In this document: positions 1-64,000 of the stretch, in pieces
Position numbering within the stretch: position 1 is the first letter of the stretch
Layout of the letters: each line of letters starts with the position of its first letter
Origin: Candidatus Woesearchaeota archaeon
GTDB taxonomy: Archaea; Nanobdellota; Nanobdellia; Pacearchaeales; GW2011-AR1
Assembly: GCA_964412025.1 (NCBI GenBank)
Contig: CAYPLY010000003.1
Coordinates: 47,659-111,658 of the forward strand
Direction of reading: 5' to 3'
Length of the DNA stretch: 64,000 bases
Notes under the pieces: generated by a model
The model's database searches: none
What the model was told of the DNA's origin: nothing
What the model saw: the letters and a program-made list of their open reading frames with translations, nothing else
Made by a program: the position numbers and the translations under genes

Positions 1-97
1 ATAGTTATGAATATTATACGTTCACATTGTAAAATCAAGAATTAATGCTAATAAGATAAATAGGGGTTTTATTAAATCCCAGGAGAATAGATAAATT

Positions 98-1006
98 TTA
101 ATTGAAATATACAAAAGGATAAGTTTTTACTTCTGAAGGTATACCTGCTTGGTTTGGGTACGGAAGTACCCCTGTTTTATAATTACAGAGTGTAGTTAAG
201 TATTCGTTCGAATTTGCATAATTTAAACATTCTTCACTCTCATTAATTCTTCTTAAACAGTCAGCAACAGAGCCTGAATGAGCAAGCTCATAACAAATAT
301 TTAATCTTTGTTCTCTAGAGAATTCACTAAGATTTGATCCAATAAACAAAACATAATTCTTACTTGCACTATAATAACAGTTTTTTTCATAAGTTCTCCA
401 AGGAAAACAATAATCACTAAGATTATTCGAAATCCCATAGTCATTTCCTTCTTGTATTGCTTTTAAAATATCCAAGTACCTTTGATCTTTTAATATGTCT
501 ATAATCTCTTGTGAAGGATTTATTCTATAAACAGTACGTTCGGAGAAACCAGGATAAGCATATGCATCAAGATAAACTTTATCTTCACATTCATAAACTT
601 CTAAAGCTCTATGAAATAATCTTGCACCAATATATTCATATTCATATCTCCATATTAAATTGCATCCACTAAAAGGAGCATCGTTAGGCAAACTACTTGT
701 AGCAATTGGAATCCCTTTAATATTTTCAAGTGATTTAAGTTTACTTAAATTAGTATCATCTACATCTGTAGCATCCCAACAAAATTGACTATAGCCTGCA
801 TTTATCATCTCTTCCTGTGAAGAGAATGTAGAATACCCCTTACACTCTTCTAAGGTATTGATCCAACCAGAAAGAAATGTAATTGGTTCTTCTTTTGTAG
901 CATCATACTCCTTTTCCTCAATTGAATAGGGCTTAGGATAAAATATAACTACTAACGCAACTATTAAGATGACTCCAATAACTCCAATAATCCATCCCTT
1001 TTTCAT
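98..1006 (-). CDS. Hypothetical secreted or membrane-anchored protein
   Basis: 302 aa ORF with an N-terminal hydrophobic helix (GVIGVILIVALVVIFY). Many Cys, Tyr and Asn. No recognisable catalytic motif. Confidence 0.45.
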   Translation of the reverse strand: MKKGWIIGVIGVILIVALVVIFYPKPYSIEEKEYDATKEEPITFLSGWINTLEECKGYSTFSSQEEMINAGYSQFCWDATDVDDTNLSKLKSLENIKGIPIATSSLPNDAPFSGCNLIWRYEYEYIGARLFHRALEVYECEDKVYLDAYAYPGFSERTVYRINPSQEIIDILKDQRYLDILKAIQEGNDYGISNNLSDYCFPWRTYEKNCYYSASKNYVLFIGSNLSEFSREQRLNICYELAHSGSVADCLRRINESEECLNYANSNEYLTTLCNYKTGVLPYPNQAGIPSEVKTYPFVYFN

Positions 1007-1108
1007 AAGTCAAATAAACAAATATCCTTTAAAAATCTTTCAAAAACTAGGAGTTTCAAGTTTTTACAAAACCCTGGGAGAATGTGATAGATATGTTACA
1101 AACCATAA

Positions 1109-1453
1109 TTACATATCAAAACCCTTTGGTCCAAGCTTGATTAAAACATTCCTTATTTCATTTATTGTTTCTTGCTGATCTTTTTTGTCAGACATTCTTA
1201 CAAATCTTATTAACAAATCAGTTAAACTAGCTTCATCAAATATTTTTAGTTTATATCCATCAGTAATAAAATAAAATCTGAATGATTTATACTTTAGCTC
1301 CTTGATAACCACTCCCCCAACATTTCCTAATAGTTTTCCTTTATGGGGGTTTTCTTCCAGACTTCTTAACAATTTAATAATCTCATGGGATTCACCCTTA
1401 AATCTTTTTTGAATATCTTTAGCCAGAGAATCGATTATTTCGATTTTGGCCAT
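1109..1453 (-). CDS. Putative RelE/ParE-like type II toxin
   Basis: 114 aa. The core GGVVIKELKYKSFRFYFITDGYKLKIFD resembles the RelE/ParE beta-sheet core. It overlaps the upstream small ORF by 19 nt, a typical toxin-antitoxin layout. Confidence 0.3.
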   Translation of the reverse strand: MAKIEIIDSLAKDIQKRFKGESHEIIKLLRSLEENPHKGKLLGNVGGVVIKELKYKSFRFYFITDGYKLKIFDEASLTDLLIRFVRMSDKKDQQETINEIRNVLIKLGPKGFDM

Positions 1454-1647
1454 TTTTTATTAATCTCCTTTTCAAATTCATCCAAAGAAATGGTATTTTC
1501 TGATGACATTAAGAATTGTCTTAATTGTTCTTTAACTGCCAAAGAATAAATCCTCTTAAGGATTTCATCATAGCTCTCTCCTTTGACTCCAAAAGAGGAG
1601 ATTTTATCTTTTATTTCCTTGCTTAGCTGAATTGTTGTTATGTCCAT
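1435..1647 (-). CDS. Putative antitoxin partner of the downstream toxin-like ORF
   Basis: 70 aa ORF immediately upstream of, and overlapping, 1109..1453. No motif recognised. Confidence 0.25.
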   Translation of the reverse strand: MDITTIQLSKEIKDKISSFGVKGESYDEILKRIYSLAVKEQLRQFLMSSENTISLDEFEKEINKKWPKSK

Positions 1648-2033
1648 TTTAACCTATAGTTGCTATGGGGACTATAGTTTATAAATATTTTGGATTTTAA
1701 AAAATGCTTGAGACAAAACCCTGGGAGATTCTTCAAGCCAACAAATAGTAGACCTGAAGCGTCTCCTGGGTAAAAAGAGGTGATAATAAATGCAATACTA
1801 ACAACTATTTAAACCTTTCGTTTATGTTACTCTTTAAAAATGACAGCCAGTGGTAAACATAAAGGAGTAACTAAAAATTTAATAGTCCTTTAAGAATTGC
1901 AATAAATAAAAAGGATATAACAACTACACCCAAAACATTTTAATAACTACACTAATTTTAAATTGGAATTGATTGAATACAACGGGAATAAAATCATATA
2001 AATCCTTATAAATACAAAGAAAGAGATGATTTA

Positions 2034-2588
2034 ATGGGAAACCCCTCAATGAACTGGTTCGCAATGGATTTTGATCAATTCGTAAATTCTGAAGTAATCA
2101 AAAACAACCCCTCTGTGGGAATATCCTACAGGCTTAGAGATTCAACACCGATATATGGAGGAAATGAAATAGCAAGAGTTTATGATATAACATCCAAAGA
2201 GCAACTATCCCCTGATTTAGACTTTATTTATAATTTAAATGACAAACTAAAAAGACACTCTGATGGAAACTTGGGTAACTTTTATTTTAAATTAAAGTTG
2301 GCCACAATACCTGTTTACCCTTCAAATCAGGTTAGTAACTTTTTATACAGCTATCTTGGAACAACAGACATGTTGCACAAAAGTGGAGATTTAAACTCCA
2401 AAAAAGCAAGATCCATTATAAATAACATAAGCAGTGAGGGATTACTCTGGAGCATAAAAAATGGGAAAAAGCCATCTGAAATTATATTTAACTACAATTT
2501 CTGCAACCTCCAAAATGAGAATCTGGGGGAGTTAAACACAAACATAAGAGGAAATGAATTAGATAATTTTATCAAATCTCTTTATTAA
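2034..2588 (+). CDS. Hypothetical protein
   Basis: 184 aa ORF with no recognisable motif. Confidence 0.35.
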   Translation: MGNPSMNWFAMDFDQFVNSEVIKNNPSVGISYRLRDSTPIYGGNEIARVYDITSKEQLSPDLDFIYNLNDKLKRHSDGNLGNFYFKLKLATIPVYPSNQVSNFLYSYLGTTDMLHKSGDLNSKKARSIINNISSEGLLWSIKNGKKPSEIIFNYNFCNLQNENLGELNTNIRGNELDNFIKSLY

Positions 2589-2628
2589 GAGAATAAAAAT
2601 TTATATAATGAACATTCATTAATCTAAA

Positions 2629-3630
2629 ATGGAAAAAAAAGGTGAATTTTTTGATAATCCCTTAAGTTCATTAAATCAGGGAAAAGAACTCAATATAGTT
2701 GTTCCGGCAACCCCGACAAAGATAAATGTAAAACAGGAAGAAATTCACGATTTACTATTTAGTAGAGAAATTGAATGGCAGGATATAATTTACGATTTAA
2801 TAAACACAGAACAATTAAATCCCTGGGATATAGATTTGGTTGTCTTAACAGAAAAGTATTTTCAGAGAATACATGAGATGGAGGAGAGAGATTTCTTTAT
2901 CTCAAGCAAAGTTCTTCTTGCAGCATCATTTTTATTGAGGATAAAATCCGAAATTCTTCTCAACAAGTACATAAAGAGCATAGATGACATTTTATTTGGA
3001 AATAAAACAGAAATAAAGAAAACTTCACTTGAAAGAATTGAGCTCGAAGATGAGATACCAGAATTAATCCCAAGAAGCCCTCTTCCAAGATTTAAGAAGG
3101 TAACCCTCAAAGAACTTCTTGAATCTCTAAATAAAGCAATAATAACGGAAAATAGAAGAATAAAAAAAGAAATTGTAAATAAAAATGCTCTTAGGGAAAG
3201 TTCAATATCTCTCCCAAAAAGAAAATTCAGCATAAAAGATAAAATAATTGAAATAACCGGATTATTAGAAAATTATTTTAGCACCAAAGAAGAATTTAAG
3301 AGAATAACATTCACTGAACTTGCGGGTGAAGAAAGAGAAAAGAGAATAGAACATTTTTCCCCGCTATTGCATCTTGAAAATCAACAAAAGATATGGCTTG
3401 AACAACCAAATCACTTTGAAGAAATCCACATATGGGAAAAGAAAAACTACTGGGAAAAAAACGGGAACCCCTTTCAAAACCTGATAACGGAGCTTAAGGA
3501 AGGAACTTACGAAGAAATTTCAGATGAAGAATTTGAAAAGTTCTCTGATAAAAATGAAGAAGGAAATGAGGATATCCAGGAAAAAAGAAAAAAAGGAAAT
3601 AGAAAACCAAAAGATGAGGAAGAAGAATGA
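2629..3630 (+). CDS. scpA: Segregation and condensation protein A (kleisin ScpA)-like
   Basis: N-terminal WQDIIYDLINTEQLNPWDIDLVVLTEKYF...SSKVLLAASFLLRIKSEILL matches the ScpA signature. The acidic C-terminus is also ScpA-like. Confidence 0.65.
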   Translation: MEKKGEFFDNPLSSLNQGKELNIVVPATPTKINVKQEEIHDLLFSREIEWQDIIYDLINTEQLNPWDIDLVVLTEKYFQRIHEMEERDFFISSKVLLAASFLLRIKSEILLNKYIKSIDDILFGNKTEIKKTSLERIELEDEIPELIPRSPLPRFKKVTLKELLESLNKAIITENRRIKKEIVNKNALRESSISLPKRKFSIKDKIIEITGLLENYFSTKEEFKRITFTELAGEEREKRIEHFSPLLHLENQQKIWLEQPNHFEEIHIWEKKNYWEKNGNPFQNLITELKEGTYEEISDEEFEKFSDKNEEGNEDIQEKRKKGNRKPKDEEEE

Positions 3631-3923
3631 GTAGCAAAATTAAAGTTAATTACAACAAAAGAATAATCTCTCTTAATTACTCAACACTAGAAGAAGATGA
3701 AAAATCCATTAAACTTAATTTAAATAAAGTCATTGGTTCAGGAAAAGCAAACGACTATACCAGAGCCGAACAAGAAGCACAGCTTTACTTAATAAAAAAT
3801 GCATTAAATAAATCGACAAGATTTCATAAATTAGAGAGAATTGTGGGGATAACTCAAAACGTTCATCTGTTAGATGAAGGAGAAGTAAAAATTGTTCTCG
3901 AAGGCTACGGAGTATTTAATTAA
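3627..3923 (+). CDS. Hypothetical protein
   Basis: 98 aa ORF. Its start overlaps the scpA stop by 4 nt, suggesting cotranscription. Confidence 0.3.
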   Translation: MSSKIKVNYNKRIISLNYSTLEEDEKSIKLNLNKVIGSGKANDYTRAEQEAQLYLIKNALNKSTRFHKLERIVGITQNVHLLDEGEVKIVLEGYGVFN

Positions 3924-3924
3924 A

Positions 3925-4611
3925 ATGAAACTTGCATCTTTATTTTCAGGTGGGAAAGATTCAGTTTATTCCGCATACCTTGAAAAAAAGAAGGGAAATG
4001 ATATAGTTTGTCTCATAACTCTTCATTCAGAAAATAAAGAATCTTATATGTTTCATACTCCAAGCATTGAAAAAACAAAAAACCAGGCAAAAACAATGAA
4101 TATTCCCTTAATAGTGCACAAAACACAGGGAAAAAAAGAAGAGGAACTAAAAGATCTGGAGGATGCAATAAAAAAAGCCATAACTAAATACAAAATACAG
4201 GGAATTGTAACAGGAGCATTGCATTCTGAATACCAAGCGTCAAGAATACAAAAAATATGTGATAATTTAAACATAAAATGTATAAATCCCCTCTGGCACA
4301 AAGAGGAAATAGGTTATCTTAAAGAACTCTTAAAAGAGAATTTCAAAGTAATGGTTGTTGGGGTATTTGCATATCCTCTAAATCAATCCTGGCTAGGGAG
4401 AATTATAGACAATAAATTCATAGAAGAAGTAAAAATATTAAAAGAAAAATACAAAATTCATCCAGCAGGAGAGGGGGGAGAGTTTGAGACTTTCGTTTTA
4501 AATTGCCCCTTATTTAAAAAAGAATTAAGAGTAAAATCTTACAATGACTTCAAAGAGGGGGAAAATTCCTGGAGACGTGAAATTGAGATTTCAAGTGCGA
4601 ACATCAAATAA
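3925..4611 (+). CDS. dph6: Diphthine-ammonia ligase (Dph6, MJ0570-type ATP pyrophosphatase)
   Basis: PP-loop SGGKDS near the N-terminus and an EGGEFETFV motif typical of the MJ0570/Dph6 family. The likely start is the internal Met (MKLASLFSGGKDS) of the longer ORF 3892..4611. Confidence 0.7.
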   Translation: MKLASLFSGGKDSVYSAYLEKKKGNDIVCLITLHSENKESYMFHTPSIEKTKNQAKTMNIPLIVHKTQGKKEEELKDLEDAIKKAITKYKIQGIVTGALHSEYQASRIQKICDNLNIKCINPLWHKEEIGYLKELLKENFKVMVVGVFAYPLNQSWLGRIIDNKFIEEVKILKEKYKIHPAGEGGEFETFVLNCPLFKKELRVKSYNDFKEGENSWRREIEISSANIK

Positions 4612-4697
4612 CATTGGGAAGAGAGATATCTATTTAATTAAATACTAAATAATTACTCTTAAATACTGCTAGTTCTTATAAATATCATAAAAAGAGA

Positions 4698-6263
4698 ATG
4701 AAAATTCCAAAAATATTTGGAAATAGAATAGTTGTATTAGTAATAGCTTTGGCTTTAATTGTTATTGTTTTAATCTCCCTGATTAATGTAAGCAAAATAG
4801 CATTCACGGGTTTCTCAAGTTTAAATGAAGAAGAACAAGAAATACAAGATAATACTCTTTCAGACAATACCGAAAGAGGAAGTGCAATGACGATAAATGT
4901 TTTCGAAGAAAATCCACTTGGATTAGAAGATGTTTACTTTAATGAAGAAGAAACTGAAATCCCCCCAGAAACAACTAAAAAAAGTAAAAGACGTTCGAGT
5001 AGTTCTAATTCACAAGAACCCACAAGCATAAATCAGAAAGAAGAAAGTAATGAAGAAAATGGAAATATAAATAACAACGGAAACTCAGGAAATCAAAACA
5101 ATCCAAGCCTTTCAAAAAAATTAACAAAAAAACCAAAAGACTTAAACTTAAAAAAAGATGAAGTCGAGATAAATGAAGGAGAAGAATTCCAGGGATTAGT
5201 CAGATTAACTCTTGAAAAATCCAATAAGAAAATATCAAAATTTAACATCAACTTTGATAAAGATATAAACTTATCGGACATGGTTGGAGATTCAGATTTC
5301 ACAACAGGAAAGTCATTCATGCACTCAACCTCTGGACTTCTTGAAGATATTGACTTGTATGTTCCAATAACAGAAGGAACAGATGGAGTAGTTGTTTGTT
5401 CAGGAGCTTCAAGCTTTGAACAAATTTATTATGGATGTATAGATGAACCAGAAGTAACCAAAGAAGAACTCCTAACTCTCTCAAATCCAAGATTAGAAAT
5501 AAGTTCAGATGGGCTATATTTCATTGTACATGGAATAACAGGTACGGGAGCAACTGGGGTGAATGTTACAAACATAAGTTCAAGTCATCAAAATGCAACC
5601 CCTCCTGGAAGCCTGGATGCAATTGCAGGAAACGTAACTGAAATAACAACTCCGGAAGGTTGGGGAATAACTCAAGCATGGGCAGGATATTATGGGAATG
5701 TGTCTGGAGCAATACAGCTAGCAGATTCTGGAAACAACGTTTTATATAACTGGTCATTATCCTCTCCGGAAGGAGAAGTATTTGCATCAACAAACGATTC
5801 AATATCATGGAATAATGTTCAATGTTTTAACTTTACCTCTTCGGGAACATATACCGATGAAAGTGGAAATGGGGGATTAACAAACATGCACGGAACAAAT
5901 CTTACCATTCTTGAAACCCAATATGGAATTGAAAGCGATGATTTAGATGGAGTAGATGAAACATTCTATCTACTGGGGATAGGTACACATAATACATTCT
6001 ATGTTAATGCAAACGAATTTATAGAAGGAGAGTGTCCAAATACAAGAATTTTTGACTCTTCTGGATATGGAAATGATGATAATTTTGAAGAAATCCTTTT
6101 ATATGAACCGACAACATCAAGTGTTATATTTACTTCTTTACTAAATGAAGATTTGCCTGGATTTGATAGTAACCCCCATGATTTTGAAATGATTGTACTT
6201 GAAGATGGACATTTAACTGATACTGTAACAACACTCTATTACTTCTATGCTGTAATGTACTAA
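4698..6263 (+). CDS. Secreted or surface protein with N-terminal membrane anchor and a low-complexity S/N/E-rich region
   Basis: 521 aa. The N-terminal hydrophobic segment (IVVLVIALALIVIVLISLI) is followed by an acidic and S/N-rich linker, then a Gly/Thr/Asn-rich globular region. Confidence 0.45.
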   Translation: MKIPKIFGNRIVVLVIALALIVIVLISLINVSKIAFTGFSSLNEEEQEIQDNTLSDNTERGSAMTINVFEENPLGLEDVYFNEEETEIPPETTKKSKRRSSSSNSQEPTSINQKEESNEENGNINNNGNSGNQNNPSLSKKLTKKPKDLNLKKDEVEINEGEEFQGLVRLTLEKSNKKISKFNINFDKDINLSDMVGDSDFTTGKSFMHSTSGLLEDIDLYVPITEGTDGVVVCSGASSFEQIYYGCIDEPEVTKEELLTLSNPRLEISSDGLYFIVHGITGTGATGVNVTNISSSHQNATPPGSLDAIAGNVTEITTPEGWGITQAWAGYYGNVSGAIQLADSGNNVLYNWSLSSPEGEVFASTNDSISWNNVQCFNFTSSGTYTDESGNGGLTNMHGTNLTILETQYGIESDDLDGVDETFYLLGIGTHNTFYVNANEFIEGECPNTRIFDSSGYGNDDNFEEILLYEPTTSSVIFTSLLNEDLPGFDSNPHDFEMIVLEDGHLTDTVTTLYYFYAVMY

Positions 6264-6310
6264 TTTCCAAAAAGATAAGGTTTTTTTAACTCAAATATGC
6301 TAATATAAAT

Positions 6311-7489
6311 ATGGGAGTATTAAAATTTTTTAAGAAAATTCTGAAGGAAGAGGAAAAAATAGAAACAGAAAAAGAAAAAACAACCTCTTCAGATATAGAA
6401 GAATTTGTAAAACTAAAAATAAAAGGAATAAATGAAAAAGAAAAAGAAAGAAGTTCCATAATAAATCAAAAGATAACCCAATTTACTAAAGAACTTAAAG
6501 AGAAGATAATACTTGTAAACGAAGTAGATATAGAACCAAGAGAAAAAAACGACAAAATAAAATCGATAGTCAATGAGGGAAGAAAAAAATATATAGATTT
6601 TCTTGAAAGATTTATAGAAAACATAGAAGAAATTGAAAAAGAGAACCTGGAGGAAACAGCAAAAGAGATTAATCAGGCATTTTTACGCCTTAATCAGAGC
6701 TCTGGAAAAAGCTATGAAAGGGCAACAATACTCATCGGAAAGGAGATGGGAAGCATAAAAGAAACTTTAAAGAACTTCTCAAATGAGTTGTTAAAAATAT
6801 TTAATGAGGACAAAGACATAACCTCTGATAAAAAAAGATTCAAGATAATACTTTCAAAAATAGAAGAAAACAAAGAAATAGCAAAAAAACTAACAAAAAT
6901 AAAAGAGGAAATCTCTGCAGCAGAAAGAAAGATCAGAGAGAAAGAGGAAGAAAATAAAAGAAAATATGAAGAAATTGAGAAAATAAAGAAAAGCAAAGAC
7001 TATCTGGAGTATCTTGAGAATGAAAAGGAAGTAAGATTAAAAGAAGAATCTCTTGATGAGAATATAAAAGAACTAAGGATGCTAATATATTTCAAGGGTC
7101 TTTCAAATTTCTTCCACGTGTTCCCAAAAAAAATGGAGATAGTTAAAAAATACAAGGATAATTTCCTGGGGGAATTCAAGATGGAAGGGGAAAAAAAGAT
7201 TATTGAACTGCTTGAGGAGTCTAAATTAAACACAGATAAGATAACTGAGAAGATAAAAGAAATAAAAGAAAGAGAAAGAGAAATAATAAATTCTAGACAG
7301 AAAGTTAATCGGATTGAAATAGAACATTTATATTCAGATATAGAAAGTATAAAAGAAGCAATAGACAATATAATTAAGGATAAAGAATGGAGCGAGAAAA
7401 ACAGAGATAAGATGGAGTCTCAAGAAAAAGAAAACAAAGAAAGCATAAAAAAACAATTAAGCCTTATGAACATAGATTTTGAAGATTAA
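6311..7489 (+). CDS. K/E-rich coiled-coil protein
   Basis: 392 aa. Extremely Lys/Glu/Ile-rich with heptad-like periodicity and no transmembrane segment. Confidence 0.4.
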   Translation: MGVLKFFKKILKEEEKIETEKEKTTSSDIEEFVKLKIKGINEKEKERSSIINQKITQFTKELKEKIILVNEVDIEPREKNDKIKSIVNEGRKKYIDFLERFIENIEEIEKENLEETAKEINQAFLRLNQSSGKSYERATILIGKEMGSIKETLKNFSNELLKIFNEDKDITSDKKRFKIILSKIEENKEIAKKLTKIKEEISAAERKIREKEEENKRKYEEIEKIKKSKDYLEYLENEKEVRLKEESLDENIKELRMLIYFKGLSNFFHVFPKKMEIVKKYKDNFLGEFKMEGEKKIIELLEESKLNTDKITEKIKEIKEREREIINSRQKVNRIEIEHLYSDIESIKEAIDNIIKDKEWSEKNRDKMESQEKENKESIKKQLSLMNIDFED

Positions 7490-7525
7490 GAACAGATTTA
7501 TAAATTTAAAATTAATATAATTAAT

Positions 7526-8215
7526 ATGAGTGATAAAAAAGAGGAAAGATCTCCAATAAAAGAGGAGATACTTGAAGAAGAAGGAAAAAAATTAAGCAGA
7601 GATATTGCAAGAAAACACATATACATAAAAAACAAAAGCAAATACCCTCTCCCTTTTGAAGAATACAAAATATATCATATTGATGGAAAACTATTCAACG
7701 ACTCTCCTGAAAACCTCTATCTTTGTACAAAAGAGCAAAGAAAGGCATTATATTCTGAACAATTAAGAAGAAAGAGGCCATTCTCCTCTTCAATGGAAAT
7801 TGAATTGTTTCTTGACAAAATAGGTAAACATTCCCCAGAAATATCTAAGGATAAGCAGATATATGAAAATAATTACAACCCAAGAATACCTCTCTACTGG
7901 AAACAAAAAGAAACAAGAAGAAAACAAATATCAAATAAGGATGAAACACATAATGAACTAAAAGATAAAATAATAGAGGAGATAAAGGAAAAAGAAGAAG
8001 AAATAAAAGTTGAAGAAGAGGAAAATCAATTCTATTATCACCAGAAAGAAAAAACCCCTAAACTAAAAAAACAATTAATACAAGAGATTAGAGAAACAGA
8101 GGCAATAAAAAAGATAAAGGAAGGAAAAAGAAAGATGACTCTCACTGAAAAAATAATAATCGCAATTGGTATCTTAATTGTTATATTACTTTTTTACATT
8201 TATTTAAAGATGTAA
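7526..8215 (+). CDS. K/E-rich protein with C-terminal transmembrane anchor
   Basis: 229 aa, Lys/Glu-rich, with a C-terminal hydrophobic helix (IIIAIGILIVILLFYIYL). Confidence 0.4.
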   Translation: MSDKKEERSPIKEEILEEEGKKLSRDIARKHIYIKNKSKYPLPFEEYKIYHIDGKLFNDSPENLYLCTKEQRKALYSEQLRRKRPFSSSMEIELFLDKIGKHSPEISKDKQIYENNYNPRIPLYWKQKETRRKQISNKDETHNELKDKIIEEIKEKEEEIKVEEEENQFYYHQKEKTPKLKKQLIQEIRETEAIKKIKEGKRKMTLTEKIIIAIGILIVILLFYIYLKM

Positions 8216-8224
8216 TTAATATAA

Positions 8225-9568
8225 TCACTTAAATTCAAAACTAGCAGAATGTGATGTCCCATCATTAAGATTTAATGTAAACTTCCTACAACTCCCTTTC
8301 CAGTATTTTTCTGTTTTCCAAACATAAGTATATTCATCAATTAAAGGATTATAAGATAAAGTGCTTTGGCCAGCAGTAGATGTTTCTTCAATTACATCTC
8401 CAATTAATGAAGAATCGCAAGAAGTCCAACAAGAGACAGGATTTGAATCAAATATATCTAATCCTTTATCTCCATTCAAGCTAAATTTAATAGGGACAGC
8501 ACTTCCAGCCTTAACAAGATTTAACATAGGTAGATTATCAACTGGTTTCAAAAATCCACTCCATTCATAAGGAACAGCACAAACTCCAAACACCTTCAAA
8601 CTTGGATAACCCTCATTAATTTCTGAACACATTTGCCAGATGTTCTCAAAATCCCACCCCTCATTTGTAAATGTGGATAAAGTCTTCATTTCATTGGTTG
8701 TTTTTCCAGTTCCACAAGCAGATGTTTCTTGTCCAGAAGTTTCAACATCCCAAAATGAATTAGAACAACTACCAGAATTTTGATGACCAACCAATCCTCC
8801 TATGAAAGAGATTCCAGAAACTGAACCGGTTGAATAAGAATTTGTTATAACTCCTTCATTATCTCCAACTAAACCCCCGGTATAATCAGTTCCAGAAACT
8901 GAACCTGTAGAGTAAGAATTTGAAATCTCTCCAGAATTATATCCAACTAAACCCCCATTCATCCAAGAACCAACTATTTGTGTATTAACATTTCTACAAT
9001 AAATAACCTGTCCAGAATTATAAACATTGCCTGCTATAGCTCCAACTGCGCCTTCATTATCTGAATTAATATATGAGTTTTCAACAGTTGAATAAGAAAT
9101 TACCCCATTTGTAAGGCCTAGAATGCCCCCGGTTTTATCTTCGCCATAAATTGTAGCTTCAACCAAATTAACTTTTGTAACAAAATATCCAAAGTCCATA
9201 AAACTAAACAAACCTGTTTGAGTTTCAATAGGCCTATTTATATACAAATCAAAGATAGCATAATCTTGTCCATTATACCTTCCCTGAAATCCTGCTGGAT
9301 TATTCCTTCCTATAGGAACAAATCCCGCACCATCATTCCAATTAACCGTATCTAAACAATCAATATCATTTACTTGAGCAAAATAATATCCCTTATCAAT
9401 ATTAACCATATCTCCAATACTCTGCAATTCTTCACAGGTACTTACCAAAAAAGGGTCTTCAACGCTTCCAGAACCCCCGCTAAACGCACTTGCTAAACTT
9501 AAAGTCAGCATAAATACTCCAAAAAACAAACTAAATCTCCTCATTTTAAATATTAAGTAAAGATTCAC
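8225..9568 (-). CDS. Secreted GLUG-motif repeat protein (adhesin or protease-associated type)
   Basis: Signal peptide present. Repeated GGLVG...N.G.I.NSYSTGSVSG units (GLUG motif) in tandem. Cys-containing C-terminal domain. Confidence 0.55.
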   Translation of the reverse strand: MNLYLIFKMRRFSLFFGVFMLTLSLASAFSGGSGSVEDPFLVSTCEELQSIGDMVNIDKGYYFAQVNDIDCLDTVNWNDGAGFVPIGRNNPAGFQGRYNGQDYAIFDLYINRPIETQTGLFSFMDFGYFVTKVNLVEATIYGEDKTGGILGLTNGVISYSTVENSYINSDNEGAVGAIAGNVYNSGQVIYCRNVNTQIVGSWMNGGLVGYNSGEISNSYSTGSVSGTDYTGGLVGDNEGVITNSYSTGSVSGISFIGGLVGHQNSGSCSNSFWDVETSGQETSACGTGKTTNEMKTLSTFTNEGWDFENIWQMCSEINEGYPSLKVFGVCAVPYEWSGFLKPVDNLPMLNLVKAGSAVPIKFSLNGDKGLDIFDSNPVSCWTSCDSSLIGDVIEETSTAGQSTLSYNPLIDEYTYVWKTEKYWKGSCRKFTLNLNDGTSHSASFEFK

Positions 9569-9629
9569 TTATAAATTTTTATATACAAATAAGATAATAT
9601 TTATAAATTACAAAACTCTCATCTAAACA

Positions 9630-10223
9630 ATGAGAAACAATAAAACACTTGCACTCTCTTTATGTTTAATCTTGGTTTTAGGTTTATCATTTGTAGTCGC
9701 AGAAGGAGACCAAGTAGGGAAAAAGAATTCTAATGAAAAGAGTTTGAATATGTTCAAGAAATCAAACTATGGTTCTTGCGTATCTGACCAAACAAAAGTA
9801 AAAAATTCCTGCTATAAACAAGAAAAAACCTCCTACAAAAATTGTGCTTCAAATGTTAAAGAGAAATATAAAAACCAGGAAATAACAAACAAAACACAAA
9901 TAAAAAATATGAAAACAGAATGTAGAAATGACTACAAACAAAAAATGAATCAATGCAAATCCTCTTTCAAATCCAATAAAGAAAATTGCGAGTCCTTAAA
10001 GCCTGATGTATTAACCTCCGAAAGTTGTAATGCAGGAGGGGGGAGATGGAACGAATGTGGAAGCAAATGTGCAATAAATAACCAGGGAAAACAAGACGTT
10101 GCCTGTCCAACTGTATGTGATCCTATATGCGAATGTGGAACAATAGCCGGTTTAACCTGTCCATCAGGATATAACTGTAACACTCCCAAGGATATACCTG
10201 ACGCAATGGGATACTGCAGATAA
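9630..10223 (+). CDS. Secreted cysteine-rich protein
   Basis: Signal peptide present. About 22 Cys, with many CxxxC spacings and a K/N-rich composition. Confidence 0.4.
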   Translation: MRNNKTLALSLCLILVLGLSFVVAEGDQVGKKNSNEKSLNMFKKSNYGSCVSDQTKVKNSCYKQEKTSYKNCASNVKEKYKNQEITNKTQIKNMKTECRNDYKQKMNQCKSSFKSNKENCESLKPDVLTSESCNAGGGRWNECGSKCAINNQGKQDVACPTVCDPICECGTIAGLTCPSGYNCNTPKDIPDAMGYCR

Positions 10224-10250
10224 GAATAATTCAAAAATCTATAATAATCT

Positions 10251-10526
10251 ATGGGTAAAAAAAGTGGTGCTGTATTGCTTTTAGTTTTGGTTTTGGCAAT
10301 AGCATTTTTTTATTGGTACTTCATAATGCGAGCTCCCTGTCAACCTTTAGGTAGATGTGAAATAAAATCAATTGATATTAGTTGTATATCAAACACAGAT
10401 TGTTACTCTGGGTCTATCCATGGAACCTGCGATATAAACACATTGAAATGCGTAAACCTACTTTATGACGGAAACAGAGAAGAGTGCTCCAGAATTGGAG
10501 GAGAATGGGTAGAATGGGGATGTTAA
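10251..10526 (+). CDS. Small secreted or membrane-anchored cysteine-rich protein
   Basis: 91 aa with an N-terminal transmembrane or signal segment and 10 Cys. Confidence 0.35.
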   Translation: MGKKSGAVLLLVLVLAIAFFYWYFIMRAPCQPLGRCEIKSIDISCISNTDCYSGSIHGTCDINTLKCVNLLYDGNREECSRIGGEWVEWGC

Positions 10527-10529
10527 ACT

Positions 10530-10775
10530 ATGAAAAATAAAAAAAAGTCAAAGAAATCGAAAGATGAAGGGTATGAACTTATAAAGAAGTGGGTAGCATT
10601 TGGGAATAATAAAAAGGTATTTTGGAGAATAACCCTATCAACAGTATTCCTAACCTTAATAGGAATACCTGCTATGATAAAACACGAGAATTTCCTAAAG
10701 TACTTCCTGTTAATATGGATTCTTGAGATAATATATATCTGGATGTATGTATATAATAAAAGAAAAAACAGGTAA
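10530..10775 (+). CDS. Small membrane protein
   Basis: 81 aa with two hydrophobic helices. Confidence 0.3.
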   Translation: MKNKKKSKKSKDEGYELIKKWVAFGNNKKVFWRITLSTVFLTLIGIPAMIKHENFLKYFLLIWILEIIYIWMYVYNKRKNR

Positions 10776-10857
10776 TTTCTTCTTTTCCCTAATATGTTTA
10801 CACTTAAAAGTAGTTAATACAGAAAGATTTAAAAGTCTATAAAGTAACTATTTATTA

Positions 10858-12147
10858 ATGACAAAAAATAAGAAGTTTAGAATAATAAGGATAATCTGGG
10901 CAATGTTATTTGTATTATTCCTAATACTAGTTATACTTCTAAAGATAGTAGCATTCAATGGTTTAAGCATAATACATGTATACACTATAGGAATAACAGT
11001 CTTTATGCTTAGTAGGGTTCTTGGCTCATTTTTCTATAGAAATTATAAATCAAGATTTAATAACAATGAAAAAAAAGAAATCAAAGGATATTTTCCTTCA
11101 GTAAGTTTTGTTATCCCTTGTAAAAATGAAGAAAAGGCAATATACAAAACAATAGCATCCTGTGTTAATTCAAAATACCCAAAAAATAAAATAGAAATAA
11201 TAGCCATAAATGATGGATCAACAGACAATACTCTAAAAGAAATGCAAAGAGCAAAAAGAGATTTCCCTGAAGTAAAGATAAAGATTGCAGACTTCAAAGT
11301 TAACAAAGGTAAAAGAGAGGGTATGAATTATGGGTTTAGAAATTCAACCGGAGAAATATTAATACAAGTTGATAGTGATAGTCAACCCTCTCCAGATGCA
11401 TTAAAAGAAATAGTAATACCTTTCTTGGATAAAAATGTGGGAGCAACAGTGGGACATACAGACCCAGAAAATAAAGATGAAAACTTAATGACTAAACTTC
11501 AAACTGCATATTACTTCATGTCTTTCAGAACCCTCAAAGCTACTGAAAGTATTTTTGATATGGTATTTTGCTGCTCTGGTTGTTTTTCTGCATATAGGAA
11601 AGAGTATGTAATGCCTATATTAGATGAATGGCTAAATGAAAAATTCCTTGGAAAGAGCATAATCTTTGGAGATGATAGAGCACTTACAAACTGGATAATA
11701 AAACAAGGACATAAAACGGTCTATGTTGCTGAAGCAAAAGCGGTTACAGTTGTCCCAAACACCCTTAAACAATTTCTCAAACAGCAAACTAGGTGGAAAA
11801 AAGGTTGGTTAATAAATTCAATGAAAATAGCACCTGAAGTAATTAAAAAAGATAAGTTCGTAGCATTTACCTATTTTATACCCTTAATATTTTTAACAAT
11901 ACTAACTCCTATAATAGCATTCAAAGCACTTGTAATAAATCCATTATTTCTTGGGATATCTCCGTTATTTTATATCATAGGGATAATGCTTGTTTCAACA
12001 ATGCTATACATGCAGTACAATATATATTCAAGAGAAAGATATGGGAAATACATGCTATTGTGGTCTTTGTTAAACATGACAATACTCTCTTATATACTAA
12101 TTTATGCGATTTATGATCTACGAAATATGAGGTGGGGAACAAGATGA
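10858..12147 (+). CDS. Family 2 glycosyltransferase, processive beta-glycan synthase type (NodC/PgaC/chitin-synthase-like)
   Basis: N-terminal transmembrane segment, GT-A core with D..DxD-like acidic residues, and the QxxRW motif (QQTRWKKGW) followed by C-terminal transmembrane helices. Confidence 0.8.
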   Translation: MTKNKKFRIIRIIWAMLFVLFLILVILLKIVAFNGLSIIHVYTIGITVFMLSRVLGSFFYRNYKSRFNNNEKKEIKGYFPSVSFVIPCKNEEKAIYKTIASCVNSKYPKNKIEIIAINDGSTDNTLKEMQRAKRDFPEVKIKIADFKVNKGKREGMNYGFRNSTGEILIQVDSDSQPSPDALKEIVIPFLDKNVGATVGHTDPENKDENLMTKLQTAYYFMSFRTLKATESIFDMVFCCSGCFSAYRKEYVMPILDEWLNEKFLGKSIIFGDDRALTNWIIKQGHKTVYVAEAKAVTVVPNTLKQFLKQQTRWKKGWLINSMKIAPEVIKKDKFVAFTYFIPLIFLTILTPIIAFKALVINPLFLGISPLFYIIGIMLVSTMLYMQYNIYSRERYGKYMLLWSLLNMTILSYILIYAIYDLRNMRWGTR

Positions 12148-13025
12148 ACAGACTAATAAAAGTAAAAATATATTTTAGCATGCTTATGTTGTTCTTAGTG
12201 ATTACGCTAGTAGGAGGGCAATATTATTACAGCCAGTACGGTTTTTCAACAAATGGAATTGTTTATGAACTAATGAAAAGCCCAGATTCAAACATATACG
12301 AAAACTATTCCCTCTCAATACCTCAAAATGAAATAATTCTAAGATTAGATGATGCAGGGGCATGGCATTATGATGATTTGGTTCCAAAAATAGCAGAAGA
12401 TGTTACATCAAGAAATTTATCTTTAGTAATAGGAGTTATACCTGAGAAGATATCACAAGATGGAATATTCTTAACCTACATGAGAGAACTATTAAAGAAC
12501 CCAAATATTGAAGTGGCGATGCATGGATATTCCCATGATGAAGAAGAATTTAAAGATGCAACACTAGAAGAAGCTAGAGAATGGATAAGTCAAGGAAAGG
12601 AAGAAATTATAAAACAGCTAAAAGTTGTACCCATAACATTTATACCTCCATACAATGTTTATTCAAAAGATACCTTAACCGCATTAAAAGAATATGATTT
12701 CAAGGTTATTGCAGAAGACCAGGGAGAATATGTATTAACAAAAGATATGCTCATATTAGGATATACTGCAAAAACATTTGATTTTGGTACAAATGAGAAT
12801 ATTCCTGTTGAATTAATAATAAATAACTGTAAGGATAGTCTTGAAGAAAGAGGATATTGCCAAATAATGATTCATCCTCAGGATTTTTTGACAGACCCTG
12901 AACTAGATGGACCAAGAGAACTAGACTTAATTAAATACGCAGAATTTCTTAGACTTTTGGATGAATTAAACAAGCTTAATGCAGATTCAACCACATTTAA
13001 GGATAATCTGGTGATTAATCAATAA
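12132..13025 (+). CDS. Polysaccharide deacetylase (NodB-homology, CE4-like)
   Basis: Signal or transmembrane segment, LRLDDAG and MHGYSHDE motifs typical of CE4 deacetylases. Overlaps the GT2 gene by 16 nt. Confidence 0.7.
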   Translation: MGNKMNRLIKVKIYFSMLMLFLVITLVGGQYYYSQYGFSTNGIVYELMKSPDSNIYENYSLSIPQNEIILRLDDAGAWHYDDLVPKIAEDVTSRNLSLVIGVIPEKISQDGIFLTYMRELLKNPNIEVAMHGYSHDEEEFKDATLEEAREWISQGKEEIIKQLKVVPITFIPPYNVYSKDTLTALKEYDFKVIAEDQGEYVLTKDMLILGYTAKTFDFGTNENIPVELIINNCKDSLEERGYCQIMIHPQDFLTDPELDGPRELDLIKYAEFLRLLDELNKLNADSTTFKDNLVINQ

Positions 13026-13093
13026 TACTTAAATCAAAGAATAACTTCAATCATATTTGAACCTTTCAAATTATTTATAAATAAGTTATTATT

Positions 13094-13729
13094 ATGTTTT
13101 TCATGGATGAAAATCACTTTATGTTGGTATCTTTAGAAGATTCGAAATCTAAAGCAATATCAGAGGTTTTAGGAAGCAAAACCTGCAAAAAAGTTATAGG
13201 ATATTTATCAGAAAGAAAAGAAGCAAGTCAAAAGGATTTATCTGAGGCTCTTAATATACCTATGAATACTCTAGATTATAATATAAAGAAACTTGTTGAA
13301 TCTGGATTTATTCAAAAGAGAAACAATTTCTTTTGGAGCAAAAAAGGAAAGAAAATAATCATGTATGAATTATCAAACAAATCAATTATAATTTCTCCCA
13401 AAAAAACATCCTCTGAAAAATTTAAATCAATACTCCCTGGATTGATACTAACTGCAGCAGGAACTTTTGCGGTATGGGTTTATGAAAAAATAAGATATGC
13501 TGGAAACCATGTTACAGAAAATGTCGTTACATCTCCCGCAAGAGATTATGCAGAGGAATACTCACAAGAAATATTATTAAAAGGAGCAGAAGTTGCAACC
13601 AACGCAGGAACTTCATCAGACTACTCATCTTTAACTGCTTCTGCTCCAATATCTTTATGGCCCTGGTTCCTTGCAGGAGCACTAGTAATAATATTTGCAT
13701 TCACAATCATAAATTGGAAAAAACTTTAA
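13094..13729 (+). CDS. Winged-helix transcriptional regulator (ArsR-like) with C-terminal transmembrane helix
   Basis: The HTH-like segment SQKDLSEALNIPMNTLDYNIKKLVESGFI is followed by a C-terminal hydrophobic helix. Confidence 0.45.
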   Translation: MFFMDENHFMLVSLEDSKSKAISEVLGSKTCKKVIGYLSERKEASQKDLSEALNIPMNTLDYNIKKLVESGFIQKRNNFFWSKKGKKIIMYELSNKSIIISPKKTSSEKFKSILPGLILTAAGTFAVWVYEKIRYAGNHVTENVVTSPARDYAEEYSQEILLKGAEVATNAGTSSDYSSLTASAPISLWPWFLAGALVIIFAFTIINWKKL

Positions 13730-13772
13730 GGCAAATGATAACACAAATGAAAGGAGGTAAAAATAAAAACAA

Positions 13773-14534
13773 ATGGGAAAAAATAATGCGATTGCAATAA
13801 CTTCGATTATATCAGGAGTAGTATTAATAATTGCAATACTTGCTTTAGTTGTATTTAACCCCGTTCAATCTTCTGGAAAAACCGTAACACAAACAGGAAC
13901 TTCAACTATCAAAGTAATGCCTGACTTAGTTACAGTCTATTTCAATATTGAAACAAAAGGGAATACGAGCTCCGAAGCCACAAAAGCAAACAATGAAATC
14001 TATGAAGATTTGATTGAAGAGATAATCATGGCAGGATTTGATGAAGAAGATATTAAAACACAAAGCTTCAATGTTTATCCTTACACGTATTGGGATGAAA
14101 CCGCTAGAAAAAGCAAAAATGATGGATATATAGCAAACCATTTCCTATGGGTTGAACTATCCTCTGAAGAAATGGATGAAGTATCATCTGTAATAGACGC
14201 AGGTGTTAAAGCAGGAGCGGGAATAAGTTATATAAATTTTGAGTTAACAGAAGAATCTCAAAAAGAGTATAAGACGCAGGCTCTTAAGCAAGCTTCAGAA
14301 GATGCAAAGATAAAATCGGAAGCTATAGCATCTGGTTTTGGAAAGGAATTGGGAGAACTTGTATCTGTACAAACAGGTGACTTTGGATATTACCCTTGGA
14401 ATGTTTATACTGCAAGCAGCGGGATGGCATATAGAGAAGAAGATGTTGCCATAGCAAAACAAGCAGCAATAGATATACAACCGGGCGAACAAGAAGTAAG
14501 TGCATCAATAACTGCAACTTTCAAGCTAAGATAA
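13773..14534 (+). CDS. SIMPL/DUF541 (BP26-like) domain protein
   Basis: N-terminal transmembrane segment. Architecture and composition resemble the SIMPL domain (TVTQTGTSTIKVMPDLVTVYFNIET...). Confidence 0.5.
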   Translation: MGKNNAIAITSIISGVVLIIAILALVVFNPVQSSGKTVTQTGTSTIKVMPDLVTVYFNIETKGNTSSEATKANNEIYEDLIEEIIMAGFDEEDIKTQSFNVYPYTYWDETARKSKNDGYIANHFLWVELSSEEMDEVSSVIDAGVKAGAGISYINFELTEESQKEYKTQALKQASEDAKIKSEAIASGFGKELGELVSVQTGDFGYYPWNVYTASSGMAYREEDVAIAKQAAIDIQPGEQEVSASITATFKLR

Positions 14535-14565
14535 ATACTTTTTTTATTTTTTATTTTATTTTTCT

Positions 14566-14690
14566 TTGCCATCGTAGGATTTTCTAAATCCCCGTATTTT
14601 AGCTTTTTTATCTTCTAGAATTGTAGCTTTTCTTTTACATTGTAGCTTTTCTTTTTGTTTTTTGCCATCGTAGGATTTTCTAAATCCCCG
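14566..14690. repeat. Two identical 30-bp hairpin-forming direct repeats in a convergent intergenic region
   Basis: tttgccatcgtaggattttctaaatccccgt at 14566-14595 and 14661-14690. Each contains the inverted repeat GGATTT-tcta-AAATCC. Flanked by attgtagctttt repeats. Confidence 0.6.
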
Positions 14691-14732
14691 TTTTCTACAA
14701 TTGTAGTTTCTTTTTTTCTAAAAGAGAAACCC

Positions 14733-14749
14733 AGTGGACATAACGTCCA
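14733..14749 (-). terminator. Hairpin downstream of 14783..15220
   Basis: tggacataacgtcca inverted repeat, followed on the minus strand by a T-rich stretch. Confidence 0.35.
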
Positions 14750-14782
14750 TTTTCAAATTAAGAAAAATAAGAATAAATATTC

Positions 14783-15220
14783 TTAATCCGAATCAAAAGT
14801 ACAACCAGATCCTTTCATCTGAGAACGTCTACCTTTCTCAAGACCCATTGTATTCTTTCCCATTTGTTCTCTAAGTTTCTGAGCTTCTTCATAATCTCCA
14901 GATTGCATTGCTTCTTGAACTTGTTCTCTTAATTGTTGATATTCACCTTGGTTATACTCCATATTCTGGTGTCTTTCAACAAGAGAGTTGAAGTTCTCTT
15001 CAGTCAATTGAGATTGCATAAGATTCTTCCAAGTTGTAAAATCTTTAGCTTCAATTGCTTTCTGCAATTCATCATGGAAAGCCTGAGCTTCTAATTGTTC
15101 TTCCTCAGTTAAGTCCTGATTCATCCCCTTTCCAAAACCAAATGGAAAAGCAGCAACAAGACTAACTCCTAAAAGAGCTATTATTGAAAAAGCCAAAACT
15201 CCAGCAGTTATTTTTTTCAT
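14783..15220 (-). CDS. Secreted helical Gln/Glu-rich protein (periplasmic chaperone-like)
   Basis: Signal peptide present. Helical Q/E-rich repeats. No enzymatic motif. Confidence 0.4.
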   Translation of the reverse strand: MKKITAGVLAFSIIALLGVSLVAAFPFGFGKGMNQDLTEEEQLEAQAFHDELQKAIEAKDFTTWKNLMQSQLTEENFNSLVERHQNMEYNQGEYQQLREQVQEAMQSGDYEEAQKLREQMGKNTMGLEKGRRSQMKGSGCTFDSD

Positions 15221-15358
15221 GTTTAAATTCCTCCTTACAAGATATTATACTTTTCAAGAGAAATCCTTTTAAAAGCAAGATGGACAATAAATCCACTCCT
15301 CTTAAAAATCTTTAAATAATCAATTCAACATATATAATAAACAGGATATATCAATAAA

Positions 15359-16048
15359 ATGGCAGGACCTCCGATGCATAACTTAATCCAAGGAATTGGA
15401 ACTGAACTAATCTACTCATTTGTAATAATTATATCAAGTCTTATGATATATTACTCAACCAAAGAGATGTACGAATTAAGCTCATATAAAGGAATAAAAT
15501 ATTTCAGACAGGCTTTTTTGTTGTTTGCAATCGCATACTTCTTTAAATCATTCATAAAAATACTACTTGTTTACTTTGGAACCACAAGAATAATGGATAT
15601 AAATATAAGATATATTGGTTCAATAACCCTATTTGTCTTTATGTTCTTTGGTTCTCTGGCAGTATTTTATCTTGTACACAGCTTAATGTGCAAAAAATGG
15701 AATGGGAAATCAAATATAGTTTTAGGGATATTTTACATAATCTCGATAGTGATTTCATTTATCATAATCAATACAAGAGAAATATCAATATTTATCGGAG
15801 CAAGTTTGTTTATCCTTGCAATAGCAATATTTGGATTATATCTAACGCATAAACAATCAAAAGAAAAGAAGAAAAAGAGAAATATGCATATAATTTACAC
15901 TCTGTTGTTTATATTCTGGATATTAAACATAATTGATGTACTTATACAAATATCGTCTTACTTTTATCAAATATCTCTTTATCTTGCATCAATAGGAATA
16001 TTCCTAGTTATACTCTACAAAGTTCTTAAAAAAACAGGATCAAATTAA
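15359..16048 (+). CDS. Polytopic membrane protein
   Basis: 229 aa with at least six hydrophobic helices. Confidence 0.45.
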   Translation: MAGPPMHNLIQGIGTELIYSFVIIISSLMIYYSTKEMYELSSYKGIKYFRQAFLLFAIAYFFKSFIKILLVYFGTTRIMDINIRYIGSITLFVFMFFGSLAVFYLVHSLMCKKWNGKSNIVLGIFYIISIVISFIIINTREISIFIGASLFILAIAIFGLYLTHKQSKEKKKKRNMHIIYTLLFIFWILNIIDVLIQISSYFYQISLYLASIGIFLVILYKVLKKTGSN

Positions 16049-16049
16049 A

Positions 16050-16322
16050 ATGAAAAAACGCGGAAGACTAGAGATAATAAGAGATATTCTTAAAACTATT
16101 CAAGATAATAAAAACTCAATAAGACAAACTCCTCTTATAAGAAAATCAAATATCTCGACTTCAAAATTTAAAGAATACTTTAATGAATTAATAGAAAAAG
16201 GATTTGTAAAGGAGATAAGAGGAAACTCTGGGGAGAAAAAAGTTACATTAACTCCGAAGGGATTTAATTTTATAGAAAAATACAAAGCGATAGTTAATTT
16301 TATTGAAGAATTTGAACTTTAA
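16050..16322 (+). CDS. Small winged-helix DNA-binding protein
   Basis: 90 aa. Fits the archaeal wHTH pattern (EIIRDILKTI...FNELIEKGFVKEIRG). Starts 2 nt after the stop of the membrane-protein gene. Confidence 0.45.
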   Translation: MKKRGRLEIIRDILKTIQDNKNSIRQTPLIRKSNISTSKFKEYFNELIEKGFVKEIRGNSGEKKVTLTPKGFNFIEKYKAIVNFIEEFEL

Positions 16323-16331
16323 TTAAACACG

Positions 16332-16937
16332 CTATCTTTTTTTAGCTTTTTTATTTTTTTGTTTGGTTTTGCCCTTTATTGCCCGCTCAATATTATCAAA
16401 AACCTTTTTAGTTTCGTCCTTAAACCCATTTAATAAAGAATCCTCCTCCTTAATTTTCTTTTTAACCCCATCCTTCTTAATCTTTCTTTCAACTTTTTCT
16501 CTGGGTTCTCTCTCCCTCCTGTTATTTTCTTCAACAAGAACAATCAGATAACCAACTACTACTGTTATAAAAAATACATAAACATACAAATTATAGGACA
16601 ATATTCTCTCCAGAGTACTAAAGTAAAAAAACGTCTGAGAAAATTCTAAAATTCTATAAAACAGATTCAATATAAACACCCCGAGTGCCCCTGCAGAAAC
16701 AGGTGCAAGAATATTCAATGGAAAGGGAAAATTCCAAAGAAGAGCATTTACCATCCCAACTAAAAAGAGAACAAAAAACAACCACAAAAGAGAAGTAAGA
16801 AAATCAACTATTCTAATATAAGCGTTATTATGTATTGAAGAAAGAAGAACGTTTAAAATAATCAAAACCACTATCAAAATCACAAAATTTATCATTGAAC
16901 GCAAAACTATTCTCATTGAAGAATTTTTTCCTGTCAT
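16332..16937 (-). CDS. Membrane protein with polybasic C-terminal tail
   Basis: Four or more transmembrane helices followed by a K/E/R-rich tail. Confidence 0.4.
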   Translation of the reverse strand: MTGKNSSMRIVLRSMINFVILIVVLIILNVLLSSIHNNAYIRIVDFLTSLLWLFFVLFLVGMVNALLWNFPFPLNILAPVSAGALGVFILNLFYRILEFSQTFFYFSTLERILSYNLYVYVFFITVVVGYLIVLVEENNRREREPREKVERKIKKDGVKKKIKEEDSLLNGFKDETKKVFDNIERAIKGKTKQKNKKAKKR

Positions 16938-16986
16938 TTTTGTTTAATTGTGATTATCTCTCCTTTCTACCATCGTAAGTTCTTTT

Positions 16987-18165
16987 CTAAAGAACCCCGT
17001 TTCTCTGAACAATAACATTCTTTTTTGTTCTCTTTTCCAATGTTAATAGTTTCTCTCTCCCAGTAATCATATCCTTAACTTTGAACTTCTTTTTTTTGAC
17101 TTCTTCTGCCCCTACAAATATAACCTGACTTATATTCCAGGAATTAGCATATTCTAATGCCTTGGAAGGTTTCCCATAAAATACAGAAACCCTATCTCCT
17201 CTCTCTCTAAGCATACTTGCAATCTTTATCGCCTGCTTATCTTCATTAAGAGAAACAACAAGGACACTATTTTTATTTAAATCAAATTTGGCAAGAATGG
17301 AAAGTCTATCCAAACCTAAACTTATCCCGGTACACTGAACCCCATTAAATTCATAACTACCTCCTCCACAAATGGTTTCTTTCATCTTATCTGTCTTTAT
17401 CTCAAAAACTGTTCCGTTGTAATAGCTAAGACCTCTGGCAAGCGAGGGAGAAAAAACAGCATCTAAACCATATAACCCAAGATATTCCTTAAATTCTTTA
17501 ACATCTTTATAAGAAACATATTTGGAAAAATAATTATCGGGTTTCTTGAAAATATCCAAGATTTTTCCGGCATTATACTTCTTAAGATTCTCTCTAACCT
17601 CTTTTTCGGTTAATTTATCCAGTTTATCAATCTCTTTTATAACCTCAATCTTATTTTTAGGATTAATCCCTTCTTGATTTAATATCTCATTTAACAATTG
17701 TCTATTGTTAAAATAAATCACAGATTTAATACCAATTTTATCAAGTATGTTTTTTGCAATTGAAAGTATCTCGACTTCATCTCTTATCTTGCTTCCAACT
17801 ACATCAATATCGCACTGAACAAACTGTCTAAACCTATTTGCAGTAACCGGCTCATCCCTGAAGACCTCTCCAATCTGATATCTCTTATAGGGTAATTTCT
17901 TGCCCTGCATTAATCTTTTTAATTGAAAAGTGAATTCATATCTCAAAGCCAAATCTCTTTCCCCCTTGTCCTTCAACTTAAATATATCACTCACAGCTTC
18001 ATCCTGTTTATTCTCCCCTTGAACAAAATCTCTATATTCAACTAGAGGGGTCTCTGTAGGCTCAAAACCATATTTTTCAAAGGTATCCACTAATATTTTC
18101 CTTATCTCGGCTCTCTTACGAGCTTCTTCTCCTGTATAATCTCTAAATCCTTTCACTGTTTCCAT
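16987..18165 (-). CDS. hisS: Histidyl-tRNA synthetase (class II)
   Basis: Motifs KGFRDY, LRYEFT and FRDEPVTANRFRQFVQCDIDVVG match HisRS motifs 1 and 2. Anticodon-binding-like C-terminus. Confidence 0.85.
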   Translation of the reverse strand: METVKGFRDYTGEEARKRAEIRKILVDTFEKYGFEPTETPLVEYRDFVQGENKQDEAVSDIFKLKDKGERDLALRYEFTFQLKRLMQGKKLPYKRYQIGEVFRDEPVTANRFRQFVQCDIDVVGSKIRDEVEILSIAKNILDKIGIKSVIYFNNRQLLNEILNQEGINPKNKIEVIKEIDKLDKLTEKEVRENLKKYNAGKILDIFKKPDNYFSKYVSYKDVKEFKEYLGLYGLDAVFSPSLARGLSYYNGTVFEIKTDKMKETICGGGSYEFNGVQCTGISLGLDRLSILAKFDLNKNSVLVVSLNEDKQAIKIASMLRERGDRVSVFYGKPSKALEYANSWNISQVIFVGAEEVKKKKFKVKDMITGREKLLTLEKRTKKNVIVQRNGVL

Positions 18166-18176
18166 TTTTTCTTATC

Positions 18177-18650
18177 CTACTTTCTCCTATTTAGGTGATC
18201 TTCTTTGGCTTTCTTCTTATTGATTTCAAGTTTTCTTCTGAAAGATTCTTTCTCAATCTTAATTAAAAGTTTTCTGACTTTTCCCATTATCCTAATAATC
18301 TTTCTTTCTATTAAATCTTTTCCATCCCCATATTCTAAGTCTCTTATTCTCCAAACAATAATTCTTCCTTTAAATGTAGTATAAAAGACTTCTTTAGGAA
18401 CATTATCTGCAACAATAACAACCAAATCTATTTTTTTTAACAGCTCTATCTCCATTCCTTTTGGCCTTCCAGAGATATCGATACCTAATTTTCTCGCGGA
18501 ACTTACTTCAGTTCTGTTAAGAGGATAGTCTCCTCTTATAATCCCCCTGCTAAAAACATTAAAATCCTTATTCTTATTAATTTTTTTAAAATATGCTTCA
18601 GCCACCCTGCTTCTGAACCTATTGTATTTGCACACAAAAAGTATATTCAT
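18177..18650 (-). CDS. Low-molecular-weight protein tyrosine phosphatase / arsenate-reductase fold protein
   Basis: N-terminal CX5R P-loop (VCKYNRFRS), followed by a K/R-rich tail. Confidence 0.7.
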   Translation of the reverse strand: MNILFVCKYNRFRSRVAEAYFKKINKNKDFNVFSRGIIRGDYPLNRTEVSSARKLGIDISGRPKGMEIELLKKIDLVVIVADNVPKEVFYTTFKGRIIVWRIRDLEYGDGKDLIERKIIRIMGKVRKLLIKIEKESFRRKLEINKKKAKEDHLNRRK

Positions 18651-18810
18651 TTTATCACCTTTTTACAAAACAACCAGGAAAAATCAATATAAAAACCTTA
18701 CATTTGTATTAAATAATTATTAATAACCCATCTCTGATAAAACCCTGTTTAACTGATGACCTCCTTACTGTTAATCACCTCAAACGAATTAGATGTATTG
18801 ATAACAAAAA

Positions 18811-19797
18811 TTATAATAATCCCTCTTCTATCAAATCGTCCCAGGACTTCTCACCCAAAACAACCAATGCTTCTTTGAAAGTTATTATCGGTTTTCTGTA
18901 TTTCGCAAAGTCATCAATTGCAATCCTTGGACAAGCTAATTCAACAAATCCATCAATATCATAAAAGTTGATTAATTTGTCCGGAGAAAATTCGCTTATT
19001 GTTATCAAGACAACTTCTTTACCTGCTTTCTTGAATTTATCTATTAATAATTTATAAGACCCAAACTGTTGCCCTTGCTTAACACCAATAATTATTCCTA
19101 TCGTTTTAGCCTCTTTAAATTTTTCAACGGATAAAATTCTCTGCCTTAATATCTTGTCTTTAACCCCTTTCATACTTTTTACCTCATTATTGTAAACATC
19201 GATTAAAAAAACAGGTTTGTCAACTGCAAGAGATGCACCCATGGAATGAAAATTATTTCCAACAACAACAAAACAATCAACTTTATTTTCTATATCTTTA
19301 AGCCCAAGATATTGGCATCCAACAATTTGTCCCTCATTAAAAATATTCCCCTTTTTAGTTGAGAGTATTACCTGCTTTTTGTTATCCTTATAAAATTTTA
19401 CAACCCCTTCCGATTCATGCAAATGTTGAACAGATAAACTCAATCCTATTCTTTTAAAATCTTTTAATTCTTTCAAAGATTTCTTTAATAAAGGAGTTAA
19501 ATCCAATTCATCCTTAATTGGGATATAAATAACAGGAAAATTAACTTTCATAAATTCAGAATGACCAAAATGAACAATCAAATCTGCCTCAACTGATTTA
19601 GCTTCATCAACTGCAACAAAACACCCTCCCCAGCAAGTTTCTCCTGAAAAAATAACGTCTATTTTCAAATTTTGAAAGATCTTTAATAAATCAAAGGCAT
19701 TTTGCTTAACCCCTTCTGGCAATTGAACCAGAACCCTCTTAGGTTTAAGTCTCTTCAATTCTCTTCTCAATTTTTCAATTTCAAAATTTAATGCCAT
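18811..19797 (-). CDS. dph2: 2-(3-amino-3-carboxypropyl)histidine synthase (Dph2), diphthamide biosynthesis
   Basis: Matches archaeal Dph2 signatures along the full length: KRVLVQLPEG, HFGHS, IVGCQY, ELACPRIAIDDF, KPIITFKE. Confidence 0.85.
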   Translation of the reverse strand: MALNFEIEKLRRELKRLKPKRVLVQLPEGVKQNAFDLLKIFQNLKIDVIFSGETCWGGCFVAVDEAKSVEADLIVHFGHSEFMKVNFPVIYIPIKDELDLTPLLKKSLKELKDFKRIGLSLSVQHLHESEGVVKFYKDNKKQVILSTKKGNIFNEGQIVGCQYLGLKDIENKVDCFVVVGNNFHSMGASLAVDKPVFLIDVYNNEVKSMKGVKDKILRQRILSVEKFKEAKTIGIIIGVKQGQQFGSYKLLIDKFKKAGKEVVLITISEFSPDKLINFYDIDGFVELACPRIAIDDFAKYRKPIITFKEALVVLGEKSWDDLIEEGLL

Positions 19798-19804
19798 ATA
19801 AAGA

Positions 19805-20716
19805 TTACTGTTTACCTAACCAATCGTAAGCAGACTTTGCTGCAATTGCTCCTTGGGAAGCAGCAACAACAACTTGCTTTAATTTAGTATCTGTAACATC
19901 CCCTGCAGCATAAATCCCGGGTATATTTGTATTCATATCCTCATCCACCTTAATGTATTTTTCTGCATCCATTTTTAAATCAAGTTTATTAGAAAATTCT
20001 GCAAGAGGAGCAGAACCTATCTCAATAAACACTCCATCTACATTTAAATTATCTTTTTTCCCCTTTGAGAAGATACTTAATATTTCAACCCTATCCTCAC
20101 CAATTATCTCTAAGGGGATAGAATTATAATGAATCTCAACATTCTTTTTTTCCTTAAGTCTCTCTTCATTTATATTTTCACATCTAAGTTTCTCACCCCT
20201 GTAAACCAGATATACTTTTTTTGCAATATCTGAAAGAGTAATTGCAGAAGTTGCTGCACAATCGCTCTCCCCAATAACTGCTACATTTTTATTTTTAAAA
20301 AAGAAAGAATCACAAGTAGCACAATAACTAACTCCTTTACCAAGTAATTCAACTTCTCCAGGTATTTTTAATTTCTTTCTTTCGGTACCTGTTGCAATTA
20401 TTAAAGCTCTACATTTCATTTCTTGCTTAGTAGTTTTAACAGAAAACTCCTTTCCCGACTTTAACCTTTCAACTGATGAAACTCCCTCAAGTATAAAATC
20501 CACTTCATATTCCTTAACTTGCTCATAAAACTTTTTCATAAGTTCAGGTCCAGAGCCACTAAATCCGGGCCAATTTTCAATCCTTAAAATAGAATTTCCC
20601 GTACCCCCAATATCTTTTGATATGATTCCCACCTTCAATCCATTCCTTGCAGAGTACAATCCTGCAGTCAAACCCGCAGGACCTGCCCCAATTATTAATA
20701 TATCATATTTCTTCAT
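19805..20716 (-). CDS. trxB: Thioredoxin reductase
   Basis: FAD motif IIGAGPAGLTAG, redox-active CATC (SYCATCDS), and a second Rossmann motif VIGESDCAAT. Confidence 0.9.
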   Translation of the reverse strand: MKKYDILIIGAGPAGLTAGLYSARNGLKVGIISKDIGGTGNSILRIENWPGFSGSGPELMKKFYEQVKEYEVDFILEGVSSVERLKSGKEFSVKTTKQEMKCRALIIATGTERKKLKIPGEVELLGKGVSYCATCDSFFFKNKNVAVIGESDCAATSAITLSDIAKKVYLVYRGEKLRCENINEERLKEKKNVEIHYNSIPLEIIGEDRVEILSIFSKGKKDNLNVDGVFIEIGSAPLAEFSNKLDLKMDAEKYIKVDEDMNTNIPGIYAAGDVTDTKLKQVVVAASQGAIAAKSAYDWLGKQ

Positions 20717-20768
20717 CTTTTAACCCTAAAACATTCTAATAGAAACCTATTTTTAATACTTTTTATCA

Positions 20769-21701
20769 TTAAAATGAAAACTTTGTTGAAGGTCTACAAA
20801 CCTCTTCAATCCCATTACTATCAACAAAATAAACAATCGTTTGAACATTTTTTGGATTTCTAAGATAATCCTCTGAAATTAAAACGTACTTTACAACTTC
20901 TTGAAAATTACTTATATCTCCCTCCATATCTATTACAAAATTTGAAGAGCCACTTTCATTTGTAAATACTAGCTTTACTCCTCCCATCACATCCTCTCCG
21001 GACCCAGATCTTGAAAGCATAACACTAAAGTTATTGGAAATACTACTAACCCCTTTTATACTTACAATAGTACGCCCACATTTTGTTTCAAGAGTTGGTA
21101 TACATTTACTGTTTATACAAGTATATCCCTCCTGAGTACATCCTCCGGCACATTGTTTGCCACATCCATCATCCCCACACTCTGCTCCAGAGGGACAATA
21201 TGAAATACAACTAATAGTTCCAGAAGCACCAAAAACAAATTCATCTCCCATGTTATCTAAATCTCCTTTTTTTATTTGGATATTCCCAATTTTACCCTCT
21301 TTAATCTCGAACTCAAAAACTGGAGTTAAAGAAACTTTTTTCATTCTTGAAACATTTGTAGAATTCATTTTAAAAAGAAATGTCTTTGTTCCCAACTCCT
21401 CTAAGGTTTCATTAATAAGTATTGTCTCTGTATGTTTTCCATCATCCATAACAAACTGCATACCTATAAAATCTCCTTTACCCACATTTCTCTTAACTAT
21501 AACAAGTAAAGAATTATTATCTCTAATCTGAACCTGAGATATCTCCAAATCTAAAGTATATTTACCTAAAGCACTCTGTTCATTACCTTTAACAACAACA
21601 TTTTTAATAACTATAAATGCAATCACTAAAAGCAAAACAAATGCAAACATGAATATTGCGGACGTTTTTGAAAAACCCTCCTTGCTTCCTCTCTTTGACA
21701 T
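20769..21701 (-). CDS. Pilin-like secreted protein, member of a three-gene paralogous family with a shared C-terminal domain
   Basis: Class III-like signal (KEGFSKTSAIFMFAFVLLLV), a Cys-rich central region, and a conserved C-terminal block GGVKLVFTNE...TIVYFVDSNGIEEVC shared with 34769..35353 and 39265..39741. The longest ORF runs to 21773; the likely start is an internal Met. Confidence 0.45.
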   Translation of the reverse strand: MSKRGSKEGFSKTSAIFMFAFVLLLVIAFIVIKNVVVKGNEQSALGKYTLDLEISQVQIRDNNSLLVIVKRNVGKGDFIGMQFVMDDGKHTETILINETLEELGTKTFLFKMNSTNVSRMKKVSLTPVFEFEIKEGKIGNIQIKKGDLDNMGDEFVFGASGTISCISYCPSGAECGDDGCGKQCAGGCTQEGYTCINSKCIPTLETKCGRTIVSIKGVSSISNNFSVMLSRSGSGEDVMGGVKLVFTNESGSSNFVIDMEGDISNFQEVVKYVLISEDYLRNPKNVQTIVYFVDSNGIEEVCRPSTKFSF

Positions 21702-21754
21702 ACAAAGATAAAGATTAAGTATTTTAAAAAGATATTCTAAAGGAAGATTAGTAA

Positions 21755-21807
21755 GGGCGGATGGAGAAACCAAGACACAAGTGTTCGGTTCTCTTATCTA
21801 ACCGAAC
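21755..21807. repeat. tRNA-His 3'-end-like fragment (gggcggatggag) plus hairpin
   Basis: The 12-nt match to the tRNA-His 3' end is followed by GTTCGGTT-n9-AACCGAAC. Confidence 0.4.
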
Positions 21808-22075
21808 CTAAAACAACAAAGCTGAATACAAAGAGAATTAAATCCACCAAAATTACAATTATTGGAAATTTCTTATTTTTATACATAAAAAAATGGATTA
21901 TTGAAAGAATAAATGTTAATGGTATTGAAATTAATATTATCCAAGCAAATGTTCTTATAAGAAGGTATGATGTAAAAAGAATAATAAAATGAATTATTGT
22001 AACAAGAAGCATAATTAAAAAAACAACTCTTAAAGCATACCAAATAAAACCCCTTTTATCCTCTTCCTGTTTCAT
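21794..22075 (-). CDS. Small membrane protein
   Basis: 93 aa with three hydrophobic helices. Confidence 0.35.
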   Translation of the reverse strand: MKQEEDKRGFIWYALRVVFLIMLLVTIIHFIILFTSYLLIRTFAWIILISIPLTFILSIIHFFMYKNKKFPIIVILVDLILFVFSFVVLGSVR

Positions 22076-22117
22076 ATTTTCATTAAAAGAAGATTATTTA
22101 TAAATCTTTTAAAAGGC

Positions 22118-22160
22118 AGGCGGATGGAGTAACCAGTTCAATGATGTTCGGGATGGTTAC
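22118..22160. repeat. Second tRNA-His 3'-end-like fragment (aggcggatggag) plus hairpin
   Basis: Related to 21755..21807 (ggcggatggag-[at]aacca...gttcgg). Followed by GTAACC-n20-GGTTAC. Confidence 0.4.
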
Positions 22161-22786
22161 CTTTTCTTTAGCACAAATGCTAAAATAACAAAACCGATTA
22201 TTATTGCAAATGCAATTATCGAACTTGCTAAAATTAAATGATTAGATTCCTTTTCTAAAGTAACCTCTCCAGTTGCTATTAACTTATTTCCTGGTGGAAT
22301 TTGAATATTTGTTGGTTTAGTTGTCTGGTTTATTTCTTCTTGTTCAACTTGATTTGAAATTTCTTCTAATGCTTCTTGGATTTGATATCTATCACGAGCA
22401 CTCCTCCCAGAATCAACTATAACGTTTATTCCTGTAGATTGTCTTAAATTTTTTCCAAATTCAAAATAATCGAAATCATCATAAGAATATAAGTTTGCTG
22501 TTTCTATTTGAGAATTCCTTATGTATTCATATAAATCGGAAAAATCTCCTGTTGTTCTTTTTAATTGAATAACAATTCCTTGTTTTCCAGAAGGAACAAG
22601 AGCATAGATTATACTTGCTTGGTTAAAGTTTTCAACCTCTCCTGCTTCAATAAAAAAACTATCACTATTAACTTCTTTTGTTATATAGAAAGAACCATAA
22701 GTACCATAAGCACCAACAAATATACTAAAGAATATTATAAATAAAAATAAAACAGATAACCTTAAACTTAATCTCATAAATTTCAT
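22157..22786 (-). CDS. Secreted protein with C-terminal transmembrane anchor
   Basis: Signal peptide, C-terminal hydrophobic helix, then KKR. Confidence 0.4.
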   Translation of the reverse strand: MKFMRLSLRLSVLFLFIIFFSIFVGAYGTYGSFYITKEVNSDSFFIEAGEVENFNQASIIYALVPSGKQGIVIQLKRTTGDFSDLYEYIRNSQIETANLYSYDDFDYFEFGKNLRQSTGINVIVDSGRSARDRYQIQEALEEISNQVEQEEINQTTKPTNIQIPPGNKLIATGEVTLEKESNHLILASSIIAFAIIIGFVILAFVLKKR

Positions 22787-22839
22787 AGTATCAAGTATTA
22801 TTTAAGTTTTAGCGTACTGAACAGAACATCATTGAACAG

Positions 22840-22911
22840 GGCGGATGGAGGGAATCGAACCCTCTCTATACGGACCACAACCGTATGTACTACCGTTATA
22901 CTACAACCGCC
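22840..22911 (-). tRNA. tRNA-His (anticodon GUG) with genomically encoded G-1
   Basis: Hand-folded cloverleaf: G-1 pairs with C73; 7-bp acceptor stem with one U-U mismatch; U8 and A9 present; 4-bp D stem; perfect 5-bp anticodon stem with loop UUGUGGU; T-loop TTCGATT. No CCA is encoded. Confidence 0.8.
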
Positions 22912-23003
22912 AAAATTTTGTGCGGTTATTGAAATGAACCTAAATCCACTCAAAACCACAACCTAAAATTATAAATCAGAAGACTTTTAATTCTTTTTGT
23001 TTA
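22896..23003. repeat. att repeat copy A (about 108 bp) covering the tRNA-His 5' end and upstream region
   Basis: Blocks ttatactacaaccgccaa and agacttttaattctttttgtttag, with a similar spacer (gcggttat...ccacaacctaaaa...ataaatcag), recur at 34100..34207 and partially at 34681..34767. Confidence 0.8.
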
Positions 23004-23160
23004 GTGTTTGATTTATCTTCCTATAAGTTGCTAACACCAAATTAAGAGTTTTCTTTGGATATTTCTTCCACTTTTCATATACTTGCAGTTCATTTAATCC
23101 AAATTCAATGGCATACATACACCAATCTTCTATATCTTTCTTTTTTATTTCCTTAACCAT
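22989..23160 (-). CDS. Small ORF (57 aa) overlapping the att repeat, possible excisionase-like or accessory protein
   Basis: Hand-translated as MVKEIKKKDIEDWCMYAIEFGLNELQVYEKWKKYPKKTLNLVLATYRKINQTLNKKN. Not in the ORF track because it is under 60 aa. Sits at the element edge opposite the integrase. Confidence 0.2.
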
Positions 23161-23224
23161 TTTAATTTATGTTATTGATAGATAGTCAATAAGGTTTTAA
23201 AAGATGAATGTAGGTTAAAACAAT

Positions 23225-24319
23225 ATGGTTGAGATTATTGATTTAAGCAAAGTTGAGAATAAGATTATTTTAGGTGATTGTATTGAGGAATTAAGGAAAT
23301 TTCCAGATGAATCAATAGACCTCATTTTTGCAGACCCACCCTATTTTATGCAAACAGAAGGTGAATTAATAAGACCAGAGGGCTCAAAGTTTGCAGGAGT
23401 AGAAGATGAATGGGATAAGTTTGACGGATATAAGGAATATGACAAATTCTGCTTTGAATGGTTAAAGGAATGTAGAAGAGTGTTAAAAAAGAATGGAACT
23501 ATCTGGGTAATTGGGGCCTTCCAGAATATCTATAGAATGGGTTATATTATGCAAAATTTAGGATATTGGATATTGAATGATGTTGTTTGGTCTAAACCAA
23601 ATGCTGTTCCTAATTTTGGAGGAACAAGATTTCAAAACTCTCACGAAACCATGTTATGGTGTGCTAAAGATAAGAACTCAAAATATACTTTCAATTATAA
23701 AACCATGAAGCATTTAAATGAAGATAAGCAAGATAAGAGTGTTTGGGATATTGGAATCTGTATAGGTAATGAAAGACTAAAAGGAGAAGACGGCAAAAAG
23801 ATGCATTCTACACAAAAGCCGGAGAAATTATTGTATAAAGTGATTTTATCTTCATCTAAACCCGGAGATTTAGTTTTAGACCCGTTTTTTGGAACAGGAA
23901 CGACCGGAGCAGTTGCAAAACTTCTTGGAAGGAAGTATATTGGAATTGAAAGAGATAAAAGTTATGTTTTAATGGCTAGAGAAAGAATAAGCAAAGTAAT
24001 TCCAGATGAAAACGAGATTACAAATTTAGAGTTAGAGGTTAAACCGCCCAAAGTGCCTATGGATGATTTAATTGAAAAAGGAATGTTAAAGGTTGGAGAG
24101 ACTTTATATGATAAAACAAAAAAGCATTCAGCAAAGATATTATTAAACGGACATCTAGATAACGGAAAAGATAAATTATCCATTCATAAAATGGCTGCAA
24201 AATATTCTAAAAAAGAAAATATGAATGGTTGGGATTTTTGGTATGTTGAAAAAGACGGAGAATTAAAAAGCATAAATCAGTTAAGATATGAATATATGAA
24301 TAAATTTATAACTAACTAA
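23225..24319 (+). CDS. Type II DNA N6-adenine methyltransferase, beta class
   Basis: Motif IV DPPY (LIFADPPYFMQTEG) precedes motif I FGTGTTGAVA; this circularly permuted order is typical of beta-class amino-MTases such as M.HinfI and M.RsrI. Confidence 0.85.
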   Translation: MVEIIDLSKVENKIILGDCIEELRKFPDESIDLIFADPPYFMQTEGELIRPEGSKFAGVEDEWDKFDGYKEYDKFCFEWLKECRRVLKKNGTIWVIGAFQNIYRMGYIMQNLGYWILNDVVWSKPNAVPNFGGTRFQNSHETMLWCAKDKNSKYTFNYKTMKHLNEDKQDKSVWDIGICIGNERLKGEDGKKMHSTQKPEKLLYKVILSSSKPGDLVLDPFFGTGTTGAVAKLLGRKYIGIERDKSYVLMARERISKVIPDENEITNLELEVKPPKVPMDDLIEKGMLKVGETLYDKTKKHSAKILLNGHLDNGKDKLSIHKMAAKYSKKENMNGWDFWYVEKDGELKSINQLRYEYMNKFITN

Positions 24320-24334
24320 AACTATTGTGATTCA

Positions 24335-25195
24335 ATGGAATATAAGAGGTTTAAAGAGATATTTAATGAATGTATTTTTGAAGAATCCAAAGCCATTCTT
24401 ATAGAAAAAATATCAAAATACCCTAATAGATATATTGGTTTATTTAGACCAACAAAACCAAAAGCAAAAATCTTGCAAAATCTACTTCAATCACATGAAA
24501 TTAGATTTGGAGAAGCATTTGAGGAAGTTATAGAAGAATACCTAAAGAATTCAGGATTTAATTTATTGCCAAAAAAATATTCTAATGAAGACAACCGCGC
24601 TCTAAATATTGACCAATGCTTCAAAGATGCTAAAAATGTCTTCTTTATAGAGCAAAAAGTAAGAGATGACCATGATTCAACAAAAAAAAGAGGGCAAATA
24701 GATAATTTTGTTAAAAAATTAGAGGTTATGATAAAAGAGCATGGAGAAAAGAAGATAATAGGAATCTTTTATTTTATTGACCCGGAAATAATCAAGAATA
24801 AGAAATATTATCAAGAAGAATTAAACAAGATGCAAAAGGATTATGGTGTAAAACTATACCTCTTTTATGGAAAAGAACTTTTTGAGTTCCTAAAGATTAC
24901 AAAGGTTTGGGATGAAATACTAAAATATCTAGAAGAATGGAAAAAAGATATTCCAGACCTACCAGAGACTAACTTTGATATTGATGCTCAAAGCAGTTTT
25001 GAGGAGATTAGGGATTTAAGCCCTGCAGTTTATAGAGACTTGTTTAAAGATGATGTAATTTTTAATGACATTGTATTAACAATCTTCCCGCAAAAGAAAA
25101 CATTAAAATTGCTCTTAGAATATTTTAAATCTAAATCTAAAGAAATGGTTATTTATTCGACTCTCGCAAAAGAATTAGAGAGAAAATTGGGTTAA
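24335..25195 (+). CDS. Putative type II restriction endonuclease partner of the adjacent methyltransferase
   Basis: Starts 16 nt after the methyltransferase stop on the same strand. Possible PD-(D/E)xK core (NIDQ...FFIEQKVRD). No other motif recognised. Confidence 0.4.
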   Translation: MEYKRFKEIFNECIFEESKAILIEKISKYPNRYIGLFRPTKPKAKILQNLLQSHEIRFGEAFEEVIEEYLKNSGFNLLPKKYSNEDNRALNIDQCFKDAKNVFFIEQKVRDDHDSTKKRGQIDNFVKKLEVMIKEHGEKKIIGIFYFIDPEIIKNKKYYQEELNKMQKDYGVKLYLFYGKELFEFLKITKVWDEILKYLEEWKKDIPDLPETNFDIDAQSSFEEIRDLSPAVYRDLFKDDVIFNDIVLTIFPQKKTLKLLLEYFKSKSKEMVIYSTLAKELERKLG

Positions 25196-25309
25196 ACTTT
25201 TAGGAATGGTGTTTTTTCTTATCCTTTGAAGTAATCACAAGATAAATAATCCAAATTATAAAAGGGATACCTATCCCCAACCACCACCAGATAGAAATTC
25301 CCCAGAGGC

Positions 25310-25804
25310 TCATTTTTTTAATCCCTCTATATTGTTGTTTTTATTATTTTTTAATTCAGATAACCTTTGAAATAAGCGAAGCAATTCTATTTGAACAGAT
25401 ATTTTAAACGTATGAAGCGGATTTTCACCACCCATCTTTTCTCCGTCTTTTGCTGGGTCAATATTATCTATTTGCCAGTCCATAGGTGTTTTTAACATTA
25501 ATTGTTCTATTTTCTTATCATCAATATCTATCTGATGCGCATATGCATTCCTTATTTGCCTAAGTTTATTGAGAATATTATATTCTATCTCTGAGAAGAT
25601 TTTTGTTGCCTTCAATATCTTTAATTTTATATCTTCTGAATTTATTTTATCTAATTCTGTTCCTAATTTTATCCTTAGAAATTCATTTACTAAATATTCA
25701 GAAATGATACCTAAACTTATTATTGTTTTTCTTGTATCTTTACTTTTATCAATTTCAAGAAGCATTTCTACTATATCATTATGTATTTCTTCATCCGTTT
25801 TCAT
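25310..25804 (-). CDS. HEPN-domain protein (Abi-like)
   Basis: Rx4-6H motif in LRQIRNAYAHQ within a helical protein. It is the last gene of a five-gene operon. Confidence 0.5.
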   Translation of the reverse strand: MKTDEEIHNDIVEMLLEIDKSKDTRKTIISLGIISEYLVNEFLRIKLGTELDKINSEDIKLKILKATKIFSEIEYNILNKLRQIRNAYAHQIDIDDKKIEQLMLKTPMDWQIDNIDPAKDGEKMGGENPLHTFKISVQIELLRLFQRLSELKNNKNNNIEGLKK

Positions 25805-25806
25805 TT

Positions 25807-26613
25807 TTATTCATAAAAGATTTTATTTTTATTTTTATCCCACTCTTCATCACCAAAATCGATTAAACCCAATCTCTTTAATCTTGCTTTAATCCCGCCT
25901 TCTTGTCTTTGAAACAAGACTGCAATATCTTCAATAGGAATTCCTCTGCTAAAATGCTCTTTAAGTTTTGCTTCTTCTTCAGAACTCCATTCTTGATAAG
26001 CATGAGGGCTTTCTTTTTTTATTTCTGCAATTCTACTTGCTTCCTTTTCAAAATTTACCTTTCTCTCTTTATTACTCCTCTTTGATTTTCCTTTTTTATA
26101 CCACTGCCTTGCTATACTTTCAAATAAGTCGATAACTTCTTCATTTTCAATATTAAATTTAGTCTTTAGCCATTCTCTAAGGCCAACAATCTTCAATAAA
26201 TCTTCATTATCTAAATAAAAAATATGAAAAACTTCTCTTTCATTCAGACTAACAAAAAAGACTTCTGAATGCTTGTAAATATGCAAACTGCTTAAATCTT
26301 CTTTGTTTAAAATTCCCTTTCTTCTATATTTAATTTCCATAAGATTAACACAACCTCTCTTATCGATTATTGCAAAATCTGGTAACCTTCTAATATAATC
26401 AAGTTCTACATTATCCTCTGATTTCCTATCTATTCTAAAATCTCCACCACAAGTCTTGATGAATTTCTCTATCTGAATTAAAGGTGTTGCTGTATGTTCT
26501 TGACCTATTTTAATAACAAAGAAACCTAAATTGATAAATAACTCTTCAAAAAGCATTTCGGAAATTCTGCCTTTTATTTTGCTATTGACCCAATCTTCAA
26601 CGTCATTCTTCAT
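25807..26613 (-). CDS. PD-(D/E)xK nuclease-fold protein with C-terminal helical domain
   Basis: E...PDFAIID...NLMEIKYRR fits the restriction-endonuclease-like catalytic core. There is a 2-nt gap to the downstream HEPN gene. Confidence 0.4.
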   Translation of the reverse strand: MKNDVEDWVNSKIKGRISEMLFEELFINLGFFVIKIGQEHTATPLIQIEKFIKTCGGDFRIDRKSEDNVELDYIRRLPDFAIIDKRGCVNLMEIKYRRKGILNKEDLSSLHIYKHSEVFFVSLNEREVFHIFYLDNEDLLKIVGLREWLKTKFNIENEEVIDLFESIARQWYKKGKSKRSNKERKVNFEKEASRIAEIKKESPHAYQEWSSEEEAKLKEHFSRGIPIEDIAVLFQRQEGGIKARLKRLGLIDFGDEEWDKNKNKIFYE

Positions 26614-26651
26614 AAAATATCAAAGTGTTCTAAGATTTAAAGATTTGTATC

Positions 26652-26882
26652 TTAAGGTTTCAATATATACTTCCAAGATAAAAAAAGTAATAAAGCGAGT
26701 ATTATAAAAAGAATAATCTTATTTCTAATCAATCTTCTCTTTTCTCTTCTTTCTTCTTCTTTAATATAATGCTCTTCCCATGCTTTTTGAATTTCTTTTT
26801 CTTGTTCTTTTGTTAATTTAGGATTATGTCCCTTATTATAAACAAACTTATGCAAACCGCCCGTGTTTACTTCTTCTGTCAT
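26652..26882 (-). CDS. Small tail-anchored membrane protein
   Basis: 76 aa. Charged N-terminus, then a C-terminal hydrophobic helix (IILFIILALLLFLSW). Confidence 0.35.
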   Translation of the reverse strand: MTEEVNTGGLHKFVYNKGHNPKLTKEQEKEIQKAWEEHYIKEEERREKRRLIRNKIILFIILALLLFLSWKYILKP

Positions 26883-26883
26883 T

Positions 26884-27561
26884 TTATCTAAATATTTTTC
26901 CTTCTATATTTAATCTCCAAACAATATGAACAAGAATTGTTTGAACAATTCCAATCAAAACTAACCCCCATATAAAATAAGTAGTAATATCTCCTACTAA
27001 AAATAAAATAAATTCCATAGTTATAATTTTTTCAATTAGATAAAAAGACAAAAAGAATAAACAACATTGAACAATAACCCAAAATAAAAAGCGCTTATCT
27101 ACTATCCATTTATGATTTAATACTAAAATTTGCATTATCTTACTACAAACTTCTATAATAAATCCGCTTAGGACAACAAACCATATTATTTTCATATCTG
27201 GAACATATATTTTTCTTATAAAGTATGAAACAATTATTCCAATTGTAAACGCAATAAACCAAATAAGATAATCTTTCACAAAACCCTTACTTCTACTTTT
27301 TTCCTTGTGGTGATGAGGAGAGGAATGTTTTTCCCGTTTCTTAAATATCTCTTTTCTAAAAAGGAATAAAACAATAGCCAGAGGTATTATAACCAGAGTA
27401 ATAATCTTTGATGTTTTATAAGAAAAACCTAATGAAGCAAGTAAAATAAAAATAAGCATTCCTACAAAAACAAGTGCAAGGAATTTTAAAGCAATCCATA
27501 ATGTTTCATCTTGTTGGTGTTCTTTCCAAGTTTTTACTATTACTACTTTCTCATTTCCCAT
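26884..27561 (-). CDS. Polytopic membrane protein
   Basis: 225 aa with five or six hydrophobic helices and a His/Lys-rich loop (HSSPHHHKEKSRSK). Confidence 0.45.
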   Translation of the reverse strand: MGNEKVVIVKTWKEHQQDETLWIALKFLALVFVGMLIFILLASLGFSYKTSKIITLVIIPLAIVLFLFRKEIFKKREKHSSPHHHKEKSRSKGFVKDYLIWFIAFTIGIIVSYFIRKIYVPDMKIIWFVVLSGFIIEVCSKIMQILVLNHKWIVDKRFLFWVIVQCCLFFLSFYLIEKIITMEFILFLVGDITTYFIWGLVLIGIVQTILVHIVWRLNIEGKIFR

Positions 27562-27963
27562 TTAAATATCCCAGAGATTTTTTCTTTTTGTATTTCCACC
27601 AAATAAATTAAAAGAATTATCTTGTCTTCGAATACTCTGCCTTGATTTTTTCTTATCTAATTCTCTTGCTTTATCCTCTTTATGTCTTTGAGAATGACAA
27701 TTTGCACAAATTGCTCTTAAGTTATCTGTTGTGCTCTTTCCCCCTTTGCTCACTTCTTTTTTATGGTCGTAGTGAGTAGATAAAGGATTTAGAGGTTTTT
27801 TACATATAGCGCATTTTCCATTCTGCCTTGAAAATACAACATCTTTTTGACTTCTTCCGATAGATTGTCTTTTGAATTTAGCATTTGAATTAGAACCCAC
27901 AGAACCAAAAGCAATTTTGTTCAAGTTGGTTTCAATCCTATTCCCAAAGATGTCCTTAGCCAT
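27562..27963 (-). CDS. HNH endonuclease
   Basis: CAICKK...HYDHKKEVSKGG...NLRAICANCHSQRH is a classic His-Me finger with Zn-binding cysteines. First gene of the operon. Confidence 0.8.
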   Translation of the reverse strand: MAKDIFGNRIETNLNKIAFGSVGSNSNAKFKRQSIGRSQKDVVFSRQNGKCAICKKPLNPLSTHYDHKKEVSKGGKSTTDNLRAICANCHSQRHKEDKARELDKKKSRQSIRRQDNSFNLFGGNTKRKNLWDI

Positions 27964-28464
27964 AATAAATAGAAATAAATGAATTTTATAAACATTGTTA
28001 ATTGTTTACAAATCAACCAATTAATGAACTGCTAAAAACGGGGGGTATAGAACACTAAAGAAAAATAGTGATTAAATGAACGGGGTTAAAAACGTCCGTT
28101 TTTAATTTTGGTATCAAATCACGACAGAATTAAAACCCTATCTCTTTATACTATTCTTTAAAGTTGTCGTAGTATATCTAAAACACGACATAACGCCATG
28201 CTCTTTTAATCTCATCATCAAAGAGTTTCTTTGAAATGTCCGTTTCATTATCAAGTTCTGTTTCTTCCTCTTCTTTCTTCTCTCGCTTTCTAACTTTCTT
28301 TTCTTTCAACTTTTTAATATATTCAGTTATTATTCCTTCTCTCATTTTTCTTTCTCTCTCTTAAAATTTCCTGAAAACATTGATAACAAAATTTTCCACC
28401 AAGAGCCCAAAAAAAATTATTACATTTTGAACAACAAATTTTTTTTAATTTTCTACCGCTCATT

Positions 28465-28677
28465 TTATTTGTAAATTATCTCCCGCCATTTGTTTAATTC
28501 TGCTTCCTGTTTCATCTCTTTTTGTCGATGCTCTGTGATTAACCCGTCAACAAATTTACTCACTTCTCCTTTCGCATGCCTTGATTTAAGATAAATATAA
28601 TTGTCTTGTGAAACACATATTGAAAATATTTTCTTTTTGGTGAGTGCATGAGCAATGATAGTTCTAATTTTTTTCAT
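28465..28677 (-). CDS. Hypothetical small protein
   Basis: 70 aa. Start overlaps the stop of the upstream ORF by 4 nt. Confidence 0.3.
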   Translation of the reverse strand: MKKIRTIIAHALTKKKIFSICVSQDNYIYLKSRHAKGEVSKFVDGLITEHRQKEMKQEAELNKWREIIYK

Positions 28678-28898
28678 CTCACAAACCTCCTATAAGTAAT
28701 AGGGTATAACACATTTAGAGAGGCTGTGGTCTCCGTTTTCAAAGGAAATGCCTTTGGATGCCTTGAGGTTGGGGATAATTCCATCTCCCCAGAGTAATTA
28801 CTTAAACTTACGCAACCATTTTCACTTATTTTACATGTAGAACCTATGTTAACCCATTGTCTGCCTGTAAAATCCAAAAAATTATAAGAAATTATCAT
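28674..28898 (-). CDS. Hypothetical small protein
   Basis: 74 aa. Translationally coupled on both sides. Confidence 0.3.
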   Translation of the reverse strand: MIISYNFLDFTGRQWVNIGSTCKISENGCVSLSNYSGEMELSPTSRHPKAFPLKTETTASLNVLYPITYRRFVR

Positions 28899-29398
28899 TG
28901 ACTTTCCCTCACCGGTTCAAATTTACTTAGCAATACCTTGAAACCATAACATTTCTTCCAATGCCCACACCATTCAATAGCAATTAGGTGATTTCCTGTT
29001 AAAGAATAATCAACACAACCGAGATATTCTAAAGGAACATACTTTCTTATGAATAATTTTTTGAAAGTTCTTCTTTTTTCTTCATCCAAATTTGAAATTG
29101 GAAGATTGTGAATGTGTAAATGTGGAGACTTTCCTTCATGGTCCCAAACTTCAAAGGAGATATTTGCTTTTAATAGGTTTATACCAGTGAAGTTTATTCC
29201 TTCCCATGCTTTGTTCTGGTCATCTGTATCAAATTCAATAACTATTTCATCATTTAGAATTTGTCTTAGGTTGTATTCTGGATTAAACTCTTCATAATCA
29301 ATCCATGCGGTCTTTCCAATCGCAATTTTATAATTTTGTTTCATTTTGTATTTGTCCAGCAGTTCTTTTCTCTTTTTTTCAAGGTATTTGTTATCCAT
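28895..29398 (-). CDS. Archaeo-eukaryotic primase-like primase-polymerase (PrimPol) domain protein
   Basis: EFDTDD (DxD), GKSPHLHIHN (sGxxxHxH-like) and VDYSLTGNHLIAIEW resemble AEP motifs I-III. The longest ORF starts at 29443 inside a tandem repeat; the Met at 29398 is the more likely start. Confidence 0.4.
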   Translation of the reverse strand: MDNKYLEKKRKELLDKYKMKQNYKIAIGKTAWIDYEEFNPEYNLRQILNDEIVIEFDTDDQNKAWEGINFTGINLLKANISFEVWDHEGKSPHLHIHNLPISNLDEEKRRTFKKLFIRKYVPLEYLGCVDYSLTGNHLIAIEWCGHWKKCYGFKVLLSKFEPVRESQ

Positions 29399-29497
29399 CT
29401 TAGTTAGTTTAGTTAGTTTAGTTAGTCCAATTAAACTAATCAAACTTCAGGGTGAGTTAGTTTAGTAGTTTATTATTCTATAGAATAAACTATTAAA
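29399..29497. repeat. Tandem tagttagtt-type repeats (iteron-like), candidate replication origin of the element
   Basis: cttagttagtttagttagtttagttagtcc ... gagttagtttagtagttt lies between the PrimPol-like gene and the helicase-like gene. Confidence 0.45.
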
Positions 29498-30856
29498 CTA
29501 AACCCCACCACCTTGATTTAAACTATAAACCCCCCGAATTGTTTTAGTTAGTATTCCTCTCTCTTCCAGAACCTTTAAAGCATTAAAGAAAGAGTTTTTG
29601 GGTTCTTTCTTAAAATCTTCTCTTGCTTTTTTTGTAGTAAAAGTTTCTAAATTTTCTTCTTTAATCCAAATCAATATCTTTTCAGCAATCTTTTCCTCTT
29701 TTGTTTGTGGAACGTAGACTACAGAACTAAACTTGATGAATTCTCCTTCCTTTGCTTCAATTTTTATTTGTAATGGTTCAATTTCTCGCGCATTTCTGCA
29801 TTTTAATTGCTTTAAAATTATATTATTTCCATGTTTTTCACACTTTAAGATAAAAGAAACATAGTTCGGCATATCACTTGAACCTCTTATATCATCCATT
29901 TCATCTCCAGAGTTTCCTTTCTTGTCATGGTGAATTAGAAGAATTGTTAGTTCATACTTGTCAACCAATGGTTGCAGAACGTCAATAAAGAACTTTGAAA
30001 CTTTGTCCGCACTATCTTCCTCAAAGGAGATAACTCTTCTGTAAGTATCTATAATTAGGAGTTTAGGTTTAATCTGGTCCACTATTTTCTCTAATGCGAT
30101 ATAATCTTCAACCTTATCGAGTTTTAATGGCTTAAATATAAAAGAGATGTCTAAATCTTCTTGTCTTCCTAAGCCGTTTTTAATCAAGTCTTTTCTTTCT
30201 TTGATGATTTGAAAGCCGTTTTCTCTATCTACATAAAGAACAATACTCTTTTCTGTTTGATATTTGTTAAATACTGGAAGCCCGAGGCTTACACACGTGC
30301 TAAAAAGTAAAGAAATAAAAGTTTTGAAAGAACCTCTTTTTCCTGTGAGAATTCCAATAGAACGTGCAGGAATTAAACCTTTTGCAATCCAGCCGATTTC
30401 TTTCTCCTTGTAGTTTTTCAAGTCTTTTTCCCAAACAAACTCTAAATCATTGCTTTCTTCTTCAACTTTATTGAAAAGATGAACTAATTCGGGTTTATTT
30501 TCTTTGGACCAATTAACCACCTCTCCAATATTGAAATTTTTTAATTCCCCTTTGTTCACTTTTTTAATCCAACCGAGCAAACCTCCAACCTTCCAACCTT
30601 GAGAAGCATATTTCTTCTTGATTGCCTCAATGTCAAGTTTATTTTGAACAATGTAAACAGCAAAGTTCTTTTCAAGGATTTTATTTAGTTGTCCTTCTGG
30701 AAGTTTTTCATTTAAGAAGATTTCAAAAAAGGAATTTATTCCTTCTGTTTGATTTGAATTAAAACCACTTTGAAAATTTATTTGTAGTTGTTCAGATTTT
30801 TTTAGTTCTTCATTAAATTCTTCCCAAAGGTCTAAAGGAATTTCTTGCTCATGCAT
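29498..30856 (-). CDS. RecA-fold AAA_25-like ATPase (replicative helicase or RepA-like)
   Basis: Walker A GILTGKRGSFKTF and a Walker B-like LLIIDTY...LLIHHDKKG, as in the plasmid/phage primase-associated AAA_25 family. Confidence 0.55.
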   Translation of the reverse strand: MHEQEIPLDLWEEFNEELKKSEQLQINFQSGFNSNQTEGINSFFEIFLNEKLPEGQLNKILEKNFAVYIVQNKLDIEAIKKKYASQGWKVGGLLGWIKKVNKGELKNFNIGEVVNWSKENKPELVHLFNKVEEESNDLEFVWEKDLKNYKEKEIGWIAKGLIPARSIGILTGKRGSFKTFISLLFSTCVSLGLPVFNKYQTEKSIVLYVDRENGFQIIKERKDLIKNGLGRQEDLDISFIFKPLKLDKVEDYIALEKIVDQIKPKLLIIDTYRRVISFEEDSADKVSKFFIDVLQPLVDKYELTILLIHHDKKGNSGDEMDDIRGSSDMPNYVSFILKCEKHGNNIILKQLKCRNAREIEPLQIKIEAKEGEFIKFSSVVYVPQTKEEKIAEKILIWIKEENLETFTTKKAREDFKKEPKNSFFNALKVLEERGILTKTIRGVYSLNQGGGV

Positions 30857-31107
30857 TTCCTCTCCTCCTTTGTTTTAAAATAATCTTTATTCAAAGTTAT
30901 GATATACCCTTTTTCATTAAACGGACTTTTATCATTATGACAATGCGCTATTCTATGCCCCTCTCCCAGTCCATGAAAATGATATTTTTTACAGAAATCA
31001 CAATAAAACTTCATTGCTTCATCAAAAGGGAGGTCTGTTCTCTCTTCGCATAAAATTACTGGAATATTATTTTCATATCCGAGTATTATTGTATTTTTTG
31101 AAGGCAT
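30832..31107 (-). CDS. Small Cys/His zinc-binding protein
   Basis: CDFCKKYHFHGLGEGHRIAHCHN cluster. Overlaps the helicase gene start. Confidence 0.3.
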   Translation of the reverse strand: MPSKNTIILGYENNIPVILCEERTDLPFDEAMKFYCDFCKKYHFHGLGEGHRIAHCHNDKSPFNEKGYIITLNKDYFKTKEERKCMSKKFL

Positions 31108-31287
31108 TTTAATATCCCTCCTTTATAGTTTGAATATCTTTTTTTCCAAGACTAACTCTTTTTCCAAACTTATCTTTTATTTGAAAGAAGAAATTATCTT
31201 CATCTAAAACAACACCTTCATAAACAAAATTATTTGATAGAATTATTACAACCTTTTTTCCAACCAACTCACCCATTTTAAAAAAAA

Positions 31288-31434
31288 TTATTCAGAGACC
31301 TCTTTTAGTTTTAAAATAACAATCATCTTTAGATAGTGAGTTGGTTTTAGTCCATGCTCAAGCGATATTTTCTTTAATAATTCATATTCCGCGTCGGTAA
31401 GGTGAACTCGAACCTCATTTAATCTGTTTTTCAT
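31288..31434 (-). CDS. Ribbon-helix-helix (CopG/MobC-like) DNA-binding protein
   Basis: MKNRLNEVRVHLTDAEYELLKKISLEHGLKPTHYLKMIV has the RHH beta-strand plus two helices. The longest ORF extends to 31512. Confidence 0.4.
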   Translation of the reverse strand: MKNRLNEVRVHLTDAEYELLKKISLEHGLKPTHYLKMIVILKLKEVSE

Positions 31435-31548
31435 AACATCTGGCCGGTAATTTCTCTTTAAAAAATTATATGCCCACAAGAAGCAAAAAAAGCATTTATA
31501 AAATTCAATCACAATAATGTTTAAAATCTAAATTGGGTTTAGTTTTCT

Positions 31549-32589
31549 ATGAAGATTGAAAATATAGATAGTCCAGAAGGACAGGAGTTGATTGACGATA
31601 TATTTACAATATTTGAAAATGAAAGGTTCAGAGAACTAAAAGAGGGTGTTAAAAAAAATGAAGAGTTAAAAAATGCAGAAATTCTAAATAAATTGTATAA
31701 TAAGAATTTAGCAAATGCAGATTATTTTAAGAGTATAATAAAATATACCGTAAATAGCACATCTTGTTCTTATTTGAGTTTTGATTTCTTCTTAAGACAA
31801 AAAGATATTAAAATAGGGTTTGAAGAATTGAGTAAGACTGCACATATGGACGGAGGATATAATACAAATTGGATTAAAGCATATTATAGAATTTATTATC
31901 TTGTAGATAATAATTTTTTTACGAAACAAGAATTGAGAGAAATATTACGATACCTTTTGTGGATACACCAAATTTTTATTAAAAAGATAGCAAAAACATT
32001 TGTTGTTAAAGATACATACTATACCCCCACTCCAGACCAGATATTTAGAGAAAATCTTCAGGAATTATATTATGAATGTGAGAAATTGATTAATTTTAAG
32101 CAGATGGAAATTTTGATTAAAGAAGTGGGAAAAGATATTGATAAAGAAGAGTTTGACCAAGTTATTAATTTGTTAGAAAATACTACTCTTGATAAAGATT
32201 TTAAAGAGGGTTTATTAAAATTGCAAAAATTATACTACGATTCTCAGGATAAAATTGATTTTGCAAAGAATGCTTCAAGCATAAGACCTCTCTTCTCTGC
32301 ACTAATTAAAGATATTGCAATAGACATATCTAAAAAAAATGGAACTACCTTAAGAGAGAATATGCAAGATGAGCAATATAAAGAATATTTGAAAGAATTA
32401 AATATTCTTGGACCTGGAGAAATAGAAATGATTAATGGCCTTTATCAAATGAATAGTAATTATGCTAATCATAAATTTAAGACAGACAAAGATTACTTTA
32501 GAGTTTTATTTAATATGTGTCTTTCAATCGTTGATTTAATTTTAGTAAATTATAATTTTATCATTAAAGAGAAAGATAAGAATGAATAA
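31549..32589 (+). CDS. Hypothetical protein (element-encoded)
   Basis: 346 aa helical protein with no recognisable motif. Confidence 0.35.
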   Translation: MKIENIDSPEGQELIDDIFTIFENERFRELKEGVKKNEELKNAEILNKLYNKNLANADYFKSIIKYTVNSTSCSYLSFDFFLRQKDIKIGFEELSKTAHMDGGYNTNWIKAYYRIYYLVDNNFFTKQELREILRYLLWIHQIFIKKIAKTFVVKDTYYTPTPDQIFRENLQELYYECEKLINFKQMEILIKEVGKDIDKEEFDQVINLLENTTLDKDFKEGLLKLQKLYYDSQDKIDFAKNASSIRPLFSALIKDIAIDISKKNGTTLRENMQDEQYKEYLKELNILGPGEIEMINGLYQMNSNYANHKFKTDKDYFRVLFNMCLSIVDLILVNYNFIIKEKDKNE

Positions 32590-32894
32590 ACACAAAAATA
32601 TGTAATTCATTTTTACAAATTTATAAAAACATATATATTGTAAATTTATCTTTGTTTTTTCACGGTTTCAGAAATTTTTGTTTTTGGTCGGAGAATAAAA
32701 TTATAAGACTTTTCATCTTCACAGATTAATCCAATTACTTTTTGATTAACAATAAATTCATAATCATCAATTTTTATTTTTCCTTTCATTTTTTTGCTTT
32801 TGCCCTCTCTAATAATGAATTTCAAGATAAAGTGGAAATTGTTTCTTCATTGTATAAAAATTATATAAAGACATTTTATAAATGTCGATTAGTT

Positions 32895-34040
32895 TTAGAA
32901 AGTCTTTTGTTGTCCAGATATTTTAAGAGTTAAAGGTAATTGTTCAGTAGAAAACTCTCTTTGAATAAGAACTGCAATTATTTTATCCATGTCTTTTCTT
33001 AGTTCTGCATTCTCTTCTCTTATTTTTTGCATTTGTTCTTCTATCTGGTGTTTCTTCTCTGGTGTAATATCCTTGAAATCATATACTTGTTTTCTCAAGA
33101 TTTTAGTTTTATCCTCTTTACTCATATGAGAATAAACTTTGTCAAACATCTTCTCAGAATGTCTCATGAAACTTATTGCATTATCCTTGCTCATAACATT
33201 TTGTTTGACTAATCTCTGCAATTCTGTTCCTCTCGTGTGCCTTAACAAATAGTTATATTTTGGTTTTCCTAAAACTTTTAATGTTATCTCGTTAAATCTA
33301 TCATTAACTCGCTTTGAAATATACTCGTTTGTATTTTGCGGAGAAGGAAAAACCCACTTTGAAACTATCCCTTCACTTTTTTGTTGCTCTCTGAGTTTTC
33401 TCAAATACTTAGTTGCTAAGTTCAAAGGAATTTCTTCAGTGTGTTCTGTTGCATCTCGGTTCTTCTTAGATGAAACTTTGATATTGCAAAACTCTTCATC
33501 TTCTTCAAAAAAAACATCACTCCACTTTAAACGCCTACATTCACCAGTTCGCAAACCTCCTTCGTATTGGGTGATGAAAAAACATTGATAAAACAAACTC
33601 TTTTCTGCTATCATCAGTTTTTCAATATCTTCTTTCTTTAGAATATCCTCTGAGGTTATCTCTTTCTTTCTCTGAGCATTTGAATTGAAATGTAAGTCTT
33701 CAAGATTGTTAAAGAGTTCACTCCAATTCTTAAACTTCCATTTAATAAACTGCTGAAGATATGCTTTAATTTTATTCTTCGTAAAATCTGCAAATGTAGA
33801 GAGTTTTAACTCTTTCAAGAAATATCTTAAATCTTCTAAATCAAAATCATTAATCTCTTTTCCAGTAACCACTCTAAACCTTAAGATTTCTCGAACTGCT
33901 TCCTTTGTTCTTTCTTCACTTGCAGAAATAAGCAGATAGTCTTTAAACCGCTCAAGAACCTCTTTCTCTTCCCTTGAGAGATGTCTATAGAGTTTCTCTG
34001 AGGTTTTCTCCTTGCTGAATTCAAAAATGGGTTTTCTCAT
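32895..34040 (-). CDS. Tyrosine recombinase / integrase
   Basis: The C-terminal catalytic domain has R (TGECRRLKWSDV), HxxR (LLRHTRGTE) and the Tyr region (KVYSHMS). The N-terminus beyond the Met at 34040 runs into the att repeat and is probably not translated. Confidence 0.8.
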   Translation of the reverse strand: MRKPIFEFSKEKTSEKLYRHLSREEKEVLERFKDYLLISASEERTKEAVREILRFRVVTGKEINDFDLEDLRYFLKELKLSTFADFTKNKIKAYLQQFIKWKFKNWSELFNNLEDLHFNSNAQRKKEITSEDILKKEDIEKLMIAEKSLFYQCFFITQYEGGLRTGECRRLKWSDVFFEEDEEFCNIKVSSKKNRDATEHTEEIPLNLATKYLRKLREQQKSEGIVSKWVFPSPQNTNEYISKRVNDRFNEITLKVLGKPKYNYLLRHTRGTELQRLVKQNVMSKDNAISFMRHSEKMFDKVYSHMSKEDKTKILRKQVYDFKDITPEKKHQIEEQMQKIREENAELRKDMDKIIAVLIQREFSTEQLPLTLKISGQQKTF

Positions 34041-34099
34041 GTCCGGCCCAGCAAGTAACCCTTTAAAAGCATATCTATAACCGCACAATAAAACTACAA

Positions 34100-34207
34100 T
34101 TATACTACAACCGCCAATATTAATGACGCGGTTATAAAAGCAGACTAATCTGCTCAAACCACAACCTAAAAGCATAAATCAGTAGACTTTTAATTCTTTT
34201 TGTTTAG
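34100..34207. repeat. att repeat copy B
   Basis: Same two conserved blocks and a similar spacer as copy A. Confidence 0.8.
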
Positions 34208-34661
34208 CTTTTTCTTCTTTATTTACTTCATTTTCCCACTCAATATCTCCCCTAATAATCTCCTCTAAGAAATCATATAAATTATCACAAGCAAGTTTAT
34301 AATCTTCACAATCGGGGTTTACCTCAAATATATTACACCATCCATTTTTATCCTTAGAAGACAAATTTAGAGATAGAATAAAGTCATCATATCTGCTAAT
34401 AACTAAAAAACTCTTATCTCTTTCAAGACTTCTAATAAAGTTTGTTTCTTCAATAATTTCCTTAATAGAAAGAATATCAAAATCAGAATTAAACAAGTTT
34501 AATTTATAATTAGTAAGATAAATCATAAATTCTTCTGGAAGAGTTATCTTAAGTTTATTTTCTAACAAATCAATATCCCCTTTTGATATTGAATTAGAAT
34601 AAGATATTTTGTTGGGATACAATTTAATTAGTTTATCAAATTCTTGTTTAATATATTTCAT
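34179..34661 (-). CDS. SMI1/KNR4 (SUKH-1)-like immunity protein
   Basis: 160 aa. The LPEEFMIYLTNY motif and overall SUKH-like pattern match this family. It is the only gene between att copies B and C. Confidence 0.4.
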   Translation of the reverse strand: MKYIKQEFDKLIKLYPNKISYSNSISKGDIDLLENKLKITLPEEFMIYLTNYKLNLFNSDFDILSIKEIIEETNFIRSLERDKSFLVISRYDDFILSLNLSSKDKNGWCNIFEVNPDCEDYKLACDNLYDFLEEIIRGDIEWENEVNKEEKAKQKELKVY

Positions 34662-34680
34662 TTTCTAATCCTCCACAATA

Positions 34681-34767
34681 ATACTACAACCGCCAATATA
34701 TGTTCCGATTATGTATTTTTCAGAACTAGAATTACTAAATTAGAAGACTTTTAATTCTTTTTGTTTA
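34681..34767. repeat. att repeat copy C (partial)
   Basis: atactacaaccgccaatat ... agacttttaattctttttgttta; the spacer diverges from copies A and B. Confidence 0.7.
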
Positions 34768-34768
34768 C

Positions 34769-35353
34769 TCAAAAACTAAGACTGCTTGAGCTAGAACAAA
34801 TTTCCGGATTTCCTTCTTCATCCAAAAAATAAACAACAACGTCAACTTTGTTAGGATTTTCCAAATCTTCTTCAGGAATACTTACTCTTATCGTTTCTTC
34901 AAAGATATCTCCAGGAGCATCATAAAAATACTTCCCATTTTCATCATTGCTAAATATCATCTTAACCCCTCCAATTGTATAATCATTTATTCCAGATATC
35001 CTTGAGAGAGTAACATCAAAAACTTCGGGCATTGTTTTTGAAACTTCTGTGGGCATAACTTTTAAACTAATACACCTTTCATGCAAATTTGGGAGACTTC
35101 CCCCTCCTTCATTAACAGTATTTCTAATCCCTATCCAGGCAATACCTATAAGAATCATTAATATAAAGAAAAGGAAGAAAATGCTTCCAATAACAATGGA
35201 AACAATTGCCATCCACTCTCCTTTTTCATGGGTCTTCTTTATTTGAGAAAGAGAAATTATTCCTAAGATAAATCCAACGGGAAAAAATAAAAATGTAAAT
35301 ACAAGTGCTAATATAGCTAAAGTATTATATCTATTCTCCTCTCCCATAACCAA
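34769..35353 (-). CDS. Membrane-anchored secreted protein, pilin-like paralog family member
   Basis: N-terminal hydrophobic helices, then the C-terminal block VFDVTLSRISG...GGVKMIFSNDE...VDVVVYFLDEEGNPEIC shared with 39265..39741 and 20769..21701. Confidence 0.45.
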   Translation of the reverse strand: MVMGEENRYNTLAILALVFTFLFFPVGFILGIISLSQIKKTHEKGEWMAIVSIVIGSIFFLFFILMILIGIAWIGIRNTVNEGGGSLPNLHERCISLKVMPTEVSKTMPEVFDVTLSRISGINDYTIGGVKMIFSNDENGKYFYDAPGDIFEETIRVSIPEEDLENPNKVDVVVYFLDEEGNPEICSSSSSLSF

Positions 35354-35436
35354 AACAATAAATCCTATGATATAAATCTTTCTAAAATAAGAAAGAAACC
35401 TTTAAATAACTAATTTGATTTATTTAGTGAATAGGG

Positions 35437-37854
35437 GTGAACATGGATAAGAAAAAAGAGAAGATTCTATGGTTTAATGAATTGTCAATTGAAGATGTCC
35501 CACTTGTGGGAGGAAAAAATGCTTCTTTAGGAGAGATGTACAAAGAAATTCATAAAAAAGGAGTTAAAGTTCCAAACGGATTTGCTATAACAGCAAATGC
35601 GTATAGATATTTTATTGAAGAAGCGGGAATAAAAGAGAAAATAAAAAAGATTCTTTCAGATTTAAACACTCACGATATGAAAAATCTTTCTGAAAGAGGA
35701 GAAAAAGTAAGAGATGCAATACTCTCAAGTGAATTACCAAAAGACCTTGAAGAAGAAATAATAAGAAACTATGAAAAACTATGCAAAGAATACAAAAGAA
35801 ATAATCTAGATGTTGCAGTTAGAAGTTCTGCAACCGCAGAAGATTTGCCAGATGCAAGTTTTGCAGGACAACAAGAGACTTTCCTAAATATAAAAGGACA
35901 TAAGGCTTTAATAGAATCATGTAAAAAATGTTTTGCATCTTTATTTACAAACAGAGCAATATCTTACAGGGTGGACAAAGGATTTGATCATTTTAGTATT
36001 GCATTATCGGTATGTGTTCAAAAGATGGTAAGAAGCGATTTAGCATGTTCTGGAGTAATGTTCTCTATTGATACAGAATCTGGATTTAAAGATGCTGTAT
36101 TCATTACTTCGTCTTATGGATTGGGAGAAAATATAGTATTAGGAGTTGTAAATCCAGATGAGTACTATGTACATAAACCCACCTTAAAACAAGGATATAA
36201 ACCAATAATCTCAAGAAAGCTGGGAGATAAAATTCAGAAATTAATTTATTCTCATGAGGGAACAAAACCCACAAAAAATGTCTCGGTAGATCCGGAAGAT
36301 AGAAAAAAATTCTCTCTCGAAGATAAAGAAGTGTTACAACTTGCAAAATGGGCATGTATAATTGAAGATCATTATAGCGAAAAAGCAAAAAAATTCAAGC
36401 CTATGGACATGGAATGGGCAAAAGATGGGCAAACAGGAGAATTGTTTATTGTTCAGGCAAGACCCGAGACTGTAAACAGTCAAAAAGATATGAATATACT
36501 TGAAGAATACATTCTAAAACAAAAAGGAAAAATAATTGTGGAAGGAGGGAGTGTTGGATCAAAAATAGGATGCGGAAGAGCAAATGTAATCAAAGACGTT
36601 TCAGGAATTAATAATTTCAAAAAAGGAGAAGTATTGGTAACAGATATGACAGATCCTGATTGGGAACCCATAATGAAAATAGCTTCAGCAATAGTAACAA
36701 ACAGAGGGGGAAGAACCTGTCATGCTGCAATTATCTCGCGTGAGCTAGGAATTCCTTGTGTTGTTGGAACAAACAAAGGAACTGAGAAAATAAAGAAAGG
36801 ACAGAATATAACTGTAAGCTGTGCCGAAGGAGAAAGAGGAAAAGTCTATGAAGGAATATTAAAATATGATATTCAAAAACACAATTTAAAGGAATTAGGA
36901 AAAACAAGAACAAAGATAATGATGAACATAGGTGCTCCGGATCAGGCATTCGAACAAAGCTTCACACCAAACGACGGGGTAGGACTTGCAAGAGAAGAAT
37001 TCATTATAAATTCTTATATTAAGATACATCCGATGGCTTTAGTAAACTACAAAAAAATAAAGGACGAAAAGCTAAAAGATGAAATAGATGAGTTAACTCA
37101 TGGATACAAAGACAAAGAGCAATACTTCATAGATAAACTAGCAGAGGGAATAGGAATGATTGCAGCCGCATTTTATCCAAAGGATGTAATTGTTAGAACC
37201 AGTGATTTTAAAACAAATGAATATGCAAATTTAATAGGTGGAAAAGAATATGAACCAAAAGAAGAAAACCCCATGATAGGATGGAGAGGAGCTTCAAGAT
37301 ATTACAAAAATGAATACAAACCAGGATTTGTCCTAGAATGTAAGGCATTTAAAAAGGTAAGAGAAGAATTTGGATTAAAGAATGTAAAGATAATGATCCC
37401 ATTTTGTAGAACAGTAGAAGAAGGAAAGAAAGTTCTAAAAATAATGGAAGAAAATGGTCTGAAGAGAGGTAAAAATGATTTAGAGGTATATGTAATGTGT
37501 GAAATACCTTCAAATGTAATACTTTGTGATCAATTCTCAAAGATATTTGACGGATTTTCTATAGGAAGTAATGATCTTACCCAATTAACACTTGGATTAG
37601 ATAGAGATTCGTCAATAGTCTCAGATATATACGATGAGAGAAATGAAGCAGTAAAAAGATTAATAGCAGATGTTATAAAAAAATGTAAAACCTATAAAAG
37701 AAAAATTGGGATATGTGGGCAGGCCCCATCAGATTTCCCTGATTTTGCACAGTTCTTAGTTGAATGTGGAATAGATTCCATTTCATTAAACCCTGACACG
37801 GTTATAAAGACAAAAATTGCAATAGCAGAAACTGAAAAGAAATTAAGAAAGTAA
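35437..37854 (+). CDS. ppsA: Phosphoenolpyruvate synthase (pyruvate, water dikinase)
   Basis: 805 aa. ATP-grasp N-terminus, phospho-His domain GGRTCHAAIISRELGIPCVVG, and a C-terminal PEP-utilising TIM barrel (SIGSNDLTQLTLGLDRDS). Confidence 0.92.
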   Translation: MNMDKKKEKILWFNELSIEDVPLVGGKNASLGEMYKEIHKKGVKVPNGFAITANAYRYFIEEAGIKEKIKKILSDLNTHDMKNLSERGEKVRDAILSSELPKDLEEEIIRNYEKLCKEYKRNNLDVAVRSSATAEDLPDASFAGQQETFLNIKGHKALIESCKKCFASLFTNRAISYRVDKGFDHFSIALSVCVQKMVRSDLACSGVMFSIDTESGFKDAVFITSSYGLGENIVLGVVNPDEYYVHKPTLKQGYKPIISRKLGDKIQKLIYSHEGTKPTKNVSVDPEDRKKFSLEDKEVLQLAKWACIIEDHYSEKAKKFKPMDMEWAKDGQTGELFIVQARPETVNSQKDMNILEEYILKQKGKIIVEGGSVGSKIGCGRANVIKDVSGINNFKKGEVLVTDMTDPDWEPIMKIASAIVTNRGGRTCHAAIISRELGIPCVVGTNKGTEKIKKGQNITVSCAEGERGKVYEGILKYDIQKHNLKELGKTRTKIMMNIGAPDQAFEQSFTPNDGVGLAREEFIINSYIKIHPMALVNYKKIKDEKLKDEIDELTHGYKDKEQYFIDKLAEGIGMIAAAFYPKDVIVRTSDFKTNEYANLIGGKEYEPKEENPMIGWRGASRYYKNEYKPGFVLECKAFKKVREEFGLKNVKIMIPFCRTVEEGKKVLKIMEENGLKRGKNDLEVYVMCEIPSNVILCDQFSKIFDGFSIGSNDLTQLTLGLDRDSSIVSDIYDERNEAVKRLIADVIKKCKTYKRKIGICGQAPSDFPDFAQFLVECGIDSISLNPDTVIKTKIAIAETEKKLRK

Positions 37855-37905
37855 GATATAAACTTAATCCGCCAATCTTAAAAACTCCTATTTCTCTTTA
37901 TTCTA

Positions 37906-39126
37906 ATGAACAAATCTGCAAAAAAAATAAAATCGAGTAAATATGAGCTCTTAGCCCCGGCAGGAGATTTTGCAATGCTTACCACAGCAGTTAACGCAGG
38001 AGCAGATGCAGTTTATTTTGGATTAAAGGAATTCTCATTAAGAGCAAACGCAAGAAACTTTGAAATAAAAGATTTAACCAAAATAAATGAAATATGCAAT
38101 AAAAACAAAAATAAAAAAGTAAAAAAATACCTTACTTTAAATTCAATAATTTATACCAATGAACTTCAAAGGATTGAAGAAATATTAAAAAAAGTAAAAG
38201 GAAAAATAGATGCAGTAATATGCTGGGATTTGGGAGTTATTCAATTATGTAAAAAATACAAAATCCCTTTTCATATATCGACACAAGCTTCAGTTTCAAA
38301 TATTGAATCTGCAAAATTCTATAAAAATTTAGGGGCCGAGAGAATAGTCCTTGCAAGAGAATTAAATATTAAACAAATAAAAGAGATAATAAAAAATACC
38401 AACGTTCAAATTGAAGTATTTATACATGGAGCAATGTGCCTTGCTGTAAGTGGACGTTGTCTTATGTCACAATTTTTATTTAACAAATCTGCTAACAGAG
38501 GAGAATGTATACATCCTTGTAGAAGAAATTATACTATAAAAGATACTCAGGAGGGATATGAATTAGAAATTGAAAATAATCACGTATTATCTGCAAAAGA
38601 CTTATGTGTCTTACCTTTTATTGATAATTTAAAGAAAGCAGGGATAACCTGTTTTAAAATAGAAGGGAGAAACAGAGAACCAAGATATTTAGATACAGTA
38701 ATCAGAGTTTATAGAAATGCTCTTGATAAAAAACTAACACAACAAGAAATAAAAGATTCAATTGAAGAACTAAAAAAAGTGTATAATAAAGGATTTTCTT
38801 CAGGATTCTATTTGGGACAACCAACCCCAAATGATTTTTCAAACATTGAACACTCAAGCGCAACAGAAAAAAAGCAATTTGTAGGAAAGATATCTCATTA
38901 CTATCCCAAAATAGGAGTAGCAACAATAAAACTCGTCTCGGAATTAAAAATTGGAGATAAAATAATAGTTATTGGAAAAACAACAGGAATAACCAATTCT
39001 AAGATAGAAGAAATTGAGATAAATAACCAATCAGTTAATTCTGGAAAAAAAGGGCAAGAAGTAGGAATAAAACTTCCATTAGTTAGAAAGAATGAAGAAG
39101 TTTATAAGATAATAAAAGTAAAATAA
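37906..39126 (+). CDS. Peptidase U32 family protein (collagenase-like / tRNA-modification TrhP-like)
   Basis: YELLAPAGDFAMLTTAVNAGADAVYFG...E.GRNREPRY match the U32 signature. Confidence 0.8.
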   Translation: MNKSAKKIKSSKYELLAPAGDFAMLTTAVNAGADAVYFGLKEFSLRANARNFEIKDLTKINEICNKNKNKKVKKYLTLNSIIYTNELQRIEEILKKVKGKIDAVICWDLGVIQLCKKYKIPFHISTQASVSNIESAKFYKNLGAERIVLARELNIKQIKEIIKNTNVQIEVFIHGAMCLAVSGRCLMSQFLFNKSANRGECIHPCRRNYTIKDTQEGYELEIENNHVLSAKDLCVLPFIDNLKKAGITCFKIEGRNREPRYLDTVIRVYRNALDKKLTQQEIKDSIEELKKVYNKGFSSGFYLGQPTPNDFSNIEHSSATEKKQFVGKISHYYPKIGVATIKLVSELKIGDKIIVIGKTTGITNSKIEEIEINNQSVNSGKKGQEVGIKLPLVRKNEEVYKIIKVK

Positions 39127-39264
39127 ATTAATTTACAAATACGATATCATAATTTGAACAAGGTTATGGTTTTACCGTGATAATTAACTTCTTATTATAA
39201 AATTAACAGAATATCCATTAAACAAAAATAAAAAGAATAAAAAAAAGAATAAAAAAATAAAAAA

Positions 39265-39741
39265 TTAATAAATCTGGAAAACGCTAGGTGTATCACAGAA
39301 AGACTGTTCGTTAGTATCCTCATTTAAGTAGAATACTACTACACTTACTTTGCTTGGAACTAATCCTGCGCACTCTTCATCTGCTAAATTAACTGAAACA
39401 GTAGTTGTCTTTTGAGCTGGTAAAGGATAATCCTCGTTCATTATATCAACAGGACAACTTTCTAATTCTTCAGCATCAGTAAATATCAACTTAACACCAC
39501 CAATTTCATCAGTACCTCTCTTCCTATTAAGAGTTACATCATAAACATCTACACCAGCAGAATTAACCTGAGTTACAGCAACTTCAGATGCTAAACACTT
39601 AGAACTGATATTAACATCATCAGCTCCTCCCTGTACAACCCCTCTTATAACAAGCCAAATTATACCTACTGCTACAAGAGTAAGCAGAATTATTAACAAA
39701 GTTGCAACAATTGTGGACAAACCCTTTTTATTATTTTTCAT
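39265..39741 (-). CDS. Archaeal type IV pilin-like protein (class III signal peptide)
   Basis: MKNNKKGLSTIVATLLIILLTLVAVGIIW is a typical archaeal prepilin signal with a cleavage site after KG. The C-terminal block GGVKLIFTD...VSVVVFYLNEDTNEQSFC defines the paralog family. Confidence 0.6.
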   Translation of the reverse strand: MKNNKKGLSTIVATLLIILLTLVAVGIIWLVIRGVVQGGADDVNISSKCLASEVAVTQVNSAGVDVYDVTLNRKRGTDEIGGVKLIFTDAEELESCPVDIMNEDYPLPAQKTTTVSVNLADEECAGLVPSKVSVVVFYLNEDTNEQSFCDTPSVFQIY

Positions 39742-39850
39742 ATCAACCTCCTTTCAGACTATTTAATATTTGAAGGAAAATTAAATTTCCATTCAAACGC
39801 ATAACCATTACTGGTTACTAGAATAAGAAAAAACACCTATAAAAACCTTT

Positions 39851-41059
39851 TTATTTGTTGAAACCATCTATAACATTAAAGAAATCCTTGCTGTCAATTA
39901 CCTTATCTACCTCAGTTAAACCCCTTTGTTCAGCAAATTTTGAAAATGCCTCTGGTTTATACCCTCTCTTTCTCAATGAAGCAATCGTAGGTAATCTTTC
40001 ATCTTCAAACCCTTCATACTCTCCTGATTCTATTGCAGCAGTTATTTTCCTTTTTGATAAAATTAAATCGGTAAATTTTATTCTGCCTATAAAATAAGTC
40101 CAAGGAAATTTTTTCCCAAATAAATCAAAAATCATTTTCTGTCTTTTTGAATTATCCATATGATCTTTACCTCTTATTATATGAGTCATACCTAACTCAA
40201 TATCATCCACCGGAACAACAAGATTCATCAATGGCCAAACCCTATATTTTTTCTTCTGCTTCGCATGTTCATGTTCATTTATTCTTGCTAAAGGGAAATC
40301 CCTCATTGCAGGATTAGGGTCCTGCATACCCAATGTAGATTTAAATCTTAAAACAGCTTCTCCTTGTTTATACCCTCCCTTTTTATCTAGCATTTTCTTC
40401 CATCTATAAAGATTCTCATTTATATCATTGTTCCTGCATGGGCAATTCTCCTTAAGTTCAACATATTTCCTGAACTTCTCCTGTGAACAGGTACAAACAT
40501 AAGCTGCATTTTTACTCATCATTTTTTCAGCATAATCATAGTATAGCTTCATTCTATCAGAAGAATTAATATATTCCGTTACATTCCCAAAAATCCAGTC
40601 TAAATCTTTCTTTATGTTCTTATAGCTTTCAGAAAGAACTTTTTCAGGATCTGTGTCATCAACTACAACATAAAATTTCCCTCCATACTTCTTAACATAA
40701 AGAGAAGTAATCATAGATGCAATAATATGTCCAACATGTAATGGTCCAGATGGTGCAGGTCTAAATCTCATAACAACTCCGTTCTTAGGAATACTAGGAA
40801 GTTCTTCCAATCCTTCCCTTACTTCCCTTTCTGAAATAATATCCTGTAACTTTTCATATTCTTTTTTCTGTTCTTCCAAAGAAAGTTTATTTACAGAATT
40901 AACAACCTCACTAACTTTCTTTCCATATTCTTTCATTTCTTCCTTTTTCATCCCTTCAGCAAATAATCCGGAGATAACTGCTCCAGGATTGGCCTTCCCA
41001 TTGTAATGAATTGCATTTTTAAGTGCATAAGCTCTCGCTTTTTTATCAAAATCTTTCAT
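39851..41059 (-). CDS. gltX: Glutamyl-tRNA synthetase, archaeal type, apparently lacking the C-terminal anticodon-binding domain
   Basis: N-terminus YALKNAIHYNGKANPGAV and HIGH motif RFRPAPSGPLHVGH match archaeal GluRS. A KMSKS-like ILSKRK is present. The ORF ends about 60 aa after it, at 402 aa. Confidence 0.75.
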   Translation of the reverse strand: MKDFDKKARAYALKNAIHYNGKANPGAVISGLFAEGMKKEEMKEYGKKVSEVVNSVNKLSLEEQKKEYEKLQDIISEREVREGLEELPSIPKNGVVMRFRPAPSGPLHVGHIIASMITSLYVKKYGGKFYVVVDDTDPEKVLSESYKNIKKDLDWIFGNVTEYINSSDRMKLYYDYAEKMMSKNAAYVCTCSQEKFRKYVELKENCPCRNNDINENLYRWKKMLDKKGGYKQGEAVLRFKSTLGMQDPNPAMRDFPLARINEHEHAKQKKKYRVWPLMNLVVPVDDIELGMTHIIRGKDHMDNSKRQKMIFDLFGKKFPWTYFIGRIKFTDLILSKRKITAAIESGEYEGFEDERLPTIASLRKRGYKPEAFSKFAEQRGLTEVDKVIDSKDFFNVIDGFNK

Positions 41060-41060
41060 A

Positions 41061-41453
41061 CTATTCGTACCTGCCTACATTTGTTTTTTTCTCAAGAACC
41101 TCAACTCTTTGCTGTAATTGATAGATCTGATTAGATAAATCTTCGATCCTATCAGTCATATCTTTTAACCTTTTTGCAAGCCTTCTCCTTTTTTCATATG
41201 CATCCAAAGATTCATTTGAATCAGGATTATCTGAAGAATTAAAACCCGATGAGGGAGTATTTGAAACATCTGGACTTCTTGAGGTATTTGTATCTCCAAA
41301 AAAATTAAAAAATCCTCCAGAAGAACCCTCCTGAGAAGAGGTAGAAATCGGTTCTGTAGATTTGCTCTTTAAAGCTTCCCTGGAACGTTTTCTTTCATAA
41401 TTCTGTTCCTCTGTTAAATCTACAATTTTATCTCTTCTGCTAAAAAATCCCAT
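41061..41453 (-). CDS. Small protein with disordered S-rich N-terminus and C-terminal coiled coil
   Basis: 130 aa. Only a 1-nt gap to the gltX-like gene. Confidence 0.35.
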   Translation of the reverse strand: MGFFSRRDKIVDLTEEQNYERKRSREALKSKSTEPISTSSQEGSSGGFFNFFGDTNTSRSPDVSNTPSSGFNSSDNPDSNESLDAYEKRRRLAKRLKDMTDRIEDLSNQIYQLQQRVEVLEKKTNVGRYE

Positions 41454-41527
41454 AAATACTAATAAGACCGATTATTTTTAAATATAGCTATCAAACAATT
41501 TTTAAATATTAAATTCCTTAACTTTTA

Positions 41528-42922
41528 ATGGGTTCAGAAATTTCAGATATAATTGGAAAGATAAATCCAAAATATAAAAATAATCCTGTGGCTTTCCATA
41601 CACTAGGATATGATTCTGGAGTTGAACAACTGGAACAAATATATTTTTTCATACTTGATTTAATGAGTGATTTTGGATTAAAAACTGAAAAGCTAATAGA
41701 CAATTTTTCTTCATCTCCGGGTTCAGGACATTTCGCAGAGCTTGGACAAAGAGCAACAATAATGCAAAATCAGGCAATGAAAGTTATGGGAGACATAAAT
41801 ACTGTATTAAGAAGTGTTCTTAATATAATATACGATTTAAAAGAATTCAGAACCAGATTGCAAAGCTACGAAGATTTAAAATCTCCAGATAAAAAAGATG
41901 CTGCCATACTCTCTCTAAAACAGATATGGATGGACAAAGTAGATATACAAAAAGGAAACTCAAGTATAAAGGCTATGGCACTGGGACAAGCAGGTTTTGT
42001 CACATTAATAGATGCATTCTTGGCTTCAAAAGATGAAAAAGACGTACAGAAACTTGATCTTAATGAAAGAGTAAAGAGGTTGTTAATACCAAGAATTCAT
42101 GAATTTAACATATGGTTATCACAATCAGAGCAAGAGTTAAGAAAAAGGTATGAAATAGAAAAGAGTTATCTAAAAAGCCAGGTAAACAGCTTAAAACTTT
42201 ACTCAAGATGGGCTAAACCCTATCTCAAAGCAGCTAGTGAACTTGAAAACAAAGACTTAAGGAGAGAGCCGGCATTAGTTAAAACTTTTAACACCCTCAT
42301 GTTAAATTTAATTCTTATTGGAAAGAGGGAATTGAATGTAAAAGATTCTGCACTGGATGGGCTATTGCCAAAGGACTTTTCAAAAGATAATTTTGTAAAA
42401 AAACTAAGAAAATATTATAGTTGTATTCTTGTAGAATTCACTTTTAGAGGGATACCTCAAAGAGTAGCCCAACAACCACATTTTACATTTGGAGGAAAAG
42501 CAGATGTTACATTCAAGGCATATGCATTAAATGAAGATGAAATGAATAAATTAAACAAGGAACTTGAAAAATCCGATTTAGAAGATGTTTTAAAACTAAT
42601 AGATGGAGCAACAGATGATAGCCTTAAACAGATGCAAGAAGAAATAGATTTCTTCCTTGAGGAAAAAGATAAGAAAGAAGAAGAAAAGAAGAGAAAAGAT
42701 ACCTCCAACCCATTTTTAGCTCTATTTGGGGTTTATGATAAAAAAGAAGATAAAGAAGCTCCAAAAAAGAAAGAAGAAGACAAAGGAGATAAACCAATTA
42801 GAAAAGATGATTGGGTTGAAAAAACACATATTCGTCCACTCGCAGAAGAGATAGCAAGCGCAACTGCTATGAGCTTATTTGATATATACAAGAAATCTCA
42901 TGGGATGGCAAGCTACACCTAA
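41528..42922 (+). CDS. Hypothetical protein
   Basis: 464 aa helical protein with a K/E-rich C-terminal region. No motif recognised. Confidence 0.4.
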   Translation: MGSEISDIIGKINPKYKNNPVAFHTLGYDSGVEQLEQIYFFILDLMSDFGLKTEKLIDNFSSSPGSGHFAELGQRATIMQNQAMKVMGDINTVLRSVLNIIYDLKEFRTRLQSYEDLKSPDKKDAAILSLKQIWMDKVDIQKGNSSIKAMALGQAGFVTLIDAFLASKDEKDVQKLDLNERVKRLLIPRIHEFNIWLSQSEQELRKRYEIEKSYLKSQVNSLKLYSRWAKPYLKAASELENKDLRREPALVKTFNTLMLNLILIGKRELNVKDSALDGLLPKDFSKDNFVKKLRKYYSCILVEFTFRGIPQRVAQQPHFTFGGKADVTFKAYALNEDEMNKLNKELEKSDLEDVLKLIDGATDDSLKQMQEEIDFFLEEKDKKEEEKKRKDTSNPFLALFGVYDKKEDKEAPKKKEEDKGDKPIRKDDWVEKTHIRPLAEEIASATAMSLFDIYKKSHGMASYT

Positions 42923-42959
42923 TCAAAATTATTATATATCCGTAAATATTTAATAATTA

Positions 42960-43559
42960 ATGCCAAAAAGAACAACTCCTAAAAAAAATGAAGATAAAAA
43001 GGAAGCAAAAAAAACTAAGGATACCCTAAGCCAGGATGAAATAAATTCCTTAGAACAAATGATAAAAGAAAATGAAGTAAAAAATATTTCTTCAGATATA
43101 AAGGAGTTATTAAAAGGGCAAATGATGGAGATTACAACCCCTTCATTAAAAAAAATAAATCCCCCACAAAAAAGTCAAATAAGTCTAGAGAAAGATATTA
43201 TTACTGGATCTATCACAATCGAAAATGAAGATGAGGGAGAAATAAGATACAATCTTGTTAACAAAAAAGAAGAGCAAAATTACAAACAAATAAGCCCAGA
43301 ATATTCAGAGATACAAAGAGAATCTATTGAAAAAAACCCCAACATCTTAATAAAAAGTCCTTCCTTCATCTCTCAAGATAAAATAAATTTTTCAGATAGC
43401 TTTCCAAAAAAGAATTTTAATTTGATTGTTGAAGATGAACTAAAAAATTCCAAGGATACAGATAAAGATTATGCATTTAAGCCCTCATTCAATGAAAAAG
43501 AAGAAAAATTCTCCCGCAATCCTTTTGAGATGAAAGAAAAAAAATATACTAAGTTTTAA
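42960..43559 (+). CDS. Hypothetical K/E-rich protein
   Basis: 199 aa of low-complexity sequence. Confidence 0.35.
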   Translation: MPKRTTPKKNEDKKEAKKTKDTLSQDEINSLEQMIKENEVKNISSDIKELLKGQMMEITTPSLKKINPPQKSQISLEKDIITGSITIENEDEGEIRYNLVNKKEEQNYKQISPEYSEIQRESIEKNPNILIKSPSFISQDKINFSDSFPKKNFNLIVEDELKNSKDTDKDYAFKPSFNEKEEKFSRNPFEMKEKKYTKF

Positions 43560-43595
43560 CCATAAATATATAAATAAAAAACTATTAATTCATTA

Positions 43596-45377
43596 ATGGC
43601 AAAGAAAGGGGGATATGTTATTGAAAATACATATTTAGGAGGGTATTCCAGTTTAGATCCTGATAAAGCTTATCAAACTAATTTTACAGGATTTAGAGTA
43701 AATGCAAGAGAAATAGGAGCCCCTACAAAACCAGACACTGCAAACCAAATACAACAGGTTTCTCAAATGCTTAATCAGGGAATTGTTCCAATAGAAACCG
43801 GAGCTATAAGCGCTGAAGTATTCACACAGATACCTCGACAACAATTCAAAGAAATAGACAGATTATCTAAATTAACTGGGGCAAAAATATCTTTACATGC
43901 TCCAATTGTAGAACCTTCTGGGATGGGAGAACAGGGATGGAGCGAAATCCAAAGGCAGGCAGCTGAGAGACAGTTAAATGATGTAGTTGAAAAAGCTTAT
44001 GAACTAAGTTCAAAAGAACCGGTACCAATAACAATTCATTCCACTGCAGGGGCGGGATCAGAATACATTCCAGATAAAGAAAAAGGAAGAAGAGTATCCA
44101 AATTGATTGCTGTGGAAAGAGAAACTGGAAGACCAGTTACAGTATTAGAAGAAGAAACTTTATATTATCCTCAGATGGATTTGGAAGAAGGTAAAAAATA
44201 CACACCAGAGATGCGTATAAATTCCCTTAATCGTACAAGATGGGAAGAGACAATAAATCAACAGTTCTTTAACAAGGAAAGAGCAGACCAAATAATAAAA
44301 GATAACTCAATACAAATAAATCATCTCTGGAATGAATTAAAAGAAGGAAAGGTGAACCCAAATGATTTAACCCCCACTCAGCAAAACACATTCAGGCATT
44401 TGCAAAATGCCAAAACCTATCTTGATGACATTGAGCAAAATGTAGAGTCTATGTTCAACAAAGCCTGGAAAAACACAGATGGAGATAATAAAAGTAGAGA
44501 ATATCTAAGACAAATCTCAGAACGTTATAAACAGGACCTTACAAAAGACGACACTCCTTTGGGACAATCTAATGCCGTTCAAAATCTTATGGACGGTTTA
44601 AGAGCGGTACAACCTAAAAATATTATACCTCTGGAAGAGTTTGCATTAGACAAATCTGCACAAACATTTGCAAATGTTGCATTTAATGCTTATGATAAAT
44701 TCGACAAAAAAGGAAATATACCCAAGATTAATATTGAAAATATGTACTCCGGGATGGCATTCTCATCTCTTGAAGATATGAATAAACTCATAGTTGAATC
44801 GAAAAATAAATTTGCTCAAAAACTAATTAATGAAAGAGGAATAAATGAAGAAACTGCCAGGAAAAAAGCCGATGAAGTAATAGGGATGACTCTTGATGTA
44901 GGACACTTAAATATATCAAAAAAGCAAGGGTTTACAGATAAAGATTTACTTAGAGAAGTGGACGCAATAAAAAAACATGTTAAACACGTTCATTTAACTG
45001 ATAATTTTGGATTTTCTGATTCTCATCTCCCTCCAGGAATGGGAAATGTTCCATTTAAAGATATTTTAGAAAAGCTCGAGAAAGCAGGATTTAAAGGGAG
45101 CAAGATAGTTGAGGCTGGGGGATTTGTTCAACACTTCCAGCAATCCCCTTATGTCCCCTCTCTTGAAGGATTGGGTTCCCCAATGTATTCTTCGGGCCCA
45201 GGTCCTTATTGGAATCAATCACTAGGACTACAACAAGGATATCTCTCCGGATATGGTATGATGCTTCCAAATACAAACTATCAAACATTCGGAGCAGGAT
45301 TTTCCCAACTCCCTCAGGAACTTGGAGGAGATTTAGCAAGAGGAGGAGGAAAATTTAATCAGAGAGGAATGGAATAA
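43596..45377 (+). CDS. Xylose-isomerase-like TIM-barrel (AP endonuclease 2 fold) protein with a G/Y/Q-rich C-terminal tail
   Basis: LDVGHLNISKK...HVHLTDNFGFSDSHLPPGMGNVPF is typical of sugar-phosphate isomerase/epimerase-like TIM barrels. The tail YSSGPGPYWNQSLGLQQGYLSGYGMM is low complexity. Confidence 0.4.
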   Translation: MAKKGGYVIENTYLGGYSSLDPDKAYQTNFTGFRVNAREIGAPTKPDTANQIQQVSQMLNQGIVPIETGAISAEVFTQIPRQQFKEIDRLSKLTGAKISLHAPIVEPSGMGEQGWSEIQRQAAERQLNDVVEKAYELSSKEPVPITIHSTAGAGSEYIPDKEKGRRVSKLIAVERETGRPVTVLEEETLYYPQMDLEEGKKYTPEMRINSLNRTRWEETINQQFFNKERADQIIKDNSIQINHLWNELKEGKVNPNDLTPTQQNTFRHLQNAKTYLDDIEQNVESMFNKAWKNTDGDNKSREYLRQISERYKQDLTKDDTPLGQSNAVQNLMDGLRAVQPKNIIPLEEFALDKSAQTFANVAFNAYDKFDKKGNIPKINIENMYSGMAFSSLEDMNKLIVESKNKFAQKLINERGINEETARKKADEVIGMTLDVGHLNISKKQGFTDKDLLREVDAIKKHVKHVHLTDNFGFSDSHLPPGMGNVPFKDILEKLEKAGFKGSKIVEAGGFVQHFQQSPYVPSLEGLGSPMYSSGPGPYWNQSLGLQQGYLSGYGMMLPNTNYQTFGAGFSQLPQELGGDLARGGGKFNQRGME

Positions 45378-45416
45378 AAAGATTAAGTTTATTAATTAAA
45401 AAAGACTGACAACAAT

Positions 45417-46271
45417 ATGACCAAAAAAGAGAAAAAAGCTGGACCTATTTCAGAAAAAGAATTGCACCAGATGGCGGTTGAGGCGGGTATGAAAAGCCTA
45501 ATAGGTTCTAATCCAAACCTAAGACAATATGCTCCTTTAATATTAAACAATATAGATTATAACAAGGTAGATAAATTTATTCAGGAAACCGAAAAAAAAT
45601 ACCATGAAGAAAATATTTCTTACCAGGATAAAAATAAGGTAATTTACAATGAAATAGCTAATTATGTTGCATCGGGTAGAGCTTTAAAAGAAACTGCTAT
45701 ACAAACACTTTTTGATGAAGGAAAAGAAGGGAAATTGGATAGAAATGTTTTAGAAAAGATTGTATCATTTTTTAAACCAAGTAAATTTGAAGGAACAAAA
45801 TATTTCGAGAAAGCAAGTAATGCATATTCAGATATGTATGATATACTTTCACAAAATGAATTTGCACAAAGCGAACTACCTGAATTGGTAGATGCTGCAA
45901 AATCAATGAAAATGTATGGATTCTTAGAAACAGCATTAAAGAATTTTAAAGCACATGGTATGATGGACGACAAAACCTACAAAATGCTCTCAAAAGAATT
46001 ACATGAAAAAACCGCAATAAAATCAGAACAGGGCAAAAGAGGACTTGAAGAATACATACTGAGAAAAGAGGAAAAAGAAGAACCTGCATACAAAGTTGCA
46101 GCATCAATAATAGGATTTTTAGGATTGATGTTAATGATATTCAACTTAAGGATAACCGGAGCCGCAATAGGAGAAGACGCAACAGTAACAATGGGAGCAT
46201 TCGGAGTGTTTATGATATTCTTTGCATTGTTGTTATTTACCCGTCCCTTAAAAAGAAACTTTAAAAAGTAA
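45417..46271 (+). CDS. Hypothetical protein with two C-terminal transmembrane helices
   Basis: 284 aa. Hydrophobic helices in the C-terminal segment. Confidence 0.4.
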   Translation: MTKKEKKAGPISEKELHQMAVEAGMKSLIGSNPNLRQYAPLILNNIDYNKVDKFIQETEKKYHEENISYQDKNKVIYNEIANYVASGRALKETAIQTLFDEGKEGKLDRNVLEKIVSFFKPSKFEGTKYFEKASNAYSDMYDILSQNEFAQSELPELVDAAKSMKMYGFLETALKNFKAHGMMDDKTYKMLSKELHEKTAIKSEQGKRGLEEYILRKEEKEEPAYKVAASIIGFLGLMLMIFNLRITGAAIGEDATVTMGAFGVFMIFFALLLFTRPLKRNFKK

Positions 46272-46295
46272 TTTATATTATATAATTAATAAAAG

Positions 46296-47180
46296 ATGGT
46301 GAAAAAAAAGATAAAAAAAGAGAAGAAAGTAAAATCCAAAAAAAGGGTGATTAAAAGTTCTGAAGATAAAAAAGAAAAGATATCTCACGAAATACCTACC
46401 TTAAAACTTAAGACAGAAAATGAGATTGCAATGGATTTTGCTGTTAAAGTCTATAAAAAGTTTAACAATGTTGTAAAATCAATAGTTCTTTTTGGTTCAA
46501 CAACAAAACAAAATGTTACTCCTGGCTCGGATATAGATATAATGATCTTGATTGATGATGTTTCAATAAAATGGGATCAAGAGTTAATTGCTTGGTACAG
46601 AGAAGAACTTGAAAAAATAATTGAAAGTAGCCCATATAAAAAAGATTTACATATAAACACAATAAAATTATCAACCTGGTGGGAAGATTTAATGAAAGGA
46701 GATCCGGTAGTATTAAATATTTTGAGATATGGTGAAGCAATGATTGATGCTGGAAGTTTTTTTAATCCAATAAAACAACTGCTTATCCAGGGTAAAATAA
46801 AATCTACCCCGGAAGCAATTTATTCATGCCTTCAAAGAGCCCCAATGCATTTTGCAAGGAGTAGAGCTTCTGAATTAGGAGCTATAGAAGGATTATATTG
46901 GACGATGGTTGATTCTTCACATGCTGCGTTAATCGCTGCAAATGTCCTGCCCCCTTCACCTGAACATATACCCGGAGAATTAAAAATAAATTTTGTAAAT
47001 TCGGGAAAACTAAAGATGAAATATGTTGAATGGTTCAGAGAATTAAATGCACTACATAAAAAGATAACTCATGGAGAAATCACAGACTTAAAGGGCGTAC
47101 AAATAGATGATTGGCAACTCAAAACAGAAGAATTCCTTAGAACAATGGCTCAATTGGTAAATGATATAATAAGCAGATAA
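46296..47180 (+). CDS. Nucleotidyltransferase-domain protein (minimal NTase plus helical domain, KNTase-like)
   Basis: LFGSTTKQNVTPGSDIDIMILIDD is a GS...D.D motif. The C-terminal helical domain is paralogous to part of 51300..53111. Confidence 0.5.
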   Translation: MVKKKIKKEKKVKSKKRVIKSSEDKKEKISHEIPTLKLKTENEIAMDFAVKVYKKFNNVVKSIVLFGSTTKQNVTPGSDIDIMILIDDVSIKWDQELIAWYREELEKIIESSPYKKDLHINTIKLSTWWEDLMKGDPVVLNILRYGEAMIDAGSFFNPIKQLLIQGKIKSTPEAIYSCLQRAPMHFARSRASELGAIEGLYWTMVDSSHAALIAANVLPPSPEHIPGELKINFVNSGKLKMKYVEWFRELNALHKKITHGEITDLKGVQIDDWQLKTEEFLRTMAQLVNDIISR

Positions 47181-47182
47181 AT

Positions 47183-47467
47183 TTATTTCTCGCTCATCAT
47201 ACTTTTTAGTTCTCTAACTCTTTCAATATCCAAATATCTCTCAGTCAAGCTAAATACTCTTTCCTCTAATTCAGAACTATAATTCAAAAGACTTTTGTTT
47301 CCCTTTTTAAAACCGGAAAGTAATTTATAATAAAATCCAAGATAAATTTCTCTAACCTTTCCAACAGGATATTCATTTCTAACTGAGATCTCCTTAATAG
47401 TATCAAGATGGTTTCTAGGACTCAAAATCTTTAATTCTCTACTTTCTAATTTATTTTTATTTGCCAT
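47183..47467 (-). CDS. Hypothetical small protein
   Basis: 94 aa. Confidence 0.3.
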   Translation of the reverse strand: MANKNKLESRELKILSPRNHLDTIKEISVRNEYPVGKVREIYLGFYYKLLSGFKKGNKSLLNYSSELEERVFSLTERYLDIERVRELKSMMSEK

Positions 47468-47520
47468 TTTATTAAAACAAAAGAAAAGAACAATTTTAAC
47501 AGTTTATTAATCTATCTCTC

Positions 47521-48144
47521 TTATCTCTTTTTTTCTTCAGGAATAGCCAACATTTTTTCCAATCCTTTAGGAATCTCTTTAGCACTCTGAGCCAAAGCAT
47601 CAGATACCTTTGTCTTAGTTAAATAAGCTTGATATCCCCCTAAAATATTTTTATAAAGTCCCTCTTGAGCTACTATAGCCTCTTGCTTATCTTTAGATAA
47701 TTTACTGAACTCTTCATCTGAAATATTGGATTTCAAACTTCCAAGATACCCATCATTAACCTTGGCTTTTGAACCCATTAATCCCATTATATCGCTTATT
47801 TTAACACTATTCAAAGATTCTTGAAGTATTGCAGCACAATCTTTCATTATCCCCATCTCTGAAATATTCCCGCTATATCTCTCTCCCTCCTGTCTAGATT
47901 TTAATATAGAATTTTGCATAACATTATATTCTGTCCCATCTGCAGCATAAGCTTTAAGTCCGGAATTAAAAGCGGGAAAATACTTGAATGCGTTCATAGC
48001 ATCGTTGTCTTCATCACCATACTTTTTATTTTTATAAACTAAATAAGACGCTGCTACATCAACAAGATTACTAGCCTTAAGATTTTTTAAAGCAACATCT
48101 CTTTGCTTTTCTTCTGGTGATTTTTCTTCCGGTTTGTCTGTCAT
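47521..48144 (-). CDS. Hypothetical protein
   Basis: 207 aa. No motif recognised. Confidence 0.35.
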   Translation of the reverse strand: MTDKPEEKSPEEKQRDVALKNLKASNLVDVAASYLVYKNKKYGDEDNDAMNAFKYFPAFNSGLKAYAADGTEYNVMQNSILKSRQEGERYSGNISEMGIMKDCAAILQESLNSVKISDIMGLMGSKAKVNDGYLGSLKSNISDEEFSKLSKDKQEAIVAQEGLYKNILGGYQAYLTKTKVSDALAQSAKEIPKGLEKMLAIPEEKKR

Positions 48145-48300
48145 ATATTTTCTATAAATTCCAACTATTTAAATCTTTCGGTTATGTTACCATTAACCAA
48201 AAGTAACAAATACAAGATGAGAATATTAAACCAAACTCATCTAATCAAAAGCATTATAAATAATACATCCCTTAATTATTTAATTAAATGAGGTTTAAAA

Positions 48301-48645
48301 ATGGATAGAACACTGGATAAACTAGGGGCATGGGCTTTTGTAATCGGTCTTGTTTTAGCGATTATAATAGCAATCTTTAGTGTGCAGCAAACCTGGCCAA
48401 TGTATCTATTGCTTTTCCTTGGACTTGTTGTGGGTCTTTTGAATATTGGCAATAGAGAAGTAGGTTCTTTTTTACTAGCTGCAATAGCCTTTATGTTTAC
48501 ATTTACAGCCTTAAGCGCTCTCTCTGAAGGAATACCTTTGATAGGTGAGACTTTAGCCAGATTCTTAGGATTAGTAAATGCATTCATCGCACCTGCAGCA
48601 GCAGTTGTAGCATTTAAGGCATTATTCATCCACACAAAACACTAA
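48301..48645 (+). CDS. Small membrane protein
   Basis: 114 aa with three or four hydrophobic helices. Preferred over the overlapping antisense ORF 48276..48635. Confidence 0.4.
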   Translation: MDRTLDKLGAWAFVIGLVLAIIIAIFSVQQTWPMYLLLFLGLVVGLLNIGNREVGSFLLAAIAFMFTFTALSALSEGIPLIGETLARFLGLVNAFIAPAAAVVAFKALFIHTKH

Positions 48646-48673
48646 AGAATAATTTTTTATTTTTTTATTTTTA

Positions 48674-49216
48674 TTAATTTTTCGAGAATTCATATAACAC
48701 TCTTGTCTTACAAGGAAGTTTAGCTTTTATAGCCTTAAAAGCTTCCCTTGCAACACTAACTGCCTTAGGATTAGTAGTAGCAATAAAAAATATTGGAGAA
48801 TTAGCTTTTAGAATAGCTGATTTTCCTATGCACTTACCAAAAGATAACTGCATACCTGTCTGCATTCTATCAGCTCCTGCACCGGTAAGCATTTTATTTT
48901 CTCTCTGAATATGATGAGGAAAAGGAACAACTCTAAAAAAATACTGTCCAACAAACCCTTTGTCCAAAATCTTGTTTACATACTGTCTACAAGCTTCAAG
49001 AGCATTATGTCTTATCTGAACTGCTTCTGTTGTCACAAGAGTCAATCTGTGAGGATATTTGCCTAATTCAAAAGTATTTCCATCGCCCATACTAAACTTT
49101 ACAATCTTCTGAGGAGGAACTACCTTAATATAAGCCCTATTTTTCCTTTTACTAACACGTGTATAAGGAGTAACTTTTCTCTTTGAATATGCATTTGCTT
49201 TTCTTAATGATGCCAT
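48674..49216 (-). CDS. rpl10e: Ribosomal protein L10e (uL16)
   Basis: MASLRKANAYSKRKVTPYTRVSK...RLTLVTTEAVQIRHNALEA matches the L10e/L16 family. Confidence 0.9.
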   Translation of the reverse strand: MASLRKANAYSKRKVTPYTRVSKRKNRAYIKVVPPQKIVKFSMGDGNTFELGKYPHRLTLVTTEAVQIRHNALEACRQYVNKILDKGFVGQYFFRVVPFPHHIQRENKMLTGAGADRMQTGMQLSFGKCIGKSAILKANSPIFFIATTNPKAVSVAREAFKAIKAKLPCKTRVLYEFSKN

Positions 49217-49225
49217 CTTATGTTT

Positions 49226-49486
49226 TTACTTTACCTCAACCTTGGTTGTAATTGCCTGTCCTGGCAATCCTCTCTCAAAGATAGCTCTTACAACACCTTT
49301 ATTTCCATGAGTAGCAGCAATCTTTCCGTTAATCTCTTTTCCGGCAGGACTCTTCCAAACAACACCTTTTCCGACAAATTTAGCAGCATCCTCTTTCTTT
49401 GAAACATTTTCAATCTCAATTAAAAAATGCCTTTCAGTAATTGTTTTTCTTCCCCTTCTAAATTGTATAACTTTTCCAGTTGTCAT
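49226..49486 (-). CDS. rpl35ae: Ribosomal protein L35Ae
   Basis: 86 aa beta-barrel protein; GKVIQFRRGRKT...NGKIAATHGNKGVVRAIF matches L35Ae. Confidence 0.8.
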   Translation of the reverse strand: MTTGKVIQFRRGRKTITERHFLIEIENVSKKEDAAKFVGKGVVWKSPAGKEINGKIAATHGNKGVVRAIFERGLPGQAITTKVEVK

Positions 49487-49638
49487 GTTTATTATTCATA
49501 AAATTAGTTTAAAAAGGTTTCCTAGAAGAAAAAACATCAATTATTATCCATATATTGCAATTCGTTTGTGTGACTGATAACCTAACTATATTATGATAAG
49601 TTGAACAATGTTGGAATTTTAGTTAGATAACAATTAAT

Positions 49639-50721
49639 TCACCTCTTCAACACAACAATCTCTCTTCCTACAACCTGCCCTTCCCTGAATTCCTTAACTG
49701 GAAAACCATCTTCAACCTTTAATCCAGTTTTTTCAGATATCCTAACAATATCACACCCAATTCTTTCTCTCCCAACATCAATAAAAGGACAAGTAAACAC
49801 AAACTTTCCATTAACGCTCTTTTTCATATTTTTTAAGACATCAATCATGAGATTTTCAAATTTTTTGATCATATTCTCCGCATCCTTCTTTCCAGGATTT
49901 TTTTTAAGAGTCTCTCCAAAATCGGGCTCACTAACAAGAACATCAACCGAACCAACAACCGTCCTACTAGAATCGTTATTAATTAACTTATATTTCTCTT
50001 TAGGAATCTTAAACCACTCTAAATTTTTCCTTGCCCCTTCAATTGCCTCCTTATCCTTATCTATACCAATAGATTTTATATCCATATTAACTGCTTCTAT
50101 TAAAATACTCCCTATGCCACAAAAGGCATCTAATAAAATTCCATTTTCACTTACTTCTGAAAGATTTATCATTATCTTTGCTAATCTTGGTGAAATACTC
50201 AAATCTTCTCTTCTGACTGGTTTTTGCATATCTCTCCTCTCAATTTCCTTATAATTACATCTTTGAATAATCCTTCCAAAAAAGTTATCAAATACGAAAT
50301 ACCCCTCAGTAATCAAATTAGAAGAAGGTTTCCTAAAATCCTCATCCTGTCCACGAACAAACCCCGTAAATTTCTTTTCTGTTGTCTTAAGTCTCTCAGA
50401 ATGGAATCTTCTTTTAAGATATTCTGAGACGTGTTCAGTTTCATCAGAAAAGTCCCATACAACATAATTAAATTTATTATCTGAACCATAATAAATCTCT
50501 TTTCTATTCAAATCTTTTATATTGCACATAACTATCCCTATAGAAATAGTTCCTCCTAGCAAATCAACTGTCCCTGCATCCAAAGGTTTCTCCAATTCCA
50601 ATAACAAACCATTTTCCTTGAGTTCCTCAGTCAAAATAAGATTCTCTGTTCTTCTCAAAAAACTTTTAATTTCCAAAACAGATAGTTTTACATTCCTTCC
50701 AAGAATAAATAGGTATTTCAT
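49639..50721 (-). CDS. THUMP-domain tRNA (guanine-N2)-methyltransferase (Trm14/TrmN-like)
   Basis: N-terminal THUMP-like region plus SAM motif LDAFCGIGSILIEA and an NPPY-like SEPDFG. Confidence 0.7.
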   Translation of the reverse strand: MKYLFILGRNVKLSVLEIKSFLRRTENLILTEELKENGLLLELEKPLDAGTVDLLGGTISIGIVMCNIKDLNRKEIYYGSDNKFNYVVWDFSDETEHVSEYLKRRFHSERLKTTEKKFTGFVRGQDEDFRKPSSNLITEGYFVFDNFFGRIIQRCNYKEIERRDMQKPVRREDLSISPRLAKIMINLSEVSENGILLDAFCGIGSILIEAVNMDIKSIGIDKDKEAIEGARKNLEWFKIPKEKYKLINNDSSRTVVGSVDVLVSEPDFGETLKKNPGKKDAENMIKKFENLMIDVLKNMKKSVNGKFVFTCPFIDVGRERIGCDIVRISEKTGLKVEDGFPVKEFREGQVVGREIVVLKR

Positions 50722-50785
50722 AAAAAATCCATAAAATACTAGTAAATAAATGTTTTTATACTAAAATTCTTTCAAAAAAATCAAT

Positions 50786-51247
50786 ATGCTTAGTATAGAT
50801 TGCAAAGACTGTGATGGTGTATGCTGTACATCAAGAAAAGGAAAATTATTTGCGGTATTACTCCCTCAAGAAATAGATAAATTTGAAGGATTTTATGATA
50901 TCTTAAAAACAAAAAATGGTGAATTAAGAATATTAAAGCAGGATGAAGAAGAAAATTGCATCTTTTATGATAAAAAAACTAACCTTTGCAAGACTTATTC
51001 AAATAGGCCATTTGAATGCACTACTTATCCATACATGATTCATTTTGATAAAGATATAACTTTTAAATTAGAAGGAATTTGTCCAAAGATTGATAATTGT
51101 ACTCCAGAAGATTTAGCCAGGACTAGATTGGAATGGTTAAAACAAGATCTTCCTTTAAGCTGGATAAAAAGCTACTCAGAAATATTTTTCAGAGAAGATA
51201 ATAAATTCGGAGTTTATTTAAAAGATCCTCTAGATATAAATAAATAA
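50786..51247 (+). CDS. YkgJ-family Zn/Fe-S cluster protein (CxxCxxCC)
   Basis: CKDCDGVCC at the N-terminus, with further C/H residues downstream. Confidence 0.5.
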   Translation: MLSIDCKDCDGVCCTSRKGKLFAVLLPQEIDKFEGFYDILKTKNGELRILKQDEEENCIFYDKKTNLCKTYSNRPFECTTYPYMIHFDKDITFKLEGICPKIDNCTPEDLARTRLEWLKQDLPLSWIKSYSEIFFREDNKFGVYLKDPLDINK

Positions 51248-51299
51248 TTATAATAAAGTTGAACAATGTTCTTATTTTACTTAGATAATAAACTCTCTC

Positions 51300-53111
51300 T
51301 TACAAAACAACTTCAAACTCCCCGAATTCTTTTTTCAAAACTTCAAGAATTTTAGGACTAAATTCAACTTCTTTATTACTCTTCTGAGCCTCAACAGCCT
51401 GGGATACTTCTTCCATATTTGAACTTTCAACTTTAGAGGTAACCTTGAAAACCTTATTATCTTTAAACAAAAAGGCATTTCCACCAGAAAGAAGCAATTC
51501 TCCATTACTCTGTTTAAACTTAATCTTCATTCTTCCTTTTTCAAGAGAGACTAAATCACATCTCTGAGAAAATTCAATTAAATCATTAATCAGAGTAGAT
51601 GCCTCTTTTCTTGCATTATCTACTTTATGTGCATCCAATTTACCTTTCTTAAACTCTGTTCTTGCAGTTATAATATTCTTTAATATCCTTAAGTGCTGCT
51701 GAGTCATCTTACCTTTCTTAACAAGATTCTTTTCAAATTCCAAAACTAATTGCTGTTGAGATTTTTTACCAAACATCGCAACAAGAAGACTAATTGTATC
51801 AGAATAGATTTTCTCTATTGTAATTTCCTGTGCCTTCTTATCAATTTGCTTTCTAAGCTCCTTCAACCTATTCAAAAATTCTTCCGTTTCTTTAAGAAGC
51901 TTATCTATTTCTGTTCCAGAGATTTCTTTTATTTTTTCATGTTCATAATCTCTCCAGGTGTTTATAACCCTCTCCATAAAATCTACATATTTCTTTTCAA
52001 TCATCTTTGTATCCAAAAACTCTTTTTTGAAATCTCTTACAAGTTCTTTTTTTGCATTTGGAGGGGGACATCCATTAAGCATTAATAAAGCCTGTGCGGG
52101 AGTTGTCACACTCCAGAATATATTCACAAATATATCTGAGAGTAAAGTACGTTTACTCCTTGGGATAACCCCATCTCCCATACTCATAAACATATCAATA
52201 GCCTCGGGAGAAGGTTTCAACTTACCCATCTTAAGAAGAGCCTTCCAGGGCATGAATGTCCCTCTGTCATATATTGGTACCCCGTCTCGTATAAAAGTAA
52301 ACATAACTGGATGAGCATCTTTAACCGCTTCCCAAAAATCGGTAAGAAGATATATCTGGGGTTCAAGTTTATTATTTACACCTGCAAGCGCCGAAGCCTC
52401 TCCAACATACTGATAGATTATACCTCTTAATCTTTCCTTAAGCTCAAGTCTTGGCATCCTTTTAACATCTGTATCATTAATAACAACAAAAACATCGACA
52501 TCCGAGTCTTTTGTTGTCTCTCCTCTTATTAAACTCCCTCCCAAAACATAAGAAACAACATATTTCTCAAATTTTTGTAATACAAGAGATTTATGTATTT
52601 CGGTAACTCTCATTGCTCCCAAAATACCCTTATCATGAAGTGGATAAGACATCGCCATTGCAGCATACAATTCAAACTTCTGATCTGTACATATCTCCCA
52701 AATTTCAGAGGGAGTTCTTATATAAACCCAAACCTCTTGTTTAGATTTAGCAATTTGTTCTACAATATCTTTTTTTATCTTAGGTATCTCTTTTTCTTTC
52801 TCATCAGGAATTATTATATTAACGTGAACTTTCTTCTGAAGTTTTTCAATCTGTTCTTTTGAAAGGTTCTCTGTTTCTTCTTCTATAAATTCTTTTATTG
52901 ACTGAGGAGGCAAAATACTAACTGCCTGAGTAAAAGGATATTTCTTAACAATGTAACCCTTAAGTTTTTCTAATTCTTTTTTTACCTTCTCCCCATTTTT
53001 GTCTTTTTCAGAAGTTGGTGCTTCAGGAACAGAAACTTTTTTGGAAGTATAATTTTTATCAAGATTCATCTCAGGAATATTTGCATCAGCATTTGTGTTA
53101 CCTTGAGCCAT
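51300..53111 (-). CDS. Large nucleotidyltransferase-domain protein, paralogous to 46296..47180
   Basis: LGGSLIRGETTKDSDVDVFVVINDTD NTase motif. KPSPEAI...helical region parallels KSTPEAI... in the paralog. Long N- and C-terminal extensions. Confidence 0.5.
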   Translation of the reverse strand: MAQGNTNADANIPEMNLDKNYTSKKVSVPEAPTSEKDKNGEKVKKELEKLKGYIVKKYPFTQAVSILPPQSIKEFIEEETENLSKEQIEKLQKKVHVNIIIPDEKEKEIPKIKKDIVEQIAKSKQEVWVYIRTPSEIWEICTDQKFELYAAMAMSYPLHDKGILGAMRVTEIHKSLVLQKFEKYVVSYVLGGSLIRGETTKDSDVDVFVVINDTDVKRMPRLELKERLRGIIYQYVGEASALAGVNNKLEPQIYLLTDFWEAVKDAHPVMFTFIRDGVPIYDRGTFMPWKALLKMGKLKPSPEAIDMFMSMGDGVIPRSKRTLLSDIFVNIFWSVTTPAQALLMLNGCPPPNAKKELVRDFKKEFLDTKMIEKKYVDFMERVINTWRDYEHEKIKEISGTEIDKLLKETEEFLNRLKELRKQIDKKAQEITIEKIYSDTISLLVAMFGKKSQQQLVLEFEKNLVKKGKMTQQHLRILKNIITARTEFKKGKLDAHKVDNARKEASTLINDLIEFSQRCDLVSLEKGRMKIKFKQSNGELLLSGGNAFLFKDNKVFKVTSKVESSNMEEVSQAVEAQKSNKEVEFSPKILEVLKKEFGEFEVVL

Positions 53112-53211
53112 GATAACAAAAGATGTTTTTTACTTTTAAATGTTTGGATATAAAGTTAACTAAACCCTAAAAATCTTTAAATATCCCTCAATTTATCTTA
53201 TTTTAAGTAAT

Positions 53212-53352
53212 GCGTTCCTAGTTTAATGGTAGAATATCTCGTTGCCAATGTAAGGGACCAAGGTCCCTTGACAATCAACCTCCTTGAGAAAGAAGAAGGA
53301 AGAAGATAAAAGCAAAAACGAGGTGGCCCGGGTCCGATTCCCGGGGAGCGCA
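53212..53352 (+). tRNA. tRNA-Gly (anticodon GCC) with an intron of about 70 nt at the canonical 37/38 position
   Basis: Acceptor GCGTTCC/GGAGCGC with one G-U pair. Anticodon stem TCTCG/CGAGG, loop TTGCCA then intron. T-arm CCGGG-TCCGATT-CCCGG. Discriminator A. The exons join at about 53247/53318. Confidence 0.7.
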
Positions 53353-53353
53353 T

Positions 53354-53863
53354 CTAAACAATATTAATCTGCACTTTTTTTGAAAGATCAACTCCCTTAC
53401 ATTCTACATGAGCACATAAATACCATTTCAAGGAATAATCTCTTCCGGTTAAAATCTGCACTGATTTTACTAAAGTTCCTGCAACACCCTCAATCTCTTT
53501 TGAAAAATTATTGGGTCCTTTTATTAAAAAGTCATAAGAATATTCTCCAGGAACATATTCTTTTTTCTCTTCTAAAGGATACTTAAAATCAAAAAGGAGG
53601 TAATCTTCTTTATGTTTAGTTTGTGTCTTTGATGAATAAGTCCTTTCATGCTTTTCACATATCAATCCAATTGTTAATTTTTCGGCACTAACAGGCTTTT
53701 TAAATTTTAATATAACTTTTCCTTTGATATCTTCACCAGGAGAATAACTATATTTTTCTGGAATTATCTTTATTGAGCCCTTTATTTTCTTTAAAATAAA
53801 AAGAATGATTAAAAAAAGAAAAATTCCTCCGATCACCCCTAAGAGAATACTTTCAATATTCAT
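53354..53863 (-). CDS. Membrane-anchored hypothetical protein
   Basis: 169 aa with an N-terminal transmembrane helix. Confidence 0.35.
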   Translation of the reverse strand: MNIESILLGVIGGIFLFLIILFILKKIKGSIKIIPEKYSYSPGEDIKGKVILKFKKPVSAEKLTIGLICEKHERTYSSKTQTKHKEDYLLFDFKYPLEEKKEYVPGEYSYDFLIKGPNNFSKEIEGVAGTLVKSVQILTGRDYSLKWYLCAHVECKGVDLSKKVQINIV

Positions 53864-53936
53864 CTAATATTAAAAACCAATTCGCTTAAAAAAGTATCTA
53901 AATAAAAGCGAAATGAAAAATAAAATAAAATAACCA

Positions 53937-54164
53937 TTACATGCCCAGATATTTTAGCAACTCAAATACTAAAAATGCTGGCCATACAATTGCTTTCAAA
54001 ACACCTAAAAGCCCTATCCAAAAAGTTGTTGCGGTAGCTAGGTAATAAACCAATGCACCTACAAAACCCAATCCATAAAATGCACTTGCTGTCCCATTAT
54101 CTCCCGAACAGTTCATCTTTCTTTTCATTTTTACCTCCTTTTCATTTTTATTTAACTTTAGCAA
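53937..54164 (-). CDS. Small membrane protein
   Basis: 75 aa with two Gly-rich hydrophobic helices. Confidence 0.3.
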   Translation of the reverse strand: MLKLNKNEKEVKMKRKMNCSGDNGTASAFYGLGFVGALVYYLATATTFWIGLLGVLKAIVWPAFLVFELLKYLGM

Positions 54165-54630
54165 AAAGAATCATCCAATTATCCCCAAACTTTTTTGCAC
54201 ATTTTGGGCAGTATGCATAATGAATGTAATAATCTTTAGATGCAACTCTTTTTCCAAGATAATTATTCATATCTTTAACAAACTTAGGAACAGCATTAAA
54301 TCCTCCCGAATAGGTTTTAGAAATAAAAGTGCCTGAAATATTAGTATTATTTGCTTCGGGAACTTTTCCAGTAACAGAAAAATATATCTCTGATTTAAAT
54401 GCTCCCGGATCTCTAAACAAAATTAATACTTCATCTTTCTTAGAAGATATCTTCTTTGCTTTCTCTGCAAGGCTCATCATTTTTACAATCTTCTTACCTA
54501 TCATAGGAGGGAAAGGTATGTGGAATAATGTTGGAATAGATTCTTTGATAAATTTTTTATTCTTCCAGATAAATGTTTTTTTATCCCACTTTCTTGTATT
54601 AAATTTAGGACAACATTCCCCTTTTTTCAT
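54148..54630 (-). CDS. Hypothetical protein with N- and C-terminal Cys pairs
   Basis: 160 aa. CCPKF...CPKC suggests a metal-binding site. Confidence 0.35.
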   Translation of the reverse strand: MKKGECCPKFNTRKWDKKTFIWKNKKFIKESIPTLFHIPFPPMIGKKIVKMMSLAEKAKKISSKKDEVLILFRDPGAFKSEIYFSVTGKVPEANNTNISGTFISKTYSGGFNAVPKFVKDMNNYLGKRVASKDYYIHYAYCPKCAKKFGDNWMILFAKVK

Positions 54631-54709
54631 AGAATTATAAATTGTTTAATAGATTTAAACTTTTTCATTTTCTAAAAAATATGAGCCTAAGCGGGGGCAA
54701 ACTACTGAA

Positions 54710-54780
54710 TGGTCCGTGGAGGAATCGGACCTCCGCCTTCTCGGTGTAAACGAGAGGGTCTACCATTAGCCTAACGGACC
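54710..54780 (-). tRNA. tRNA-Val (anticodon UAC)
   Basis: Perfect 7-bp acceptor GGTCCGT/ACGGACC. Anticodon stem TCTCG/CGAGA, loop TTTACAC. T-arm GGAGG-TCCGATT-CCTCC. The D stem is imperfect. Confidence 0.65.
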
Positions 54781-54880
54781 TTACAAAAATAAAACTTTCT
54801 ACCACTTTTAAGCTTTTTCATTATCAATTTTTCATAACATTTTTAAGAGAACAATCCCTATTTCAGATAAGGTAAAAGAG

Positions 54881-55732
54881 ATGATATATTTTCCAATAAT
54901 CGCTGCAATGGCTTTGGCCGGAGGAAATGTATTAGAAAGAAGAATCCTAAAAAAGAAGGGAATAGATATAAAAAAATACCAAATACTAGAGTTTCTAGCC
55001 ATCTCATTGATTCTTCTTCCATTCATCTACTTTTTCTGGAGAGTAGATTCACAGGCATTTGAATTAAAAAATATACTTATACTTGTGGGAGTAATAATTA
55101 TATCAATAATTGCAAACCTGTTTACTTTTTATTCAATGAAAGGGGACAAAGTTAGCAACCTTGAACCTGCAAAAATGCTTGAACCTTTATTTACCATTCT
55201 GCTTGCAATAGTTTTCAGTTTCTTTGTTGAAGGAATATATGAAAGCAACACTAAGGTTTTAATTGCATCCTTAATAGCAGGATTGGCACTCATTTTAACT
55301 CATGTCAAAAAAGAACACTTGAATTTCAACAAATATTTTACTGCAGCAATAATAGGAAGTTTCTTTTTTGCCCTTGAGATAATAATTTCAAACCTAATAC
55401 TCAGCTATTATTCTCCTATGACATTCTACTTTTTAAGATGTCTAGGAGTGTTTATTATAAGCATAATAATTTTCTATCCAAAACTATCGAAGACAAAGGA
55501 TAATTTAAAAGTGGATATAATTTTTATTAGCCTAATCTGGATTGTTTATAGAATCGTCGCTTACTATGGGTATTTAAACATAGGAGTAATCTCAACCACA
55601 CTGATATTAATGTTAGGTGCAGTACTTACTTATATCTTTGCAAAAATATTCCTTAAAGAAAAGATAAACAAAAGAAACATAATTGCATCAATAATTATTC
55701 TGGCCTGTATTCTCTATGCAAGTTTTGCTTAA
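54881..55732 (+). CDS. EamA/DMT-superfamily transporter
   Basis: 283 aa, about 10 transmembrane helices in two repeats, typical of the drug/metabolite transporter family. Confidence 0.6.
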   Translation: MIYFPIIAAMALAGGNVLERRILKKKGIDIKKYQILEFLAISLILLPFIYFFWRVDSQAFELKNILILVGVIIISIIANLFTFYSMKGDKVSNLEPAKMLEPLFTILLAIVFSFFVEGIYESNTKVLIASLIAGLALILTHVKKEHLNFNKYFTAAIIGSFFFALEIIISNLILSYYSPMTFYFLRCLGVFIISIIIFYPKLSKTKDNLKVDIIFISLIWIVYRIVAYYGYLNIGVISTTLILMLGAVLTYIFAKIFLKEKINKRNIIASIIILACILYASFA

Positions 55733-55863
55733 TTTGATTAGTTTAATTATTACACGTAATTCAAAATAAATTTAATTAGTGAATATACCAAAATCGTTTG
55801 AGTTCATTAAAAATAATCCAGTAATCGGTTGCTCAAATGTTGATTTTAGTTGAATAATAAAGA

Positions 55864-56997
55864 TTAAGGTATAATCTCGGGTCCAAAATACCTTTCAAAT
55901 TCAAAATCATGCTCATAAACAATTTTATCATTTATCAAATCACTAATCTCTTGTATCTTATCATTAACCCCCTCAATCAAATTGAAAATAGTATTGCATA
56001 TTAACTCCTGTCCCTCTTCTGGCCAAAGCTGAGCGTAATTGCTATACAAACACCTGCCTCCACAAATATCAAGATATTTACAGGAAGTGCATGGCTCATT
56101 AACATACATCTCTTTTAAATTTTCCATAGTTTTACTCAAATCCCCACAATAGAAATCTTTCATACCACTCATGATAGGACAAGCAACAATCTTTCCATTA
56201 GTTAAAATAGTATAATTAGCATATCCGGAACCGCACTGAAGTTTGGTTGTTTTATTATAATAAAGTAGCTCAAAAATACCTAAAAAAGGATATATCTTGA
56301 GAACCTTTTTCTTCTCCCTCATATAATCTACCCAAAAATCCAATAGCCTATCTATTGATTTATTATATTCTTTAACAAAAACCTTAAACTGCTTTTTATC
56401 AAAATCATTCTTGTAAAAACCGGCATCAATTTGCCAATGAATTGAATCAAATATATTATTTTCTATTAATCCAACAATATGCAAAACCTGTTGATATATA
56501 TCCGAAAAATCTAATGTCATTCTTGCAACAATCTCCCCCTTATACCCCTTCTCTCTTATTTCAAGAATATTTTTTAATACTTTATCATAGGTCCCTAAAC
56601 CTCTATTGTAGTCTGTTCTTCTTTTATCCCCATCTATAGAAACCAGCATCTTTGAAATTTTATTTAAATAGATTAGAGGGATCTCATTAAGCAATTTACC
56701 ATTTGTCTGCATACAAAAGTTTATCCTTTTTTTGGATTTTTCAACATTATCAATAATTTCCTTCATCTTTGGAAAGTTAACAAGAGGCTCCCCCCCATAA
56801 AATATTAAAGTATCCCTCTCCTTTAAAAATCCAGCAATATCTGCTCCTTTAACCACAGATTCACATGGAGCACTATAATCAAATTCGAATTTATCTTTAA
56901 GTCCATTGTCAAATTCTTCCATTGACTTCTGATAGCAATATTTACATCTAGAATTGCATTTCTCTGTAAGTATAATGTGGTAATACATAAAAAACAC
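55864..56997 (-). CDS. Radical SAM protein with C-terminal SPASM/twitch-like Cys cluster
   Basis: CNSRCKYC (CX3CX2C) near the N-terminus. C-terminal CTSCKYLDICGGRCL is a SPASM-like auxiliary-cluster motif. Confidence 0.75.
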   Translation of the reverse strand: MFFMYYHIILTEKCNSRCKYCYQKSMEEFDNGLKDKFEFDYSAPCESVVKGADIAGFLKERDTLIFYGGEPLVNFPKMKEIIDNVEKSKKRINFCMQTNGKLLNEIPLIYLNKISKMLVSIDGDKRRTDYNRGLGTYDKVLKNILEIREKGYKGEIVARMTLDFSDIYQQVLHIVGLIENNIFDSIHWQIDAGFYKNDFDKKQFKVFVKEYNKSIDRLLDFWVDYMREKKKVLKIYPFLGIFELLYYNKTTKLQCGSGYANYTILTNGKIVACPIMSGMKDFYCGDLSKTMENLKEMYVNEPCTSCKYLDICGGRCLYSNYAQLWPEEGQELICNTIFNLIEGVNDKIQEISDLINDKIVYEHDFEFERYFGPEIIP

Positions 56998-57034
56998 TAT
57001 ATATCCCAGTTTTTAAGCATTATTGAGAAGCAAT

Positions 57035-58663
57035 TTACTCCAACCCACTCATGAAATCACCCTCTCTTCCTCTCTCACCCGTAAAACTCATCCTTCCTTT
57101 CTTATCGGGCTTAGAAGCTATAACATCATCTATCCTTAAAATCATATTTGCAACCTCTGTTGCAGAATCAATTTCCTGACTCTTTATATTATAAGGTTCT
57201 ATTATTTTAGCTTCAAGAACATTTCCAACTTTATTTTCAAACAAATTTAATCCTGCATTCTTGTCTCCTGAATCATGTTTAGCCCTTAATTCAGTTATGA
57301 TATCTATAGGGTCTAAACCTGCATTTTCAGCAAGAGTAATGGGTATAAACTCCAAGGCATTTGCAAACTCTTCTACAGCAAGCCTCTCTCTTCCTGAAAG
57401 AGACTGTCCAAAATGTTTCAATCTCCTGGAAACTTCCATCTCAATAGCCCCTCCTCCAGGAACAACTAATCCAGATTTTAAAACACATGAAACATCTCCA
57501 AGACCATCATCTATTGCTCTTTCAATCTCGTCCATGACATGCTCGCTCCCTCCGTGAATTAAAATTGTTACTGCCTTGGGATTTTTACATCCTTTAATAT
57601 AAGTGTAAGAATCGTCCCCTCTCTTAACATTTTCAACACTATCTGCAGAGCCCAATTCAAATTGAGTCAAATCATTGAGATTACTTATAATCTTGCCTCC
57701 AGTAGCTTTGGCAATTTTCTGCATATCACTTCTTGAAACTCTTCTGCAAACATAAATCCCATTTCTAGCTAAAAGAAAACTTGCAAAATCATCAACCCCC
57801 TTCTGACAAAACACCACATTTGCAGTTGACTCTCTAACTAAGTTAACGATCTCTTTTATTGAATTTTCTTCCTGAAGCAAAAATCTCTGTAATTGCTCTG
57901 GTGAAGAAATTGAAACTTCCGTTTTCAACTCAAGAGTTTTAATCTCCAAAGGAATATCTATTAAAGCTATACGAGCGTCTTTAACGTAAGAAGGCATATC
58001 CAAAGAGATTTTTCCCTTATCGATAACAATCCCAGAAATTAATTCTGTATCTCCTATCCCCTCTCCCCTTGCTTTTTCTATTTTTATATTATCCAAATCA
58101 ACCAACCCTTTTTCCTCAATCTGATTAACAGCTTTAACAACAATTTCTGAAAGATTTTCCTTGGAATCTTCAGCTCCTTTTCCAGTCATTGCGGTCATAG
58201 CAACTTGTTTCAGAACAAATTCATCTTTATGTTCGACTTTCATAGATAAATCTTTAAGGATCTCCTGAGCCTTCTCTGCAGCAATTCTATACCCCTTAAC
58301 AATAACAGTTGGATGAATTTTGCTATCAAGAAGTTTCTCGGCATTTTCTAGAAGTCTTCCTGCAATCATAACCGCAGAAGTTGTTCCATCTCCAACTTCA
58401 GATTCCTGAGTTTTAGCAATTTCAACCATCATTTTTGCAGCAGGATGTTCAATCTGCATCTCGCTTAAAATTGTTGCTCCATCATTTGTAATTATAATAT
58501 CATTTAATGGAGAAACAAGCATTTTATCCATCCCTCTTGGACCCAAAGTAGTTTTAACAATTTCTGCAACAAGTTTAGCTGCAGTAATATTATTTCTCTG
58601 AGCATCTTTACCCATAAGTCTTTGTATATCTTCGGGCATAAGAGTTATTGGTTTATCTGTCAT
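57035..58663 (-). CDS. ths: Thermosome subunit (group II chaperonin)
   Basis: [16 protein letters not shown] and the VPGGGAIE motifs. Confidence 0.95.
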
Positions 58664-58664
58664 C

Positions 58665-58907
58665 TTATTTTTTCTTGTTTAATTCATTTATACTATTAAA
58701 AACCCATTCTTCAACCTTATCTGTTAACTCCAGAGTTTTATTTTTTGAATCGATTCTTATTTTACTCTTTCTCGTCTCATCAAGAAAATAAACCGTCCCT
58801 TGTTTATATTTATCCCATTCAAAGGAGATTTTTTCTATAAAACCCATTATATCTTCATAAGCATTCTCTCCTTCAATATTTATTCTAGTTTTATATTGCC
58901 CATCCAT
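58665..58907 (-). CDS. Hypothetical small protein
   Basis: 80 aa. 1-nt gap to the thermosome gene. Confidence 0.3.
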   Translation of the reverse strand: MDGQYKTRINIEGENAYEDIMGFIEKISFEWDKYKQGTVYFLDETRKSKIRIDSKNKTLELTDKVEEWVFNSINELNKKK

Positions 58908-59062
58908 TTTAATCTAACACCTTAGTTTATTCAACAAAAAAGGTTCTCAAATCATTTATTTAAGCATTGTTGTATTGAAAATCAATATTGCACTTTTTTA
59001 AACAAGTCTTATATTTTTGAAGTGGTAAAAAACGTTTATAAGCATAAAAATCCTATAAAAAT

Positions 59063-59629
59063 ATGTACAAAATACTAGTTTCTGATATAATGACAAGAGA
59101 ACCCCTTGTTATTAGCCCGAATGCCAGCTTATTAGAGTGTGCTAAAAAAATGGTTCAAAAGAAAACAGGAAGTCTTCTCCTTGTAGAAAAAAACAAACTC
59201 GTGGGACTAATCTCAACACAAGATATTCTATGGGCACTTATAAAAAAATCACAAAAAGATCTTTCTTCAATACAGGCTAAAGACATTTCTCCAAAGAAAA
59301 TTGCTGTAATAAAACCAAATGCAACTCTTGAGGATGCCTTAAAAAAAATGAAAGAATCAAGATTTGAAAGACTTCCAGTTATAGATAACAACGAATTAGT
59401 CGGAATAATTACAATAAAAGACATTTTAAGTTTCAATCCCGAAATATACCCTGAACTACAAGAATTTGCCGAGATAAGGGAAGAATCCAGAAAATTAAAA
59501 CTTGTCAAAAAGGCAAAAGAAAAAGATAAATCTCCGCTACATGAGGGAATATGTGAAGAATGCGGAAACTATGGTCCCTTAGAAAGATATAAAGGGATGC
59601 TTGTATGTGCTTCATGTAAAGGGAATTAA
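59063..59629 (+). CDS. CBS-domain pair protein with C-terminal zinc ribbon
   Basis: Two CBS-like repeats (VSDIMTREPLVISP...; IAVIKPNATL...LPVID) and a C-terminal CEECGN...CASCKG. Confidence 0.65.
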   Translation: MYKILVSDIMTREPLVISPNASLLECAKKMVQKKTGSLLLVEKNKLVGLISTQDILWALIKKSQKDLSSIQAKDISPKKIAVIKPNATLEDALKKMKESRFERLPVIDNNELVGIITIKDILSFNPEIYPELQEFAEIREESRKLKLVKKAKEKDKSPLHEGICEECGNYGPLERYKGMLVCASCKGN

Positions 59630-59639
59630 AAGAAGACAT

Positions 59640-59915
59640 TTAATTCTTAATAAGTATAATGGATGAATAAGGTTTTAGAGTTAAAGTCCCAGAATAACTC
59701 TTTCCATTTACATCAATGTAATTACCCGAAGGAAGCGTAAACGCCTTATTCGTTCTCGAAGGATTATATTCAAAGAGAATATCATTAACATCAACAATTG
59801 TCTTAGGAGGTTCTTTTGAGAGGAAATGATTGAAGGAAGAAAGAAGAGAGGGTTTTCTTTGAATATTAACAGAATATCTTTTAGAATATCCTGTAGGTAT
59901 ACCTTTTTTTATCAT
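59640..59915 (-). CDS. Hypothetical small protein
   Basis: 91 aa. Confidence 0.3.
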   Translation of the reverse strand: MIKKGIPTGYSKRYSVNIQRKPSLLSSFNHFLSKEPPKTIVDVNDILFEYNPSRTNKAFTLPSGNYIDVNGKSYSGTLTLKPYSSIILIKN

Positions 59916-60138
59916 TAAATAATCTAGGAATTTATTATTTAAAAGATTTTATTTAATCCCATAAATAAGCACATTTTAGATTATTTATTTAAAAGAAATA
60001 AGAACAATATTTTATTAATTTTTTAGTATTTTTTAATTTTATCGACGAGAAAATGGCAGAAAGGTTTATAAACGGACCATTCTTTTTTAAGAAAGAATAA
60101 ACATAATAATAGAAAAAAAGGGTAAGATTTTTTAAAAA

Positions 60139-62028
60139 ATGACAGACAAAAAAGATTACAACGCAAATGATATCAAGGTTTTGGAAGGCCTGGAAGGAGT
60201 TAGGAAGAGACCCGCCATGTACATTGGTTCAACCGGAAAAGAAGGATTACATCATCTCGTTTATGAAGTAGTAGATAATTCAGTTGATGAAGCTCTAGCA
60301 GGTTTTTGTACAAAAATAAAAGTAACCTTGAATAAAGACGGTTCTGTTACAGTGGAAGATGATGGTAGGGGAATACCTGTTGACCCACATCCAACCTATA
60401 AAGTTCCTGCAGCACAAATAGCACTCACAAAATTGCATGCGGGAGGAAAATTTGATAAAAAATCATATGCAATATCGGGAGGGTTACATGGGGTAGGGGT
60501 TTCCTGTGTAAATGCTTTATCAAAAAAACTAATTCTTGAGATAAAACGGGATGGCAAAGTGTATCAACAGGAATATTCTAGGGGAGATCCTACAACAAAG
60601 ATGAAAGTAATAGGAAACTCAACAGGAACAGGTACAAAAATAACTTTCTACCCTGATGAACAAATATTTTCCACAGTTACATTTGATTTTAAAACATTAG
60701 AAACAAGATTTAGAGAAATAACTTTCCTTAACGCAGGTTTAAAGATAGATTTAAGAGATGAGATAAAAGACACAAACCAAGAGTTTTTCTCAAGTGGGGG
60801 ACTTATGGAATTTGTAAAATGGATAAACAAAACTAAAGAGGTGTTGCATAAACCAATTTATTTTAAAAGAGAGATGAATAATGGTTCAATAGAAATTTCG
60901 ATACAATATAATACAACCTATCAGGAAAACATTTTTGGTTTTGTTAACACTATTAACACCGTGGAAGGAGGAACACATATATCTGGATTTAAAACGGCAT
61001 TAACAAGAGTAATAAATGACTACGCAAAGAAAAAAGACATTCTAAAAAACGATTCTTTTTCAGGGGATGATGTTCGTGAAGGATTAACTGCAATTGTAAG
61101 TATAAAATTATCGGATCCTCAATTTGAAGGACAAACAAAAACAAAATTAGGTAATTCAGAAATCAAAGGATTCGTTGATTCAATTGTAACTTCTGCTCTA
61201 ACAGAATTTTTTGAGGAAAATCCACAGATAGCAAAAAAAATAGCAGATAAATCTATGGAAGCCGCAAAGGCACGTTTGGCAGCAAAAAAAGCTAAGGATT
61301 TGGTAAGAAGAAAAAATGCCTTCTCTCTTGGAGGATTACCTGGAAAACTTGCAGATTGTTCAAATAAAAAATCAGAAGAAACAGAGTTATACTTAGTTGA
61401 AGGAGAGAGTGCAGGGGGTTCAGCAAAAATGGCAAGAAATAAAGAGATCCAAGCAATACTTCCATTAAGAGGTAAAATATTAAATGTTGAAAAAGCAAAC
61501 CCATCAAAAGTTCTATCGAGTGAAGAGATAACAAATATGATTACAGTAATCGGAACTGGGATAGGAGAACAATTTGATGCAACAAAGATAAGATATAATA
61601 AAATAATACTAATGACAGATGCAGATGTTGATGGAGAACATATAAACACTCTTCTTTTAACATTCTTTTTTAGATTCATGCCCCAGCTCATTGAGAACGG
61701 GTATATCTATGCTGCAATGCCTCCCTTATACAGAATAAGAAAAGGACAAAAAGATGTATACGTTTATACAGATGAAGAACTAAAGAAAGTAACAAGCGAA
61801 TTGGGTGTTAATGAAGGGGGGGTTACAAGATTTAAGGGATTAGGAGAGATGAACTCAACACAATTATGGGAAACTACTATGAATCCCAAAACAAGAAAAG
61901 TAAAGAAAATATATATAGAAGATGCTATTGAAGCAGACAGAGTATTTACAATGTTAATGGGAGATGATGTTCAAGCAAGAAAAGATTTCATTCAAGAAAA
62001 TGCACATGAGGCAAATCTTGATATTTAA
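60139..62028 (+). CDS. gyrB: DNA gyrase subunit B
   Basis: GHKL ATPase motifs (VYEVVDNSVDEALAGF, DDGRGIP, GGLHGVG) and the Toprim region (EGESAGGSA, DADVDGEHI). Confidence 0.95.
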   Translation: MTDKKDYNANDIKVLEGLEGVRKRPAMYIGSTGKEGLHHLVYEVVDNSVDEALAGFCTKIKVTLNKDGSVTVEDDGRGIPVDPHPTYKVPAAQIALTKLHAGGKFDKKSYAISGGLHGVGVSCVNALSKKLILEIKRDGKVYQQEYSRGDPTTKMKVIGNSTGTGTKITFYPDEQIFSTVTFDFKTLETRFREITFLNAGLKIDLRDEIKDTNQEFFSSGGLMEFVKWINKTKEVLHKPIYFKREMNNGSIEISIQYNTTYQENIFGFVNTINTVEGGTHISGFKTALTRVINDYAKKKDILKNDSFSGDDVREGLTAIVSIKLSDPQFEGQTKTKLGNSEIKGFVDSIVTSALTEFFEENPQIAKKIADKSMEAAKARLAAKKAKDLVRRKNAFSLGGLPGKLADCSNKKSEETELYLVEGESAGGSAKMARNKEIQAILPLRGKILNVEKANPSKVLSSEEITNMITVIGTGIGEQFDATKIRYNKIILMTDADVDGEHINTLLLTFFFRFMPQLIENGYIYAAMPPLYRIRKGQKDVYVYTDEELKKVTSELGVNEGGVTRFKGLGEMNSTQLWETTMNPKTRKVKKIYIEDAIEADRVFTMLMGDDVQARKDFIQENAHEANLDI

Positions 62029-62042
62029 GAGGTAAAAACAAA

Positions 62043-62363
62043 ATGGCAAAAAAAGGAAAACTATCAACGCCTGCATGGATACTAGAAGGATATGATTCCC
62101 CGGAAGAGTATGCAAAAGCAAAGGGAAAATCCTCTCCAAACAAAAAAGAAGGAAAAGTATTCAAGATAAAAATATGTCCCAAATGTGGAAGCGAAGAGGT
62201 TGCAATAACTTTAAGCAACTTAGATTCAGAAGAAGAGAGCAATACTGGAAAACAATGGGAATGTAAAAAATGTGGGTGGACGGGTTCAAATATTAAGGAG
62301 AAAGAATTAACAGAGGATGAATTAATGGAATATTTAGATAAAAAAGGAGAGGAGGTTGCTTAG
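62043..62363 (+). CDS. Small zinc-ribbon protein
   Basis: CPKCGSEE...CKKCGW, a four-Cys ribbon. Lies between gyrB and gyrA. Confidence 0.4.
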   Translation: MAKKGKLSTPAWILEGYDSPEEYAKAKGKSSPNKKEGKVFKIKICPKCGSEEVAITLSNLDSEEESNTGKQWECKKCGWTGSNIKEKELTEDELMEYLDKKGEEVA

Positions 62364-62364
62364 G

Positions 62365-62787
62365 ATGAGAATAATAGCAGTAAGCGGCTATTTTGATCCA
62401 TTACATATTGGACATATAGAACTTTTCAAGTTAGCAAAAGCTTTAGGAGACAAATTAATTGTAATTGTAAACAATGATAAACAAACCGAAATGAAAAAAG
62501 GAAAATATTTTATGCCTGTAGAAGAAAGAAAAAAAATTTTAGAAGAATTAAAATGTGTTGACGAGGTTTTTATCAGTGTTGACGAAGATAGAACAGTTCG
62601 AGAATCGCTTAAAACAGTAAAGCCCCACGTATTTGCAAATGGAGGAGACAGAAACAATAGCGAAATACCTGAAGTAGAAGTGTGTAAAATTTTGGGAATA
62701 GAAATTGTTGATGGTCTTGGAGCAAAAATACAATCCTCTTCTGAATTAATAAGAAAATTCAATGAAAATACAGGAGAAGCTGAATAA
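62365..62787 (+). CDS. Cytidylyltransferase-family nucleotidyltransferase (RibL/TagD-like)
   Basis: [15 protein letters not shown] (HxGH motif) in a Rossmann fold of about 140 aa. The start is taken at the Met after a GGAGG-like sequence. Confidence 0.6.
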
Positions 62788-62789
62788 AA

Positions 62790-64000
62790 ATGACACCAAA
62801 TATCGATCCAAAAATTGAAGAAGAATTGAAAAAAGGAATTGTTCATACAGAAGTTTCAGCAGAAATGAAAAAATCTTACCTAGATTATGCAATGAGTGTA
62901 ATTGTATCAAGAGCAATTCCTGCAATAGAAGATGGAATGAAACCAGTTCAAAGAAGAATTTTGTATTCAATGTACTTAATGGGATTAAAACCAAATACTC
63001 CTACAAAAAAATCTGCAAGAATAGTTGGGGACGTTATAGGTAAATATCATCCTCATGGAGACACAGCTGTTTATGATGCTATGGTAAGAATGGCTCAGGA
63101 TTTCTCATTAAGATATCCTCTTGTTTATGGACAAGGAAACTTTGGTTCTATTGATGGAGATCCTCCAGCTGCTTACAGGTATACTGAAGCAAAATTAATG
63201 CCAATAACCAACGAACTTATTCAAGACCTTGAAAAGGACACTGTAAATCTTCTACCTAATTTTGATAATTCATTGAAAGAACCAGAATTATTACCCGGAA
63301 AACTTCCAGCATTAATGCTGAATGGAGCATCAGGTATTGCAGTGGGTATGGCAACAAATATCCCCCCTCATAATCTATCTGAAGTGTGCGATGCAATAAT
63401 ATCTTACATCAAAAATCCAGAAATAACTTTTGAACAACTACTAGATGTGATACCAGGACCAGATTTCCCAACCGGAGGAAGCGTACAAGGAGATATGGTT
63501 GAATTATACAAAACAGGAAGAGGTAAGTTAATAATGAGAGGTAAAACAACAACAGAGACAATAAACAAAAAAGAAGCGGTTGTAATAACAGAAATACCTT
63601 ATATGCTTAACAAAACAACTCTTGTAGAACAAATAGCGCAATTAGTCCAAGACAAAAAAATAAAAGACATTTGGGATTTAAGGGATGAATCCTCTAAAGG
63701 TAAAATAAGAATTGTGCTAGAATTAAGAAAAGAAGCAGATCCAAAATTCATAATAAATTCTTTATATAAATATACAAGACTTCAAGATTCATTTAATGTG
63801 AACTTCCTTGCACTTGCAGGAGGGAGACCAAAGGTTATGAATCTTAAAGAGGTTCTTGAATATTATGTAAGACATAGAAAACAAATAATAACAAGTAGAA
63901 CAAAATTCGAATTAAAAAAAGCAAAAGAAAGACAAGAAATTGTTGAAGGATTATTAATAGCATTAAAAGATATTGATGGAGTTATAAATATTATAAGAAA
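62790..64000 (+). CDS. gyrA: DNA gyrase subunit A (N-terminal part, continues beyond the window)
   Basis: [29 protein letters not shown] and the catalytic-Tyr region [10 protein letters not shown]. Confidence 0.9.

Follow-up and report, generated by a model that had tools for sequence, protein, structure and literature searches.

The window, that is, the whole 64-kb stretch of DNA that was analysed, holds one gene, A, for an ordinary-looking archaeal type IV pilin, and a new head-domain family of an already known sort; taken by itself, A is a gene of an expected type. It is probable that A supplies the structural subunit from which a DPANN archaeon of the Woesearchaeota/Pacearchaeota type builds a type IV filament, and that B and C are old paralogues, not canonical pilins themselves, which have kept the head. 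The filament formed by A would most likely be an adhesive pilus. According to the original prediction all three proteins were pilin-like. This was not supported, as a FlaFind-type class III pattern fits A alone in the whole window, while B carries a DUF4190 anchor and C an apparent signal anchor. The pilin head of A is thus reused by B and C on other membrane anchors, for which reason the three genes are not read as three pilins. A surface location is plausible.

The three open reading frames were found on the minus strand at the positions originally given, together with the quoted peptides. The proposed paralogy of their C-termini was significant both in pairwise BLASTP and in HMM comparisons. 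A and B aligned with an E-value of 2e-21 (31% identity over 157 columns, helix included), B and C with 1e-16 (38% identity over 112 columns) and A and C with 1e-4. Of the window's 528 six-frame ORFs, only these proteins were matched by an HMM built on the three C-termini; the next best had an E-value of 1.6. The common domain was real, but its size was found to be about 105-110 aa (around 107 aa) instead of the predicted 90 aa or so. Similarly, a conserved cysteine had been noticed correctly, but there are two of them, one directly past the helix and one close to the C-terminus. In A these are Cys49 and Cys149, which are invariant in 59 homologues.

The head had been taken not to be a described pilin domain, in agreement with the lack of any Pfam model for it in the Pfam copy searched, both in A, B and C (E ≤ 1) and in 44 head-domain sequences (E ≤ 0.1). 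For these 44 sequences 19 families were listed, with no pilin or archaellin model among them. The suggested check against DUF361 and archaeal pilin families gave no match of A, B or C to the pilin and archaellin Pfam models even at E ≤ 1; such models are, for example, PF04021 (Class_IIIsignal), PF07790 (Pilin_N) and PF01917 (Arch_flagellin). For the head, neither the Pfam scans (A, B, C and the 44 domains) nor the NCBIfam scans (A, B, C) returned a pilin, archaellin or adhesin family. As judged from the predicted models, there is nothing exotic about the fold, an Ig/FnIII-like beta sandwich of the sort found in other archaeal pilins, archaellins and FlaF. Foldseek searches against PDB and BFVD revealed only generic FnIII/ApaG-like sandwiches and no virus-specific structural match.

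Gene A (39265..39741, minus strand, 158 aa) has the class III signal and the architecture of a pilin, and is predicted to encode a type IV filament subunit. The class III signal claimed for it was confirmed: KKG/LSTIVATLL, with the slash at the predicted cleavage site, fits the FlaFind-type regular expression with a hydrophobicity of 2.69, and nothing else in the window does. The leader MKNNKKG, with predicted cleavage between G7 and L8, is followed by a hydrophobic helix (aa 8-51) and by the head (aa ~45-158; 39268..39609, minus strand). Apart from the family-invariant cysteines 49 and 149, a lineage-specific pair is present at positions 96 and 124. The match to TIGR02537 (E 0.0012, 18.3 bits) was slightly below the cut-off of 20. 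The AF2 model (pLDDT 87.9) is a lollipop, in which a long N-terminal alpha helix of 44 residues bears the beta-rich globular head, an Ig/FnIII-like sandwich. Over its full length, A matched the structures of archaeal pilins and archaellins. The closest small full-length match was a pilin, and this same pilin was also found as a weak PDB sequence match.

A total of 149 homologues were retrieved at E ≤ 1e-3, and among the 120 matches listed most measured about 141-171 aa. The family was found only in Woesearchaeota, Pacearchaeota, Nanoarchaeota and Iainarchaeota/Diapherotrites. Residues G7, L8, S9, I11, V12, T14 and L15 are invariant, as are more residues of the helix, and mean identity in the head is far lower. 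TIGR02537 was matched by 57 of 59 family members at E ≤ 0.01, and the UpsA N-terminus model by 24 of the 59. The head domain itself occurs in 529 clusters at 50% identity, mainly pilins of ~150 aa; its other contexts are modular pilins, anchored forms (2-TM anchors included) and large secreted proteins (800-1000 aa). Some pilins of the wider family, 340-430 aa long, share this class III signal and head and add further modules at the C-terminus. No assembly machinery was found on the contigs of these long pilins, which are just 2.7-2.9 kb each. Several genomes possess more than one family member.

Gene B (34769..35347, minus strand, 192 aa) combines a DUF4190 two-helix anchor, a remnant of a pilin-like helix (IGIAWIGIRNTVNEGGG) and a head with cysteines 92 and 184 (numbering from the ATG). 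Its start is most likely the ATG at 35347, as in the orthologues, rather than the TTG at 35353 of the ORF list. The DUF4190 (PF13828) segment lies at 35159..35320 on the minus strand (residues 12-65, counted from the TTG) and scored 44.5 bits (E 1.3e-11) against a gathering cut-off of 35. The head (34772..35089, minus strand) was recognized by hmmsearch with 97.5 bits and by BLASTP to A and C. The orthologues in the related loci L002 and L004 have the same start methionine and have kept DUF4190; together with P0136, P0143, P0147 and P0180 they scored 45-54 bits for this domain. The combination of DUF4190 and head occurs in at least four further 50%-identity clusters besides B. The alignment between A and B passes through the helix; the cytoplasmic loop and second helix of B match the leader and helix of A. 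When the head of B alone was used in a word-indexed search, one truncated A-type fragment was returned, and the query was considered uninformative.

Gene C (20769..21701, minus strand, 310 aa) encodes a TM helix (aa ~12-45), a divergent head lacking cysteines and, beyond a Cys-rich linker, a canonical one. A precomputed annotation places Pfam PF27906 on C. The first head (aa ~51-129; 21315..21551, minus strand) was detected by hmmsearch (i-E 1.9e-5, 19.8 bits) and by hhalign (E 6.9e-5, probability 63%). The second one (aa ~204-310, with Cys208 and Cys302; 20772..21092, minus strand) reached 110.3 bits in hmmsearch. The linker has nine cysteines between aa 165 and 208, the last of which doubles as the first cysteine of the domain. 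Seven more C homologues were found, which measure 212-311 aa; six are full-length and share the layout of C, and the seventh is truncated; in an exhaustive search, four C-type proteins were recorded with two stretches. The AF2 model is of low confidence (pLDDT 65) and consists of a helix (12-45), a sandwich (49-131), a low-confidence region (132-190) and a second sandwich (212-310). Judged by its sequence, the N-terminus of C resembles a signal anchor that is not cleaved. The C-type heads were monophyletic in a rough NJ tree and adjoined the DUF4190 B types.

The gene order GluRS-A...B-tRNA-His-C is kept in relatives. It reads GluRS-A-U32-(PEPS)-B-[variable]-tRNA-His-C-TrxR-Dph2-HisRS in loci L002 and L003, and is the same in L004 without PEPS. 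The pairing of GluRS and A persists in a 39%-identical relative that has neither B nor C. The neighbours of the three genes are housekeeping genes. In relatives the tRNA-His gene (22839..22910, minus strand, in the window) is found downstream of B and, at a distance of 50 nt, upstream of C; as the target of integration, it now separates B from C. It had been proposed that one member abuts the att site of the integrated element. This is true of a third, more diverged repeat copy (34672..34773), made of the 5' part of tRNA-His and upstream sequence, which begins at the stop codon of B. It is not true of the repeat that bounds the 11.2-kb element (34093-34212), which is about 560 nt from B with a SUKH-1 ORF in between. 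ORF209, ORF93 and ORF160, located between B, tRNA-His and C, were discarded as conserved partners, having no homologues in the related loci examined. In L002, DsbD_TM and thioredoxin genes stand between B and C; their reading as support for disulfide handling was downgraded because this stretch is a variable integration hot spot.

The paralogy, architectures, fold, distribution and synteny are established by the analysis; for cleavage, polymerisation, the disulfide and the roles of B and C, the following course of events is proposed. The preprotein of A would enter the membrane in such a way that the short basic leader stays on the cytoplasmic side, and a PibD/FlaK-type class III signal peptidase would cleave it between G7 and L8. 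The hydrophobic helix, almost invariant, would then be packed in the core of the filament, a step driven by an ATPase of the FlaI/PilB type and a platform of the FlaJ/TadC type, presumably encoded elsewhere. The Ig-like head would form the variable outer surface of the filament, probably held by a Cys49-Cys149 disulfide. B and C probably originated beside A, retaining the head domain, and most likely remain in the membrane, with the pilin head exposed at the cell surface. B would display one head through its two-helix DUF4190 anchor, to which the C-terminal half of a pilin helix is joined; C would display two heads, one of them degenerate, with a Cys-rich knot between them, on a single uncleaved TM helix. 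By analogy with FlaF/FlaG, both would be filament-associated parts of the base or of the envelope anchoring, or else short-range adhesins.

No assembly ATPase, platform protein or prepilin peptidase (A24) was found in the window. A motif screen for T2SSE-type ATPases and A24 peptidases, heuristic in nature and not an HMM search, covered ±10 kb around 92 related loci (1.2 Mb) as well as the window, and detected only ABC transporters. These results tell against the preferred reading, as do the TIGR02537 score of A below the cut-off, the lack of Pfam pilin or archaellin matches at E ≤ 1 and one preprint, according to which DPANN genomes have no T4P components. In the literature, flaB, flaH, flaI, flaJ and flaK are reported for most Woesearchaeota MAGs, and "archaellin type IV" genes are among the most expressed in this group (PMC11606122). 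These reports speak for the preferred reading. They also favour an alternative in which A, instead of forming an adhesion pilus, would serve as archaellin in a reduced archaellum, and B and C would be functional analogues of FlaF/FlaG, stator proteins linking the motor with the envelope. Source names such as "archaellin/type IV pilin N-terminal domain-containing" or "flagellin-like", given to some family members among the matches listed, point in the same direction. Nevertheless, we regard this reading as unlikely. No archaellin or FlaF/FlaG match was obtained in Pfam/NCBIfam at E ≤ 1, and the closest small full-length match of A is a pilin. FlaF and FlaG are normally encoded within the fla operon, and no such operon adjoins A, B or C in the loci examined.

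A bolder extension of the preferred reading, which we put forward as an unlikely one, is that the B types, in which a DUF4190 hairpin continues in register into a pilin helix and head, and the C types constitute an as yet unrecognised class of membrane-tethered pilin-head accessories of DPANN type IV filaments, forming with A a three-gene module of pilin, anchor and stalk. Such an accessory could possibly be a basal subunit, the last to be incorporated, that anchors or ends the filament in the membrane. Another possibility is a long-leader pilin that loses its entire first TM helix to the prepilin peptidase. If true, it would mean that ultra-small archaea have a conserved three-gene module for host attachment.

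It is very unlikely that all three proteins are true type IV pilins, with B and C being minor pilins processed at HEKG/EWMAIV (B, after an extra leader helix) and KEG/FSK (C). The match between the cytoplasmic loop and second helix of B and the leader and helix of A is in its favour, as is the reading [RQK]G/L[AS]IAA, near the class III consensus, in other DUF4190-type members. A glycine also precedes the hydrophobic stretch in most C orthologues, and multiple family members in several genomes are what major and minor pilins predict. On the other hand, both B and C fail the FlaFind-type pattern and have no TIGR02537 match at E ≤ 1. The N-terminus of B is DUF4190, with W at position +2 of its one KG site, and the KG-x-G-hydrophobic motif belongs to DUF4190 (PF13828) itself, which is widespread in bacteria without pilin processing. 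In C, position +3 relative to the putative cleavage site is an invariant lysine, and TR/F is read in one orthologue, with Arg replacing Gly at -1.

Equally unlikely is a reading without any filament, in which the head is a DPANN module for the cell surface or for adhesion and a class III-type N-terminal anchor simply tethers or releases A, as in the sugar-binding proteins of the Sulfolobus bindosome: the many non-pilin contexts of the head (2-TM anchors, secreted 800-1000 aa proteins), the absence of assembly genes near family members in the loci screened and the claim of one preprint that T4P components are absent from DPANN genomes speak for it, but the whole 25-residue helix is near-invariant while heads differ by more than 50%, which exceeds the need of a membrane anchor and is predicted by helix-helix packing in a filament core, A is small with a single head and no ligand-binding family match, and Woesearchaeota carry flaI, flaJ and flaK (PMC11606122).

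The findings bear on the conflicting literature about type IV filaments in DPANN archaea. Woesearchaeota and Pacearchaeota are uncultured, ultra-small and probably host-dependent archaea. Vertically inherited, strongly conserved and located beside GluRS, A offers a tangible candidate for the principal filament on their surface. A profile of the head domain (529 clusters), missing from the Pfam copy searched, is now supplied, and so are two conserved membrane-anchored paralogues of A. The three proteins and the profile can be used as targets in metaproteomics, in labelling by antibody or cryo-ET, and in annotation.

Among known systems, A resembles the "flagellar-like" type IV pilin of Pyrobaculum calidifontis (PDB 8fk7) and Sulfolobus UpsA/Aap in its short basic leader and K-G cleavage motif followed by L-S-x-I-V-x-T-L. 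The likeness extends to a hydrophobic N-terminal helix of ~44 residues with a single beta-sandwich head, ~140-160 aa in all, and to the match of the A family N-terminus with the TIGR02537/UpsA models. In contrast to these pilins, A has an unrelated head sequence (17% identity), an invariant cysteine pair that brackets the entire head, no Pfam match at E ≤ 1 in the copy searched, and a place beside GluRS, away from assembly genes. FlaF/FlaG (ArlF/ArlG) are archaellin-like sandwiches on TM anchors, and the likeness is one of fold only, to FlaF. B and C differ from them in having no sequence family match and a location outside a fla operon, B also in its two-helix anchor and C in its two heads and Cys-rich linker. 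The 340-430 aa pilins of the wider family, which graft modules onto a pilin, recall modular pilins such as Streptococcus sanguinis PilB (PMC8179133); A, B and C themselves are not modular pilins, and the bacterial pilin fold and modules are different. Finally, the two N-terminal helices of B match the small membrane proteins of DUF4190 (PF13828) above the gathering score. Members of DUF4190 are typically short and have no extracytoplasmic domain, whereas B fuses DUF4190 to a pilin helix remnant and a head.

The minus strand of the window carries three genes, encoding protein A (39265..39741, 158 aa), protein B (34769..35353, 194 aa counted from TTG) and protein C (20769..21701, 310 aa), in DNA of about 30% GC. 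BLASTP gave E-values of 2e-21 for A and B, 1e-16 for B and C and 1e-4 for A and C. A profile HMM of the three C-terminal regions scored 145-185 bits on the proteins themselves, and no fourth copy was found among 528 six-frame ORFs of the window, the next-best having E = 1.6. The C-terminal similarity is therefore real and, within the window, confined to A, B and C, which bears out their predicted paralogy. The common unit, an Ig/FnIII-like beta sandwich termed the head, spans about 107 aa and has a conserved Cys at either end.

A word-indexed search with A returned 149 homologues at E<=1e-3. Among the matches listed, nearly all were 145-170 aa long, the named ones belonged to Nanoarchaeota/Nanobdellota, Pacearchaeota and Diapherotrites, and a few were labelled 'archaellin/type IV pilin N-terminal domain-containing protein'. 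When 59 members were aligned, leader and helix proved almost frozen, with G7, L8, S9, I11, V12, T14, L15, L20, V23, A24 and G26 invariant; the head was variable except for C49, G82 and C149. TIGR02537 was matched by 57 of the 59 members and the N-terminus of the UpsA pilin model by 24, while A itself scored 18.3 bits on TIGR02537 (cut-off 20). A was also the sole match in the window to a FlaFind-type pattern with hydrophobicity filter, so the class III signal of the original prediction was upheld. With the 59-member alignment as input, AlphaFold2 modelled A at pLDDT 87.9 as a helix (8-51) followed by an eight-strand sandwich. The only pilin or archaellin entry among its weak PDB sequence matches was 8fk7, the Pyrobaculum calidifontis 'flagellar-like' type IV pilin. 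Judging from the family matches, the class III pattern and the modelled fold, A has the sequence and predicted architecture of an archaeal type IV filament subunit, an identity supported by several independent lines of evidence.

The proposal that all three proteins are pilin-like did not hold, as neither B nor C matched TIGR02537 (NCBIfam scan at E<=1), B sits on a DUF4190 anchor and C carries K at +3 from where cleavage would occur. The start of B is most likely the ATG at 35347, because its orthologues begin MGEEN…. Its first 65 residues form two helices of the DUF4190 type, scoring 44.5 bits against a gathering score of 35. The A-B alignment spans the cytoplasmic loop of B (KKTHEKG) and the second helix, where …IGIAWIGIRNTVNEGGG pairs with …VGIIWLVIRGVVQGGAD of A, and runs on into the head. 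This gives B the look of a pilin in which a membrane hairpin has replaced, or been added to, the leader and the first half of the helix. By the positive-inside rule, its head would lie outside the cell.

C has a single TM helix at its N-terminus, then a first sandwich, a head copy that has diverged and lacks Cys (hmmsearch i-E 1.9e-5; hhalign E 6.9e-5), a nine-Cys linker (CxxxCPSGAECGDDGCGKQCAGGCTQEGYTCINSKC…) and a canonical head. The AlphaFold2 model was of moderate quality only (pLDDT 65), with both sandwiches still visible. Seven further homologues were found (212-311 aa, six of them full-length), in which the K at +3 is conserved; one C-type member has R at -1. It is concluded that B and C are membrane-anchored paralogues rather than canonical pilins. 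In a precomputed Pfam table, PF27906.1 is assigned to C (P0122, 20769-21701); the Pfam scan of C gave nothing, and the copy searched contains no PF27906 model. PF27906 may correspond to the Cys-rich CPSGAECGDDGCGxxCxGGC linker, a motif that also occurs in tandem in the 811-aa protein P0205.

As had been suspected, the head has no described model in the Pfam copy searched (three proteins at E<=1; 44 domain sequences at E<=0.1). When 1.84 billion representatives were searched exhaustively with a profile, 529 clusters reached E<=1e-3, of which 308 reached E<=1e-10. Architectures were surveyed in the best 150 of the 529 clusters and in fetched sequences. The large majority were class III pilins of about 150 aa; B types with a DUF4190 or other two-helix anchor (~186-208 aa), C types with two head copies (~300 aa) and a few secreted multidomain proteins (800-1000 aa) were also found. 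A further, 'modular' pilin form of 340-430 aa (locus L011, 1482-2642; locus L012, 1774-2883) combines class III signal, head, Cys-rich stretch and an unknown C-terminal module, and at both loci follows a conserved series of a DUF357 gene, a ~250-aa gene and a ~90-aa gene. In a rough NJ tree the C-type heads were monophyletic, with the DUF4190 B types near the window's B beside them; the remaining anchored forms were dispersed among pilins, which suggests that the head was recruited repeatedly. With each GTDB species represented by one genome, a scan yielded 117 relatives, almost all from Woesearchaeota, Pacearchaeota, Nanoarchaeota and Iainarchaeum/Diapherotrites MAGs, several genomes having more than one member.

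In loci L002 and L003, where A is 88% identical, the order is GluRS-A-U32 peptidase-PEP synthase-B-[variable genes]-tRNA-His-C-thioredoxin reductase-Dph2-…-HisRS. L004 (A ~49% identical) has the same order minus PEP synthase, and a 39%-identical relative retains GluRS-A-HisRS only. This conserved order makes A a vertically inherited gene of a housekeeping locus. In a more distant Woesearchaeota MAG (L007, 10001-11086), GluRS is immediately followed by two A-type genes in tandem (153 and 158 aa), showing that the locus still undergoes duplication. B and C most likely arose there by duplication.

The separation of B and C in the window is due to mobile DNA at tRNA-His (22839..22910). Repeats derived from the tRNA 5' part plus ~100 nt upstream, not from its 3' end, lie at 22889-23009, 34093-34212 and, diverged, 34672-34773, the last starting at the B stop codon. 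The first two bracket an 11.2-kb integrated element with a tyrosine integrase (32895..34040, minus strand), an N6_N4 methylase with RAMA domain (23225..24319), an AAA_25 protein (29498..30856) and an HNH nuclease (27562..27963). The second and third are separated by a 580-bp stretch whose sole ORF, SUKH-1/SMI1_KNR4 (34179..34661), probably marks the remnant of an older insertion. No conservation was found in the related loci compared among the genes between B, tRNA-His and C: DsbD_TM and Thioredoxin_3 in L002 (7175-9752) and two unknown ORFs in L004 (8578-9791) lie between B and tRNA-His/C, and 209-aa and 93-aa membrane ORFs between tRNA-His and C in the window (21794-22786). Such unrelated genes in each relative point to repeated integration at a hot spot that has one of the two pilin paralogues on either side. 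Further predicted surface proteins cluster at 4698-10223: a 521-aa protein with an N-terminal TM helix and no Pfam match (4698..6263), a 447-aa GLUG-motif protein (8225..9568, minus strand) and a predicted 197-aa Cys-rich secreted protein (9630..10223).

The 64-kb window showed no recognisable ATPase of the FlaI/PilB type, no platform protein and no A24 peptidase. Screening 1.2 Mb of sequence surrounding 92 related loci for motifs gave ABC transporters only and no assembly genes. The literature on type IV filaments in DPANN is conflicting: a groundwater preprint describes T4P components as 'missing in DPANN genomes' and on that ground takes pili as diagnostic of CPR bacteria, whereas a 2024 study reported flaB/H/I/J/K in most Woesearchaeota MAGs and ranked 'archaellin type IV' genes within the top ten by expression (PMC11606122). 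According to a 2026 survey, some DPANN carry TFF systems 1, 4A and Aap-like loci. Based on these published genes, the required machinery is likely available to A-family proteins, and the filament may be a pilus or an archaellum-like structure.

The best-supported reading is that A is a type IV filament subunit and that B and C are membrane-anchored proteins displaying its head. A would be cleaved at G7|L8, with its helix packed in the core of the filament and its Ig-like head, clamped by a disulfide, at the surface. The head is a new domain family in a well-known kind of protein, with two conserved non-pilin derivatives; the finding is unsurprising, and its value lies in annotation and in DPANN surface biology. 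By analogy, B and C, as conserved presenters of the A-type head, could act as short adhesins or, like FlaF/FlaG, as envelope components associated with the filament.

What the first reader, a model, noticed from the sequence alone, without database searches (positions are those of the whole stretch)
22840..34767. Integrated element of about 11 kb at the 5' end and promoter of tRNA-His, bounded by roughly 108-bp bipartite direct repeats, with a third repeat copy downstream
Three direct-repeat copies share two exact blocks, ttatactacaaccgccaa and agacttttaattctttttgttta(g). They lie at 22896-23003, 34100-34207 and 34681-34767. The first block is the 5' end of the minus-strand tRNA-His(GUG), from G-1 to about nt 15; the rest of the repeat is the region upstream of the tRNA. 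The duplicated segment is therefore the tRNA promoter plus 5' end, not the usual tRNA 3' end. An intact tyrosine integrase (32895..34040) abuts copy B. The integrase being intact fits a pNOB8-like integration mode, not an SSV-like one. The A and B spacers are similar but not identical, as expected if one derives from attP and the other from the native locus.
Basis: seen in the sequence. Interest (0 to 1): 0.7.

Follow-up and report, generated by a model that had tools for sequence, protein, structure and literature searches.

The report
Mobile element in tRNA-His 5' end
An 11.2-kb plasmid-like mobile element has inserted into the front (5') end of the histidine tRNA gene of a tiny DPANN archaeon, replacing the gene's first 15 bases and its upstream control region, which is a rare way for such elements to use tRNA genes.

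Summary
Window 22896-34117 holds an 11,204-bp integrative element in a Pacearchaeota-like (DPANN) chromosome, inserted at the 5' end of the minus-strand tRNA-His(GUG). A 96-97% identical contig (L003) is a precise empty site. It shows that crossover lies within an 18-bp core, TTGGCGGTTGTAGTATAA (2 nt upstream, G-1, tRNA nt 1-15). The rest of the "108-bp repeat" (83% identity) is not a duplication made by integration. It is homology between the element's own left arm and the left-arm relic of an older element. Copy C is a still older relic. The integrase (32895..34040) is intact and starts at 34040. Its 87 homologues, the named ones DPANN, nearly all carry a tRNA 5' fragment 50-80 nt upstream of the start codon. 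Rejoining the att halves restores a perfect 12-bp inverted repeat around the core. Three more integrated copies at tRNA-His and four circular free forms were found. The element supplies a promoter-like box (block 2) to the rebuilt tRNA; this role is inferred. 5'-half tRNA targeting is known but rare (pTN3-like suicidal integrases). This is a non-suicidal family with a different att layout: a new variant of a known kind.

The parts
22839..22911 (-). tRNA-His(GUG), including the encoded G-1 at 22911. This is the recombinant gene: nt 16 to the 3' end are host DNA; nt -1 to 15 lie in the shared core.
   Evidence: ARAGORN, Rfam 59.4 bits; 8-bp acceptor stem with G-1:C73 read
22896..22913 (-). attR core: TTGGCGGTTGTAGTATAA on the tRNA strand, 18 bp, identical to the attL core
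   Evidence: In the L003 empty site the sequence left of this block matches copy B and the sequence right of it matches copy A.
22918..22929 (-). IR-L (ATAACCGCACAA), the element-borne inverted-repeat arm, 6 nt upstream of G-1
   Evidence: a perfect 12-bp IR with 34077-34088 in the reconstructed attP; 0 of 500 shuffles reach it
22981..23003 (-). block 2, copy A: TAAACAAAAAGAATTAAAAGTCT, a BRE/TATA-like box in the element's left arm. It overlaps the stop codon of the 57-aa ORF.
22987..23160 (-). 57-aa ORF, the last gene of the element; unknown function
23225..24319 (+). N6-adenine DNA methyltransferase (CcrM/HinfI-type, with RAMA domain)
   Evidence: PF01555, 7e-69; best NCBIfam hit is the CcrM model, 1.6e-150, 500.9 bits, below its curated equivalog cut-off of 830 bits
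24335..25195 (+). HpyAIV-family type II restriction endonuclease. With the methyltransferase it forms a type II R-M module (target GANTC from my own knowledge of HinfI/HpyAIV/CcrM).
   Evidence: NF045832, 2.5e-74, above cut-off
25310..25804 (-). 164-aa protein with weak, sub-threshold HEPN/DUF4145-like hits
27562..27963 (-). HNH endonuclease
   Evidence: PF01844, 9.7e-11
29498..30856 (-). 452-aa AAA_25 (RepA/DnaB-like) ATPase, the probable replication helicase of the element
   Evidence: PF13481, 1.8e-24; primase/helicase PHROGs
32895..34040 (-). intact tyrosine integrase, 381 aa; conserved R164, K193, Y264-x-x-R267, H294, Y303
34061..34068 (-). TATA-like TTTTAAAG 21-28 nt before the int ATG. 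Homologues have TTTATAAA/TTTAAAA at the same place.
   Evidence: by eye; function inferred
34077..34088 (-). IR-R (TTGTGCGGTTAT), partner of IR-L; stays next to int in attL
34100..34117 (-). attL core: displaced 5' fragment of tRNA-His (G-1 to nt 15, plus 2 nt upstream)
34118..34207 (-). B left arm: pre-existing upstream region of tRNA-His (block 2 at 34184-34206, spacer with IR-L-like TATAACCGC). It matches the arm that precedes the intact tRNA in L003.
34179..34661 (-). 160-aa SUKH/SMI1-KNR4 protein gene between copies B and C; probable cargo remnant of an older element
34679..34767 (-). copy C: degenerate core (34679-34696, 1 mismatch) plus block 2 (34745-34767); oldest att relic. Its L003 and L043 orthologues keep an AACCGACAT-type IR-L.
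22119..22850 (-). separate 721-bp mini-element on the 3' side of the same tRNA (not part of the 11-kb element). It has 11-nt direct repeats of the tRNA 3' end (22119-22129, 22840-22850) and 17-nt terminal inverted repeats (22133-22149, 22824-22840), and carries the 209-aa gene.

Best explanation
An 11,204-bp integrative, plasmid-like element sits in the chromosome of a Pacearchaeota-like DPANN archaeon. Its genes include an integrase, an AAA_25 helicase, a type II R-M pair, an HNH nuclease and unknowns; no virion genes were recognised. Its own non-partitioned tyrosine integrase recombined an attP, lying just upstream of int, with an 18-bp core at the 5' end of tRNA-His (2 nt upstream, G-1, nt 1-15). 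In the circular form attP reads: promoter-like box (block 2), about 48 nt (about 66 nt from block 2 to the core), IR-L, 6 nt, tRNA 5' core, 11 nt, IR-R, int TATA, int. Integration splits this site. IR-R and int stay with the displaced 5' tRNA fragment and the old upstream region (attL, copy B). Block 2 and IR-L are joined to the body of the tRNA (attR, copy A). The working tRNA-His therefore now has element DNA for its first 15 nt and its whole upstream region. Repeated integration at the same core, followed by internal decay, has left older left-arm relics (copy B arm with the SUKH gene, then copy C) stacked upstream. Shown: the insertion, its exact junctions, the core, the intact integrase, the IR restored in attP, and recurrence in related genomes. 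Inferred: that block 2 is the promoter that keeps tRNA-His expressed, and that the IR arms are accessory integrase-binding sites specific to attP.
For: Empty site: L003 is 96-97% identical on both sides and lacks the element. Its single repeat unit equals copy B on the left of the core and copy A/tRNA on the right. Uniqueness: both blocks occur 3 times against about 0 expected. Integrase: PF00589 3.3e-11, PHROG integrase 3.3e-19, nearest solved structure XerA 4a8e. The 34040 start is shared by 27 homologues. Family pattern: about 28 of 33 loci with enough upstream sequence have a tRNA 5' fragment (His-type or other tRNAs) upstream of int, usually 50-80 nt before the ATG. IR: the reconstructed attP of the window, L006, L041 and L046 each gives a perfect 10-12-bp IR. 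The three tested by shuffling (window, L006, L041) were reached by 0-4 of 500 shuffles; L046 was read by eye. The IR is absent from the attL of L006 and L041. Free contigs L007/8, L010, L014, L016, L023, L029, L032, L033 and L035 have the same layout with different arm sequences. Recurrence: integrated copies at the tRNA-His 5' end occur in L006 (4.2 kb), L041 (10.7 kb) and L046 (10.75 kb). L006 and L046 are 99.3-99.9% identical in the flanks but hold different elements, with the breakpoints at or within a few nt of the core. Free forms: circular contigs L008, L015, L020 and L023, 10-14 kb, with terminal overlaps of 123-127 nt. Promoter inference: block 2 (AAAAAGAATTAAAAGT) resembles the box at about -41 to -25 of tRNA-Val (GAAAAAGCTTAAAAGTG). 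It lies about -50 to -29 before tRNA-His in sites without an element arm (L001; attL of L006 and L046).
Against: No excised circle or attP junction of this particular element was seen: viral contigs held no hit to the junction or to block 2. Activity is therefore inferred from intact parts. In the element arms block 2 lies about 70-90 nt from the tRNA, too far for a canonical archaeal TATA unless the tRNA is made with a leader of about 50 nt. No transcription data exist. Exact conservation of the 21-nt core of block 2 across genomes only 77-85% identical is more than a promoter usually shows. It could be an arm-type recombination site, or be kept uniform by element traffic. The IR arms are 23-43 nt apart, too far for classical core-type sites, so their role is unproven. 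No integrated copy with both junctions was recovered for the non-His members (L045).
Confidence: 0.88

Rival explanations
1. The repeats are an ordinary conserved promoter/intergenic motif of this genome, and the 11-kb segment is native chromosome rather than an insertion.
For: Block 2 looks like a BRE/TATA box and is also present upstream of tRNA-His in relatives that have no element there (L001).
Against: Both blocks occur only at this locus in 64 kb. A 96-97% identical strain lacks the segment precisely between the repeats. The segment carries an integrase, a helicase and an R-M module. More distant relatives place the U32 peptidase 0.7-6 kb from tRNA-His with none of these genes.
Confidence: 0.01
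2. It is an SSV/pTN3-type 'suicidal' integration: attP lies inside the integrase ORF and the gene is split on integration. The 426-aa ORF that overlaps copy B would be the true integrase.
For: The mechanical ORF (and the NCBI protein P0001) runs from 34175 across the attL core. pTN3-like integrases are the known archaeal users of tRNA 5' halves (PMC8371274).
Against: The extra 45 residues are a translation of the tRNA fragment (..GGCSI..) and are absent from 24 of the 27 aligned proteins; only P0002 and P0038 have comparable att-region extensions. All 27 align on the conserved M-R/K-K..F start at 34040. The whole 381-aa protein, with all catalytic residues, lies on one side of the core. A profile search hits XerA and no SSV1 integrase chain.
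Confidence: 0.02
3. The element entered by homologous (RadA-type) recombination across the roughly 108 bp of 83% similarity, not by integrase action at the 18-bp core.
For: The homologous stretch is unusually long for an att site. Block 2 gives a second exact patch of 23 nt.
Against: In the window, L006, L041 and L046 the junction maps to the same tRNA core. In L006 and L046 the attL left arm shares only block 2 with the element arm, yet the breakpoint is still at or within a few nt of the core. The IR halves are partitioned exactly as a core crossover predicts.
Confidence: 0.04
4. The units upstream (SUKH gene + copy B arm; copy C; the arrays in L043) are not decayed elements. They are small cassettes moved in trans by family integrases, which makes the tRNA-His 5' flank an integron-like capture platform.
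For: L043/L044 have 3 cores and 4 block-2 copies separating units of 0.4-1.7 kb, with no integrase. L006 and L046 have a one-gene unit between two block-2 copies. Each unit keeps both flanking cores. An integrase-less mini-element with the same DR + terminal-IR design sits on the 3' side of the tRNA and is 100% identical in a genome that is 77% identical elsewhere.
Against: The units lack an IR-R next to their upstream core, so their circles would not have a full attP. The copy C unit is orthologous between genomes about 85% identical, which suggests old, static relics. No identical cassette was seen at two different places.
Confidence: 0.12

Closest known systems
pTN3 / TKV4-type elements of Thermococcales (pTN3-like, SSV-family integrases)
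   Same: Archaeal tyrosine integrases whose att site is the 5' part of a tRNA gene. The rebuilt tRNA is cut off from its original promoter and depends on element sequence (PMC8371274 section 18; PMC5495485 S2 Fig legend).
   Different: pTN3's att is 41 bp (tRNA-Leu nt 2-44, including the anticodon), lies inside the integrase ORF, and integration splits the gene. Here the core is 18 bp (-3 to +15), lies about 60 nt upstream of an intact int, and is flanked by element-specific inverted repeats. The left arm carries a separate promoter-like box. No sequence link to SSV-type integrases was detected.
pNOB8-type (non-partitioning) archaeal integrases
   Same: The integrase gene stays intact on integration, attP is next to int, and the protein is closer to Xer-like recombinases.
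   Different: Described members use the 3' parts of tRNA genes (PMC8371274). A sequence relationship to the pNOB8 integrase was not tested here.
[quoted passage not shown] Caldiarchaeum subterraneum
   Same: [quoted passage not shown]
   Different: They are single cases in other lineages. Here a whole integrase family (87 homologues) shows the 5' fragment next to int. The Zhao & Williams paper could not be read here.
Tandem arrays of islands at tRNA genes / 'gene capture' by decayed integrated elements in Sulfolobus (She et al. 2001, recalled from memory; array formation noted in PMC6563490)
   Same: The same att is re-used, leaving stacked att relics and captured genes (copies B and C here; the arrays in L043).
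   Different: The arrays here build up on the 5' side of the tRNA, and each relic carries a promoter-like box.

Membership tests
Tyrosine recombinase / phage integrase superfamily | Catalytic domain with the R..K..(H/Y/A)xxR..(H/W)..Y signature | tested here: met
   PF00589 3.3e-11 above cut-off. R164, K193, Y264, R267, H294 and Y303 are invariant in 27 homologues. XerA 4a8e is hit at 6.5e-06.
Site-specific integrative element in a tRNA gene | Insertion bounded by direct repeats, one of which is part of an intact tRNA gene, with an empty site in a relative | tested here: met
   18-bp cores at 22896-22913 and 34100-34117; empty site in L003
Williams (2002) tRNA sublocation classes (anticodon loop, T loop, 3' end) | The crossover lies in the anticodon loop, the T loop or the 3' end, and the element supplies the 3' part of the tRNA | tested here: not met
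   The shared core is -3 to +15 (acceptor 5' strand and D-stem 5' strand), and the element supplies the 5' part. Classes as summarised in PMC8371274.
SSV-type (type I, partitioning or 'suicidal') archaeal integrases, including pTN3-like | attP lies inside the int ORF, and the gene is split into int(N) and int(C) on integration | tested here: not met
   The whole int (32895-34040) lies on one side of the core, and the start is fixed by the alignment.
pTN3-like integrases | attB is the 5' half of a tRNA gene | tested here: met
   The 5' end is used. However, the att length, its position relative to int and the protein family differ, so this is a functional resemblance, not membership.
pNOB8-type (type II, non-partitioning) archaeal integrases | The int gene remains intact in the integrated state | tested here: met
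pNOB8-type (type II) archaeal integrases | Sequence or phylogenetic affiliation with the pNOB8 integrase | not tested
Only the XerA-like affinity was seen.
Integron | A chromosomal intI next to attI, with a cassette array bounded by attC sites | tested here: not met
   The integrase belongs to the mobile element itself and is absent from arrays such as L043. The repeat units are tRNA 5' cores with left arms, not attC hairpins.
Provirus | Capsid, packaging or other virion genes | tested here: inconclusive
   No virion-related Pfam or PHROG hit among the 10 larger of the element's 19 ORFs that were scanned, but most of those had no hit at all and the small ORFs were not scanned.

The most novel reading that the evidence does not exclude
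Integrases found mostly in DPANN-type (Pacearchaeota/Nanoarchaeota) sequences form a family dedicated to the 5' acceptor/D-arm end of tRNA genes. Their attP would be a portable 'promoter - IR - tRNA 5' end - IR' module, so each integration swaps the promoter of an essential tRNA. Repeated use would turn the tRNA-His 5' flank into an integron-like platform, where single-gene cassettes (and integrase-less mini-elements such as the 721-bp one on the 3' side) are captured and moved in trans.
Probability: 0.15. Interest if true: 0.75.

Novelty: new variant of a known kind. Interest (0 to 1): 0.55.

Why it matters
tRNA genes are the classic landing sites for integrative elements, but almost always at their 3' parts, so the host promoter is untouched. 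The 2021 review of archaeal tyrosine recombinases calls pTN3-like suicidal integrases 'unique in archaea' in using the 5' half. This locus documents a second, unrelated and non-suicidal integrase family that does so. It comes with an exact empty site, four integrated copies and several circular forms, in hosts (Pacearchaeota, DPANN) whose mobile elements are almost undescribed. It gives a defined 18-bp core, a testable attP layout with co-varying inverted repeats, and a case where an element must take over expression of the tRNA-His gene it lands in (whether the genome has another copy was not checked). It also shows how serial integration and decay remodels the neighbourhood of a tRNA gene in very small genomes. 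It is a variation on known biology, not a new principle.

Tried and rejected
(1) The 426-aa ORF as the true integrase was rejected by the homologue alignment. (2) I looked for a free form of this exact element. Scans of viral contigs for the attL/attP junction and for block 2 gave nothing. Exact-protein look-ups of int (381 and 426 aa) and of the helicase found no other contig. (3) I tested whether the left-arm spacer is a degenerate tRNA-His. It shares GGTTGTGGT with the anticodon arm, and the right arm resembles the core. Local alignments were not significant: 194-197 of 2000 shuffles for the left arms and 358 of 2000 for the right arm. (4) I guessed from motifs seen by eye that the 182-aa ORF (28895..29443) is a small AEP primase. 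It had no Pfam, PHROG or NCBIfam hit and no similarity to the Prim-Pol protein of the L046 element, so the guess was dropped. (5) A search for an integrated non-His family member with both junctions failed. L045 has the 5' fragment next to int but no second copy or matching tRNA within 10 kb. (6) The genome-contig scan returned only 2 loci and the first alignment was too diverse to use. (7) The organism name could not be read from cluster look-ups. Host lineage rests on named homologues of the U32 peptidase and the integrase. (8) Zhao & Williams 2002 and Williams 2002 are not held in the library.


Full report
OBSERVATION. ARAGORN and Rfam place tRNA-His(GUG) on the minus strand at 22839/22840-22910. 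Reading the sequence gives an encoded G-1 at 22911 and an 8-bp acceptor stem. Block 2, AGACTTTTAATTCTTTTTGTTTA, lies at 22981-23003, 34184-34206 and 34745-34767. Block 1, TTATACTACAACCGCCAA, lies at 22896-22913 and 34100-34117, and at 34679-34696 with one mismatch. Block 1 covers 2 nt upstream, G-1 and tRNA nt 1-15.

GENE CONTENT BETWEEN A AND B. On the tRNA strand, reading from copy B towards copy A, the named genes are:
- a tyrosine integrase (32895..34040; PF00589 3.3e-11; PHROG integrase 3.3e-19);
- an AAA_25 RepA/DnaB-like ATPase (29498..30856; 1.8e-24);
- an HNH nuclease (27562..27963);
- a weak, sub-threshold HEPN-like protein (25310..25804).
On the other strand lies a type II R-M pair. 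It consists of an HpyAIV-family endonuclease (NF045832, 2.5e-74, above its cut-off) and a CcrM/HinfI-type N6-adenine methyltransferase (PF01555, 7e-69). The remaining ORFs have no family hit, and no virion protein was recognised. The flanks are housekeeping genes: thioredoxin reductase, PEP synthase and U32 peptidase. The host is a Pacearchaeota/Nanoarchaeota (DPANN) archaeon. Named homologues of the U32 peptidase (82-84% identity) and of the integrase carry those labels, and the syntenic relative L001 encodes diphthamide synthase.

IT IS AN INSERTION, AND THE JUNCTIONS ARE EXACT. An exact-protein look-up of the 160-aa SUKH protein returned L003, a 1,783-bp contig from run SRR27676563. L003 positions 1-1367 match window 35449-34093 at 97%. 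L003 positions 1253-1783 match window 23004-22473 at 96%. L003 therefore reads DUF4190 gene - copy C - SUKH gene - one repeat unit - intact tRNA-His - 209-aa gene, with no 11.2-kb segment. In the alignment, the L003 unit equals copy B to the left of TTGGCGGTTGTAGTATAA and equals copy A/tRNA to the right of it. Both strand exchanges therefore lie inside this 18-bp core. Copy B is attL (old upstream region + core + element right arm + int). Copy A is attR (element left arm + core + tRNA body). The repeat period, and so the element length, is 11,204 bp.

WHAT THE '108-bp REPEAT' REALLY IS. Only the 18-bp core is shared because of recombination. The other roughly 90 nt are similar because the element's left arm (A) and the arm that preceded the tRNA before integration (B) are homologous. 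Arm B is itself of element type. It has block 2 about 66 nt from the core and an IR-L-like TATAACCGC. Sites with no element arm differ: in L001 and in the attL of L006 and L046, block 2 lies only 28-32 nt from the tRNA and there is no IR-L. Copy C is older still. Its orthologues in L003 and in L043 (about 85% identical genome) keep an AACCGACAT-type IR-L. L043/L044 carry three cores and four block-2 copies that separate small units (Trx/DsbD genes, a 103-aa ORF, a 112-aa ORF), with no integrase. The 5' flank of tRNA-His is thus a hotspot where elements integrate repeatedly and decay, leaving left-arm relics and captured genes.

THE INTEGRASE AND ITS FAMILY. The mechanical ORF extends to 34175 across attL, and the NCBI protein P0001 is annotated that way (426 aa). 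All 27 aligned proteins share the conserved start corresponding to 34040 (M-R/K-K..F), and only P0002 and P0038 carry comparable att-region extensions. The extra residues (..GGCSI..) are simply the translated tRNA fragment. The gene is therefore intact and entirely on one side of the core, so this is not an SSV/pTN3-type partitioning integrase. R164, K193, Y264-x-x-R267, H294 and Y303 are invariant. The only solved relative found by a profile search is Pyrococcus XerA. There are 87 homologues at 31-73% identity; the few that carry names are labelled Pacearchaeota or Nanoarchaeota.

A FAMILY-WIDE att LAYOUT. I fetched 37 loci that encode homologues and read the 170 nt upstream of each int. About 28 of the 33 loci with enough sequence carry a tRNA 5' fragment (acceptor 5' strand plus D arm), usually 50-80 nt before the ATG. 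The His-type fragments are GGCGGTTGTAGTATAAC, GGCGGTTGTGGTCTAAC, GGCGATTGTGGTCTAAC and GACGGTCGTAGTCCAAC. Fragments of other tRNAs are GAGCCCATAGCTCAGG, GAGCCTGTAGCTCGG, GATCCCGTAGCTCGG and GCCCCTATAGTACGGGTGGGTAG. A TTTATAAA/TTTAAAA box follows, about 25-35 nt before the ATG.

Many of these sites also have an inverted repeat that brackets the fragment. Examples are AACCGACAT/ATGTCGGTT, AGTCTTGGACA/TGTCCAAGACT, TTGTGGGGGTA/TACCCCCACAA and TTACGGAGTTTTA/TAAAACTCCGTAA. The decisive test uses the integrated copies. Joining the element-side halves (attR left arm + core + attL right arm) restores a perfect IR in every case:
- window: ATAACCGCACAA/TTGTGCGGTTAT, 12 bp, 0 of 500 shuffles;
- L006: AAACCGACAC/GTGTCGGTTT, 4 of 500;
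- L041: ATAACCGCACA/TGTGCGGTTAT, 1 of 500;
- L046: GAACTGAACA/TGTTCAGTTC (read by eye, not shuffle-tested).
The attL of L006 and of L041 alone shows only background 5-6-mers. Three elements that target the same core carry three different IR sequences. The arms therefore follow the element and its integrase, not the target. As single-stranded DNA, the reconstructed attP folds into the expected hairpin (-11.9 kcal/mol, z = -4.0).

My preferred reading is that the arms are attP-only accessory binding sites for the integrase. They are 23-43 nt apart, too far for classical core-type sites, and attB does not need them. This is an inference. A structural role, such as a hairpin in DNA or in the int leader RNA, is not excluded.

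RECURRENCE AND MOBILITY. Integrated copies at the tRNA-His 5' end, with block 2 and the core at both ends, occur in three more genomes:
- L006, 4.2 kb;
- L041, 10.7 kb;
- L046, 10.75 kb, on an 801-kb contig.
L006 and L046 are 99.3-99.9% identical in both flanks but hold different elements, and the similarity breaks at or within a few nt of the core. The window element and the L046 element share the R-M module at 86.5% nucleotide identity, while their integrase genes align at only about 68% over 674 nt. The elements are therefore mosaic. Four contigs that carry family integrases have 123-127-nt terminal overlaps and so are circular, at 10-14 kb: L008, L015, L020 and L023. L007 is a circular permutation of L008. 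L008 and L023 show the full IR - core - IR site.

PROMOTER REPLACEMENT (INFERRED). After integration the upstream region of the working tRNA-His comes from the element. Block 2 (…AAAAAGAATTAAAAGT…) resembles the purine-rich + TATA-like box upstream of tRNA-Val (GAAAAAGCTTAAAAGTG, ending 24 nt before the tRNA). It also resembles the box upstream of the intron-containing tRNA at 53212 (AAAAATCTTTAAATA). In sites without an element arm, block 2 sits at a comparable distance from tRNA-His. All four elements carry it in their left arm, 60-72 nt from the core. The other His-targeting subfamily has an analogous AAAGATTTTAATAGC box at the same place. The simplest reading is that the element brings a copy of the tRNA promoter to keep tRNA-His expressed. 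Two caveats apply. In the arms the box is too far from the tRNA for a short leader. Also, the 21-nt core of block 2 is identical in every host examined (one substitution in the L006 attR copy), across genomes only 77-85% identical, which is stronger conservation than expected for a promoter. It could instead be an arm-type recombination site, or be kept uniform because the copies found in hosts are mostly recent deposits from elements.

COMPARISON WITH WHAT IS KNOWN. Use of the 5'-distal part of a tRNA gene is documented but rare. [quoted passage not shown] For pTN3 the shared site is 41 bp, the int gene is disrupted, and the tRNA is 'separated from its original promoter' (PMC5495485, S2 Fig legend). 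Krupovic et al. list the few other cases (Zhao & Williams 2002; CalSub-E1) and'-distal recombination 'considerably less frequent' (PMC6563490). The present family shares the outcome, namely 5' replacement and promoter takeover. It differs in four ways: int is not partitioned, the core is short (-3 to +15), the core lies upstream of int and is bracketed by element-specific inverted repeats, and a separate promoter-like box is carried. It also falls outside the three tRNA sublocations of Williams (anticodon loop, T loop, 3' end), as summarised in PMC8371274. Searches of the held literature for DPANN or Pacearchaeota integrases found no description of it. I rate it a new variant of a known kind.

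VERDICT. Confidence that this is an integrase-mediated insertion at the tRNA-His 5' core is about 0.9. Confidence is about 0.6 that block 2 acts as the replacement promoter, and about 0.5 that the IR arms are accessory integrase sites. Interest is moderate (0.55): a clean, well-delimited example of a rare integration mode, extended to a whole integrase family in poorly known hosts, but mechanistically within known biology.

Noticed in passing
window 22119-22850: A 721-bp integrase-less mini-element sits on the 3' side of the same tRNA-His. It has 11-nt direct repeats of the tRNA 3' end (GGCGGATGGAG at 22119-22129 and 22840-22850) and 17-nt terminal inverted repeats (22133-22149 / 22824-22840). 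It carries only the 209-aa secreted/membrane protein gene. The segment is 100% identical over 750 bp in L001/L002, a genome only about 77% identical elsewhere. It is absent after the tRNA in L041, L043 and L044. Its DR + terminal-IR design mirrors that of the 11-kb element.
   Followed up: partly
L043/L044 4029-6860 (GCA_029560575.1 JAKQKP010000101.1; Ga0116242_10000423): A relative about 85% identical has an array of 3 tRNA-His 5' cores and 4 block-2 copies upstream of tRNA-His, with no integrase. The copies separate small units (thioredoxin/DsbD genes, a 103-aa ORF, a 112-aa ORF). This could be serial att relics or cassette-like capture.
   Followed up: partly
L006 versus L046 (MTKZ01064819.1 versus GCA_040768045.1 JAXGNJ010000001.1): Two strains with 99.3-99.9% identical flanks carry different elements (4.2 kb and 10.75 kb) at the same tRNA-His 5' core.
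   Followed up: yes
window 23225-25195 and L046 17008-19237: The HpyAIV/HinfI-type R-M module (286-aa endonuclease + 364-aa methyltransferase) is 86.5% identical in nucleotides between two elements whose integrase genes align at only about 68% over 674 nt. This points to module exchange between elements.
   Followed up: partly
window 53212-53352 (+): Rfam finds a 141-nt tRNA, presumably intron-containing, that ARAGORN did not report.
   Followed up: no
window 34041-34175; proteins P0001 and P0002: Public gene calls extend the integrase N-terminus across attL. The extra residues (..GGCSI..) are translated tRNA-His DNA, so this is an annotation artefact that could be mistaken for an SSV-type att inside int.
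   Followed up: yes
L005 (CAZNBO010000035.1): A contig carrying a family integrase with a His-type tRNA 5' fragment is labelled 'Candidatus Saccharibacteria'. Given the otherwise archaeal (DPANN) distribution, this is probably a binning error.
   Followed up: no
window 20769-22075 versus L001 10738-12063: The region between the 209-aa gene and thioredoxin reductase varies: two ORFs of 334 and 93 aa with no family hit in the window, and a 441-aa NosD/beta-helix protein in L001/L002.
   Followed up: no

Follow-up and report, generated by a model that had tools for sequence, protein, structure and literature searches.

How does a small mobile element lodged in an archaeal chromosome replicate, and do two adjacent genes, together with the repeats between them, provide the machinery? 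To our knowledge, hardly any mobile elements of DPANN archaea have been characterized, and our literature search found no description of the AEP–helicase family considered here. We refer to the whole 64-kb stretch of DNA that was analyzed as the window; its thermosome and Dph2 genes, together with the taxonomy of the relatives, point to an archaeal host, probably a DPANN with a small genome. The element spans ~22.9–34.2 kb of the window (~11.2 kb) and is integrated at tRNA-His (22839..22910, minus strand). It encodes a tyrosine integrase (32895..34175, minus strand; PF00589, E 3.3e-11), which probably starts in fact at M46, given that codons 1–45 overlap attR, and it is flanked by ~120-bp direct repeats that are 90–91% identical: attL (22889..23009) holds the 5' part of tRNA-His and the region upstream of it, and attR (34093..34212) is a duplicate of the same segment. 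The integrase and the att repeats bear out the original prediction that the module sits in an integrated element.

The ORFs, motifs, and repeats of the predicted primase–helicase module all lie at the coordinates given for them. The pairing of its two genes is conserved among related elements, and some relatives have the two fused. L001, L002, L028, and L041 share synteny of integrase, AAA_25 helicase, and AEP, and the relatives belong to Pacearchaeota, Woesearchaeota, and Nanoarchaeia. We found no circular relatives, and the complete relative contigs that we examined had no terminal overlaps. In the window, L001, and L002, small zinc-binding proteins are encoded ahead of the helicase; they were considered as a further part of the module and dropped, as they gave no convincing mutual alignment. 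Taking the lines of evidence below together, we consider it fairly probable that the AEP, the RepA-type helicase with its accessory domain, and the origin-like repeat arrays form the replication module of the element, and we infer origin function for the repeats and autonomous (plasmid) replication.

The upstream gene (29498..30856, minus strand) encodes a 452-aa protein with an N-terminal helical domain, a RecA-type core, and a probable C-terminal winged helix. It matches PF13481 with 86.9 bits (gathering cut-off 27; E 1.8e-24) over residues 137–315, which places the AAA_25 core at 29912..30448 (minus strand), and it contains a Walker A motif (GKRGSFKT, 30320–30343, a deviant P-loop that is nonetheless conserved in the family), a Walker B motif (LLIIDTY, 30041–30061), and an RGSSD motif (29873–29887). 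A profile of its relatives matches only RSF1010 RepA (1g8y, E 2.6e-4); the protein also matches PHROG primase/helicase families, and proteins with a closely related core carry a fused Prim-Pol (PF09250) and CHC2 zinc ribbon. The profile search and the RepA match thus uphold the assignment of this ORF to the AAA_25 type: it is a RepA/AAA_25-type helicase, predicted from its sequence to form hexamers and unwind DNA. The C-terminal region (29501..29704, minus strand) is a probable winged-helix DNA-binding domain, to which sub-threshold wHTH matches of the window helicase and its relatives (DEK_C, AbiEi_4, MCM_C, TrmB, PadR, and WHD_MCM8) point weakly; its predicted recognition helix reads KNSFFNALKVL in the window.

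The downstream gene (28895..29398, minus strand) encodes a protein of 167 aa that gave no significant match in Pfam, PHROGs, or the PDB, whether as a single sequence or as a profile; its AEP fold is recognized by structure prediction only. On that catalytic fold fall the three motifs that mark the AEP superfamily, namely the acidic pair of motif I (E55-x-D57 in IVIEFDTDD, 29219–29245), the histidine of motif II (S91-P92-H93 in GKSPHLHIHN, 29105–29134), and the aspartate of motif III (D130 in VDYSLTGNH, 28988–29014), and all of these residues are invariant among 106 homologues. E55/D57, H93, and D130 were assigned to the active site by the order and spacing of the motifs. Predicted fold and motifs agree with the proposal that the small ORF is AEP-like, and by them the protein is a stand-alone primase catalytic subunit, that is, a bare AEP catalytic domain with predicted primer synthesis. 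By sequence model or by nearest structure, it does not belong to the Prim-Pol family (PF09250, the type of pRN1 ORF904). Its clade, with 600 cluster representatives, is caught by no Pfam AEP model and is therefore currently annotated as hypothetical; distant members of the family are N-terminal domains of canonical primase-helicases, in which PriCT_1 or a CHC2 zinc ribbon and then D5_N/DUF5906 or AAA_25 follow. As a point against a working replication module, the AEP ATG of the window lacks a Shine-Dalgarno-like sequence, and the coupling of its translation to that of the helicase, present in relatives, has been lost; the copy could be decaying.

What a bare catalytic domain might work with is suggested by the N-terminal all-helical domain of the helicase (approximately residues 1–130; 30467..30856, minus strand), for which the AF2 model (pLDDT 74.6) has 8 helices. 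Single-chain relatives of the AEP are ~300 aa long and carry a homologous domain directly after the AEP domain: in hhalign, the helicase N-domain matches this C-terminal domain with 97.5% probability (E 6.2e-12), as against 0.2–0.6% for controls. The relationship is detectable by profile–profile comparison only; pairwise BLASTP of the N-domain against one 306-aa single-chain relative gave no match, and hhalign against the regions in the middle of fused relatives (PriCT/zinc) gave none either, the target profile being heterogeneous and the test accordingly weak. Since the N-domain is homologous to the post-AEP domain of the single-chain relatives, the primase appears to be split, with a putative accessory domain carried by the helicase. 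The same domain is the sole part common to two classes of protein whose genes directly precede that of the AEP, being kept at 50–61% identity in the second, otherwise unrelated class of partner proteins. Such a split arrangement is a natural experiment in the dependence of AEP catalytic domains on helical accessory domains (of the PriL/PriX/PriCT/helix-bundle type), and it bears on how priming is coupled to unwinding.

Between the two genes lies an origin-like spacer of 99 bp (29399..29497, minus strand), in which a direct array of three 9-bp units abuts the AEP ATG and is accompanied by inverted copies of the motif and two hairpin-forming inverted repeats. That repeats occur here, as predicted, is borne out by the TRF array, by the inverted copies, and by a window-wide maximum of repeat coverage; they had been described as tandem throughout the spacer, and this holds for 29400–29426 only, where TTAGTTAGT (ACTAACTAA in gene sense) is repeated three times on the minus strand (TRF period 9, 3.0 copies, 100% matches), the remainder consisting of inverted copies. 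Inverted repeat 1 (29457..29501; 18-nt arms at 29457–29474 and 29484–29501, 94% complementary, 9-nt spacer) overlaps the helicase stop codon, and inverted repeat 2 (29406..29446; 18-nt arms at 29406–29423 and 29429–29446, 83% complementary) pairs the direct array with an upstream inverted copy. The AT-rich dyad center of the spacer is TTCTATAGAA, and an outlying copy of the motif (29538..29552, minus strand) encodes ILTKT in the 3' coding end of the helicase. Measured over the 64-kb window, 7-mer repeat coverage in the 270 nt preceding the AEP start is 90 nt (mean 8.8), the top of 1405 control windows. The 15-mer ACTAACTAAACTAAC occurs 10 times with up to 3 mismatches (3.8 expected; 0/100 shuffles reach 10), its two exact copies both lying in 29403–29426, and the density of TTAGTT/AACTAA is maximal at the spacer, at 8 per 150 bp compared with 90 in the whole window. 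An attP site was ruled out for the repeats by the position of the att sites at the element ends, a centromere by the lack of a ParA/ParB gene, and a CRISPR-like array by units that are too short and have no spacers; GC skew was not used as origin evidence, as coding-strand bias dominates it.

The predicted fold of the spacer strand contains two stable hairpins (z = -5.4), located in a tight operon, between two genes that run in the same direction, and these might act in the mRNA by terminating, stabilizing, or processing the transcript or by setting the helicase:primase translation ratio. We regard an RNA-level role as improbable, given that hairpins need neither a 9-bp tandem periodicity nor 3+3 arrays 70–100 nt apart. 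No U-tract terminator was seen on the gene strand, in a sigma-70/intrinsic-terminator scan that is uninformative for an archaeon, and the only matches in an Rfam search were the tRNA and a miRNA-like hairpin attributable to chance, with no family for the site.

Repeats upstream of the AEP gene were sought in 29 close relatives, and in about two-thirds of these the region ranks with the most repeat-dense windows of the locus (no clear repeats were seen in L012, L032, and L041). Typically, an array of 3 copies is followed at a locus by a 70–100-bp spacer and then by an inverted array of 3 copies, and copies in the same orientation are spaced by 9 bp in 32 cases and by 8 bp in 13 cases across loci. 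The core sequences are element-specific, as expected of a replicon-specific recognition site; L002, for one, carries TAAACCAAT arrays. The arrays of L060 share the TAAACTAA core of the window. Dyad centers that look AT-rich or TATA-type occur in the window, L031, L001, L006, and L064, the background being 30% GC, and some fused-gene loci have TATATA-type array centers.

Could the repeats instead be an operator or copy-control site, at which the helicase winged helix or a small upstream protein binds the arrays and represses or tunes AEP expression? The sequence offers a TATA-like box (TTTAAT, ~34 nt upstream of the AEP ATG), with the 3 × 9 array between it and the start codon that the array abuts, and plasmid iteron-like sites commonly double as autoregulatory operators. 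The fused AEP–helicase proteins (L060, L004/L044, L006, and L064) speak against this explanation: where the AEP is fused to the helicase N-terminus, the arrays stay at or just after the gene 3' end, at least ~1.8 kb from the AEP 5' end and far from any AEP start. As the arrays follow the 3' end of the helicase gene and not the 5' end of the AEP, an origin is favored over an AEP operator; moreover, in class A loci (those of closest architecture), translational coupling of the AEP to the helicase leaves no room for a separate promoter. We therefore judge an operator to be rather unlikely as the explanation of the repeats, while noting that it and an origin are not mutually exclusive.

The fused proteins also qualify the original picture of classic iterons between a primase and a helicase. 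The repeats are real, the architecture is conserved, and directly repeated short sites are clustered beside the putative initiator gene and recur so in relatives, as in iteron origins. Classical iterons, however, are ~17–22 bp long, and the units here, spaced at 8–9 bp in inverted arrays, depart from that size and helical phasing; the arrays, in turn, keep to the 3' end of the helicase/winged-helix gene rather than to a gap between primase and helicase as such.

In all seven class A relatives, the AEP ORF begins at an ATG that overlaps the helicase stop and continues through the repeats for 10–56 codons, so that the repeats can form part of a coding sequence; class B loci have their arrays within the C-terminal tail encoded by the upstream ORF, and 9 bp is a whole number of codons. 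One might accordingly take the repeats for mere low-complexity coding sequence, a variable AEP N-terminal or upstream-protein C-terminal tail with no cis function, but we consider this very unlikely, as protein coding leaves the reverse-complement arrays unexplained, a period of 8 is also common, and the L060 arrays are clearly non-coding. The tails, moreover, are unconserved: the AEP extension keeps neither sequence nor length, stops interrupt it within 0–9 codons in many relatives, and TAA and TGA interrupt it in the window. There, the longest AEP ORF (from a TTG at 29443) adds MISLIGLTKLTKLTK, with an in-frame TGA two codons upstream of the TTG, and the extension is an artefact, as had been proposed; the proposal does not carry over to the seven class A relatives. 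The notion that the repeats are a coding part of a conserved longer protein, which would count against a cis-acting site, is thus half right (they are read through in those seven, in an extension that is not conserved), and the inverted symmetry at the DNA level stands. Coding and origin functions can coexist, since in phage lambda the origin iterons, four direct repeats of 18–19 bp bound by the O protein, lie inside gene O. Repeats are likewise translated within a replication gene in the class A and class B relatives, L006, and L064, with no homology to lambda ori implied.

On the origin reading, which we prefer, the helicase would bind the repeat arrays, probably via its C-terminal winged helix, assemble at the AT-rich dyad, and unwind the DNA. 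The AEP would dock onto the N-terminal accessory domain of the helicase, which would do the work that falls to the helix-bundle domain in pRN1 ORF904 or RSF1010 RepB', and would make primers, possibly on extruded hairpins of both strands, for extension by a host polymerase or by the AEP itself. A stronger version, which we offer tentatively and rate at somewhat short of probable, sees the module as a split primosome with obligate coupling: the 167-aa AEP, among the smallest, would be inactive alone and prime only when docked on the helical domain of the helicase; the origin would consist of paired inverted 9-bp arrays, in many relatives also translated within replication genes; and the whole would stand for an AEP clade and a type of replicon not described before and widespread among DPANN mobile elements.

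An AEP–helicase pair might also serve repair, defense, or DNA mobilization rather than replication of the element; some primase-polymerases borne on mobile elements have roles outside replication (e.g., Thermus ICETh2 Ppol; PMC7693054), and the element also has methylase, HNH protein, and HEPN-like genes. We give a non-replicative role scarcely any weight: small elements that lack any further replication gene keep the pair beside integrases, and family members are fused to PriCT or a zinc ribbon and a helicase, like known replicases of mobile elements (PMC5862659). As a replication module, the locus amounts to a compact replicon of ~2 kb, with two proteins and a cis site of ~150 bp, which could seed genetic tools for uncultivated, reduced DPANN archaea.

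That an integrated element should combine a primase, a helicase, and repeats follows a well-known logic; what is new here is the N-domain homology and the split primase that it implies, the recurrent element-specific inverted arrays, and the read-through of the repeats by the AEP ORF in relatives. The IncQ plasmid RSF1010 has a RepA helicase, the AEP-like primase RepB', and an oriV with iterons and the inverted ssiA/ssiB hairpins; RepB' primes on these inverted repeats and needs its helix-bundle domain (PMC8567376). RepA-like and RepB'-fold proteins are present in our element as well, whereas no gene for a RepC-like iteron-binding initiator was found among its ORFs, so the three-protein set is incomplete and the probable winged helix on the helicase would replace RepC. 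Here the helicase, and in RSF1010 the primase, carries the accessory helical domain, the repeat units are 8–9 bp rather than ~20 bp, the host is an archaeon, and sequence similarity is very low. Closer in host, ORF904 of pRN1 from Sulfolobus is likewise a replicase of an archaeal mobile element, with AEP, helix-bundle domain, helicase, and winged helix; its primase also requires the helix-bundle domain (PMC2965215), and a stem-loop directly after the primase-helicase gene serves as its origin (PMC4234260), much as the repeats and hairpins described here lie at the helicase gene 3' end. The PrimPol-PV1 supergroup of Kazlauskas et al. 2018 joins an AEP to PriCT-1/2 or a Zn-binding domain, an ATPase of the RepA/DnaB/D5/VirE/DUF927 type, and a winged helix (PMC5862659). 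Our module shares this logic and these partner domains; its distant AEP relatives have such architectures, and integrated elements carry them (PMC5862659). Compared by architecture with those fusions, the window AEP instead stands alone, with its accessory domain at the helicase N-terminus, in a clade that has no Pfam AEP model and keeps the motif II histidine.

The original prediction set a PrimPol-like gene, tandem repeats and an AAA_25-type helicase gene side by side, and both open reading frames (ORFs), the peptide motifs quoted for them and the repeats are all present where it placed them. The smaller ORF (28895–29398, minus strand; 167 aa) encodes residues E55-x-D57, S91-P92-H93 and D130, invariant across 106 homologous sequences; because their order and spacing match those described for AEP motifs I–III (PMC5862659), we identify the protein as an AEP. 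A Foldseek structure search of viral models likewise returned NCLDV, baculovirus LEF-1 and phage primases. Searches with the small protein gave no Pfam family at E ≤ 1 and no PDB sequence match, and the sole PHROG hint was 'DNA primase' (E-value 0.25). The AEP part of the proposed identity is thus upheld by fold and motifs, whereas PrimPol specifically is without specific support; membership in the Prim-Pol family is ruled out by non-match to the Pfam model and weak structural similarity. An exhaustive profile search gathered 600 cluster representatives of the clade at E ≤ 1e-3, many of them 600–870-aa proteins in which PriCT_1 or a CHC2 zinc ribbon stands between an N-terminal AEP and D5_N/DUF5906 or AAA_25, the canonical MGE primase-helicase architecture. 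Set beside that architecture, a non-replicative role for the AEP–helicase pair seems to us the least probable of the readings considered, and very improbable in itself.

For the larger ORF (29498–30856, minus strand; 452 aa), the AAA_25 assignment was confirmed by a PF13481 match at residues 137–315 (E 1.8e-24), by a P-loop, GKRGSFKT, that is deviant yet family-conserved, by the Walker B sequence LLIIDTY, and by a profile of helicase relatives whose one match among solved proteins was the RSF1010 RepA helicase (E 2.6e-4). Relatives 45–48% identical over the helicase core have an N-terminal Prim-Pol (PF09250) and CHC2 zinc ribbon. The C-terminal 70 residues gave winged-helix matches that were sub-threshold only, in the window helicase and its relatives alike, and a winged helix is the probable predicted fold of this end. 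A 91-aa Cys/His-rich ORF (30832–31107, minus strand) shares 25 nt with the helicase start; the related loci L001 and L002 have small zinc-binding ORFs at this position, with a weak HNH_5 match in L002, and an attempted alignment of the three was not convincing. Farther upstream lies a 55-aa Sm/LSM-like ORF (31109–31276, minus strand; Pfam LSM E 0.037), and a similarly placed ORF in L002 (5491–5670) has a faint LSM match.

The helicase begins with an all-helical domain (residues 1 to ~130; AF2 pLDDT 74.6) that has no Pfam match. It is the only part common (50–61% identity) to two classes of protein encoded, at related loci, directly upstream of the small AEP gene: class A, the AAA_25 helicases, and class B, proteins of 510–670 aa with no recognisable domain and no Pfam domain (P0163–P0168, at loci L003, L017, L024, L030, L032, L034 and L038). 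Class B proteins share a conserved YPTGxxKGN motif and, near the C-terminus, a G-x-H-x-S-K-V-W-L motif, and may represent a kind of initiator or ATPase that is as yet undescribed. In many of the more distant AEP relatives, one ~300-aa chain includes a ~130-aa C-terminal extension, and hhalign of the helicase N-domain profile (27 sequences) against a profile of these extensions (59 sequences) gave a probability of 97.5% (E 6.2e-12, 122 columns), versus 0.6% for the AEP core profile and 0.2% for a reversed target. This match, with its low controls, indicates that a domain which normally comes after the AEP catalytic domain is in this module joined to the helicase, where the accessory primase domain would thus reside. 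Because dinucleotide synthesis by the catalytic domains of pRN1 ORF904 and RSF1010 RepB' requires a helix-bundle domain (PMC2965215, PMC8567376), we infer by analogy that priming by the 167-aa AEP would require docking on the helicase. Four IMG/VR contigs classed as viral (L008–L011; 42–46 kb) encode ~300-aa AEP relatives with the accessory domain in cis; the AEP family therefore also serves viruses, presumably with DPANN hosts.

The 99-bp spacer between the two genes (29399–29497) contains three perfect tandem copies of TTAGTTAGT (TRF, 29400–29426, x3.0, 100% matches), and in its remaining part the motif recurs in inverted copies, giving two inverted repeats (arms 29406–29423/29429–29446 and 29457–29474/29484–29501), and an outlying copy at 29538–29552 lies inside the helicase 3' end. 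This clustering is far from chance: 7-mer repeat coverage in the 270 nt upstream of the AEP gene is 90 nt versus a mean of 8.8, the highest value among 1405 control windows spanning the 64 kb, and the 15-mer with ≤3 mismatches occurs 10 times versus 3.8 expected, a count reached by no shuffle. Two hairpins are predicted in the folded spacer strand (z = −5.4); an RNA hairpin function could be read from them, and we think it improbable.

Repeats were compared in 29 close relatives (91 related loci were retrieved overall). Short repeats in both orientations lie nearly always within 60–250 nt before the AEP core, usually as a 3-copy array, a 70–100 bp spacer and an inverted 3-copy array, alternatively as a large palindrome and then a direct array adjoining the start. 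Same-orientation neighbours are spaced by 9 bp in 32 cases and 8 bp in 13, and the cores are element-specific (AGGGTG/CACCCT, GTGGTA/TACCAC, TGATGAAT, TAAACCAAT and ACGTTA; ACTAA in the window). The region before the AEP is among the most repeat-dense windows of its own locus in ~2/3 of the 29, and three (L012, L032, L041) showed no clear repeats in this comparison. Repeats so placed might serve as an operator or in copy control, and the test that separates an origin from an AEP operator is array position in AEP–helicase fusions (L060, L004/L044, L006, L064). There, the densest repeat cluster of each locus lies at or directly after the gene 3' end, at least ~1.8 kb away from the AEP 5' end, with the same 3+3 inverted 9-mer layout (flanking a TATATA-type centre in L006 and L064). 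The arrays are therefore a feature of the helicase/winged-helix end of the module, much as the pRN1 stem-loop origin lies directly downstream of orf904 (PMC4234260). Operator or copy control, which would be compatible with an origin, is accordingly unlikely as the explanation, if less so than an RNA hairpin. L060 shares the TAAACTAA core with the window and has a C-terminal domain with a similar KNSF.. helix, an anecdotal link between core and helix from two loci.

In each of the seven class A relatives, the AEP frame has a first ATG that overlaps the helicase stop by 3–22 nt, usually just after a G-rich Shine-Dalgarno-like run, and the frame stays open for 10–56 codons across the repeats, whose translation there is almost certain. 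Class B loci, L006 and L064 have their arrays inside the C-terminal tail of an ORF, either the upstream one or the fused one. The original prediction had weighed its origin against the repeats being part of a conserved longer protein, and that reading holds only in part: the repeats are almost certainly translated in 7/7 class A relatives, but the encoded tails are conserved in neither sequence nor length, and protein coding offers no explanation for reverse-complement arrays. Many relatives, moreover, have stops within 0–9 codons of the AEP core. The cis element is therefore real, and in some relatives embedded in coding sequence, as lambda ori is within gene O; that the repeats are coding-only low complexity is highly improbable. 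In the window, the coupling ATG is missing and in-frame TAA and TGA codons break the AEP frame, whose first ATG is at 29398, with a TTG at 29443 as a possible alternative start. Helicase and AEP share one reading frame, parted only by TAG, TAA and TGA; the AEP ATG has no Shine-Dalgarno-like sequence, whereas AAGGAGGAG lies upstream of the helicase start. This copy of the module may be derived or decaying.

Two ~120-bp att repeats of 90–91% identity, attL (22889–23009; tRNA-His 5' part and upstream region) and attR (34093–34212; beside the tyrosine integrase), bound an ~11.2-kb element. A degenerate third copy (34672–34773; 70–76% identity) lies ~570 bp past attR, and with the intervening 160-aa SUKH/SMI1_KNR4-family ORF (34179–34661) it may be what is left of a tandem integration, or an earlier one, at this tRNA. 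Over its first 45 codons, the longest integrase ORF (32895–34175, minus strand) overlaps attR and the duplicated tRNA fragment, and the true start is probably M46 (MRKPIFEF...). Cargo at 23225–25195 and 25310–25804 comprises a RAMA-domain N6_N4 DNA methylase, then a 286-aa ORF for which no family was found and which may be a restriction partner, and, on the opposite strand, a weak HEPN-like ORF; the element also encodes an HNH and an Sm-like protein, and no capsid gene was recognisable among the element ORFs. A 268-aa ORF (25807–26613, minus strand) without a Pfam match has 60 C-terminal residues matching PHROG 323 ('transcriptional regulator, D5-like'; E 2e-7). Archaeal genes (thermosome, Dph2) flank the element, and this otherwise archaeal chromosome carries a full-length DNA gyrase B gene (60139–62028). 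Relatives come from Pacearchaeota, Woesearchaeota and Nanoarchaeia MAGs and some viral contigs, none of them found as circular contigs, and the integrase/AAA_25 helicase/AEP order is identical in L001 and L002.

On balance, we favor a replication module with a putative origin at the inverted arrays. The helicase would double as the origin-recognising initiator, the inverted arrays would set the orientation of two assemblies about an AT-rich dyad, and the AEP would prime while docked on the helicase N-domain, possibly on hairpins extruded from each strand, in the manner of RepB' at ssiA/ssiB. An IncQ replicon is ruled out by the absence of RepC and by the 8–9 bp repeat units. What is new is the AEP clade itself, which lacks a curated model, the splitting of catalytic and accessory primase domains over two genes, the inverted 9-mer origin-like architecture, often translated, and the DPANN host range. 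The module nonetheless fits the MGE primase-helicase theme of PMC5862659, and would work like RSF1010's RepA, RepB' and hairpin/iteron oriV, or like pRN1's AEP, helix bundle, helicase and winged helix with a downstream stem-loop origin.

Follow-up and report, generated by a model that had tools for sequence, protein, structure and literature searches.

The window, the 64-kb stretch of DNA that was analysed here as a whole, is AT-rich (~31% GC) and contains an intact tRNA-His gene whose 5' end bears a recombination core. A composite repeat is present in three copies, designated A, B and C (Table 1). Copies A and B enclose an integrative element of 11.2 kb, which encodes a tyrosine integrase, a replication-type ATPase, an HNH protein, and a methyltransferase and a restriction enzyme that constitute a type II restriction-modification pair. 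This A-B element is of the tRNA-targeting type, with an intact tRNA and a displaced fragment in direct orientation and the integrase inside, whereas the short segment between copies B and C, referred to below as the SUKH cassette, has by itself no integrase. The distance from core to core between B and C is 579 bp, and copy C abuts the stop codon of the adjoining gene for a DUF4190 membrane protein. At the other end of the tRNA gene, copies of the tRNA 3' end bound two further single-ORF segments, encoding 209 and 93 aa.

Table 1. Features of the tRNA-His locus, in window coordinates.
Feature	Position	Strand	Content and evidence
Second array, 3' end of tRNA-His	21755..22850	-	12-nt tRNA 3' end CTCCATCCGCCC repeated at 22118-22129 and 21755-21766
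Intact tRNA-His(GTG)	22839..22911	-	G-1 encoded (22911); ARAGORN; Rfam tRNA, 59.4 bits
Repeat copy A	22889..23009		tRNA-His 5' part (22889-22911, common with the element side) plus P' arm of the 11.2-kb element; core 22898-22913, motif ATAACCGCAC, block 22981-23003
Integrative element	22914..34117		11,204 bp; absent from the empty-site contig L001 (BLAST against the window); Pfam, PADLOC
Type II methyltransferase	23225-24319		in the 11.2-kb element
Restriction enzyme	24335-25195		in the 11.2-kb element
AAA_25 replication-type ATPase	29498-30856		in the 11.2-kb element
Tyrosine integrase	32895..34040	-	381 aa from Met46 of a 426-aa ORF; Pfam PF00589, E=3.3e-11
Repeat copy B	34093..34212		left part is the P arm of the 11.2-kb element; core 34102-34117; block 34184-34206
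SUKH cassette unit	34118..34696		579 bp including one core copy; from core spacing, with the same boundaries in L001, L002 and L005
SUKH/SMI1-KNR4 gene	34179..34661	-	160 aa, putative orphan immunity protein
Repeat copy C	34672..34773		displaced tRNA-His 5' fragment (core 34681-34696), shortened spacer, block 34745-34767
DUF4190 membrane-protein gene	34769..35353	-	chromosomal, flanks the array; Pfam PF13828; also in L001 and L092

The SUKH gene, which includes LPEEFMIYLTNY, is the sole ORF of 40 aa or more to fall entirely between copies B and C, in agreement with the single ORF reported there by the earlier note, and the segment carries no integration or transfer genes. Its last 8 codons and stop codon are encoded within the block of copy B. 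The assignment of the product to the SUKH/SMI1 proteins, proposed in the earlier note together with a search against PF09346, is borne out by the Pfam profile SMI1_KNR4, which matches with E=1.3e-6 and 29.5 bits (curated cut-off 25.4) over positions 2-125 of 125. A profile of six SUKH homologues matches PDB 2prv (B. subtilis YobK, an immunity protein) at E=4.3e-6, and also 2icg. The AlphaFold2 model of the protein has a pLDDT of 87.8 and a pTM of 0.81, and its best Foldseek matches are 2icg, 2prv, 3d5p (SMI1/KNR4 family) and yeast Knr4, with a probability of 1.00 and TM-scores of 0.57-0.69. From the Pfam score, the PDB profile match and the predicted fold, the ORF is a genuine SUKH/SMI1-KNR4 protein. 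Its sequence family is tiny, with 3 homologue clusters among 5.8 billion proteins and, by exhaustive phmmer search, 2 clusters among 1.84 billion representatives. PADLOC gave no defence-family match for the SUKH protein.

The composite repeat consists of a 23-nt block (AGACTTTTAATTCTTTTTGTTTA), a spacer and the first 14 nt of tRNA-His. Both the block and a 16-nt core, ATACTACAACCGCCAA, are found at exactly three sites of the window, where chance would give none for the block, even at 3 mismatches, and 0.01 for the core. On the tRNA strand the core reads TTGGCGGTTGTAGTAT (the reverse complement), that is, two upstream nucleotides followed by G-1 to nucleotide 13 of tRNA-His. Copies A and B are ~90% identical over ~120 nt, and copy C has both blocks as in A and B with a spacer ~18 nt shorter. 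Since block and core each occur exactly three times with a chance expectation of practically zero, the three copies are real, including copy C, named in the earlier note, as an att-type copy, which is the outer att-type boundary of the array. The cassette is flanked at both ends, in copies B and C, by an identical 16-nt core and an identical block.

The arms on either side of the cores differ in origin. Beyond its core, copy A is the 11.2-kb element's own arm; copy B, to the right of its core, is the pre-existing upstream region of tRNA-His, including the block, and this is the 3' flank of the SUKH cassette, a P'-like arm. The flank (block, spacer, ATAACCGCGTCA and core) is ~90% identical to the P' arm of the 11.2-kb element. 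We considered whether the 115-nt similarity of A and B might be a duplication made by integration and rejected it, because the exact identity of the reconstructed attP and attB is just 18 nt, TTGGCGGTTGTAGTATAA, and the remainder represents two related P' arms. The cassette can thus be described as a core, GGCGGTT-GTAGTAT, followed by a short leader with GGAGG, the SUKH gene and a P'-type arm of ~90 nt. This arm, composed of the 23-nt block, the spacer and a ATAACCGC motif, is homologous to the attP arm of tyrosine-integrase elements that target tRNA-His. The opposite end is less well preserved: in copy C the half-site right of the core is TATTG, as against AACCG in intact attP sites, and TATTGTGGAGGATTAG, which follows the core, can at most be taken for a degenerate P-arm motif, with 9 of 14 positions matched; it now provides the GGAGG ahead of the SUKH start codon. 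The cassette contains no integrase pseudogene.

Many contigs, among them some without a cassette and some with a divergent tRNA-His, also have the block conserved at 45-95 nt ahead of tRNA-His; where the spacer is short, the block begins 45-48 nt before G-1. Judged from the sequence, this position would fit an archaeal BRE/TATA promoter of tRNA-His. The idea that the block is kept as protein-coding sequence was rejected, since it forms the end of three different genes, read in two frames, and lies between genes where no cassette is present. An Rfam search of 34000-34850, covering the block and the cassette region, returned no match, the tRNA being the sole Rfam match in the window searches. 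Viral contigs scanned with a 19-nt part of the block gave 80 matches, all of them low-complexity chance matches and none with a tRNA core nearby; a scan of viral contigs with an attP-type core pattern found none.

The order in which the array was assembled can be read from an empty site. All comparators are metagenome contigs, some of them short or of low coverage. One 1.8-kb contig from another sample, L001, encodes a SUKH protein 100% identical to that of the window and has the order DUF4190 gene, copy C, SUKH gene, intact tRNA-His and the 209-aa gene, with the 11.2-kb element absent. Its positions 1-1367 correspond to 35449-34093 of the window at 97% and its positions 1253-1783 to 23004-22473 at 96%, with a 115-nt overlap that matches both A and B. 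Because the exact repeats of A and B are shorter than 31 nt, a k-mer collapse during assembly is no explanation for L001. As L001 has the SUKH gene and copy C without the 11.2-kb element, both are older than the element. The cassette was therefore not created by the neighbouring element; it was in place first, and the 11.2-kb element then entered the tRNA-proximal core, resulting in an accreted tandem in the order tRNA, 11.2-kb element, SUKH cassette, chromosome. Relative to L001, the spacer of copy C in the window has lost ~18 nt, as expected of a decaying site. The earlier note had offered two readings of the segment: what is left of a previous tandem integration, or a very small cassette mobilised by an integrase. 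The former holds in so far as the cassette predates the A-B element and its 3' flank is a homologue of the P' arm in the attP of the integrase family, but not as a unit formed in this genome beside the present element.

The integrase of the 11.2-kb element belongs to a DPANN-wide family with 86 homologues at E<=1e-10, those with source names being from Pacearchaeota and Nanoarchaeota, and the members all adjoin a tRNA-His 5' fragment. Integrases 73% and 64% identical to that of the window belong to elements of 10.7 kb and 4.1 kb that occupy the same tRNA-His site in syntenic surroundings and have in common the layout core fragment, integrase, cargo, block, spacer and tRNA. Free circular elements of 12-13 kb encode integrases 54-57% identical to the window's; two of them, L122 and L123, represent the same 11,963-bp contig in different circular permutations, its ends overlapping by 141 nt, and L124 resembles them. 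The attP of the circular elements lies just upstream of the integrase gene and consists of the tRNA-His 5' fragment between the inverted motifs AAACCGACA and TGTCGGTTT. The inverted arm motifs of the window and of L115 are instead ATAACCGCAC and GTGCGGTTAT, implying that the two arms covary. In L115 and L117 the core, GGCGGTT-GTAGTAT-AACCG, forms a 5-bp inverted repeat around a 7-bp spacer, and all cassette fragments diverge immediately past GTAGTAT, suggesting that these 7 bp may be the strand-exchange region. A peptide-pattern search for the integrase in viral contigs yielded no relatives. Against the NCBIfam XerA/integron-integrase model the integrase scores 29 bits, compared with a cut-off of 220, and it is not IntI.

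The cassette was found in three lineages only. The Woesearchaeota-type SUKH loci of these lineages (window and L001; L002-4 and L008; L005-7) all have GGCGGTTGTAGTAT directly upstream of the start codon and the true tRNA-His downstream, and the left junctions of the SUKH loci of this clade are homologous. In two lineages other than that of the window, close relatives are without the SUKH gene, and its absence is delimited exactly by the 14-15-nt core GGCGGTTGTAGTAT. In L089, whose flanks are 97.7-98.4% identical to those of L005, the same upstream sequence as in L005 leads directly to the tRNA, and the junction is a single 15-nt tGGCGGTTGTAGTAT, with no block upstream in either contig. In L111 the block and the native 24-nt spacer, identical to copy C of L002, are joined straight to the tRNA. 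These two junctions imply that copy C is the native tRNA upstream region displaced by insertion at the core. The cassette is accordingly a discrete insertion/deletion unit in three lineages, delimited by the core. Upstream of copy C, each lineage has a native sequence of its own, matching that of its SUKH-less relative, which points to independent insertions.

To place the SUKH gene against its surroundings, four housekeeping proteins (TrxR, Dph2, LMWPc and HisRS) from the same contigs were compared. Between the window and L002 the SUKH proteins are 90.8% identical and the housekeeping proteins 68-83%; between the window and L005 the values are 63% and 78-84%, and between L002 and L005 63% and 73-90%. 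At the DNA level, the similarity of 88% between the window and L002 is confined to the stretch from the block of copy C through the SUKH gene, with flanks at 74-78%. Such incongruence is hard to reconcile with purely vertical inheritance, and the cassette behaves as a discrete unit exchanged horizontally between lineages. The second reading of the earlier note, a tiny integrase-mobilised cassette, gains from this horizontal exchange and from the core-bounded unit in three lineages, and the evidence fits both of its readings in part. The syntenic contigs also encode diphthamide synthase.

Taken together, we consider it likely that the segment is a CIME-like cassette, gained at the tRNA-His core by site-specific recombination and later joined in tandem by the 11.2-kb element. 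In this scheme the cassette would be gained or lost as a unit by site-specific recombination between cores, with catalysis presumably provided in trans by integrases of co-resident elements. The circle or attP junction of the SUKH cassette would then read ...TTTTATAACCGCGTCATTAATATTGGCGGTTGTAGTATTATTGTGGAGGATTAG..., and a SUKH-less site, in which the sequence upstream of copy C is joined to the tRNA, would read ...AATCGGAACATATATTGGCGGTTGTAGTATAACGGTAGTAC...; for the SUKH cassette, neither an excised circle nor other direct evidence of present movement was observed. Transcription of the SUKH gene is probably driven by the displaced tRNA-His promoter region upstream of copy C. For transfer from lineage to lineage, homologous recombination in the conserved block and tRNA could serve instead of an integrase.

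The same structure might have arisen if a full-size element had integrated once in an ancestor and decayed in situ to an immobile relic, the SUKH gene being inherited vertically and lost here and there by deletion between short direct repeats. Decay in three steps is the textbook route to a CIME (PMC5704250), and it would account for the lack of an integrase in the segment, the degenerate right half-site and P arm, the window's shorter copy C spacer (by ~18 nt) and the synteny of the locus across all three lineages. We nevertheless regard this history as unlikely. It is at odds with the disagreement between the SUKH and the four housekeeping proteins (91% against 68-83% for window-L002, 63% against 73-90% for L002-L005), with the lineage-specific sequence upstream of copy C, shared with each lineage's SUKH-less relative and thus indicative of independent insertions, and with the many unrelated single-gene cassettes that share the site.

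Still less probable, in our judgement, is a spread without any integrase, by homologous recombination anchored in the block and tRNA-His after DNA transfer between relatives. The near-invariance of block and tRNA over many contigs is what such a process would need, the L092 operon and the L117 DUF6498 gene are inserts flanked by block copies alone, and the spacer types are shuffled among loci. However, the left junction of L005/L089 shares just the 15-nt core, with the block absent upstream, and every cassette fragment diverges straight past GTAGTAT. A shared core of 15 nt is below the length of ordinary homologous recombination and is typical for site-specific recombination. It seems very improbable that the SUKH gene belongs to the ordinary chromosomal complement and that copy C, with no relation to mobile DNA, arose when the tRNA-His promoter region was duplicated by chance or for regulation: the block does occur natively upstream of tRNA-His even without a cassette and may be a promoter, but copy C holds 14 nt of the tRNA itself, with a chance expectation of ~0, SUKH-less relatives show precise junctions, and the 3' flank bears the P' motif of the integrase family.

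The CIME-like cassette that we favour has company at the same site. In relatives, the site holds other cassettes without an integrase, 0.47-5.3 kb long and unrelated in cargo, whose limits are again block, spacer and core. Those of L092, L104 and L107 encode a 103-aa membrane protein, a 112-aa Cys-rich protein and a 4-gene DsbD/thioredoxin (thiol-redox) operon; that of L102 encodes an MNT+HEPN toxin-antitoxin pair, that of L103 is a 5.3-kb radical-SAM cluster, L109 has two cassettes encoding membrane proteins, and L112 one for a 163-aa membrane protein. Within the available stretch of DNA, the arrays of L092, L102 and L109 contain no integrase gene. At the 3' end of tRNA-His, the segments of the window are missing in L092, and L089 has an analogous but different single-ORF insert of 452 nt.

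The genomes of DPANN archaea are tiny, and little is understood of the ways in which accessory genes reach them. The locus represents a concrete route of gain, in which one tRNA gene stacks minimal, integrase-less cassettes with the att architecture of a widespread DPANN integrase family. A bolder view, which we put forward only tentatively and hold to be rather doubtful, is that both ends of the tRNA-His gene of Woesearchaeota and Pacearchaeota are integron-like capture platforms for single-gene cassettes of 0.45-1.2 kb, with integrases supplied in trans. Each cassette would bring a miniature attP, consisting of a tRNA-end core and a P'-type arm with the tRNA promoter block copied into it, and cassettes would be inserted, stacked, excised and passed among lineages by tyrosine integrases from plasmid- or virus-like elements of 4-13 kb, the outermost cassette being expressed by the displaced tRNA promoter. 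If so, these genome-reduced archaea would own a dedicated device to sample accessory genes such as orphan immunity genes. In practical terms, the 14-nt core and the 23-nt block provide a simple signature to find such cassettes in metagenomes.

Among known systems, CIMEs offer the closest likeness. Accretion of CIMEs in tandem with ICEs or IMEs has been described for the ICESt1/ICESt3 family of Streptococcus thermophilus, and the accretion scheme of ICE/IME/CIME systems and CIME accretion are known in Firmicutes (PMC5704250). As in a CIME, the B-C segment has attL-/attR-type flanks and no integrase or transfer genes, stands in tandem with an integrase-bearing element, and has one arm homologous to an arm of that active element. 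By analogy, we regard it as the probable functional equivalent of a bacterial CIME, of 579 bp, integrase-less and att-flanked, at the 5' end of tRNA-His in the chromosome of a Candidatus Woesearchaeota (DPANN). It differs from the bacterial cases in its archaeal host, in the much smaller size of the unit with its one gene, in the use of the tRNA 5' end rather than the 3' end, and in the stacking of several units with unrelated cargo at both tRNA ends; cis-mobilisation is here a putative trait, to which presence or absence at the core and the incongruent identities point indirectly.

Genomic islands bordered by tRNA fragments, tandem arrays and 5'-fragment islands are also known (PMC4383910, PMC9897764), and 159 of the 3919 islands found by Islander leave a 5' tDNA fragment (PMC4383910, PMC9897764). 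The locus resembles these in its intact tDNA with displaced tDNA fragments at the ends and in the tandem arrays at one tDNA (PMC4383910); the Islander islands, in contrast, are several kb long and each have their own integrase, whereas most units here are integrase-less with a single ORF. Archaeal integrons exist as well (PMC9668308), and like them the locus strings together cassettes that mostly hold a single ORF and that each terminate in a recombination site (PMC9668308). In both, toxin-antitoxin pairs, small membrane or secreted proteins and proteins of unknown function are frequent among the cargo, and a platform promoter could express the first cassette. We rejected its classification as an integron because both defining features, an IntI integrase and attC sites, are lacking: the integrase is carried by a separate mobile element, the repeats are direct copies of tRNA-His and its upstream region rather than attC hairpin sites, and the orientation of the cassettes varies. 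What sets the locus apart is the minimal size of the unit (one gene, 579 bp) in a DPANN host, the build-up of several unrelated cassettes without integrases on either end of a single tRNA gene, and a cargo, the SUKH orphan immunity gene, that is tied to an archaeal Rhs-LHH toxin.

The tie to the toxin comes from a homologue. By Pfam family and fold the window protein resembles the SUKH-1 immunity proteins of polymorphic toxin systems, such as YobK (PDB 2prv) (PMC3113570), from which it differs in its archaeal host, in the absence of an adjoining toxin, in the location of its gene on an att-flanked cassette and in its extremely small sequence family. The gene is not directly downstream of a toxin, its neighbours being the integrase/att site and the DUF4190 gene. 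The search for a cognate toxin that the earlier note had suggested found no toxin homologue in the 64-kb window, either by Pfam on ten further proteins or by tblastn with the LHH toxin and the RHS protein described below. In contig L126, a protein 63% identical to the window SUKH (P0090), which passes SUKH_5 with 34.6 bits against a cut-off of 27, has a start codon fused, as ATGA, to the stop codon of a preceding 459-aa protein, a sign of translational coupling. At its C-terminus the 459-aa protein has an LHH nuclease domain, recognised by PF14411 at E=4.5e-10 and 40 bits (cut-off 23.3) and containing an NLHH motif, and the pair adjoins a 1950-aa RHS-repeat protein.

LHH is a classic partner of SUKH proteins, and SUKH genes that stand alone have been suggested to defend against non-self toxins (PMC3113570), a role that the isolated copy in the window fits. 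Since its 63%-identical homologue directly follows an Rhs-type LHH toxin, the window gene is best read as an orphan immunity gene, a suggestion of the earlier note that is strengthened by this coupling, and its product, a putative orphan immunity protein, would counteract an LHH-type nuclease toxin that Rhs polymorphic toxins of related Pace- or Woesearchaeota deliver. In 2011 SUKH proteins were reported to be practically absent from archaea (PMC3113570). The SUKH gene, and by homology an Rhs-LHH toxin-immunity pair, are now placed in this domain, which may point to toxin-mediated competition among these archaea, with mobile orphan immunity genes as a counter-measure. Homologues of the N-terminal part of the 459-aa protein, with names from Pacearchaeota, Woesearchaeota and Nanoarchaeota, have variable C-termini and constitute a polymorphic toxin family in the same archaeal group.

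The 12-nt sequence forming the 3' end of the tRNA-His gene (CTCCATCCGCCC) recurs in two further copies downstream of the gene (chance expectation for these repeats in the window, 0.02), and a similar arm, ..CGAACA..TGGTwT, lies ahead of each copy in the window. The copies bound two single-ORF segments, encoding 209 and 93 aa, respectively. Both segments are missing in the close relative L092, which suggests that this region is a second cassette array, located at the 3' end of tRNA-His. A different insert, 452 nt in length with a single ORF (117 aa), is found at the tRNA-His 3' end of another relative, L089, where the 12-nt repeat and its arm again form the borders; on this same contig the tRNA-His 5' end is free of the SUKH cassette.

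On the 5' side, the block that forms part of each att copy, AACAAAAAGAATTAAAAGTCTTCT(AAATTAG), is nearly invariant in many Woesearchaeota-like contigs, where it precedes tRNA-His by 45-95 nt and shows stronger conservation than the D-loop of the tRNA. At the cassette-less loci it is intergenic, and it may represent a BRE/TATA promoter. Two inserts lie between copies of the block only, namely a four-gene DsbD/VKOR-like/thioredoxin operon in L092 and a DUF6498 gene in the comparator contig L117. Their upstream ends lack a tRNA fragment, an arrangement that hints at another point of recombination within the block or close to it.

The integrase ORF of 426 aa, the form given in the public protein entry P0004, begins within att copy B, so that residues 1-45 are the translated tRNA fragment and P arm (..NIGGCSIIVV..). 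Because its homologues are mostly 360-400 aa in length, the true start is likely to be Met46 (MRKPIFEF). The 11.2-kb element between att copies A and B also contains a complete type II restriction-modification pair, detected by PADLOC as MTase_II (E=2e-172) and REase_II (E=2.5e-95). Integrases of the same family are encoded by L122/L123 (11,963 bp) and L124 (13,027 bp), free circular plasmid- or virus-like elements that also encode a D5-like or MCM helicase and a serine resolvase, and in whose attP a tRNA-His 5' fragment is set between inverted repeats.

Coordinates of the features in the window and in comparator contigs (L-handles)
Feature	Location	Remark
tRNA-His 3'-end repeat copy	window 22118-22129	1 mismatch to CTCCATCCGCCC
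tRNA-His 3'-end repeat copy	window 21755-21766	exact match to CTCCATCCGCCC
Putative second cassette array	window 21755-22850	minus strand
Insert at tRNA-His 3' end	L089 935-1397	
Block copies	window 22981-23003, 34184-34206, 34745-34767	
Block in other contigs	L091, L094, L097, L099-L101, L105, L106, L108, L110, L111, L114	
Operon between block copies	L092 4525-6260	minus orientation
DUF6498 gene between block copies	L117 9086-9890	
Start of integrase ORF	window 34041-34175	minus strand
Restriction-modification pair	window 23225-25195	
Genes with common C-terminal module	window 20769-21773, 34769-35353	also L092, L109
Rhs-type polymorphic toxin locus	L126 703-8379	
GC-rich contig end	L002 1-250	

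A C-terminal module, ..VVYF[LV]D..G..E.C....SF, is common to the DUF4190 protein and a 334-aa protein encoded on opposite sides of tRNA-His; by this shared module, the hot spot is bordered by paralogous genes for surface or membrane proteins. In the relatives L103 and L114, the tRNA-His gene itself seems to be split past the anticodon-stem region (..GGTTGTGGCGAGCGAGTTCGC..), and the insertion is probably an intron; ARAGORN made no tRNA-His call in L103.

The first ~250 nt of the NCBI MAG contig L002 are GC-rich, unlike its AT-rich remainder, and L004 has an AT-rich gene at the matching position instead; this stretch may be a chimeric contig end. In the toxin locus of L126, whose source is probably a Pace- or Woesearchaeota member, the reading frames of a 459-aa LHH nuclease toxin and a SUKH immunity protein are translationally coupled, and a RHS/TcdB_midN/CBM96 protein of 1950 aa comes after them.
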